In this document: positions 1 through 12,940 of the stretch, one piece after another
Layout: each line of letters opens with the position of its first letter
How positions within the stretch are numbered: the first letter of the stretch is position 1
Virus record (IMG/VR): IMGVR_UViG_3300045988_172454
From: a virus
DNA length: 12,940 bases
Strand: one strand, 5' to 3'
The notes under the pieces: model-generated
Told to the model about the DNA's origin: nothing
What the model saw: the letters and a program-made list of their open reading frames with translations, nothing else
The model's database searches: none
Made by a program: the position numbers and the translations under genes

Positions 1-120
1 AAATGCATAACCATAAATACATAAATACATAAATATGTATATACATAAATACATAAATACATAAATACATAAATACATAAATATGTATATACATAAATAC
101 ATAAATATGTATATAAATAT
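1..120. repeat. Left inverted terminal repeat. A 12-bp unique terminus, AAATGCATAACC, is followed by a tandem array of an 8-bp unit (ATAAATAC) and a 16-bp unit (ATAAATATGTATATAC, containing the 14-bp palindrome TATGTATATACATA)
   Basis: Positions 1-30 are the exact reverse complement of 12911-12940. Beyond that the two ends carry similar 8-bp and 16-bp unit arrays with different unit order and number. The genome begins with AAA, as expected for protein-primed sliding-back initiation. Confidence 0.8.
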
Positions 121-145
121 TTATTTAAATATTTACAAATAATTA

Positions 146-174
146 TTGACATTATATTATATATATGTTAATAT
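146..174 (+). promoter_or_regulatory. Sigma-A-type promoter for the late/structural operon: -35 TTGACA (146-151), 17-bp spacer, extended -10 TGtTAATAT (166-174)
   Basis: The -35 hexamer is an exact consensus match. The 17-nt spacer and the TGn-extended -10 lie 18 nt upstream of the first ATG, which has the RBS GAGGTGA at 181-187. Confidence 0.6.
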
Positions 175-191
175 ATACGTGAGGTGATATT

Positions 192-434
192 ATGAAGAAC
201 ATTAACAACACAATTGATAATATACTGATTGCACTTGGTGCAACTTGGAGTTTAGCTAATATTCAAACACTACTTGGCATTATAGTGTTAGTTTTCCAAA
301 TTGTATGGCTTACATTTAAACTAATTGTCAAAATCATAAATAAGATTAAAACAAAGGGTAATTTAGATGAGTTAGACAAAGAAGTTGATAAAATAACTGA
401 TAAGATTAATTCAATAGGTGATGAAGATGAGTAA
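192..434 (+). CDS. Small membrane protein, holin-like (80 aa). It has two predicted hydrophobic helices followed by a Lys-rich and then acidic coiled-coil tail
   Basis: The ORF has a strong RBS (GAGGTGA). The hydrophobic segments ILIALGATWSLANI and LLGIIVLVFQIVWLTFKLIV are followed by KIINKIKTKGN and a C-terminus ending ...DEDE. This topology and size match class II holins, but no lysin partner is evident. Confidence 0.45.
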   Translation: MKNINNTIDNILIALGATWSLANIQTLLGIIVLVFQIVWLTFKLIVKIINKIKTKGNLDELDKEVDKITDKINSIGDEDE

Positions 435-1428
435 CACAATAAATAACCGCAAGGAATGGATTTTAGCAAGTTGTAAAAACGTACTTCAAGATAAAGATTA
501 TTTAATTAAACATATGATACTTCATATGCTTAACAAAACAACAAAAATGTTTAAATATACAGGTTTACCTGACACAATCAATGTAAAAGATTTAGAAACT
601 CAGTTACAAGTAAACGGTTTTGCTATTTGGAAAGAAGTTGAAGGAAAATTATACACATTTACTGGTGGATTAGGCGGTGAACCTAATGTATACTATCTAC
701 CAACTAAAGCTATAATATCAAATCCTGCTCTAAGATATACTGCTTCACTTGAGATAGATAAAGAATGTGTTGTTATGCTTAATGATTATTACTATGACGG
801 ATTAATGCCAATTAATAATAAATACGCTTCATTAATAACTGAAGGTGAATTATCGCTTAAATACGCTATGATAAATGCTAGAATTCCATCATTAGTACAA
901 GCTGATAATGATAATACCGCTGAGTCCGCTAAATCATTTTTTAATAAAATTGAGCGTGGTGAAGATTATGGTATTATTACTTCTAAAGAGTTTTTTGATG
1001 GTATAAAAACACACGATTTTCTAAAGATACAAAATATAAAAGATTTAATAGAAGTAGTACAATATTTAAAAGGTAGTTGGTACAATGAAATTGGTATACG
1101 TTCAACATTCAATATGAAGCGTGAAGCAATCAATAGTAGTGAAAGTTCATTAAATGATGATATATTAAGACCTTTTGTTGATGTTATGTTAGAATGTAGA
1201 AAAAATGCTTTAGAGAAGATTAATAAAATGTTTAATACAAATATAACAGTTGAACTTGATAGTGTATGGCTTTCAACACAAGTTGACGAAGATTTATCAC
1301 AAGATTTAAAAGTGGCTCAAGTAGAACAACTTGAGAAAACTAATGATAAAAAAGAAGAAAATAAAGGTGGTGAAGACAATGAAACTGTGGGAAACCCTGA
1401 CGGACGAAGAGAAAATACAACTGATTAA
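427..1428 (+). CDS. Head-tail connector / portal protein (phi29 gp10-like upper collar). The ORF track starts it at GTG 418; I prefer ATG 427 because of the upstream AGGTGA RBS
   Basis: The segment FKYTGLPDTINVKDLETQLQVNGFAIWKE...GGLGGEPNVY matches, from memory, phi29 gp10 [28 protein letters not shown]...GALSGQRDVY. The size of about 333 aa is also similar to gp10 (309 aa). Confidence 0.7.
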   Translation: MSNTINNRKEWILASCKNVLQDKDYLIKHMILHMLNKTTKMFKYTGLPDTINVKDLETQLQVNGFAIWKEVEGKLYTFTGGLGGEPNVYYLPTKAIISNPALRYTASLEIDKECVVMLNDYYYDGLMPINNKYASLITEGELSLKYAMINARIPSLVQADNDNTAESAKSFFNKIERGEDYGIITSKEFFDGIKTHDFLKIQNIKDLIEVVQYLKGSWYNEIGIRSTFNMKREAINSSESSLNDDILRPFVDVMLECRKNALEKINKMFNTNITVELDSVWLSTQVDEDLSQDLKVAQVEQLEKTNDKKEENKGGEDNETVGNPDGRRENTTD

Positions 1429-2215
1429 TCGTGAAATTGTTGGTATTTTTTCAACAATGATTTTATCAGGTGATGATTATTATTCACTTGCTAATGATTT
1501 ATGTTTAGGGTATTATATGGAGCGGAGCGGACAAAAAACTATATCAAAAACATATCAATTAATGTTAGATACTATTAAAGACAATAAAATTACTAATGAA
1601 ACCGCGGAAAGTTTATTAGGAAAATTAATACGTGGTAAGTATTCTTATAAATGGACTAAGATATACAATGCGTTAATGAATAACGATTATAAAGTATTGG
1701 ATGAATATGCTTCAACTACTATTACTAAAGGTAATAATGTTGATGAAACAAATTATGCTTCTCAAGTTGGAAAAACAGGAGCAAATAAAGATGAAACAAT
1801 TTATAATACTACTAATGAAGATGATGGAACATCAGGTAGTAGTGAAGTTACAACTCGTAATACTGAAAATAATAATGATGTATATGGGTTCAACAGTGTA
1901 TCACCTGTAGCAGCAAACACTAATAATGAAGTAATTACTGAAAAAGTAGAGGGTGAAGCCTCTAAAAATACAACACATAATACATCTACTAAAACAGGAA
2001 CTGACACTAAAAACTTCACTATTGATGAAAATCAATCTAAAACAGGAAAAGATACTATTAATAAAACTATAGATGAAAATGAAAATGTAAATGGACGTTA
2101 CAAAACAGGTGCTGAATTAATTAATAAAGAACTTGATATGCGTGAAAAACAAATACTTTTCAACATATTCTATAGAGATATTGATAGTGTTGTAACTTTA
2201 CAAATATATGAATAA
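1379..2215 (+). CDS. Structural protein, possibly a lower collar / tail tube protein (phi29 gp11-like by position and size). The 294-aa ORF-track version (1331) is an in-frame upstream extension lacking an RBS
   Basis: ATG 1379 is preceded by AGGTGG (1365-1370). The gene follows the portal gene as gp11 follows gp10 in phi29. The protein is 278 aa with a helical N-terminus, a Thr/Asn/Glu-rich low-complexity middle and a conserved-looking C-terminus. Confidence 0.4.
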   Translation: MKLWETLTDEEKIQLINREIVGIFSTMILSGDDYYSLANDLCLGYYMERSGQKTISKTYQLMLDTIKDNKITNETAESLLGKLIRGKYSYKWTKIYNALMNNDYKVLDEYASTTITKGNNVDETNYASQVGKTGANKDETIYNTTNEDDGTSGSSEVTTRNTENNNDVYGFNSVSPVAANTNNEVITEKVEGEASKNTTHNTSTKTGTDTKNFTIDENQSKTGKDTINKTIDENENVNGRYKTGAELINKELDMREKQILFNIFYRDIDSVVTLQIYE

Positions 2216-2230
2216 AGGAGTGATTAAAAA

Positions 2231-2509
2231 ATGCAAAAAGGCGGTTATCAAATAATCGATTTAGAAAATTGGAAGTTTACAACAACTAAAGGTGCTCCTG
2301 TTGCTAAAACACAAAAAGGAGTATATGCCCTTATAAAAGGGACTAGAAAAGTAATAATGTTAAGTGGAATTAATCTTGATGGAAAAGAGTTACACGACAT
2401 TTTCATTGAAGTAACACTAAACACTACTACTTATGAAGCAACAATTTATAGTAATTATAAATTAACAATTACTAATACAGACGTTGTTACAATTGAGGCT
2501 TTAAAATAG
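2231..2509 (+). CDS. Hypothetical small beta-rich protein (92 aa) immediately upstream of the capsid gene. It may be a capsid-associated or decoration protein. It does not look like a helical scaffolding protein
   Basis: The ORF has an AAAGGAG RBS and a Thr/Val/Ile-rich composition. It occupies the position of phi29 gene 7 but with a different character. Confidence 0.45.
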   Translation: MQKGGYQIIDLENWKFTTTKGAPVAKTQKGVYALIKGTRKVIMLSGINLDGKELHDIFIEVTLNTTTYEATIYSNYKLTITNTDVVTIEALK

Positions 2510-2525
2510 AAAGGAGATATAAAAT

Positions 2526-3692
2526 ATGAAAGTAGAACAAGCCTATGAATTTACAAATTATGCAACAAAAGAGGCTATTGGTGAAGTAGTAATTCTTAAA
2601 GAGGATTTATCAAACATAGTTGATGTTGGTGACGCTATTTTTAATGCTAATGCTTATGATAAATACGTTCACGCTTTAGTAAATAGAATTGGTAGAACTA
2701 TATTTGTAAATAGAGTATATCAAGGTAGTGCACCAAGTGTATTAATGGATGGTTGGGAATATGGTTCCGTTTTACAAAAAGTATCAGGTGCATTACCTGA
2801 AGCAAAAGTTAATGAAACGTGGGAATTACAAGACGGACAAAGTTATGACCCACATATCTTCCACGCTCCAAAAGGTATTGTTGTTAAGTTTTATAATGAC
2901 TATGTAACATTTGAAGTTGATATGTCATTTACTGAAGAACAATTAAAGCAAAGCTTTATCAATGCTAATGAGTTAAACGGATTTATAAGTATGCTTTATA
3001 CTCTTGTTGAAAACTCATTAACTGTTAAAATTGATGAATTAATACGTAGAACAATTAACAATATGATTGGTGAAACATTATATGATGATTATGCTTCAGG
3101 TACTGTATTTAATAATAAATCAGGAGCGAAAGCTATTAACTTATTATATTTATATAATCAAACAAAAGCTGAAGCTGACCAATTAACAGCTACAAATTGT
3201 ATCACAAATCCTGATTTTATTCGCTATGCGTCATACATTATCAAATTAACATTTGATAGACTACATACTATGTCAACAATATTTAATATAGGTAATCAAC
3301 CAAGATTTACACCTAAGGACTTATGCCATATTGTACTATTAACTGATTTTGCAAGTGGTGCGGATGTATTTTTACAAAGTGACACTTTCCATAATGAATT
3401 ATCAGCTTTACCAAAGAGTGAGATTGTTTCATATTGGCAAGGTAGTGGAACTGACTTTGGATTTAACAGTGTATCTAAGATAGATATTAAAACTGCTGAT
3501 GGAAATGACGTAGCAACAACGGGTATATTAGGAGTAATGTTTGATAGAAACGCATTAGGTGTATGTAACACACAAAGAAAAGTTACTTCACAATGGACTC
3601 CTAATGCTGAGTTCTTCACAAACTTTTATAAATACAAAGCAGGGTTCTTTAATGATTTAAATGAAAACTTTGTAGTGTTCTTTGTTGCATAA
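2526..3692 (+). CDS. Major capsid protein (phi29 gp8-like)
   Basis: It has the strong RBS AGGAGA with an 8-nt spacer. The segment DKYVHALVNRIGRTIFVNRV resembles phi29 gp8 NDFITSLVDRIGLVVIRQ (recalled from memory). At 388 aa it is the longest non-tail structural ORF and is followed by a hairpin plus T-run. Confidence 0.65.
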   Translation: MKVEQAYEFTNYATKEAIGEVVILKEDLSNIVDVGDAIFNANAYDKYVHALVNRIGRTIFVNRVYQGSAPSVLMDGWEYGSVLQKVSGALPEAKVNETWELQDGQSYDPHIFHAPKGIVVKFYNDYVTFEVDMSFTEEQLKQSFINANELNGFISMLYTLVENSLTVKIDELIRRTINNMIGETLYDDYASGTVFNNKSGAKAINLLYLYNQTKAEADQLTATNCITNPDFIRYASYIIKLTFDRLHTMSTIFNIGNQPRFTPKDLCHIVLLTDFASGADVFLQSDTFHNELSALPKSEIVSYWQGSGTDFGFNSVSKIDIKTADGNDVATTGILGVMFDRNALGVCNTQRKVTSQWTPNAEFFTNFYKYKAGFFNDLNENFVVFFVA

Positions 3693-3700
3693 TTAATTAA

Positions 3701-3748
3701 GTGATAGAAGTAAAGAGTATAAGATTTACTCTATACTCTATCACTTTT
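3701..3748 (+). terminator. Imperfect hairpin plus T-run downstream of the capsid gene, a candidate partial terminator or attenuator. Arms GTGATAG/CTATCAC and AGAGTA/TACTCT, then TTTT
   Basis: The outer 7-bp stem and inner 6-bp stem are followed by TTTTAATATT. It lies between the capsid stop (3692) and the next start (3772). Confidence 0.4.
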
Positions 3749-3771
3749 AATATTAGAAAGGATGTGAAAAA

Positions 3772-5556
3772 ATGGCAAAAGTATTAGATATACAAGAAAT
3801 AACATTACCATCAGCGTTAAATAGTACACAAACAAGTGGATATTATTACAATGGTTATTATTATATTAATACTTATAATAAGATATATAAATATGATTAT
3901 ATTAATAATGTTTTAACTATTTTATATAACAAATCAACTGAGAGTTATTATTGTTTAGGAATAAATGACAATATATATAGTTTTTATTATAATCAAACAG
4001 CAAGACAAGGTGATAATTATGTTTTTAACATTATTTTATATGTTTATAACATCACTAATAATACATATACTGAGCTAGGTAGTTCAAATTGTCCTTTTGT
4101 TGTTTATGGACACGAAATTGTATCTTTAGGTATCAATATGTTTTCATTTGATGGTAAAAAAATATATATATGTAATAGTATGTTTGAATATAAATCAACA
4201 TCAAATGGTTATACAAATTTTTATAGTAGATTAATTTATCATTGTTATAATATTGACACAAATAGTTTTACATATAATACTAAGGGTGGAACGGATAATG
4301 GATATATACCTTGTATAACACAACCTATTATATATAATAATAAATATTATTACAATATGACAAAATATAATGAAATACTAAATAATACATATAATATCTA
4401 TAGAAAAAATTTAGGATTCATAGATGTATTCATTGATAGTTGGGGTGATGAGTTCCTACAAATGAAAAACCTTTCCTCTTTAGATTATGATATAAGATAT
4501 AATGCCATTATGAAAAAAGAAGATGGTATTTATTATTTAATTGGTGGATATCTTAATGATAGTACAGTTAATAGAAAACTATATGAACTTAATTTAACTT
4601 CTCAAACTTTAACTGAGACAACATACGTATTACCTGAAGATTTTAGAGCTGTTAATGCGTGGTTTGTACAAGGTGAAAATGAAGGCTTTATATTTACTAA
4701 AACTAAAGCATATAAGTTTAGTTTTATTGAATATAATAATATTTATAACATTAGTAATAGTAAAGGTGATTTTATATATCAAACATTAACTGAACAATCA
4801 CCAATTAGTAAATTAAAGTTTACACAATCAGGTGATAATATTGGATATAATTTTACAACAATAACAGGTGATGTAACAGGAATATATACTCCACAAATAC
4901 CTAGTGGTTATAAATTAATAGGTTATTCACCTTCACCTAATTCAACAAAAGCAATAATACCTTTAGATACTGAAATTACCTATAATGTATTAGAAGATTT
5001 TACTTTCTATGAAGTGTATGGTAAATATCGTCCTATATATACTCCTTTTAGTATAAAACTTTATCAAAATAAAGCTGAAGCAAATAGAGTAGATAAAACA
5101 AATTATATCACTCTTGTTAAAGAGGTGTTAGGTGTTTTACGTGAGTCAACATCAATAATTGATTTTGCAGTTGTTCTAGAATTAGATACTTTCCCTAATT
5201 TTAACTATGTTTATATAGAAATATTTAATAGATATTACTTTGTAAGTGATATAGTATCCGTTAATAAAAATATATGGGAAGTGTCATTAAGTTGTGATGT
5301 ACTAATGAGTTATAAAGACGCTATTAATGCTTGTACCGGTTTTGTTGATAGAAACGAAAATACTTATAATTTATTAATAGTAGATGATAAATTACCTTTA
5401 AAACAAGGACAAACAATAACTACTGCTTTTGTGAATAATACATTATTTGATGATATTCAAGGAACATATGTTTTACAAGGATTACTTGTTACTCAAGGTG
5501 ATATTGTTACACCTCAAACACAAACAACTGAAACTACAACGAAGGAGGATAAATAA
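3772..5556 (+). CDS. Tail fibre / receptor-binding protein candidate (594 aa). The N-terminal half is extremely Tyr/Asn-rich with Kelch- or beta-propeller-like repeats
   Basis: Repeated Y/N/G motifs include GYYYNGYYYI, IYSFYYNQ, GKKIYICNS and EDGIYYLIGGYLND. Its size is comparable to the phi29 gp9 / appendage class. It is translationally coupled to the next gene by a TAATG overlap. Confidence 0.45.
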   Translation: MAKVLDIQEITLPSALNSTQTSGYYYNGYYYINTYNKIYKYDYINNVLTILYNKSTESYYCLGINDNIYSFYYNQTARQGDNYVFNIILYVYNITNNTYTELGSSNCPFVVYGHEIVSLGINMFSFDGKKIYICNSMFEYKSTSNGYTNFYSRLIYHCYNIDTNSFTYNTKGGTDNGYIPCITQPIIYNNKYYYNMTKYNEILNNTYNIYRKNLGFIDVFIDSWGDEFLQMKNLSSLDYDIRYNAIMKKEDGIYYLIGGYLNDSTVNRKLYELNLTSQTLTETTYVLPEDFRAVNAWFVQGENEGFIFTKTKAYKFSFIEYNNIYNISNSKGDFIYQTLTEQSPISKLKFTQSGDNIGYNFTTITGDVTGIYTPQIPSGYKLIGYSPSPNSTKAIIPLDTEITYNVLEDFTFYEVYGKYRPIYTPFSIKLYQNKAEANRVDKTNYITLVKEVLGVLRESTSIIDFAVVLELDTFPNFNYVYIEIFNRYYFVSDIVSVNKNIWEVSLSCDVLMSYKDAINACTGFVDRNENTYNLLIVDDKLPLKQGQTITTAFVNNTLFDDIQGTYVLQGLLVTQGDIVTPQTQTTETTTKEDK

Positions 5557-6710
5557 TGGCTACTGATAATAAATGGATTAGAGCACAAACTACAGGTTAC
5601 GATACCTCAATGAATGGTAAAGTAGTAATGACTCCAACACAGGTTAATACTTTGTGGAAATGGGTAATGAAAAGTCCTATATCTTCAGCTATATTTGGTG
5701 ATTATACAAAGTGGTGTAGTTCACTAATGTTTTTTCCATTTAATATATCACCTGATGTAACAGCAAATTATAAACTCTCAGTAATGGGTGTACAATCGGA
5801 TGAAATTACTTGTAAAGGATTAATTCCATCCAATGCAATATTTGGATACACTTTAGGTGAATACTTATATCCTTTACCTACTAAATATTTGGATTATGAA
5901 CCTTATACAAAACTTGAAGTGTATCTACCATTTTATGGACTAATTAATTTAAAAATTAGTGATGTTGCCGGTAAATACATTCAATTTAGATTGTTTGTTG
6001 ATTTTAATAGTGGAGTAGCACAATATGTAGTGGGAGTAAATGAAGTAAGTGTATCAAGTCCTAATGCTCCATATTGGATTAATACTGATGATACTAATAC
6101 TAGAATAATTGGTACTTATGTTTTTAATTTAGGATATAACATTCCGATAACTTCAACAGGAATGGCTGAAACAATACGTAATATTTCACTTGCTGTAATA
6201 AAAGGAACAGGTAATATTGCAAGTAGCTATATTGTAGATAAACTAACACCTAATACTACTACAAGTGCAAGTACTACCACTTTTACAAGAAGAAATCCAA
6301 AAACCGGTAGACAAGTGACTATGGGTACTAAACAAGAAGTTGAAACACGTGAAAGATATGATTATGGCACTAACCAAAGAGTAGGTACAGCATTTAATAC
6401 CGCAACAAGTGTATTAGAGGGTTTAAGTTTATCACCTGTTGTTGATAAAGCTAATAATAATATTATCAACAGTTCAACGTGTATGTCCGTTGTCATTATT
6501 AAAAAACAAGTAGTACCAACTATTGATATTACTAGTAGCGAGTATCGCAAACTTTATGGATTACCTTTAGGTGAGTTTAAATTGCTTTCTACAATCACTG
6601 GATACACTGAAATATCTTCAATACATTTAGAAGGTGAAGGATTTAATGAGGCTACTCATAAAGAACTAGCAATGATTAGTGAATTACTTAATGGGGGTAT
6701 TATTTTATAA
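5556..6710 (+). CDS. Putative tail protein (384 aa; tail knob or distal tail component)
   Basis: It has the RBS AAGGAGGA with a 6-nt spacer. It sits between the fibre-like gene and the packaging ATPase with start/stop overlaps on both sides. It is beta-rich and no catalytic motif is recognised. Confidence 0.35.
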   Translation: MATDNKWIRAQTTGYDTSMNGKVVMTPTQVNTLWKWVMKSPISSAIFGDYTKWCSSLMFFPFNISPDVTANYKLSVMGVQSDEITCKGLIPSNAIFGYTLGEYLYPLPTKYLDYEPYTKLEVYLPFYGLINLKISDVAGKYIQFRLFVDFNSGVAQYVVGVNEVSVSSPNAPYWINTDDTNTRIIGTYVFNLGYNIPITSTGMAETIRNISLAVIKGTGNIASSYIVDKLTPNTTTSASTTTFTRRNPKTGRQVTMGTKQEVETRERYDYGTNQRVGTAFNTATSVLEGLSLSPVVDKANNNIINSSTCMSVVIIKKQVVPTIDITSSEYRKLYGLPLGEFKLLSTITGYTEISSIHLEGEGFNEATHKELAMISELLNGGIIL

Positions 6711-7804
6711 TGAAAGAAAAATATTACACACTTAATAACATTCTTACTTATAATGCTGATTATAATATAATATATGGTGAAAGAAGTAATGGTAAAACAA
6801 CAGCAGTTTTGAGATACGCTTTAGAAGATTATATAAAAAGTAATTATATCAATCAACTTGCGATTGTTCGTAGATGGGAAGAAGATTTTAAAGGAAAAAA
6901 CGGAAGTCAAATGTTTGAAAGTATTGTTAATTTGGGATGGGTTGAAGAACTTACTAAAGGTAAATATAACGCTATCTATTACTATTCTCAAAGGTGGTAT
7001 CTAGCATTTTATAATGATGGTGAAAAAACTTTACAAGAAGAAAAACCTTTTGCCTTAGGTTTCTCAATTACTAGTGAAGAACATTATAAATCAACATCAT
7101 ATCCTAATATTAAGAATATATTATTTGATGAGTTTATCACAAGACAATATTATCTACCTGAAGAGTTCGTCAAGTTTCAAAATCTTTTATCAACTCTTAT
7201 TAGGTTAAAGAAAGATGTTAAAATATTTATGTGTGGTAATACGATAAATAAATACTGTCCATACTTTGCGGAAATGGGTTTATCAGGTGTTAAAAAACAA
7301 GTTAAAGGAACGATTGATTTATACACATATGGTGAAAGTACATTAAAAGTTGCTGTTGAATATAGTGACTTTCCATCTAAGAAAAAAGCAAGTAATAAAT
7401 ACTTTGCTTTCAATAATCCTAAATTACAAATGATAACTCACGGTGGATGGGAAATTGATATTTACCCTCACTTACCGCATAAATACCTTCCAAAAGATAT
7501 ATTATATCAATTCTTTATTCTTTTTGATAATGAAAAATTACACGGTAATATAATAAGTGTAGATGATACAATTTTTCTATATATTCATAGGAAAACAACA
7601 CCTATTAAAGAGAATAGTGAATACCTTATCTATCAACAACAACCTGATTACAGGCGAAATTATAGAACCAATATTTTAAAACCTTATAGTAAAGTTGATA
7701 AATATATCACAAATCTAATAGTTAATAAAAAAATCTTTTATCAAGATAATGAAGTTGGTGAGATTATGAATAACTATTTGAAATGGTGTATTTCAGGTAA
7801 ATAA
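6710..7804 (+). CDS. DNA packaging (encapsidation) ATPase, phi29 gp16-like
   Basis: Walker A GERSNGKT corresponds to phi29 GARGIGKS. Walker B ILFDEF corresponds to phi29 IVFDEF. Its 364 aa compare with about 332 for gp16, and it is the last gene of the + unit as in phi29. Confidence 0.85.
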   Translation: MKEKYYTLNNILTYNADYNIIYGERSNGKTTAVLRYALEDYIKSNYINQLAIVRRWEEDFKGKNGSQMFESIVNLGWVEELTKGKYNAIYYYSQRWYLAFYNDGEKTLQEEKPFALGFSITSEEHYKSTSYPNIKNILFDEFITRQYYLPEEFVKFQNLLSTLIRLKKDVKIFMCGNTINKYCPYFAEMGLSGVKKQVKGTIDLYTYGESTLKVAVEYSDFPSKKKASNKYFAFNNPKLQMITHGGWEIDIYPHLPHKYLPKDILYQFFILFDNEKLHGNIISVDDTIFLYIHRKTTPIKENSEYLIYQQQPDYRRNYRTNILKPYSKVDKYITNLIVNKKIFYQDNEVGEIMNNYLKWCISGK

Positions 7805-7830
7805 AAAAGATAGTAGAAATACTATCTTTT
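7805..7830. terminator. Bidirectional intrinsic terminator between the convergent ATPase and polymerase genes: AAAAGATAGTA-GAAA-TACTATCTTTT
   Basis: A perfect 9-11 bp stem (7805-7815 pairs with 7820-7830) carries a GAAA tetraloop. A T-run follows on the + strand (TTTTATTTAT) and a U-run on the - strand (complement of AAAAAA 7803-7808). It overlaps the last codons of the polymerase gene. Confidence 0.7.
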
Positions 7831-9957
7831 ATTTATATAACTTGATTTAACACCCATAATAAGTTTTATAAACTCATTATCTAATCCTAAAACATATCCG
7901 GTAGGCTCCATATGTACTCCTGATAACTCAAGATACTTTCCTTTGTTGCCAAGATAATCTATTACTTCACCTTGCATTTCATCATCAATATATGTATGGC
8001 AAAGTTTACCGCTACCTTGTTTTTTCACACCATTATCATTATAAACAGGTGGAAACTCTAATTCATTTTCAAATGCTTTAAATATCTTATCATTAGTTTT
8101 AAATCTACTTCTAAGATAATTAGCACCATTACTTTTAGCAACTCCTGCTATAGTGATATTAATTTCACCGTTTTTTTCAATCATATACCTCTTAGCTCCT
8201 AAAGTTTTAAATCTATCATACATACCTTCATAGTCCCATACTCCTAAAGGCTTTTCAATTCCTTTGATAGTCTTTGGTGAGGCTTTTTTAACATCTATGT
8301 TATAATGTGATAAACATTTATGTATCTTTTCAGTAATACGATTATTATATTTTTCAATGTAATCTTTATGTTTATCAATGTTTAAAACCTTGATACTATC
8401 AGTATCGCTGTATATGTAATCATTTTTAAACTCTAATATACCGGTAAATAAATTACGTCTAGCGTATGCTGTTATCCATACTCCCCAAGGATAATAAAGA
8501 AATCTAGAAAAACTATCATTATATTTTTTTAAATAATCTTCAATTTGATAATTTTCTAATTTTTCTTCATACCATTCATCTTGTAGGGACAAATATTCAT
8601 TAATATCTCTACAGGGGTCGGTTACACACATACCATAGCAAGAATTAATCATACCTTTAGAAACTTGATATTCAGCCTCTTTTCCTTCAACATTCTTTAA
8701 TGTTGTTTTGTCAAAATATAATTTAAGTATCATTTCAATAAAACTTTTAGGTAAATACCCTTTGTAGAATTTTTTAAAATGACTAATCTTCATAGAGTCC
8801 CAAGTATACATTTGTGATACTATAAAGAAATCTTGTTCCGTAAAACTTATTTTTAACAAACTAGCTTCTACAACTCTACCATTATTTAATATATAGTGTT
8901 CTATTTTACTACATCTTGAAAATGATATATAATTTTCAAACTCGCTTGTTGCCCGGATATTTTCAAACTCAATATCAAACATACAACAATAAGTTTTTAA
9001 TAAAGTGATGAACTGTTTGCCACTTTCAATCTTAACAGGTATTGGTTTACTCATCGGAAACTTTTCACTAAGCATTACTGCTGGATACGAAGATGAAAAA
9101 TCGAAACTATGTACCTTTTCAACAACTTTTCCAACATAATTGACATTAGCGTGTGTAAATCCACCTGTATATGTTCTTTTAAGTTGTTTATAGTCATCAA
9201 TATCAATTTTTAATAATCTCATTAAGTGGCTATATTCATATCGTTCTTCACCTTTTAAACACACTGTTCTACAAGCATTACGGACATATCCTGTTTTAGT
9301 TAGGGGTAATCTAGTAATATCACCTAATCTTTCTATCTCTTCTTGAATAAATGCCATTACTACTAATCCATCATTCAGGATATACCCCCATTCAGTATCC
9401 GTAAGAGGTGTTTGTGAATGTCTAATTAGTTCATAATCTAAGTCTCCAACTTTTTTATTTACTTTATATTTAGTAAGGTTTTCACCTAATTTTTCTAGTG
9501 AATACCCCGAAAGTAAATAAGAACAGCGAAACTCTATACCTATTTCAGCTAGTGCATAAAGAGGTTTCCTTGTATCAGTTGCAAAAACTTTGCACCAATC
9601 AAACATTTTTCTAAACCATTGGAACTCATACGCTAAATTATGCACATAAATTATCATCTTATTAATTATAGATAATTCGTAATATTCACATACTCTTTGT
9701 AGAACTTTGAACCATTCATCCCACGTTCTACCTCGTATGCATTTTCCGTTTATTCCAAAAACCCAAGCATACATAGTACATTGTTTTTGGTTTTCTTCAT
9801 TATAAAAGGAACTAGCTTCAATATCAAATACTGAAGCTACATTCAATACATTACAATTTCTTGTTACTATCCAATCAAAAGGCTCTAATAGTTCTTCAAT
9901 ACTATTAAAGAAGTTTTTTGAGTTCATCGGTGAGTAAAATTGAAAGTTCGTCTTCAT
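7822..9957 (-). CDS. Protein-primed family-B DNA polymerase (phi29 gp2-like, 711 aa). I start it at ATG 9957 (RBS AAGGTGA) rather than the GTG at 9966
   Basis: Exonuclease motifs are Exo I FDIEAS, Exo II YVHNLAYEF and Exo III YILNDG. The YxGG motif is YTGGF, motif A is DFSSSYP, motif B is KGMINSCYG and motif C is YSDTDSI. A KxY motif is present as KRY. Confidence 0.9.
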   Translation of the reverse strand: MKTNFQFYSPMNSKNFFNSIEELLEPFDWIVTRNCNVLNVASVFDIEASSFYNEENQKQCTMYAWVFGINGKCIRGRTWDEWFKVLQRVCEYYELSIINKMIIYVHNLAYEFQWFRKMFDWCKVFATDTRKPLYALAEIGIEFRCSYLLSGYSLEKLGENLTKYKVNKKVGDLDYELIRHSQTPLTDTEWGYILNDGLVVMAFIQEEIERLGDITRLPLTKTGYVRNACRTVCLKGEERYEYSHLMRLLKIDIDDYKQLKRTYTGGFTHANVNYVGKVVEKVHSFDFSSSYPAVMLSEKFPMSKPIPVKIESGKQFITLLKTYCCMFDIEFENIRATSEFENYISFSRCSKIEHYILNNGRVVEASLLKISFTEQDFFIVSQMYTWDSMKISHFKKFYKGYLPKSFIEMILKLYFDKTTLKNVEGKEAEYQVSKGMINSCYGMCVTDPCRDINEYLSLQDEWYEEKLENYQIEDYLKKYNDSFSRFLYYPWGVWITAYARRNLFTGILEFKNDYIYSDTDSIKVLNIDKHKDYIEKYNNRITEKIHKCLSHYNIDVKKASPKTIKGIEKPLGVWDYEGMYDRFKTLGAKRYMIEKNGEINITIAGVAKSNGANYLRSRFKTNDKIFKAFENELEFPPVYNDNGVKKQGSGKLCHTYIDDEMQGEVIDYLGNKGKYLELSGVHMEPTGYVLGLDNEFIKLIMGVKSSYINKR

Positions 9958-10456
9958 CGTCTTCACCTTCCAATGCTTCTAAAGTATCATCATACGCATT
10001 AATAATATCTTCAATAATTGCTTCTTCAGTTTTTCCTTGATACATCATATCAAGTATAGTTCCCCATACTTCATATTTATATTTCTCAAAAGTACCTGAT
10101 GTTATCTCATACTGTTTACCATATATTTCCCAAAACTTTTTTTTCGCTTCAGGCGATAATGTTTTCAAGTTATTTTTTATAGGTTCTAATTTTCTTTGTA
10201 CCTCTTTAGCGCCTCTAACAGTACTTGATTTTAATTTTTCTATGTATGATAAATCTCTATAAAGATTTTCTAACTCTTTTCTAGAAAGTTCACTCAGTCT
10301 TTTAGGAATATTTAAACTTCTATATTTTTCTACTGCATATTGAGGTGTTGTTTCTTTATCATATTTCTCAATACGCTCAATTCGTCTTGATACATTTTTA
10401 ATAAGACGCCTAGTCTTTTTTCTAAGCGTCTTATCGTCTCTAGCAAAACTATTCAT
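9905..10456 (-). CDS. Terminal protein candidate (183 aa), immediately upstream of the polymerase and overlapping it by 53 nt
   Basis: Its position is that of phi29 gene 3, next to the polymerase gene. The N-terminus is strongly basic (KTLRKKTRRLIKNVSRRIERIEK). The C-terminal tail is acidic (EALEGEDDEDELS) and could mimic DNA in the polymerase template channel. No alignment could be run. Confidence 0.5.
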   Translation of the reverse strand: MNSFARDDKTLRKKTRRLIKNVSRRIERIEKYDKETTPQYAVEKYRSLNIPKRLSELSRKELENLYRDLSYIEKLKSSTVRGAKEVQRKLEPIKNNLKTLSPEAKKKFWEIYGKQYEITSGTFEKYKYEVWGTILDMMYQGKTEEAIIEDIINAYDDTLEALEGEDDEDELSILLTDELKKLL

Positions 10457-10465
10457 ATTTTACCT

Positions 10466-10846
10466 CTAAAATGGTAAATCTTTTTCATTAAATATGTTTT
10501 CTTTATCATCACCAAATACTGACTCAAGTTTTGCTTCTCTAATTTGTTTCAATTCTTCTTCAGTATATTTAGAAAGTTCAACAACTTTATTAATCCAAAT
10601 TGTAGGATTACCTTGCTTTTTCACACCATTTTTATCAGTGTAGAAATTTCCTTTTTCAATAGATACGTCATCAATATTAATTGTCATATGATACATACCT
10701 TTTTCTTTAGGTGTAGTTAAACATTCTCTAGTAAACTTCACTTTAAACCATTTAGTTTTCACTAGTGTAGTAAAAGCTACAAATGCTTTTCCATCGTTCA
10801 TTTTAATTTCCTTTGCATAAATTGTTAATTTTTGTGTTTTTTCCAT
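10466..10846 (-). CDS. Hypothetical early protein (126 aa), possibly an ssDNA-binding protein
   Basis: It has the RBS AAGGAG. It is Lys-rich and beta-rich (KWFKVKFTRE, TIWINKVVEL) with an acidic C-terminus. Its position upstream of the terminal-protein and polymerase genes matches that of SSB or DBP genes in phi29-like early operons. The assignment is weak. Confidence 0.3.
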   Translation of the reverse strand: MEKTQKLTIYAKEIKMNDGKAFVAFTTLVKTKWFKVKFTRECLTTPKEKGMYHMTINIDDVSIEKGNFYTDKNGVKKQGNPTIWINKVVELSKYTEEELKQIREAKLESVFGDDKENIFNEKDLPF

Positions 10847-10915
10847 AATTTTAATCTCCTTTATTTAATATTTTTTGTTTTTCTTAAACACATTTCAAAT
10901 TGATATAATCTTTTT

Positions 10916-11122
10916 TTAATAACGTCCACGATTTTCACAAATCTCAATCACTGCTTTAATAAACTCAAGCTCAGCTTCATAAAGCTCTAAATCCTTTTCT
11001 TGAATGCTTGATAAAATATCATAGATTTTAACATCTTTCAGCTGATTAATTTTCTCATAGAGTTCTATTCTATGTTTTTCTAAGAAGTTCTTTAATGTCG
11101 GCTTTCCGTCTTTATATGCCAT
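10916..11122 (-). CDS. Hypothetical early protein (68 aa, helical with a coiled-coil-like character)
   Basis: It has the RBS GGAGGTGA and its start overlaps the upstream stop (TAATG at 11120-11124). Confidence 0.45.
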   Translation of the reverse strand: MAYKDGKPTLKNFLEKHRIELYEKINQLKDVKIYDILSSIQEKDLELYEAELEFIKAVIEICENRGRY

Positions 11123-11346
11123 TATATCACCTCCTTCCTCGTTAAGAATATACCATTAGGTTTAAAGATATATATTATATCTTCTTCTTTAATGCTTTCA
11201 AATGATTTAATATTATTAGGGTCAAGGTCAATCAATATTACTCTATCACCTACTTTTAAATATGACTTTCCATCTTTAGTTCTAAATGTCATACCTGATT
11301 TTATAGCTTTTTTATCTTTAATAATTTCATATCTTGTATCTTCCAT
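11122..11346 (-). CDS. Hypothetical early protein (74 aa), possibly an AbrB/MazE-like DNA-binding regulator
   Basis: It has the RBS AAGGAG with a 6-nt spacer. The segment KSYLKVGDRVILIDLD resembles the swapped-hairpin pattern of AbrB/MazE (a weak call). It is the first gene downstream of the 360-bp regulatory region. Confidence 0.4.
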   Translation of the reverse strand: MEDTRYEIIKDKKAIKSGMTFRTKDGKSYLKVGDRVILIDLDPNNIKSFESIKEEDIIYIFKPNGIFLTRKEVI

Positions 11347-11492
11347 ATATACTCCTTATAATTTAATTTAATTCGGATTTTTATTTTAGGGTCTCACTTT
11401 TTTCAAAGTTTTCAACCAATTTCTTAATATTTTTATTCTAAAACTTTTTCAATTTTCTCAAACACGAAACTTTTTTGAAAAGTTTTTGTAGG

Positions 11493-11535
11493 GCTGAAGA
11501 GGGTTTTGGTGAGGGTCGATTTTTTTGCCCTTCAG
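11493..11535 (-). ncRNA. Candidate structured RNA element (GC-rich stem-loop) in an otherwise AT-rich intergenic region. The strand assignment is tentative
   Basis: The window GGGCTGAAGAGGG...GCCCTTCAGG is about 48% GC against a genome average of about 27%. The stem is 8 bp on the minus-strand RNA, because the G.U wobble there is an A-C mismatch on the plus-strand RNA, and the loop is a 25-nt A-rich sequence. It is followed on the minus strand by an AU hairpin (11467-11485). Confidence 0.3.
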
Positions 11536-11606
11536 GTTTTGGCTTGAATATTTGAACATATGAACACTTCATCATATGAACATATTTTCATATGTCTTTT
11601 CTTTGG

Positions 11607-11672
11607 TTTATTTATGTATTTACATATTTGTGTATATACATATTTATGTATTTATATAAATACATATTTATG
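11607..11672. repeat. Internal partial copy of the terminal-repeat units (8-bp and 16-bp units in right-end orientation, plus one inverted unit that creates the 16-bp palindrome GTATTTATATAAATAC)
   Basis: The sequence GTATTTAC.. GTATATACATATTTAT GTATTTAT ATAAATAC matches the right-end ITR units GTATTTAT and GTATATACATATTTAT. Confidence 0.7.
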
Positions 11673-11705
11673 ATGTCCCTTTCTTATTTCCTTAAGTTTT
11701 AGAAA

Positions 11706-11966
11706 TTAAGCGATTCTCTCAACTTGCTTTTGAGAGAAGAAGAATGCTTTTGATTTGAAGAATGAGCCATCGTTCACTTCTTCAGAATCTACTTCAGTTT
11801 TAACTTTTGTTTTCTTTGGAAACCAAATCATACACGCCATTACTGATTTCTCGCCCTTCTTGACTTGATAGCCAAGACGCTTCCAGTCTTTATAAGTTTT
11901 AAGTATTAAATCCTCATCTAGTCCTAATTCTTTTTTTGCTGTTTCGATAATTTGATAATTAGTCAT
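11706..11966 (-). CDS. Hypothetical early protein (86 aa). The ORF-track 99-aa version is an upstream extension
   Basis: The RBS AAGGAGGA lies 8 nt upstream of ATG 11966. The start overlaps the upstream stop (ATGA at 11963-11966), suggesting translational coupling. The protein is basic, Lys-rich and acidic at its C-terminus, so it is a candidate small DNA-binding protein. Confidence 0.5.
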   Translation of the reverse strand: MTNYQIIETAKKELGLDEDLILKTYKDWKRLGYQVKKGEKSVMACMIWFPKKTKVKTEVDSEEVNDGSFFKSKAFFFSQKQVERIA

Positions 11967-12160
11967 TTTTTTTGTCCTCCTTTTAAATAATAATTTTTGA
12001 CACATAATAATTCCATCACGTCAGCATTTTCATTATTTTTTATAAATTCATCATATGTAATAGTTTTAACCGCATTAATGAGTATTAAGTTACCATCCAA
12101 CCCCTCAACGTAGTAATTACCATAGTCATCAGTATAGATTTTTATTGTGCTTTTTTTCAT
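11963..12160 (-). CDS. Hypothetical early protein (65 aa), small and acidic
   Basis: It has the RBS AGGAGTGA with a 7-nt spacer and is coupled to the downstream gene. Confidence 0.5.
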   Translation of the reverse strand: MKKSTIKIYTDDYGNYYVEGLDGNLILINAVKTITYDEFIKNNENADVMELLCVKNYYLKGGQKK

Positions 12161-12177
12161 ATTGTATCACTCCTTTT

Positions 12178-12549
12178 TTAATAATAATAATAATCAACAT
12201 CTACTACGTCATCATAATCAAAATTATTACATTGAATTAAATCTTCATTTACATTATATAGTTCTATTGATAAAGTTGTAACAATATACCCGCCATAAGA
12301 TTTATTAAACTCTTTTGCATTACTCTTTACTACTTCTAAACATTCAAATAAATAATTTGTTGCGGTCAAATGTGTAATATATGGTAAATCATTAATATTA
12401 TTATTATTAATTTTTTCTCTAAAAATAACCCATTCATCACCACATCCGCTATTTGTAAAACTTCCTTGCTTACATACTATATTAACGTATCCTCCTTTCT
12501 TGATTGTTTCTCCAATTACTTTTTGTTGTCTGTCATTAAAATACATCAT
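12178..12549 (-). CDS. Hypothetical early protein (123 aa, Cys-containing), the first gene of the right-end early unit. The 137-aa ORF-track version reads through ITR-type repeats and is an artefactual extension
   Basis: The RBS AAGGAGGA (complement of 12558-12563) lies 8 nt upstream of the ATGATG at 12549. The protein contains CKQGSFTNSGCGDEW. Confidence 0.5.
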   Translation of the reverse strand: MMYFNDRQQKVIGETIKKGGYVNIVCKQGSFTNSGCGDEWVIFREKINNNNINDLPYITHLTATNYLFECLEVVKSNAKEFNKSYGGYIVTTLSIELYNVNEDLIQCNNFDYDDVVDVDYYYY

Positions 12550-12567
12550 TTTATAATCCTCCTTGAT

Positions 12568-12604
12568 GTTTATGTATTTATGTATATACATATTTATTTA
12601 TATG
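12568..12604. repeat. Second internal partial copy of the terminal-repeat units (GTATTTAT followed by GTATATACATATTTAT), in the 5' leader of the first early gene
   Basis: Positions 12574-12597 match the right-terminal units exactly. Confidence 0.7.
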
Positions 12605-12605
12605 T

Positions 12606-12629
12606 GTATCTGAAATCTCTATCAGATAC
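12606..12629. promoter_or_regulatory. Perfect 8-bp inverted repeat GTATCTGA-N8-TCAGATAC at the predicted start of the early transcript. It is a candidate operator or 5'-leader hairpin
   Basis: The inverted repeat is seen directly in the sequence. It lies immediately downstream of the candidate -10 (12636-12641, minus strand). Confidence 0.4.
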
Positions 12630-12635
12630 GCTAAT

Positions 12636-12665
12636 ATTATAAACCTTAACATATTTTGAAATCAA
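12636..12665 (-). promoter_or_regulatory. Candidate right-end early promoter on the minus strand: -35 TTGATT, 18-nt spacer, -10 TATAAT
   Basis: The -35 is the complement of AATCAA at 12660-12665 and the -10 is the complement of ATTATA at 12636-12641. The orientation and position are right for driving the leftward early unit. Confidence 0.35.
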
Positions 12666-12828
12666 GAAAAATCGTAATGAAAACGGTTTCAGTCTTTATT
12701 TTGAGTTGTAATCGATTTTTATTTTTTACCTTTATAGTTTTATAGGGTATATATGAAAATTGATTATAACGCAAAATAGACGTCAAAAATCACATTTGTA
12801 TTTTTGGTTGTCTTTGTATGTTATCGTG

Positions 12829-12940
12829 TTTTATGTATATGTATATATGTATTTATGTATTTATGTATATACATATTTATGTATTTATGTATTTATGTAT
12901 ATATTTAATTATGTATTTATGTATTTATGGTTATGCATTT
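12829..12940. repeat. Right inverted terminal repeat (tandem 8-bp and 16-bp units plus the 12-bp unique terminus GGTTATGCATTT)
   Basis: Its reverse complement, AAATGCATAACC ATAAATAC ATAAATAC ATAATTAAATATATAC ATAAATAC ATAAATAC ATAAATATGTATATAC ATAAATAC ATAAATAC.., matches the left end. Confidence 0.8.

What the first reader, a model, noticed from the sequence alone, without database searches (positions are those of the whole stretch)
1..12940. Complete miniature phi29-like protein-primed podovirus genome (12.9 kb) bounded by inverted terminal repeats
The window begins and ends with reverse-complementary termini that match exactly over 30 bp. Between them lies a complete set of phi29-type genes: connector, capsid, tail proteins, gp16-like ATPase, terminal-protein candidate and family-B polymerase with protein-priming motifs. 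At 12,940 bp it is several kb smaller than the Picovirinae I can recall. Those are about 16.5-20 kb; only Mycoplasma phage P1, about 11.7 kb, is in this range, and that host reads TGA as Trp. Here the coding capacity for tail and lysis functions appears minimal. Organisation is convergent (late genes left to right, early genes right to left, meeting at a bidirectional terminator), unlike phi29 itself.
Basis: partly seen in the sequence, partly recalled or inferred. Interest (0 to 1): 0.7.

Follow-up and report, generated by a model that had tools for sequence, protein, structure and literature searches.

The report
Small phi29-like gut phage genome
The window is a complete or nearly complete 12.9-kb genome of a tiny phi29-type bacterial virus that copies its linear DNA from a protein primer, but viruses of this size and type are already known, so it is a new member of a known group rather than a record-breaker.

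Summary
The two ends are reverse complements: 32 nt exact and about 110 nt at 89%. They are built from 8-bp ACATAAAT(A/C) units and start 5'-AAATG. Five independent assemblies of the same or related strains end within 0-4 nt of the right terminus. One 90%-identical strain shows the same architecture at both ends.

The genes between the ends were identified as follows:
- By Pfam/PHROG: upper collar (connector), phi29-type capsid, gp16-type packaging ATPase and a protein-primed family-B polymerase.
- By fold search: lower collar and the distal tail knob.
- By position and profile only: the terminal-protein candidate.

The layout is convergent, with an AT-rich hairpin between the ATPase and polymerase stops.

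The novelty argument fails. The closest cultured relatives are Astrithrvirus and satellite phage Phanie (11.2-11.9 kb; 43-53% aa identity). Amedibacillus phages are 12.3 kb, and a 2024 review lists over 2000 phi29-like entries, many of 11-14 kb. The window's own capsid and polymerase sequences are already in public databases, in clusters of about 200 variants on contigs of at most 13.3 kb.

Modest points of interest:
- No recognisable endolysin.
- A Kelch-like domain fused to the proximal tail-knob protein.
- A relocated ATPase gene.

Verdict: new member of a known kind.

The parts
1..114 (.). Left inverted terminal repeat. Nt 1-32 are the exact reverse complement of the right end. It starts 5'-AAATG and is then an array of 8-bp ACATAAAT(A/C) units. 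Presumed replication origin.
   Evidence: L052 confirms the array from nt 84. L053 shows the same architecture in a related strain.
146..174 (+). Sigma-70-like promoter (TTGACA, 17 nt, TG-TAATAT) directly after the left ITR and upstream of the first rightward gene.
   Evidence: This is a consensus match only. Promoter-like sites are not enriched over shuffles in this AT-rich sequence.
192..434 (+). 80-aa membrane protein: hydrophobic residues about 10-48, then a charged C-terminus. Holin-like candidate.
   Evidence: Sequence. Weak matches to DUF7442 'phage membrane protein' (E 0.046) and a PHROG holin (E 0.5). Homologues sit at the same position in L015, L016 and L026. Function is inferred.
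427..1428 (+). Upper collar / connector (portal), phi29 gp10 type.
   Evidence: Pfam Phage_connector E 4e-14; phrog_2038 E 4e-37.
1379..2215 (+). Lower collar / proximal tail tube protein (phi29 gp11 type), 278 aa. This is full length, unlike the shortened 184-aa version in Astrithrvirus.
2231..2509 (+). 92-aa conserved protein always encoded just upstream of the capsid gene, in the position of phi29 scaffold gene 7. Function unknown.
   Evidence: The profile finds 21 homologues, all between lower collar and MCP, and duplicated in L019, L021 and L043. No Pfam, PHROG or NCBIfam hit.
2526..3692 (+). Major capsid protein, phi29 type.
   Evidence: Pfam Phi29_MCP E 6e-47, full length. 49-53% identical to Astrithrvirus-group MCPs and 71-74% to L015/L016.
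3772..5556 (+). 594-aa fusion protein. Residues 1-~420 are a variable Kelch-like beta-propeller, the presumed receptor-binding domain. [quoted passage not shown]
   Evidence: tblastn maps only residues ~426-550 onto the small tail gene of about 45 loci, including astrithr 7500-7811. The N-terminal part has 41 representatives in 1.84e9 proteins, all with the same architecture, some matching Kelch Pfam families. DNA 3775-4721 cannot be aligned between otherwise 95-97% identical strains.
5556..6710 (+). Distal tail-knob protein, equivalent to the C-terminal part of phi29 gp9.
6710..7804 (+). DNA-packaging ATPase, phi29 gp16 type. Last gene of the rightward operon; its start overlaps the preceding stop.
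   Evidence: Pfam Podovirus_Gp16 E 4e-14; phrog_2150 E 5e-23. It lies on the opposite strand in the closest relatives L015 and L016.
7805..7830 (.). AT-rich hairpin AAAAGATAGTA-GAAA-TACTATCTTTT between the converging ATPase and polymerase stop codons. Candidate bidirectional terminator.
   Evidence: Sequence. Fold z-score -4.7, 0 of 200 shuffles as stable. Not called by the terminator scan because it has only 2 G-C pairs.
7822..9957 (-). Family-B DNA polymerase of the protein-primed type.
   Evidence: Pfam DNA_pol_B_2; phrog_1907 E 6e-67. The only PDB sequence hit is phi29 DNAP 1XHX, E 5e-9. The alignment to phi29 122-501 is continuous through ExoIII (YILND), motif A (DFSSSYP), the TPR1 region, motif B (KGMINSCYG), a TPR2-position insertion, motif C (YSDTDS) and KxY.
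9905..10456 (-). Terminal-protein candidate, 183 aa, helical, with an acidic C-terminus. It overlaps the polymerase start.
   Evidence: The profile finds homologues in 25-28 loci, in every case the ORF directly upstream of the polymerase. These include astrithr gp02 and its Phanie counterpart, which the review PMC11476376 calls the p3 counterpart. There is a conserved [TS]-S-T-x2-G motif, with S78 in this protein. No Pfam or PDB match.
10466..10846 (-). 126-aa early protein, candidate single-stranded-DNA-binding protein. Its acidic C-terminal tail ends in DLPF.
   Evidence: Homologues in 9 loci lie in the early operon next to the TP gene and end in an acidic tail. No Pfam or PDB support. Inference only.
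10916..11346 (-). Two small early genes (68 aa at 10916-11122; 74 aa at 11122-11346) of unknown function.
   Evidence: ORFs with Shine-Dalgarno sites. No family hits.
11347..11705 (.). Non-coding gap of 359 nt inside the early unit. It holds a third, internal copy of the ITR-type 8-mer array (11609-11672) and TTCATATG palindromic repeats (11545-11594). Presumed regulatory region.
   Evidence: Gene callers find no gene here. Fold z -3.3 on the minus strand. Conserved only in near-identical strains. No Rfam hit.
11706..11966 (-). 86-aa ArdC-N-like ssDNA-binding domain protein, a possible anti-restriction early gene.
   Evidence: Pfam ArdcN E 2e-7, above the cut-off. PHROG anti-restriction protein E 2e-8.
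11963..12546 (-). Two right-end early genes (65 aa at 11963-12160; 122 aa at 12178-12546) of unknown function, in a hypervariable region.
   Evidence: Only 58-65% aa identity to strains that are otherwise 95-99% identical.
12636..12665 (-). Sigma-70-like promoter (TTGATT, 18 nt, TATAAT) for the leftward early unit.
   Evidence: Consensus match only.
12827..12940 (.). Right inverted terminal repeat. Its terminus is reproduced in five independent assemblies.

Best explanation
The window is the whole, or all but a few terminal bases, of the linear dsDNA genome of a virulent phi29-type podophage. It belongs to an uncultured lineage (window, L053, L015, L016) within the radiation that also contains Astrithrvirus.

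Proposed mechanism; the steps are inferred unless marked as shown.
- Replication. The 183-aa protein encoded upstream of the polymerase acts as terminal protein. The family-B polymerase links dAMP to it opposite an internal T of the 3'-TTTAC end, slides back on the AAA/TTT reiteration, and then replicates by strand displacement from both ITR origins. Shown: the ITRs, the polymerase family and its motifs, and the conserved gene pair.
- Transcription. Two promoters next to the ITRs drive converging units. The early unit runs right to left: anti-restriction-like gene, small genes, SSB candidate, TP candidate, polymerase. The late unit runs left to right: membrane protein, upper collar, lower collar, small protein, capsid, knob proteins, ATPase. 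They meet at a hairpin at 7805-7830.
- Packaging. The gp16-type ATPase packages the TP-capped DNA through the connector.
- Tail. The tail is a lower-collar tube plus a two-protein knob. The proximal knob protein carries a swappable Kelch-like domain that probably binds the receptor.
- Host. The host is probably an anaerobic gut Bacillota. The standard genetic code is used.
- Lysis. How the cell wall is breached is unknown.
For: ITR and termini.

Gene identities: polymerase motifs and TPR1/TPR2-position segments; tail folds; knob module.

TP family always next to the polymerase.

Completeness: about 92% coding. Homologues never occur on contigs longer than 14.3 kb. Eight related contigs of 11.2-13.4 kb carry their own ITRs of 55-180 nt.

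Relatives: polymerase 43-47% and MCP 49-53% identical to the Astrithrvirus group. The window, L053, L015 and L016 form one clade in both MCP and Pol trees.

Orientation: GC skew flips at about 7.5 kb. Hairpin.

Host:
- Strong GGAGG-type Shine-Dalgarno sites before nearly every gene; stops are TAA 12, TAG 3, TGA 1.
- Relatives are binned mostly with Clostridia, Acutalibacteraceae and Oscillospiraceae MAGs from ruminant, rabbit and horse guts.
- Relatives' endolysins carry SH3_3 or CW_7 wall-binding domains.
- The lower collar is full length, whereas the review PMC11476376 reports a shortened one in phages of Gram-negative hosts.
Against: - No sequence or profile similarity of the TP candidate to any known terminal protein. 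No covalent DNA-protein link can be shown from sequence.
- The outer 83 nt of the left ITR are supported only by the window. Two other assemblies have about 130 nt of bacterial-looking DNA at that end instead.
- No peptidoglycan hydrolase domain in any ORF, although six relatives carry one. An autonomous lytic cycle on a walled host is therefore not fully accounted for.
- The closest cultured group includes Phanie, which needs a helper phage (review PMC11476376, citing Pourcel 2024).
- MAG binning of a 13-kb phage contig is weak host evidence. Some relatives are binned with Methanobrevibacter, Bacteroidales or Vampirovibrio.
- The tail-knob fold match has low Z (about 5).
Confidence: 0.85

Rival explanations
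1. It is a helper-dependent (satellite-type) phi29-like phage, like Acinetobacter phage Aci01-2-Phanie. It builds its own capsid and short tail stub and replicates its own DNA. It needs a co-infecting phage for infectivity (tail attachment), for lysis, or for both.
For: The nearest cultured group contains Phanie, shown experimentally to need a helper myophage; the review suggests relatives may do the same (PMC11476376 sec. 2.6). The window shares the split tail knob. It has no recognisable endolysin or tail-tip lysin, whereas relatives do.
Against: - The window is only 43-53% identical to that group and has a different layout.
- Its distal knob protein lacks the extra Ig-like domains that the review discusses in connection with Phanie's chimeric virions with the helper tail.
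- It has its own receptor-binding-type Kelch domain, which is swapped between strains as expected for an autonomous phage.
- Other Astrithrvirus members were isolated as plaque formers on Salmonella.
- Several relatives also lack Pfam-detectable lysins, so a novel lysin is a simpler explanation.
Confidence: 0.08
2. The host lacks a peptidoglycan wall (a Mollicutes-like gut bacterium using the standard code, such as Acholeplasma- or RF39-type lineages). This would explain the missing endolysin and the very low GC, as in Mycoplasma phage P1. The genome is otherwise as in the best explanation.
For: GC is 27.6%. There is no lysin domain in the window, L015 or L016. Some relatives are binned with Bacilli or 'Candidatus Onthovivens' MAGs (L036 and L038). 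TGA is used as a stop, which fits only Mollicutes lineages that kept the standard code.
Against: The nearest relatives are binned with Eubacteriales and Clostridia MAGs. The lower-collar tube is full length, the form the review associates with thick walls (PMC11476376). Cultured Amedibacillus phage AD70P2 has similar GC (26.7%) and size on a walled Gram-positive host. No direct host link of any kind was obtained.
Confidence: 0.1
3. The left terminal repeat is partly an assembly artefact. The assembler joined right-end-type reads, or reads from a co-occurring strain, onto a left end that really ends inside the 8-mer array. The genome would then be slightly different in length and the '32-nt exact ITR' overstated.
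For: Window 1-83 is not reproduced in any other assembly. L052, L049, L050 and L004 all break at 84-156, and two carry foreign DNA there. The first 48 nt of the window's left end are identical to the right-end sequence of strain L050 over the bases that contig retains; its contig starts 4 nt in.
Against: The two arms differ after nt 32 (89% over about 110 nt), unlike a fold-back artefact. L053 independently shows 5'-AAATG plus inverted 8-mer arrays at both ends. ITRs are the rule in complete relatives. Even if true, this would not change what the element is.
Confidence: 0.1

Closest known systems
Astrithrvirus and allies (Salmonella phages astrithr/Astrid/assan, Pectobacterium DU_PP_III, Acinetobacter Aci01-2-Phanie, Vibrio K58 g2, Enterobacter Entb_47)
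   Same: - Genome size class of 10.4-11.9 kb, with ITRs.
- The same core genes at 43-53% aa identity: polymerase, ATPase, connector, capsid.
- The same TP-candidate family directly upstream of the polymerase.
- A tail knob split into two genes.
- No pRNA detected.
Sources.
   Different: - No nucleotide-level similarity.
- Astrithr is collinear (TP-Pol-ATPase-connector-MCP-tail-endolysin on one strand). The window is convergent, with the ATPase last in the late unit.
- The window has a full-length 278-aa lower collar against 184 aa.
- The window has a Kelch-like domain fused to the proximal knob protein.
- The window has no endolysin.
- GC is 27.6% against 37-40%.
- The window's host is probably gut Bacillota rather than Gammaproteobacteria.
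Uncultured herbivore-gut contigs L015 (CAYUTE010000161.1) and L016 (JAZQDA010000110.1), and strains L053, L049, L004, L050, L052
   Same: Same lineage. L015 and L016 have MCP 71-74%, ATPase 73-76% and Pol 62% identity. They share the same late-gene order, the TP and SSB candidates and the lack of an endolysin. The strains are 90-99.98% identical in DNA.
   Different: In L015 and L016 the ATPase gene is on the polymerase strand, so it is inverted relative to the window. Strains differ by a swapped N-terminal domain of the 594-aa tail protein and by a divergent right-end early region.
Bacillus phage phi29 (Salasmaviridae)
   Same: Protein-primed PolB, with the TPR1/TPR2-position segments aligned. 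Terminal AAA reiteration. Homologues of gp10, gp11, gp9, gp8 and gp16. The ATPase is the last late gene. The late unit converges on a leftward early unit at a terminator, as at the phi29 right end (phi29 organisation from established knowledge).
   Different: - phi29 is 19.3 kb with a 6-bp ITR.
- Its TP and polymerase are in a divergent left early operon.
- It has pRNA, head fibres, gp12 appendages, gp13 tail lysin, gp14 holin and gp15 endolysin. None of these was found here.
- Polymerase identity is only about 25%.
Amedibacillus phages AD70P2/AD70P3 (listed under Guelinviridae)
   Same: Cultured phi29-like phages of a Gram-positive gut anaerobe, with a genome of almost the same size (12.2-12.3 kb) and GC (26.7%).
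   Different: Distant: Pol 34% and MCP 27-29% identity. All main genes are on one strand.
Mycoplasma phage P1
   Same: Small (about 11.7 kb), presumed protein-primed podovirus. From my own knowledge; not tested here.
   Different: It is not among the 30 listed best polymerase matches and is absent from the capsid matches. The window uses TGA as a stop and needs no code-4 reading.

Membership tests
phi29-like (picovirus-type) protein-primed podophages | Family-B DNA polymerase of the protein-primed class, with exonuclease and polymerase motifs and the TPR1/TPR2 insertions | tested here: met
   Pfam DNA_pol_B_2. phi29 DNAP is the only PDB sequence hit. The alignment to phi29 122-501 is continuous, covering ExoIII, motifs A, B and C, KxY and the TPR1 and TPR2 positions. 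The Exo I/II region was read by eye only (DIE; HNLAYE).
phi29-like (picovirus-type) protein-primed podophages | Terminal protein gene, and protein covalently bound to the 5' ends | tested here: inconclusive
   A conserved 183-aa family lies next to the polymerase in 25-28 loci, with weak pairwise homology to astrithr gp02. It has no similarity to known TPs. Covalent linkage cannot be tested with these tools.
phi29-like (picovirus-type) protein-primed podophages | Linear genome with inverted terminal repeats and a terminal base reiteration for sliding-back | tested here: met
   32-nt exact and about 110-nt imperfect ITR; 5'-AAA at both ends. Termini are reproduced in other assemblies.
phi29-like (picovirus-type) protein-primed podophages | phi29-type capsid, upper collar, lower collar and tail knob proteins | tested here: met
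phi29-like (picovirus-type) protein-primed podophages | gp16-type packaging ATPase without a nuclease-type large terminase | tested here: met
   Pfam Podovirus_Gp16 E 4e-14; phrog_2150.
Salasmaviridae (phi29 proper) | Prohead RNA (pRNA) gene | tested here: not met
   No Rfam match at E<=1 on either strand. The only sizeable non-coding region (11347-11705) is not conserved beyond near-identical strains. A very divergent pRNA cannot be excluded.
Genus Astrithrvirus | Genus-level nucleotide similarity to A. astrithr (ICTV practice: about 70% over the genome) | tested here: not met
   Megablast of the whole window against 50,697 phage records found no match. Protein identities are 39-53%.
Genus Astrithrvirus | Collinear gene order TP-Pol-ATPase-connector-MCP-knob-endolysin | tested here: not met
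   The window is convergent, with the ATPase at the end of the late unit and no endolysin.
Helper-dependent satellite phages of the Phanie type | Infectivity requires a helper phage's tail | not testable with these tools
   Known only from experiment (review PMC11476376; the primary paper PMC11264900 is not held). Sequence shows a shared split knob, but no Ig-domain-rich distal protein.

The most novel reading that the evidence does not exclude
This endolysin-less lineage (window, L015, L016) cannot complete an infection cycle on its own. Like its cultured relative Phanie, it would be a protein-primed 'satellite' podophage that depends on a co-infecting phage for entry or lysis. That would extend the lifestyle from one Acinetobacter isolate to a widespread group in anaerobic animal guts. 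A variant of the same idea is that it infects wall-less bacteria.
Probability: 0.12. Interest if true: 0.6.

Novelty: new member of a known kind. Interest (0 to 1): 0.3.

Why it matters
- It adds a well-delimited genome to the little-studied 11-14 kb branch of phi29-like phages, which seems abundant in herbivore guts. Both termini are defined and nearly every gene is assigned.
- It illustrates how freely this branch reshuffles modules: three gene layouts, an inverted ATPase gene, and swapped receptor domains.
- The compact polymerase and terminal-protein pair and the repeat-built origins could interest people who use protein-primed replication systems.
- The absence of any recognisable wall-degrading enzyme is a small open question.
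- None of this overturns current understanding.

Tried and rejected
- Whole-window megablast against INPHARED phages: no hit.
- Rfam at E<=1 for pRNA or any other RNA: only a spurious snoRNA hit. ARAGORN: no tRNA.
- The 359-nt non-coding gap as a pRNA-like gene. Folding gives z -3.3 on the minus strand and -1.7 on the plus strand. The structure is mostly local palindromes, and there is no conservation outside near-identical strains. Rejected as evidence for a structured RNA.
- TP candidate against Pfam and against PDB sequences by profile: only coiled-coil noise.
- SSB candidate against Pfam and PDB: nothing. The label stays an inference.
- Endolysin hunt in every window ORF with Pfam, PHROGs and NCBIfam at lenient thresholds, and in the large tail proteins of L015, L016, L020 and L031: nothing.
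- PDB sequence search with the tail proteins and their profiles: nothing. Only the fold search helped.
- Code-4 (Mycoplasma) reading: not needed. All genes are open in table 11, and TGA serves once as a stop.
- The primary paper on Phanie (PMC11264900) is not in the library, so its content is cited through the review.
- Host assignment by CRISPR spacers could not be attempted.

Full report
OBSERVATION

The window's first 32 nt are the exact reverse complement of its last 32 nt. Similarity continues without gaps for about 108-114 nt at about 89%. Both arms start 5'-AAATGCATAACC. They are then arrays of an 8-bp unit, with period 8 and 12 copies at 12-107 and 12830-12929. The 10-mer ACATAAATAC, allowing one mismatch, occurs 27 times against 4.7 expected from shuffles.

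The right terminus is reproduced in independent assemblies:
- L049 (ENA ERZ19693221; 99.98% identical over window 96-12940) ends on the same nucleotide.
- L052 (ERZ780043) ends 2 nt short.
- L004 (IMG/VR) and L050 (ERZ501704) end 4 nt short.

L053 (ERZ15609801; 13,283 bp; about 90% identical) begins 5'-AAATG at both ends, followed by inverted arrays of the same 8-mer. The architecture is therefore not peculiar to one assembly.

The weak point is the outer 83 nt of the left arm, which only the window shows. The other contigs break inside the array, at window 84, 96, about 121 and 156.

Nothing suggests an internal fragment. About 180 homologous protein clusters never sit on a contig longer than 14.3 kb. 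A JGI contig of exactly 12,940 nt carries the polymerase cluster. Eight related contigs of 11.2-13.4 kb have their own ITRs of 55-180 nt.

GENE CONTENT

Pfam and PHROGs identify four core genes:
- Connector, 427-1428.
- Phi29-type capsid protein, 2526-3692, E 6e-47.
- gp16-type packaging ATPase, 6710-7804.
- Protein-primed family-B polymerase, 7822-9957 on the minus strand; DNA_pol_B_2; phrog_1907 E 6e-67.

The only solved structure matching the polymerase by sequence is phi29 DNA polymerase. A pairwise alignment runs without a break from phi29 residue 122 to 501. It covers ExoIII (YILND), motif A (DFSSSYP), the TPR1 region, motif B (KGMINSCYG), an insertion at the TPR2 position, motif C (YSDTDS) and KxY.

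Two proteins with no family hit were modelled from alignments of database homologues.

The 594-aa product of 3772-5556 is a fusion.
- Only residues about 426-550 are conserved. They map onto the small tail gene that follows the capsid gene in about 45 relatives, including astrithr gp09. The review PMC11476376 equates that gene with the N-terminal part of the phi29 knob.
- Residues 1-419 have just 41 representatives among 1.84 billion proteins, all with the same architecture. Several match Kelch-repeat families.
- DNA 3775-4721 cannot be aligned between strains that are otherwise 95-97% identical. This is the usual signature of a receptor-binding domain.

TERMINAL PROTEIN

The 183-aa ORF at 9905-10456 (minus strand) overlaps the polymerase start. 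It matches astrithr gp02 weakly (E 3e-4, 25% identity over the full length). A profile built from it and a few homologues finds 25 ORFs in the collected loci at E <= 1e-6, and 28 after iteration. In every case the hit is the ORF directly upstream of the polymerase. The family shares a motif F-x4-[TS]-S-T-x2-G; its serine is Ser78 here and is present in 26 of 29 sequences. It has no detectable similarity to known terminal proteins. The assignment is therefore positional and family-level. It agrees with the review, which calls the Astrid/Phanie counterpart p3-like. Ser78 as the priming residue is my speculation.

OTHER GENES
- The 126-aa early protein belongs to a family encoded next to the TP gene in nine loci and has an acidic tail. 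'SSB' is a guess with no database support.
- The 86-aa product of 11706-11966 is an ArdC-N-type ssDNA-binding domain (Pfam 2e-7; PHROG anti-restriction 2e-8).
- The 80-aa first late protein is a membrane protein and a possible holin.
- There is no tRNA and no Rfam family, including pRNA.

EXPRESSION SIGNALS
- Nearly every gene is preceded by a strong GGAGG-type ribosome-binding site.
- Stop codons are TAA 12, TAG 3 and TGA 1, so the standard code applies.
- Sigma-70-like promoters lie just inside each ITR (146-174 on the plus strand; 12665-12636 on the minus strand). Such matches are not enriched in this AT-rich DNA.
- The two units converge. An 11-bp-stem hairpin lies between the ATPase and polymerase stops (7805-7830; z -4.7). 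It has only two G-C pairs, so 'bidirectional terminator' is plausible but not shown.
- GC skew changes sign at the same place.

WHAT IT IS RELATED TO

There is no nucleotide-level match among 50,697 phage records. By protein, the nearest cultured phages are the Astrithrvirus group: Salmonella astrithr, Astrid and assan, Pectobacterium DU_PP_III, Acinetobacter Phanie, Vibrio K58 g2, Enterobacter Entb_47 and a Shigella phage. Their polymerases are 43-47% and their capsids 49-53% identical to the window's, and their genomes are 10.4-11.9 kb. Amedibacillus phages AD70P2 and AD70P3 (12.2-12.3 kb; 26.7% GC) are more distant.

Uncultured relatives are numerous.
- There are 12 IMG/VR loci, and 34 loci in GTDB-species genomes. 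The latter are nearly all 11-14.7 kb contigs binned into MAGs from ruminant, rabbit and horse guts.
- Rough neighbour-joining trees of capsid and polymerase both put the window with L053, L015 and L016. These sit inside a star-like radiation that also contains astrithr and Phanie.
- The exact capsid and polymerase sequences of the window are already held by NCBI, JGI, ENA and Logan, in 90%-identity clusters of 207 and 178 members.
- The 2024 review (PMC11476376) counts more than 2000 phi29-like database entries and describes clusters of 11-14 kb genomes.

LAYOUT

A tblastn survey shows three arrangements in the radiation:
- Collinear Pol-ATPase-connector-capsid-tail, as in Astrithrvirus.
- Convergent, with the ATPase on the polymerase strand. 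This is the arrangement in most gut contigs, including the nearest relatives L015 and L016.
- The window's form, with the ATPase as the last gene of the late unit. L018 and L039 are similar.

The ATPase gene has therefore been inverted or relocated in the window's lineage. The review already notes frequent rearrangement in phi29-like phages.

LYSIS AND HOST

Six relatives encode a recognisable endolysin after the tail genes:
- L020: ELLD plus SH3_3.
- L024: GH25.
- L036: Amidase_2.
- L010: CHAP plus CW_7.
- L018: NlpC/P60.
- L013: ELLD.

The window, L015 and L016 have none. This holds in every window ORF at lenient thresholds and in the large tail proteins of L015 and L016 at the standard cut-off. 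No unassigned ORF longer than 126 aa remains in the window. Several other relatives also lack Pfam-detectable lysins, so an unrecognised enzyme is the simplest explanation.

Two less ordinary readings remain open.
- Helper dependence. Phanie was shown experimentally to be non-infectious unless it attaches to a helper myophage tail (review).
- A wall-less host.

The evidence favours gut Bacillota as host, but it is indirect: Shine-Dalgarno usage, the MAG bins, the wall-binding domains in relatives' lysins and the full-length lower collar.

VERDICT

It is a new member, at roughly genus or subfamily distance, of a known kind.

Noticed in passing
L049 1-136 (joined at window 96); L050 12568-12699 (joined at window ~121): Two near-identical contigs from other samples carry about 130 nt of unrelated, higher-GC bacterial-looking DNA in place of the left ITR. 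One encodes a lipoprotein signal peptide (MKKLAICITLIAAILTGC). The other encodes the start of a response-regulator receiver domain (ILLIEDD...). These are probably chimeric reads extending a contig that breaks in the repeat array, but this is unproven.
   Followed up: partly
window 6710-7804; L015 7653-8738 (-); L016 8039-9142 (-): The packaging ATPase gene is on the late (+) strand in the window but on the polymerase strand in its closest relatives. Three different gene layouts coexist in the radiation.
   Followed up: yes
window 3775-4721: The N-terminal part of the 594-aa tail protein is replaced by unalignable sequence in strains L004, L050 and L052, which are otherwise 95-97% identical. 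This is a receptor-domain swap.
   Followed up: partly
window 11727-12897: The right-end early region, which includes the ArdC-N-like gene, is only about 82% identical in DNA to strains that are 95-97% identical elsewhere. The gene products are 58-79% identical at the amino-acid level. This looks like a hypervariable host-takeover or anti-defence module.
   Followed up: partly
window 11609-11672 and 12569-12609: Extra internal copies of the ITR-type 8-mer array lie in the non-coding gap of the early unit and over the start of the rightmost early gene. They may be binding sites for one protein acting at both origins and early promoters, as p6 does in phi29. Untested.
   Followed up: no
window 9905-10456 (residues 72-82); alignment of 29 homologues: The protein family encoded upstream of the polymerase shares an F-x4-[TS]-S-T-x2-G motif across the whole radiation, including astrithr and Phanie. 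The conserved serine is a candidate priming residue.
   Followed up: partly
L010 10962-11570; L008 10727-11215: Contigs with the Astrithrvirus-type collinear layout and about 30% GC encode a CHAP plus CW_7 endolysin in L010. L008 has a 162-aa ORF at the same position that was not scanned. This type of endolysin is typical of Gram-positive hosts, so the layout is not confined to phages of Gram-negative bacteria.
   Followed up: partly
L039 (Methanobrevibacter MAG), L027 (Vampirovibrio), L033 and L044 (Bacteroidales/Paludibacteraceae), L047 (Gastranaerophilales): Complete phage genomes of this group are binned into MAGs of very different taxa, including an archaeon. These are probably binning errors, as the review also argues for 'archaeal' phi29-like entries.
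   Followed up: no
L019 2205-2737; L021 2041-2576; L043 2778-3310: The small gene upstream of the capsid gene (window 2231-2509) is tandemly duplicated in some relatives.
   Followed up: no

Follow-up and report, generated by a model that had tools for sequence, protein, structure and literature searches.

The 12,940-bp stretch of viral DNA analysed here (hereafter the window) appears to be a complete linear genome that would replicate by protein priming from both ends, and at each end a short terminal core is followed by a tandem array of 8-bp units, the number and order of which differ between the two ends and between close relatives, and which recurs at two places inside the early region. 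These arrays are probably accessory origin and regulatory DNA and not an artefact. Our preferred explanation, to which we give a rough probability of 45%, is that they help to open the origins and to regulate early genes, as an accessory module to which a putative lineage-specific protein binds. Their anatomy, their variation in steps of 8 bp, the conservation of one 16-bp element in them, the weakness of their duplex and their confinement to this lineage are observed; protein binding, origin activation and transcriptional control by the arrays are what we infer from the pattern described below.

Genome organization

The window, with 27-28% GC, has the look of the complete linear genome of a small phi29-like podophage. 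Between positions 192 and 7804, its plus strand encodes the connector, the major capsid protein and a packaging ATPase of the gp16 type (PF05894), and Phi29_MCP and Phage_connector were matched on the corresponding genes of near-identical contigs. The minus strand encodes a protein-primed family-B DNA polymerase (7822..9957; Pfam PF03175, E=1e-10; PHROG 1907, E=6e-67), the start of which is overlapped by a 183-aa ORF (9905..10456, minus strand) with a very basic N-terminus; this ORF gave no family match in Pfam, PHROG or NCBIfam, and its position is the only ground for regarding it as a putative terminal protein. Upstream of the 183-aa ORF follow, in this order, the genes for a 126-aa, a 68-aa and a 74-aa protein, a 360-nt non-coding gap, and the genes for an 86/99-aa, a 65-aa and a 122/137-aa protein. 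The 68-aa and 74-aa products are orphan early proteins (10916-11122 and 11122-11346, joint span 10916..11346, minus strand), the 86/99-aa product is ArdC-N-like, and the 126-aa protein ends in DLPF and is SSB-like by this tail only.

The closest named phages belong to the Astrithrvirus group, at a polymerase identity of about 45%, and a megablast of the whole window against GenBank phages returned no match. A search of Rfam at E<=1 yielded only a chance snoRNA match and no pRNA.

Terminal cores and terminal arrays

Both ends of the genome finish on the same 12-mer, AAATGCATAACC, which contains the palindrome ATGCAT, forms the left terminal core at 1..12 (plus strand) and the identical right terminal core at 12929..12940 (minus strand), and is present nowhere else in the window. 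Both ends begin 5'-AAA, and the 3'-TTT that this leaves on the template strand at either end fits sliding-back of the phi29 type, a mechanism that requires reiteration of the terminal nucleotide (PMC5175343). Inverted copies of one sequence thus occupy both physical ends, as in an inverted terminal repeat (ITR): the arms at 1-108 and 12833-12940 are 89% complementary, and their outermost 32 nt are identical.

Inward of the cores lie the arrays, occupying nt 13-116 as measured from the left end and nt 13-106 as measured from the right. The units were named U (ATAAATAC), U' (ATAAATAT), P (GTATATAC) and P' (GTATATAA), with V standing for U' followed by P. The left array (13..116, plus strand) consists of thirteen 8-bp units at 11.5% GC, and reads in 8-nt register U U U' P U U U U U' P U U' P'. 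The right array (12835..12928, minus strand) consists of eleven 8-bp units (12841-12928) and a partial one, and reads from the terminus inward U U ATAATTAA ATATATAC U U U' P U U ATATATAC, then the partial ATATAC. The left layout proposed earlier, U2 V U4 V U V', is borne out by this reading; the right one, U2 V* U2 V U2, is likewise correct, save that two degenerate units had been omitted. That the two ends differ in the order and number of their units stands as well (13 on the left, 11 on the right), and the span of 1-120 originally assigned to the feature takes in the left copy only.

Other details of the earlier description need revision. Rather than separate 8-bp and 16-bp units, we see a single 8-bp-periodic array, in which the 16-bp V is made of two variant 8-mers that together generate a 14-bp dyad. 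This palindrome, TATGTATATACATA, does exist as had been said; it is not, however, contained in each V, but spans the last 11 nt of V and the first 3 nt of the next unit, and it is not perfect everywhere, since it carries one mismatch at V'. Tandem Repeats Finder reported a period of 8 with 12.0 copies and 86% matches at 12-107, a period of 24 with 4.3 copies and 91% matches at 17-119, and a period of 8 with 12.8 copies at 12830-12929. The basic period is 8, and the best superperiod is 24 on the left and 32 on the right. The 8-bp period fits neither the helical repeat nor, with any consistency, the 12/24-bp spacing of p6, a point that counts against our main reading.

The units are far in excess of expectation. 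U occurs 23 times in the genome, against 2.67 expected and a maximum of 8 in 200 shuffles; the 14-bp palindrome is found in four perfect and three one-mismatch copies, against 0.02 expected; and P is present in five copies, against 0.57 expected, all five of them inside arrays. A hairpin or cruciform was also considered for the left end and rejected, the left 130 nt not being significantly stable when folded as single-stranded DNA (z=-1.8).

Variation of the arrays among close relatives

Independent assemblies 90-99.98% identical to the window were recovered, namely L013/L049 (ENA ERZ780043), L050 (Logan SRR26912480), L051 (ENA ERZ19693221) and L189 (ENA ERZ15609801), together with L001, L190, L191, L192 and L193. 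In L051, the right array and terminus are base-for-base identical to those of the window, and the exact left layout is seen in the window alone, L051 being chimeric from window position 96 outward.

The original prediction had supposed that the arrays expand and contract by whole units, and had proposed to look for this in the termini of related contigs; such variation was found, with 6-13 units per terminal array. On the right, the 11 units of the window correspond to 8 in L049 (U U V U V U) and 10 in L189 (U U ATAATTAA U ATATATAC ATAAGTAT-P U ATATATAC U), and on the left, the 13 units of the window correspond to 6 in L189 (AAATGTATATAC U5 GTATATAA). The genomes that differ in this manner are 90-97% identical, also in the flanks of the arrays, their unit vocabulary is common to all, and the differences in array length are multiples of 8 bp in every case. 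Unit-level expansion and contraction of the arrays is therefore real. The arrays lie inside the ITR and their copy number differs between isolates, as in other viral ITRs that bear tandem repeats. None of 48 terminal units departs from T2, A3, T6 or A7; there are no more than seven types of unit, and their consensus is RTAWATAY. A search of viral contigs for the exact 16-mer GCATAACCATAAATAC gave 26 unrelated matches in addition to a known relative.

Internal copies in the early region

Two internal arrays of the same units, overlooked in the original prediction, are located in the early region at 11608-11671 and 12568-12597; we call them int1 and int2. Both are on the minus strand and oriented like the right terminal array. 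The first, int1 (11608..11671), comprises eight units, one of them a perfect V. The 360-nt non-coding gap in which it sits has the ArdC-N-like gene on one side and the 74-aa gene on the other, and the block of replication genes follows downstream. The second, int2 (12568..12597), reads V U ATAAAC. Upstream of it are a promoter-like site (TTGATT-18-TATAAT, 12636-12665, minus strand) and a hairpin (GTATCTGA..TCAGATAC, 12606-12629, minus strand), and on its other side comes the ribosome-binding site that serves the first early gene. The start of the mechanical 137-aa ORF falls within int2, and the gene calls on a near-identical contig begin 15 codons later, giving 122 aa.

Among the relatives, int1 has about 6 to 11 units, and all eight genomes compared keep a perfect V in it; at int2, all five relatives compared retain a perfect V, which together with the next 7 nt makes up 23 consecutive invariant columns (five genomes) in a region where 24% of the columns vary. 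V is hence unchanged at both internal sites while adjacent units, the hairpin and even downstream genes differ. As to the history of this element, its conservation could partly reflect recent shared ancestry, the relatives being at least 90% identical and the lineage young. Lying within a transcribed leader, int2 could also act at the RNA level; a structured-RNA test of two conserved non-coding stretches gave z=+0.5 and z=-1.26, which lends no support to a structured RNA in them.

Outgroups and the wider family

A search with the polymerase returned thousands of homologues, on contigs of 12-14 kb, and 112 near-full-length related genomes were analysed. The nearest outgroups, L194, L195 and L196, have polymerases 64-67% identical to that of the window; their ends have only about 7 nt in common (AAATGTA) and are without arrays, with promoters 60-70 nt from the ends. 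An AAATG(Y)A terminus is found in L189, L194 and L196, and relatives start with AAATG or AAAGG. Because the outgroups replicate with simple, array-free ends, protein-primed replication in this group does not need arrays; the conserved terminal element is the AAATG(Y)A core, to which the arrays are a dispensable, lineage-specific addition. The original prediction had reckoned that simple ends in related genomes, with the array structure arising in assembly, would tell against it: simple ends are indeed what the nearest outgroups have, whereas the arrays recur in independent assemblies and so do not look like artefacts.

Short tandem arrays are present in 27% of the terminal 350-nt windows of the 112 genomes vs 7.7% of the internal ones, and tandem arrays take up 6.1% of non-ORF bases near the contig ends vs 1.8% internally, a 3.3-fold excess in the same genomes. 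The repeat units vary by lineage (GACACAATTTTT, TTTAACAC, AATTGTGTG and GGTAAAGT, and also units of 11, 19, 22 and 29 bp). In a large clade of 37% GC, with ITRs that seemingly reach the terminus (e.g., L058, L102 and L123), a AAAGGTACAC.. core is found together with several TTTAACAC-type units and three copies of the palindrome ATGTTTCACGTGGAACA, and an extra copy of the latter lies within a terminator-like hairpin after the packaging ATPase gene. L175 exhibits the same pattern with TCCAATCGATTGGA, the palindrome being repeated in the ITR and having one internal copy. A 10-mer cluster search found at least two other lineages that repeat an ITR palindrome and keep one copy of it inside the genome (ATGTTTCACGTGGAACA and TCCAATCGATTGGA). 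In the distant relatives Astrid, Phanie, L008 and L011, internal copies of terminal 11-mers were not found beyond chance.

Many related contigs have ITRs of 80-420 bp. Several apparent ITR lengths (55, 99, 119 and 141) coincide with what we take to be common assembler k-mer sizes, and contig ends with ITRs of such sizes are probably not true termini. In a recent review of 2,115 phi29-like genomes, the passages retrieved by a term search mention terminal repeats for phi29 and KSY1 only (PMC11476376).

Candidates for an array-binding protein

The suggestion that a p6-like protein might coat the arrays was not borne out by the searches: none of the small early proteins has a match in Pfam, PHROG or NCBIfam, and neither a p6 homologue nor a recognisable DNA-binding protein was found in family libraries and fold searches. 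Nothing could be read from the folds of the two orphan proteins, for which the alignments were shallow. The AlphaFold model of the 74-aa protein is of low confidence (pLDDT 58.7) and had no Foldseek match in the PDB at E<=0.001, and the 68-aa protein was modelled as a helical hairpin, matched by generic coiled coils only. A PDB sequence search with the 126-aa protein found nothing. Regarding their distribution, the 74-aa and 68-aa proteins gave no tblastn match in 106 other related genomes, and in a search of 5.8 billion proteins all of their matches were at least 82% identical, with the exception of one 68-aa match at 55%. This narrow distribution amounts to a co-occurrence with arrays of U, and the two orphan proteins, found only in genomes with such arrays, are candidate array binders.

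Proposed role of the arrays

We propose that each end would be composed of a short, clade-wide origin core (AAATG(Y)A..) and a lineage-specific array of RTAWATAY units, 88-104 bp long. The array would provide very easily melted, flexible DNA beside the core, helping the complex of terminal protein and polymerase to open the end. The two terminal regions do have the lowest and second lowest predicted duplex stability among distinct 100-bp windows, two internal windows being nearly as low, and the density of TA steps is 0.27-0.28 in the terminal regions vs 0.128 genome-wide (2.2x). The array would at the same time display reiterated sites, chiefly the dyad of V, to a lineage-specific phage protein, for which the best candidates are the two orphan proteins of 74 and 68 aa or the putative terminal protein with its basic N-terminus. 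Like p6 in phi29, such a binder may assemble into a multimeric complex at either end, and it may also act at int1, upstream of the replication operon, and at int2, in the leader of the first early operon, where its binding would time early transcription. Function would then need the presence of an array and not its exact layout, on account of which the number and order of units could drift fast, by slipped-strand mispairing and by unequal exchange among the four arrays. The original idea of protein-binding modules is plausible in this light, given the conservation of V at int1 and int2 and the terminal palindromes of other lineages with their internal copy.

The main rival to this proposal is that the arrays are passive low-complexity DNA, an AT-rich filler prone to slippage that separates the core from the first promoters, has no specific reader and is retained, at most, for easy melting as an unwinding element. 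The unit is indeed near to a (TA-N2)n simple sequence, and the 24-mer V+U, when searched for in metagenomes, was found in one relative and in seven unrelated, TA-rich, low-complexity contigs of 42-50% GC. The low duplex stability and the high density of TA steps given above would suit this reading too. Moreover, arrays appear and disappear between lineages, as the nearest outgroups illustrate, and the search for a binding protein came up empty. What mere filler does not account for is the perfect preservation of V at two internal sites amid changing units, hairpin and genes, the four unit positions that never vary, the confinement of the P dyads to the arrays, and the pairing of terminal palindromes with an internal copy in other lineages; we regard passive DNA as somewhat unlikely.

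According to another explanation, the arrays are recombination linkers or relics, i.e., the internal ones are former right termini or linkers for cassette exchange, and the terminal ones were copied outward with added DNA. The shared orientation of int1, int2 and the right terminal array is in keeping with it, and so is the state of the gene cassette between int1 and int2 (about 11673-12543), which is swapped or strongly diverged: L050 and L189 have other DNA in its place, and the alignments break exactly at 11672 in both. In L013, positions 11727-11862 are unaligned, and from 11863 to the right end the identity is 82% in L013 and 77% in L001, compared with about 95% in the remaining genome. 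Contig L190 stops some 10 nt short of the expected start of int1, and this stop, taken with the chimera of L051 inside the left array, shows that the arrays are repeated homology. Against this explanation, no remnant of the 12-nt terminal core was found beside int1 or int2, and the 360-nt non-coding region that follows int1 has no homology to the outgroups' terminal leaders. This history would account for the internal copies and not for arrays at both termini; we think it quite unlikely.

The arrays might instead be upstream promoter elements, that is, AT-rich UP-like or activator-binding DNA, the terminal position of which is incidental. A promoter-like site, TTGACA-17-TAATAT with TG (146..174, plus strand, consensus match only), lies 29 bp inward of the left array and ahead of the plus-strand structural operon starting at 192; int1 ends just upstream of an AAGACA-16-TATGAT site; and in L131 and L132, 11-bp A/T-tract arrays are immediately upstream of the terminal promoter. 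Elsewhere the arrangement differs: some 170 bp separate the right array from the closest good promoter-like site, and int2 is downstream of its own promoter. Furthermore, promoter-like matches are not commoner than chance (106 genome-wide vs 101.6 in shuffled sequence), and units spaced by 8 bp do not stay in phase with the helix, as classical curved upstream elements do. We consider a promoter element very unlikely.

A more speculative thought, to which we likewise assign only a slim chance, is that the arrays would act somewhat like telomeres, keeping spare origin cores in reserve. AAATAC is present in each U, compared with AAATGC at the true end, the terminal 12-mer resembles a truncated V, and the left end of L189 equals AAAT followed by GTATATAC. 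After nucleolytic erosion, the complex of terminal protein and polymerase could start afresh on the following unit, or jump back one register of 8 nt, so that ends would be healed with the loss or gain of whole units, which, if true, would explain why the length differences between ends and between isolates are quantised in steps of 8 bp.

An assembly artefact, finally, in the form of low-complexity reads collapsed or expanded, might be suspected from the chimerism of the near-identical L051 at window position 96, from the several contigs that stop in or beside arrays, and from a left layout seen once, but it is exceedingly improbable, given the identical right array and terminus of L051, the same vocabulary in at least four other independent assemblies (L049, L050, L189 and L193), the estimate that an array of about 100 bp with its unique flanks can be spanned by single short reads, and the common 12-mer on which both ends finish.

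Meaning of the finding

The genome is a member of a very large, uncultured group of gut podophages of about 12-13 kb, in which the sub-terminal DNA is often made of short, lineage-specific repeats and dyads. Should the arrays be sites for dedicated origin or regulatory proteins, as in the preferred explanation of an accessory module with its own binder, they would constitute a sequence-specific counterpart of the p6 system and would offer a simple handle for building orthogonal protein-primed replicons. Should they be merely slippage-prone filler, they would still matter in practice, as they break assemblies and make the genome ends deposited in databases unreliable.

Comparison with known systems

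Protein-primed replication is known mainly from phi29, PRD1 and adenovirus. Blocks of tandem repeats in ITRs, the copy number of which varies by unequal exchange or slippage, are familiar from poxviruses and other large linear dsDNA viruses; there, however, the ends are hairpin-closed and the units measure tens of bp, whereas here the units are of 8 bp and have internal copies in control regions, and the gene content points to ends that are protein-primed rather than hairpin-closed. Iterons are typically 17-22 bp long and are read by a Rep initiator that recruits the helicase. The arrays resemble them as short direct repeats beside easily melted DNA with extra copies in regulatory positions, and differ from them in the 8-bp units, in replication that would start at the DNA ends, and in gene content, as no Rep-like protein was found in any family search.

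In the adenovirus ITR, a core origin is joined by auxiliary single sites for the host factors NFI and Oct-1. By analogy, the window would likewise have a conserved terminal core and, behind it in the ITR, accessory elements with a stimulating effect on protein-primed initiation, although these are tandem arrays here and single host-factor sites in adenovirus. Adenovirus also has terminal reiteration, used in jumping-back (PMC5175343). In the archaeal virus HCIV-1, a simple repeat is found at the end of a protein-primed linear genome as well, in the form of a 19-bp ITR, CATCTCTCTCTCTCTCTCT (PMC4958249); there, a dinucleotide repeat is the whole ITR, without dyad units or reported internal copies.

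The closest parallel in position is with the p6 regions of phi29. The phi29 ITR itself is only 6 bp long, and a p6 homologue was not found here. In phi29, p6 nucleates 46-125 bp from both ends, on sites at 46-68 and 62-125 with 24 bp per dimer; it activates initiation and represses an early promoter (PMC10899789). The arrays, too, are found in the sub-terminal 50-125 bp, on either side of a genome that appears to be protein-primed, and the role proposed for them, in opening the ends and in controlling early promoters, is comparable (PMC10899789). As to the 12/24-bp spacing of p6, the left array has a superperiod of 24 bp (91% matches), and the right array is out of this register, its best superperiod being 32. 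The essential difference is in what would be read: p6 responds to a pattern of bendability, i.e., to the shape of the DNA and not to a repeated sequence, while the signal in the window is sequence-periodic, with a period of 8 bp. ITRs with variable tandem repeats are already known from other linear dsDNA viruses, and accessory origin elements from adenovirus and phi29.

Internal Arrays and the Early Gene Cassette

Two mini-arrays built of the terminal units, namely the 8-bp unit U and the 16-bp dyad-bearing unit V, were found within the non-coding DNA of the early region (11608-11671, int1, and 12568-12597, int2), both oriented like the right terminal array, and a perfect V is kept at each of them in all same-lineage relatives. 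Between them lies an early cassette of three genes (11673-12543), encoding products of 122/137 aa, 65 aa, and an ArdC-N-like 86/99 aa. In the relatives L050 and L189 this cassette has been swapped for other DNA, while L013 and L001 leave part of it unaligned and match the remainder at only 77-82% identity, the rest of the genome being 90-97% identical. The cassette is possibly an anti-defence module. Directly adjoining int1, at 11545-11594, is a further family of repeats, TGTTCATATG, which contains CATATG dyads and is deleted from L013 and L001 and retained in L050, L189, and L190.

A hairpin on the minus strand (GTATCTGA..TCAGATAC, 12606-12629) sits between a promoter-like site and int2. In L189 and L193 its substituted positions still pair, and since they do so solely as G-U, this hints at a 5' stem-loop that would act at the RNA level. 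The non-coding stretches 12654-12734 and 11347-11560 (minus strand) hold no ORF of at least 50 aa on the early (minus-strand) side, and the former shows almost no variation over five relatives. A packaging RNA is expected of a phi29-like phage; an Rfam search found none, and the predicted RNA folds of the two stretches were no more stable than those of shuffled sequences (z = +0.5 and -1.26).

Genome Ends

The closest outgroups (L194, L195, and L196; polymerase 64-67% identical) carry no arrays at their ends, which share only about 7 nt (AAATGTA). L194 also has a non-coding leader of about 480 nt downstream of its terminal early promoter. In L189, a 90%-identical relative, the left end (reverse complement, 1-12) reads AAATGTATATAC, which amounts to AAAT followed by the dyad octamer, and the right end reads AAATGCATAGCC; the two ends of one genome thus have only about 5 nt strictly in common. 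At the late-gene end, left in window orientation, the 99.98%-identical ENA contig L051 has 136 nt of unrelated DNA (L051 1-136) fused at a point within the left array (window position 96). The repeats are the cause of this chimeric join, which arose in assembly.

Possible Host Signals and the 126-aa Early Protein

In the 37%-GC clade of the wider polymerase family, an internal copy of the palindrome of the inverted terminal repeat makes up the middle of a long terminator-like hairpin (L058 5009-5110, with equivalent sites in L059-L129), which stands 3' of the packaging ATPase gene and is followed by TAnnTTTG (TATCTTTG). Because we take this to be the Bacteroidota -7 promoter motif, a Bacteroidota host is suggested. 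Relatives of this phage at loci L130-L188 were binned in MAGs from a wide range of unrelated taxa, among them Ruminococcus, Muribaculaceae, Methanobrevibacter, and Gastranaerophilales; the taxon of the bin is not evidence of the host.

Finally, the 126-aa early protein (10466-10846, minus strand) gave neither a family nor a PDB sequence match; its last residues, ..EKDLPF, are similar to the acidic tip found at the C terminus of bacterial SSBs.

Follow-up and report, generated by a model that had tools for sequence, protein, structure and literature searches.

A probable regulatory intergenic region with a copy of the terminal repeats, and no recognizable packaging RNA, in a phi29-like gut phage genome

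We analyzed a non-coding region at positions 11347-11705 of a 12,940-bp stretch of viral DNA (hereafter, the window, meaning the whole stretch) and conclude that it is most likely a regulatory intergenic region and not a packaging RNA (pRNA). Our main result is negative. We give about an even chance to a more specific reading, in which the region would serve as an internal early promoter and leader with terminal-repeat iterons upstream. Read along the - strand, its parts are, in order, an array of 8-bp repeats that copies the phage's own termini; a further 8-bp array, degenerate and found in some strains only (the CATATG cassette); a fast-evolving C-rich spacer in which a weak hairpin is possible; a strongly conserved AT-rich core of ~130 bp, in which T/A-tract (UP-like) elements accompany a degenerate candidate promoter of sigma-A/sigma-70 type; and a leader rich in A/U that contains an (AATTA)n repeat and a strong Shine-Dalgarno site. 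On this reading, host RNA polymerase would start or re-start early transcription here for the replication genes, and the terminal-type repeats would bind the same putative phage protein that recognizes the genome ends. Expression of the replication genes would thereby be tied to end occupancy, as with phi29 p6.

Genome organization and relatives

We identified the window as the complete linear genome of a phi29-like, protein-primed phage. Its ends are a pair of inverted terminal repeats (ITRs; 1-108 versus 12833-12940, 89% complementary) built of 8-bp units of type TACATAAA. The late genes, on the + strand at 192-7804, include a phi29-type upper collar connector (portal), a major head protein and a gp16-type packaging ATPase. 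On the - strand lie the genes for a protein-primed DNA polymerase of family B (7822-9966), for a probable terminal protein and for an SSB-like protein, along with several small early genes. The replication module, all on this strand, comprises a 74-aa protein, a 68-aa protein, the SSB-like protein, the terminal protein and the DNA polymerase. No tRNA or tmRNA was found. The features at and near the genome ends are:

1-125, no strand assigned: left inverted terminal repeat, with 8-bp units as in the right repeat and the late promoter next to it
146-174: late promoter TTGACA-17-TAATAT, beside the left terminal repeat
12555-12612, no strand assigned: second internal copy of ITR-type 8-bp units, located in the 5' leader of the first early gene, with the candidate right-end promoter on its other side
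12665 to 12636, - strand: candidate right-end promoter TTGATT-18-TATAAT
12830-12940, no strand assigned: right inverted terminal repeat (inverted repeat I1, 1-108 versus 12833-12940)

The source habitat is gut metagenomes; close variants were recovered from the gut of humans and pigs, and the samples that carry the phage include ERR321565 (human) and ERR1135189 (pig). The 90%-identity cluster of the polymerase has 178 members, one of them encoded on a contig from a human gut metagenome, and a large protein collection holds 6699 polymerase homologues at E<=1e-50. The family is a very large group of gut phages with genomes of roughly 12-13 kb. By polymerase (43-47% identity), the closest cultured relatives are Astrithrvirus-type phages (Salmonella phages astrithr and Astrid, Enterobacter phage Entb_47 and Acinetobacter phage Phanie), which are small phi29-like phages with genomes of 11-12 kb. 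A megablast search of the whole genome against GenBank phages gave no match, and no nucleotide similarity to the Astrithrvirus-type phages was found. An 18-mer DNA scan of IMG/VR returned mostly chance matches in large unrelated contigs.

In uncultured relatives with polymerases 42-47% identical all genes are co-directional, whereas the window genome has convergent operons. The ends of the ATPase gene (7804) and the polymerase gene (7822) converge 17 nt apart (7805-7821), which leaves no room for a terminator hairpin between the late and early operons. In other lineages of the family (L006, L008, L011, L014 and L138), the first 60-130 nt of the termini consist of short tandem units whose sequences differ, such as ATTTTTGACACA in L006 and TTTACAAAATA in L014. 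TTGACA-like -35 boxes are found within some of these terminal units.

Position and conservation of the region

The region lies between a 74-aa ORF (11122-11346) and a 99-aa ArdC-N-like ORF (11706-12005), both on the - strand. The original prediction, made from the sequence alone, described it as the only long ORF-free stretch between genes. Its place between these two ORFs is correct; however, it holds a 45-aa ORF, and a second non-coding stretch of ~280 nt is present at the right terminus (~12550-12830). The 45-aa ORF (11438-11575, - strand) was rejected as a gene, as its start lies inside an optional cassette and a 1-nt indel shifts its frame in all other variants. Most of the motifs listed in the prediction are present at or near the places it gave them. 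Only the 8-bp repeats, the spacing of the CATATG cores and the TTGAAAA-type motifs rise above chance; the phasing of the T-tracts and the GC stem-loop do not. The features of the region are:

11344-11373, - strand: end of the leader, with the AATTAAATTAAATTA repeat (11373 to 11359), an AAGGAG ribosome-binding site (RBS) and the ATG of the 74-aa gene
11347-11705, - strand (early-gene sense): entire non-coding stretch that separates the accessory early genes from the replication module, taken from the ORF map and kept as a unit in variants
11424-11452, - strand: candidate promoter B, TTGAAA-17-TATTAA, a -10 hexamer without the final, invariant T
11435-11461, - strand: candidate promoter A, TTGAGA (11461-11456), 15 nt, TAGAAT (11440-11435), in MAFFT register with relatives' promoters
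11467-11485, no strand assigned: AT palindrome AAACTTTT-TTG-AAAAGTTT, a T-tract/A-tract element read directly from the sequence
11494-11535, - strand: GC-rich element (C-rich on the - strand) with a weak hairpin, 5' arm 11535 to 11528 (CTGAAGGG), 3' arm 11503 to 11494 (CCCTCTTCAG), loop of ~24 nt
11546-11600, no strand assigned: optional cassette, a degenerate array of 8-bp GAACATAT units with three CATATG cores
11600-11685, no strand assigned: internal array of the phage's own terminal 8-bp units (TACATAAA / TATGTATT), oriented as in the right ITR

We compared 12 or more distinct variants of the region, all from genomes with polymerases at least 90% identical. In every one of them the region heads the replication module. 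The genes upstream are exchanged among these variants, with at least three unrelated sets, and the first downstream gene is sometimes swapped too; in five variants (L030, L047, L048, L050 and L051) a 124-128-aa gene sits directly behind the same leader and RBS. Homology between variants breaks at the upstream edge of the ITR-type array and at the RBS. Within these limits, four parts behave differently: a conserved AT-rich core, a constant ITR-type array, an optional CATATG cassette and a fast-evolving GC element.

The accessory early genes are mosaic across genomes whose polymerases are at least 90% identical, as seen when 11706-12591 of the window is set against L002, L029, L030 and L047; the gene sets among these genomes are 137/65/99, 137/78, 114/65/111 and 112/66/41/70 aa, and an optional gene of 123-128 aa may come after the region. 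At the 3' end of the ArdC-N-like gene, 3 nt ahead of the stop codon, lies a 9-bp inverted repeat, TTCTCTCAA-N7-TTGAGAGAA (11712-11736). It is terminator-like on the - strand but has no proper U-run, and its 5' arm is missing in L002.

The GC-rich element and the packaging RNA question

GC content reaches 0.40-0.47 over 11460-11549, against ~0.2-0.3 in most neighboring windows, with an excess of G on the + strand. The GC element is the fastest-evolving part of the region, being 80-89% identical to close variants where the adjacent core is 95-98% identical. At its start, AAGCCAAAACC is flanked by UUCA/UGAA (11533-11543). The imperfect stem-loop predicted for this island does have its arms, at 11494-11503 and 11528-11535, but the fold is not above chance (-7.2 kcal/mol for the stem-loop alone, z -1.3).

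Folding of 11440-11600 on both strands, proposed as a check of the prediction, proved weak (z -1.4 on +, -2.3 on -). The whole 359 nt reach z ~ -5 equally on both strands, as expected of DNA palindromes and repeats and not of a strand-specific RNA. For the 99-nt core at 11452-11550, z is -1.8 on the - strand and -0.4 on the + strand; the homologous RNA of L047 has z -0.5, and the GC hairpin is not predicted in it at all. Across 11 variants, RNAalifold draws a three-way junction on the - strand (~11457-11545), with a folding term of -13.9 and a covariation term of -0.1 kcal/mol. In the GC hairpin 96.8% of the - strand cells are paired, but 223 of 500 shuffles match that value, and a strict count of compensatory changes found no pair altered on both sides. 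The conserved covariation that a structured RNA had been predicted to show was not significant among the 11 variants. All five transitions in the hairpin keep G-U pairing on the - strand and would break the hairpin on the + strand, a weak hint of - strand pairing (roughly p = 0.03-0.06 by our own count).

The original prediction also held that the region could encode a small RNA, perhaps the pRNA of the packaging motor. The phi29 pRNA has a stable fold of 120-174 nt with a three-way junction, and the requirement of the motor for it is seen as RNase-sensitive packaging. A genome with a phi29-type portal and a gp16-type ATPase makes a pRNA-like or other structured small RNA conceivable here, as does the junction drawn by RNAalifold. 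However, the Rfam pRNA model matched nothing at gathering score, and nothing in 11200-11800 even at E<=10. No Rfam family of any kind, pRNA included, matched at gathering score, at E<=10 in the region or at E<=5 genome-wide. Sixteen related genomes likewise gave no gathering-score match. The weak folding, the lack of significant covariation and the low conservation of the GC element all count against such an RNA, and the candidate promoters sit downstream of that element. The likeness to phi29 pRNA (RF00044) is one of phage type only (portal and ATPase): there is no covariance-model match, stable fold or covariation, the region is not adjacent to either end of the genome, and the GC element is not preceded by a promoter of its own. 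We therefore reject a pRNA-like or other structured small RNA for the packaging motor as very improbable here. To date, only Bacillus relatives of phi29 are known to have a pRNA (PMC11476376; PMC5066667), so its absence here needs no explanation and fits the view that it is confined to that group.

A separate stretch near the right end, 12640-12775, folds at -33.2 kcal/mol on the + strand, towards the genome end (z -5.45), and at -17.3 kcal/mol on the - strand (z -1.5). In 7 close variants this stretch is nearly unchanged; two TATAAT boxes lie on its - strand, and no Rfam family matches it. As a candidate structured RNA it ranks above 11347-11705.

The AT-rich core, candidate promoters and leader

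The AT-rich core (11360-11489, ~130 bp) is 95-98% identical between variants and the neighboring genes are 89-99% identical, so that the conservation of the core is on par with that of coding DNA. T-tracts are present over 11398-11487 as had been predicted (11398-11403, 11409-12, 11420-22, 11430-34, 11445-49, 11453-56, 11471-76 and 11483-87), but the phasing claimed for them is within the chance range: at 10-11.5 bp it ranks only 106-242 of 1284 windows, and autocorrelation at lag 10-11 is at background. We therefore rejected intrinsic curvature from phased T-tracts. A more specific motif, TTGAAAANKTT, has three matches in the genome, all within 11405-11485, against 0.63 expected in the whole genome. 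The predicted 8-bp AT palindrome with a 3-nt loop is present at 11467-11485; its arms are invariant in 11 variants, with slippage confined to the central A-run.

Alignment with relatives places candidate promoters in this core. In MAFFT alignments, the palindrome falls on TTTTCAAAAAA, an element that L135 and L138 carry directly ahead of the -35 box of their perfect TTGACA-17-TG(n)TATAAT promoters. Candidate promoter A aligns with the TTGACA-17-TG(n)TATAAT promoters of L135, L138 and L014. The L014 promoter (polymerase 63% identical) is a perfect TTGACA-17-TGATATAAT, and the intergenic region around it runs from a hairpin where the upstream gene ends, through units resembling its own terminus and the promoter, to a leader of ~150 nt. 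As in the window, a small gene and a conserved 64-aa gene follow the leader in L014.

The window's own promoter hexamers are degenerate, and no pair is near a good consensus. Against the 16-18 nt of a sigma-70/sigma-A-type promoter, candidate A has a spacer of 15 nt in most variants; L029 has 16 nt and L030 has 17. Candidate B holds a 17-nt spacing in L029 through two opposite 1-nt indels and has 19 nt in L030. A generic promoter scan of 10800-12940 found 19 sites against 18.1+/-4.4 in shuffles, which is no enrichment. Given these degenerate hexamers and the unenriched scan beside the alignment with relatives' promoters, we rate promoter function of the core as likely.

No intrinsic terminator was found on either strand of 10800-12940 (0 sites); the loop of the GC hairpin is ~24 nt, and it is an A-run that follows the hairpin on the - strand. 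At the other end of the core, the AATTAAATTAAATTA repeat of the leader differs in copy number between variants, and repeat and RBS together also precede the 124-128-aa gene in L030, L047, L048, L050 and L051. We considered AATTAAATTA as a genome-wide pre-start motif and rejected it, as exact copies are confined to the 11347-11705 region with no enrichment elsewhere.

Terminal-type repeats inside the genome

The ITR-type units predicted to follow the CATATG cores are confirmed at ~11600-11685. Local alignment of this array with either terminus scores 78-80, and shuffles score 30+/-4. Identity within the array at lags of 8, 16 and 24 is 0.55, 0.63 and 0.63. For cassette and array together it is 0.52-0.67 (genome mean 0.31), and values above 0.6 occur only at the two termini and at the array/cassette site. 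The array is thus made of tandem 8-bp units that match the genome's own ITR, as a terminal-repeat iteron array should be, and it is found in every close variant with a variable number of units. The similarity to the terminus is limited to the repeat array and does not cover the promoter part; paralogy of the rest of the region to the right sub-terminal region was rejected (score 25 versus 24+/-3 in shuffles).

The second internal copy, at 12555-12612, is conserved in 7 close variants. Beside it, just downstream of the candidate right-end promoter, lies a perfect 8-bp hairpin, GTATCTGA-N8-TCAGATAC (12608-12631).

The same relation between inside and end holds in other lineages. In the three lineages tested, the internal region matches its own terminal region with z 13 (window), 6.3 (L014) and 17.3 (L138), versus z -0.6 to 2.5 for the termini of other lineages, close relatives excepted. 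Each lineage thus appears to repeat its own terminal units at putative internal early promoters, which points to a protein that may link end recognition with early transcription. The simplest reading is that the 8-bp arrays are protein-binding iterons common to genome ends and early control regions. PHROG and Pfam searches gave no match for the small early proteins, and no DNA-binding protein was identified among the early genes.

The CATATG cassette is a second, less constant array. The predicted CATATG palindrome and two further cores at 11546-11595 are all present; CATATG occurs at 11557, 11573 and 11589, a spacing of exactly 16 bp, with TCATATGA at 11572-11579. Identity at lags 8 and 16 (0.62/0.67) places the cassette in the top 1.6% of 55-bp windows. 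It is present in the window, L029, L030 and L053 and cleanly missing in eight variants (L002, L013, L047, L048, L050, L051, L054 and L055); the suggested CATATG operators thus belong to an optional cassette that most close variants lack. The cassette matches perfect tandem GAACATAT units (x4-5) that stand before the first early gene in the lineage of L015, L016 and L028, with polymerases 50-51% identical.

In these three genomes (L015 405-450, L028 225-275, L016 1-30) the tandem GAACATAT units end in GAACATCTGTTC, a palindrome of the form GAAC-N4-GTTC that resembles the LexA (Cheo) box of Firmicutes. One of the three contigs was binned in a Clostridiales MAG. A LexA box in the cassette of the window was rejected: only direct GAAC repeats are found there (GAACATATGAAC, 11554-11565), and the GAACATCTGTTC palindrome is confined to L015, L016 and L028.

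The array could also be a relic of a former genome end, or of an exchange with the terminus, that remained inside after the genome had gained an accessory module and a further ITR copy. In that case the main use of the conserved sequence would be as homology for module shuffling, and the repeats would have no present regulatory role. Breakpoints between variants at the RBS and at the array's upstream edge would be in keeping with this history. So would the many relatives (polymerase ~50% identical) in which the polymerase lies only ~1.7 kb from the end with no such gap, and the free variation of array copy number and cassette presence. However, the AT-rich core is conserved like coding DNA and both internal arrays are retained in all variants. 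Moreover, in three lineages that differ in their terminal units, the internal units match those of the genome's own ends, which suggests maintenance rather than decay. We consider a fossil terminus or recombination linker unlikely on this evidence.

A hammerhead ribozyme at the same junction in a sister clade

We identified a complete type I hammerhead in four related genomes with polymerases 64-67% identical (L135 466-521, L136 465-520, L137 540-595 and L138 762-818). Its stems are I ACCCU/AGGGU, II GUCUU/AAGAC and III CCGCC/GGCGG, with variable loops, and its core comprises CUGA(U/C)GA, GAAA (within CGAAAC) and a GUC cleavage site. Its Rfam scores are below threshold (RAGATH-1-hammerhead 22.3 bits, Hammerhead_3 19.5 bits), and it is therefore missed by standard annotation. 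The hammerhead directly follows the upstream stop codon, and no promoter lies between it and the next gene. That gene encodes 81-82 aa and precedes the conserved 64-aa gene, whose product is 39-48% identical to the 68-aa protein of the window. The 74-aa protein of the window has no detectable homology to the positionally equivalent 81-86-aa proteins of other clades, so the synteny is anchored on the conserved 64-68-aa gene. The hammerhead thus occupies the same junction as the region studied here, before the small gene that precedes the 64-68-aa gene.

In contrast to this sister clade, neither strand of the window clade holds a hammerhead core of the form CUGANGA...GAAA...NUH closed by three stems. 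A hammerhead descriptor search of both strands matched only L135-L138, and the window has no Rfam ribozyme or hammerhead match (E<=10 in the region, E<=5 in the genome). One hammerhead candidate in the window, with CGAAAC at 11465-11470 and CUGAAGA at 11494-11500 on the + strand, was rejected: the would-be cleavage site is 9 nt from the core, so that no stem I is possible. The CUGAAGA itself is not conserved, reading CUAACGG, CUGACAA and similar in close variants.

Another hairpin recurs ahead of RBSs in the sister clade, GCGG-AAAAGCCAAAAA-CCGC or GUGG-AUAAGGCAAAAA-CCAC (L135 140-185 and 530-570; L138 440-480 and 830-870; L137 610-645). Its stem shows apparent compensatory changes in the sister clade, and AAGCCAAAACC with its UUCA/UGAA flanks at the start of the GC element is a possible counterpart in the window.

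By analogy, the hammerhead suggests that uncoupling of the two early modules may matter, and its occurrence with no intervening promoter motivates a rival reading of the C-rich element as an RNA processing site. Read-through from the right-end promoter, with no internal promoter, could supply the downstream genes, and the C-rich hairpin would then be a cleavage or stability site that separates the accessory-gene mRNA from the replication-gene mRNA. The hammerhead, which apparently does that job at the syntenic junction, favors this arrangement, as do the five hairpin transitions that keep only the - strand pairing and the poor promoter hexamers of the window. Against it, the hairpin is weak (-7 kcal/mol, z -1.3), is not predicted in L047 and pairs no better than the shuffle control; there is no ribozyme core or Rfam ribozyme family on either strand, and no part of the region is less conserved than the GC element. 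We hold such a read-through leader to be doubtful, at the same level as the fossil terminus. A narrower proposal, that the C-rich element and adjacent core (~11457-11545, - strand) form a non-hammerhead processing site, either a new self-cleaving motif or an RNase target, that would uncouple the accessory from the replication mRNA, seems to us improbable.

If the preferred reading of an internal promoter is correct, related lineages would handle the same junction differently, with an internal promoter in the window and L014 and a self-cleaving hammerhead in L135-L138. This contrast offers a natural system for asking what phage hammerheads do.

Comparison with phi29 control regions

The original prediction likened the region to a promoter/operator switch of the phi29 A2b-A2c-A3 type. 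In both phages an AT-rich intergenic control region of several hundred bp lies inside the early region, and the identification as a non-coding control region stands, given the conserved core, the position at the head of the module and the alignment with relatives' promoters. The analogy to A2b-A2c-A3 itself fails because there are no divergent promoters here: both flanks in the window are transcribed leftward (- strand), and the late operon starts at 192 behind its own promoter (146-174).

The phi29 promoters bound by p6 offer another comparison. Protein p6 binds the termini, represses promoter C2 and cooperates at A2b/A2c, and in this way has a dual role in replication at the ends and in early transcription control. 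The phi29 ITRs are of 6 bp and, to our knowledge, phi29 has no sequence-specific iteron arrays. Among the small early proteins of the window, a fast-diverging class, no p4- or p6-like protein was detected by PHROG or Pfam match, and binding here is putative. Both phages nevertheless have protein-primed linear genomes in which short repeated or bendable end sequences recur beside early promoters (candidate promoters in the window). The 8-bp units of the window create a 24-bp super-periodicity, and the binding period of p6 is likewise 24 bp.

Follow-up and report, generated by a model that had tools for sequence, protein, structure and literature searches.

Why would a linear phage genome keep pieces of its own terminal repeats in its interior? 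The window analyzed here, meaning the whole stretch of 12,940 nt, is a complete linear 12.94-kb genome (27.5% G+C) in which units of the inverted terminal repeats (ITRs) recur at two internal sites of the early region, and we asked what these internal copies might be for.

Genome organization and relatives

The window is the genome of a phi29-like, protein-primed podophage from a human gut metagenome, and L036, a human gut metagenome contig, is sequence-identical to it. The rightward late genes encode a phi29-type connector, the major capsid protein and a Gp16 packaging ATPase, while the leftward early genes start at the right end and finish with a terminal-protein-like gene and the gene for a family-B, protein-primed polymerase (7822-9966; matches to PF03175 and phrog_1907). 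The terminal-protein gene, for which Pfam and PHROG gave no family match, was assigned by inference from its adjacency to the polymerase gene and from a 189-aa gene at the equivalent position in L015. The polymerase, the positional terminal protein and the inverted ends together place the window among protein-primed genomes with ITRs. Immediately before the terminal-protein gene sits a 126-aa early gene (10466-10846, minus strand) whose product had no family match; its C-terminus (...EKDLPF) recalls the acidic tip of bacterial single-strand-binding proteins, and the protein is probably a phage SSB.

A megablast search against GenBank phages returned nothing that matched the window, and the nearest named phages are Astrithrvirus-like, with a polymerase identity of ~45%. 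Comparisons were made with metagenomic genomes. The near relatives (L002/L014, L029, L034, L035, L037, L040-L045 and L049, from human and pig gut) are independent assemblies from different studies, drawn from IMG/VR, ENA and Logan, and share about 93-98% identity with the window over core genes. The wider relatives comprise 15 and then 70 further genomes with polymerase identities of 42-67%.

Terminal repeats and the distribution of their units

The left ITR (1-131, plus strand) consists of a terminal 12-mer (1-12) and, over 13 to ~131, an array that combines ATAAATAC and ATAAATATGTATATAC units, and the right ITR (12829-12940, minus strand) of a unit array (12829-12928) closed by the terminal 12-mer (12929-12940). 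Both arrays are built from 8-nt units (ATAAATAC) plus a 16-nt unit (ATAAATATGTATATAC). The genome ends are exactly inverted over 32 nt (1-32), beyond which the arrays are 89% similar over 108 nt. Across the whole phage group, the interval from the genome end to the first promoter commonly contains short tandem repeats. Directly downstream of the left array lies a late promoter-like site (146-174, plus strand; TTGACA-17-TAATAT with TG) whose sequence is conserved in L014 and L029, in keeping with an earlier, sequence-only reading of this DNA in which the left-end units abut the late promoter; an alternative site is found at 132-160 (plus strand; TTTACA-17-TATTAT). Direct reading of both strands found no -10-like TAnnnT hexamer in the arrays, and they are therefore unlikely to be promoters themselves.

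The same reading had placed unit copies at two internal sites, both in right-ITR orientation, and both copies are indeed there. Site 1 spans 11608-11671 when set in 8-nt phase and site 2 spans 12568-12609, and at both of them the long ITR-interior matches are in right-ITR orientation only. All k-mers of at least 12 nt common to the ITRs and the interior (181-12800) fall within 11609-11672 or 12569-12597, and the 12-mers common to ends and interior number 38, against a mean of 2.8 and a maximum of 11 in shuffled sequence. Exact ITR-interior identity extends at most over 25 nt at site 1 (11631-11655) and 29 nt at site 2 (12569-12597), whereas the longest match in dinucleotide shuffles (n = 300) averaged 12.6 nt. 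Individual units are distributed likewise: GTATTTAT occurs on the plus strand at 11648, at 12574, at six right-ITR positions and as one stray copy at 4526, and GTATATACATATTTAT is present only at 11632, 12582 and 12865, with its reverse complement at 29 and 77.

The core motif ATAAATATGTANNTACATAAATA, allowing up to two mismatches, has 12 matches in the window, where 0 are expected by chance. The sequence-only reading had considered that the units might be comparably dense elsewhere in the genome; all 12 of the 12 matches lie in the two ITRs and the two internal sites, and 0 lie outside these four loci. A generalized form of the core, ATAAATATGTAnnTACATAAATA, was confined to the two ITRs, the leader of the first early block and a position preceding the second block. 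It consists of two inverted ATACATA half-sites among direct half-sites at 8-nt spacing and contains an exact 14-bp palindrome, TATGTATATACATA, at positions 34, 82, 12579 and 12862. When IMG/VR was scanned with a pattern for the 24-nt unit, only an already-known near relative matched. Since the genome is 72.5% A+T, one could suspect chance low-complexity similarity or an assembly artefact, but the longest match in any shuffle was 17 nt against the observed 25 and 29 nt, the core motif has its 12 matches against an expectation of 0, and identical sites with identical flanks recur in independent assemblies from different studies, such that we give this suspicion practically no weight.

The terminal 12-mer, AAATGCATAACC, occurs only at the two ends (1 and 12929). 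This bears on the suggestion, made in the sequence-only reading as an alternative, that the internal sites are secondary origins. The one point in favor of protein-primed replication starting there is their similarity to the ITR arrays. AAATGCATAACC, whose 3'-TTT is required for priming and sliding back, is confined to the ends, and protein-primed polymerases need a free template 3' end (phi29; PMC4974454). Furthermore, both sites share one orientation and sit within transcribed early regions. What they reproduce is the array part of an ITR, away from any DNA end and devoid of AAATGCATAACC, and an origin function is highly improbable.

Site 2 in the leader of the first early gene

Site 2 (minus strand) is made of ITR-type units, with its core at 12575-12597 and an exact copy of the palindrome TATGTATATACATA at 12579-12592. 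Upstream of it in the early direction are the right early promoter (12636-12665, minus strand; TTGATT-18-TATAAT) and an 8-bp leader hairpin, GTATCTGA...TCAGATAC (12606-12629, minus strand), and 3 nt downstream is the ribosome-binding site (RBS) AAGGAGG of the first early gene (12558-12564, minus strand; ATG at 12547-12549). Site 2 therefore belongs to the transcribed 5' UTR, spanning roughly +35 to +75, and does not precede a promoter. In relatives the promoter hexamers are consensus-like (TTGACG / TGTAAAAT; TG-TAAAAT) and their geometry is kept although the spacer varies, which supports a real right early promoter and, with it, the placement of site 2 between promoter and hairpin on one side and the first early gene on the other, as the sequence-only reading had it. 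The three natural changes in the hairpin are all G-U-compatible, on the early strand only, and the early leader folds far more stably than shuffled sequence (z = -5.1); the RNA pairing predicted within site 2 itself is weak and consists of A-U pairs alone.

At site 2, 8 variants share an unchanged 23-nt core, whereas the neighboring promoter spacer and hairpin loop differ among them; as variant divergence is low (about 93-98% identity), this invariance is weak evidence of selection. The RBS is conserved as well, and site 2 stays 3 nt from it in all variants. A second non-coding stretch (12666-12770, minus strand), running from a conserved TATAAT (12763-12768) to the right early promoter, is also almost invariant; its conservation exceeds that of the adjoining promoter spacer, and its fold z is -0.34.

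A transcribed site adjoining an RBS invites the explanation that the A/T richness of the arrays has an intrinsic effect, either as UP-like or bent DNA or, at site 2, as an A/U-rich leader that aids translation or mRNA stability. The left array does occupy the position of an UP element, and other A/T-rich short repeats stand upstream of terminal and internal promoters both in L015, where the repeats before its two early promoters resemble each other, and in L033, which carries an internal duplicate of its terminal early promoter. However, an 8-nt period is out of helical phase and would not be expected to produce planar bending, A/U richness leaves the 25-29-nt exact identity with the ITRs and the kept half-sites unexplained, and the weak, purely A-U pairing predicted for site 2 RNA also counts against it. 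We consider an intrinsic effect unlikely as the main account of the arrays.

Site 1 and the conserved block beside it

Site 1 (minus strand) comprises eight 8-nt ITR-type units. It comes after the stop codon of an 86-aa gene with an ArdC-N-like product and before a conserved non-coding block of ~175 nt, and gene positions bear out that it is upstream of the block encoding the 74-, 68- and 126-aa proteins, the terminal protein and the polymerase. The search for a promoter at site 1 gave weak matches, none of them convincing; taken overall, the promoter scan was at background, with 106 sites against 101.6 expected. The description of both sites as lying near the starts of transcription blocks is accordingly only half right, as site 2 is downstream of its promoter and no convincing one was found for site 1.

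Across variants, the units of site 1 differ in number and sequence, yet the half-sites ATATGTA/TACATAT are kept and the central dinucleotide between them varies (TA, TT, AA or GT). The 16-bp palindrome GTATTTATATAAATAC, which the sequence-only reading had put at 11651-11666, lies 3 nt away at 11648-11663 and is specific to the window rather than conserved; relatives carry GTATTTATGTATATAC, that is, regular GTATTTAT-GTATATAC units, in its place.

Between site 1 and the conserved block is a polymorphic 59-nt insertion (11549-11607, minus strand) made of CATATGAAC/GTTCATATG units. It is present in the window, L029, L040, L043, L045 and L049 and absent from L014, L034, L035, L041 and L042, and a weak promoter-like sequence, AAGACA-16-TATGAT, is located inside it at 11598-11571. 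The early-end contig of the distant relative L017 (50% polymerase identity) opens with ACATATGAACATATGAACAT (1-20), and sequence likeness suggests that the units of the insertion may be end-type repeat units of another lineage.

The conserved block (11372-11548, minus strand), which adjoins site 1 on its downstream side as the early genes run, hardly differs among 8 variants, including those with a different cassette or with a 124-128-aa gene inserted downstream. It has a G/C-rich 5' part and three imperfect palindromes of the form GAAAAnTTT...AAAAAGT. The genome encodes a phi29-type packaging motor and should therefore contain a pRNA-like gene at some position. For the block, a single compensatory pair, located in its G/C-rich part, and a fold z of -0.86 were obtained, and we do not claim a structured RNA or pRNA at 11372-11548; Rfam found no family in the window and none in 7 relatives at gathering score. 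In L034, L035, L037 and L045 (~1500-1900), the 74-aa gene is separated from the conserved non-coding block by an extra gene of 123-128 aa, which makes this gap a second hotspot for insertions among the early genes.

An exchangeable early cassette between the two sites

The two internal arrays enclose three early genes (11706-12549, minus strand) encoding proteins of 123 aa (12178-12549), 65 aa (11963-12160) and 86 aa (11706-11966), the last of them the ArdC-N-like protein. Alignment of the window with L029 shows 94% homology from the right end to 12543, just beyond the start codon that follows site 2; homology is absent over the enclosed genes and is back exactly at 11672, the outer edge of site 1. 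The gene sets found here in different variants encode proteins of 123/65/86 aa, 114/65/111 aa or 112/66/41/70 aa. Within site 1 of the window, the outer units match the allele linked to ArdC-N (L014, L034), and the inner units, together with the 59-nt insertion, match the other allele (L029, L040, L043, L045, L049); site 1 is therefore a hybrid of two array alleles, which indicates that crossovers occur inside the arrays. Taken together, these observations show that the two arrays bracket a swappable early-gene cassette and act as recombination breakpoints. For the 86-aa protein, the match is to the N-terminal, ssDNA-binding domain of ArdC, an anti-restriction factor (PF08401, E = 3e-7; phrog_7245), and by virtue of this match the cassette may be an anti-defence module.

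More than 10 independent assemblies retain both arrays, each time on the early strand, even though the genes between them are replaced. As the arrays coincide with the breakpoints, their conservation could partly reflect recent exchange. In mosaic lambdoid phages, conserved boundary sequences flank exchangeable modules. The window resembles these in having short conserved edge sequences at which the homology of relatives stops and starts and to which crossovers map; it differs in that its boundaries copy its own terminal-repeat units, in direct orientation with the right end.

It is possible, then, that the arrays are passive relics, either former ends or a duplicated ITR array internalized by added terminal modules, which now supply homology for cassette exchange and nothing else, with no protein recognizing them specifically. 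Both copies are oriented as internalized right ends would be, the loss of homology with L029 after 12543 and its return exactly at 11672 would follow, and the mixture of two alleles in site 1 points to a crossover within the array. Additionally, the number and composition of units differ among variants, and relatives with 65% polymerase identity do not have the first block, their terminal promoter standing directly before the replication block. Set against this are the absence of the terminal 12-mer beside either internal array, the stable inheritance of degenerate site 1 units with palindromic half-sites preferentially kept, and the precise placement of site 2 at 3 nt from the RBS in all variants; moreover, any conserved functional element beside a variable cassette would resemble a breakpoint too. 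We hold purely passive arrays, the chief competitor of the operator reading given below, to be somewhat unlikely.

A more speculative role would follow from the orientation of the internal arrays, which is that of the right end and makes pairing between an internal array and the left ITR conceivable after loss or swap of the right-terminal genes. The arrays could then be "spare telomeres", with end healing and cassette turnover built into protein-primed genomes. A genome that had lost its right-terminal accessory genes would pair an internal array with the left ITR, by a panhandle or by template switching, and so rebuild its end, and the homology of the arrays would let co-infecting phages exchange the early anti-defence cassette. 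We regard this role as unlikely.

The arrays as candidate operators

The best explanation of the internal blocks is that they are copies of the terminal arrays retained as cis-elements at both edges of the cassette. As to what such elements would do, our main reading is that they serve as operators, bound by a single DNA-binding protein which occupies the terminal arrays as well, and we put the probability of this reading at roughly 40%. The restriction of the units to four loci, far beyond chance, favors it. The persistence of both sites through cassette replacement in more than 10 assemblies also appears to speak for it, and half-sites of the form TATGTAT/ATACATA kept around a variable center (TA, TT, AA or GT) would be typical of dimer operators, a resemblance that is suggestive only. 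The placement of the arrays is a further point in its favor, as one is in the early leader downstream of the promoter and the left array stops shortly before the late -35. The shared DNA-binding factor across the four loci that the sequence-only reading had put forward is in our analysis plausible.

We infer that protein binds to the arrays and that this has regulatory effects, in the following manner. The putative binder would be sequence-specific and probably dimeric, and could be encoded by phage or host. At site 2, where the center of the palindrome is at about +44 of the right early transcript, its occupancy would block or weaken early transcription. At the left end, where the last palindromic unit is ~70 nt upstream of the late start, it could aid the late promoter, and its targets at the genome ends would be the replication origins. 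A single factor might thereby link replication with the early-to-late switch. The operator and recombination-homology readings are not mutually exclusive.

A search for the candidate protein among the ten early ORFs gave no match to a DNA-binding family in Pfam or PHROG, the sole match being that of the 86-aa protein to ArdC-N, and PDB sequence searches for a candidate binding protein gave no matches. Single-sequence AlphaFold models of the 74- and 65-aa proteins reached a pLDDT of 53-56, too poor for use, and the homologues found for the 74-aa protein all had at least 84% identity, too alike for a useful alignment. These negative results weigh against the operator reading, as do the close similarity of the variants and the lack of a clear promoter beside site 1.

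Comparison with known systems

The operator reading has precedents in phi29. There, p6 has sites near both ends, activates the initiation of replication and represses the end-proximal early promoter C2, and p6 and p4 together repress the early promoters and activate the late promoter (PMC4974454). The 24-bp binding unit of p6 recalls the super-period of 8 + 16 = 24 nt seen in parts of the window's arrays; however, p6 reads bendability and binds genome-wide, whereas the window has a defined sequence at four loci only, and the ITR of phi29 is only 6 bp long. No early ORF matched p6 or p4 in Pfam or PHROG at E <= 0.1, although a structural analogue may be encoded. As to position, the window carries arrays at both ends, and its right early promoter (12636-12665) falls in the interval from site 2 to the right ITR array, not under an array.

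Boxes for Spo0A are found in phi29 at both origins and at the A3, A2b, A2c and C2 promoters (PMC2731898), such that one factor controls replication initiation and transcription jointly. The window is alike in that a single motif occurs close to both ends and also at promoter-proximal positions in the interior, which is a resemblance rather than membership; the Spo0A-box motif TGTCGAA has 0 matches in the window. The window's sites differ from 0A boxes in being building units of the ITR, arranged as 8-nt tandem arrays, with a binder that is so far a putative one.

Local alignment of ends against interior revealed no reuse of terminal arrays in the 15 + 70 wider relatives, and a literature search of limited breadth turned up no description of ITR-unit copies inside the genomes of phi29-like phages. 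The L006-type clade (related phages of 11-12 kb, ~50% polymerase identity, about eleven genomes) has a palindrome, AATGTTTCACGTGAAACA, in the ITR and at one internal intergenic site, which is at 3682 in L006 and at ~4.3-5.0 kb in L063, L067, L070, L079, L081, L088, L091, L096, L106 and L118. In contrast to the window, this is a single palindrome rather than an array, and it follows the polymerase/ATPase block instead of standing beside early gene starts. As an analogous reuse of ITR sequence, it counts in favor of the operator reading.

Two other elements were noted in these relatives. In L017 a palindrome, TCCAGTnAACTGGA, is present in nine copies (83, 1154, 1266, 2640, 4590, 6120, 9779, 10994 and the late end), most of them just upstream of ribosome-binding sites or intergenic; this is a different dispersed element, either operator-like or for processing. 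L033 (753-801) and L030 (~470-540) have a hammerhead-ribozyme-like core (CUGACGAG, a stem, CGAAAC, a hairpin and GUC) upstream of an early gene of 81/82 aa, which in a 201-nt search scored 20.9 bits (E = 0.028) with Rfam Hammerhead_3, under the gathering score.

Implications

The arrangement described here can be seen as a variation on the shared origin and promoter binding sites of phi29-type phages, and its regulatory meaning is plausible. If one protein binds the terminal and the internal arrays, origin activity, early shut-off and late activation would be coupled by one sequence code, and defined sequence repeats would do what structure-based binding of p6 does in phi29. For the early-to-late switch of protein-primed phages, this would provide a minimal model that is easy to test. 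As the effect is lineage-specific, its general importance is moderate. Additionally, the arrays mark the exchange points of an accessory early cassette, which aids the reading of mosaicism in the very abundant 12-13-kb podophages of the gut.
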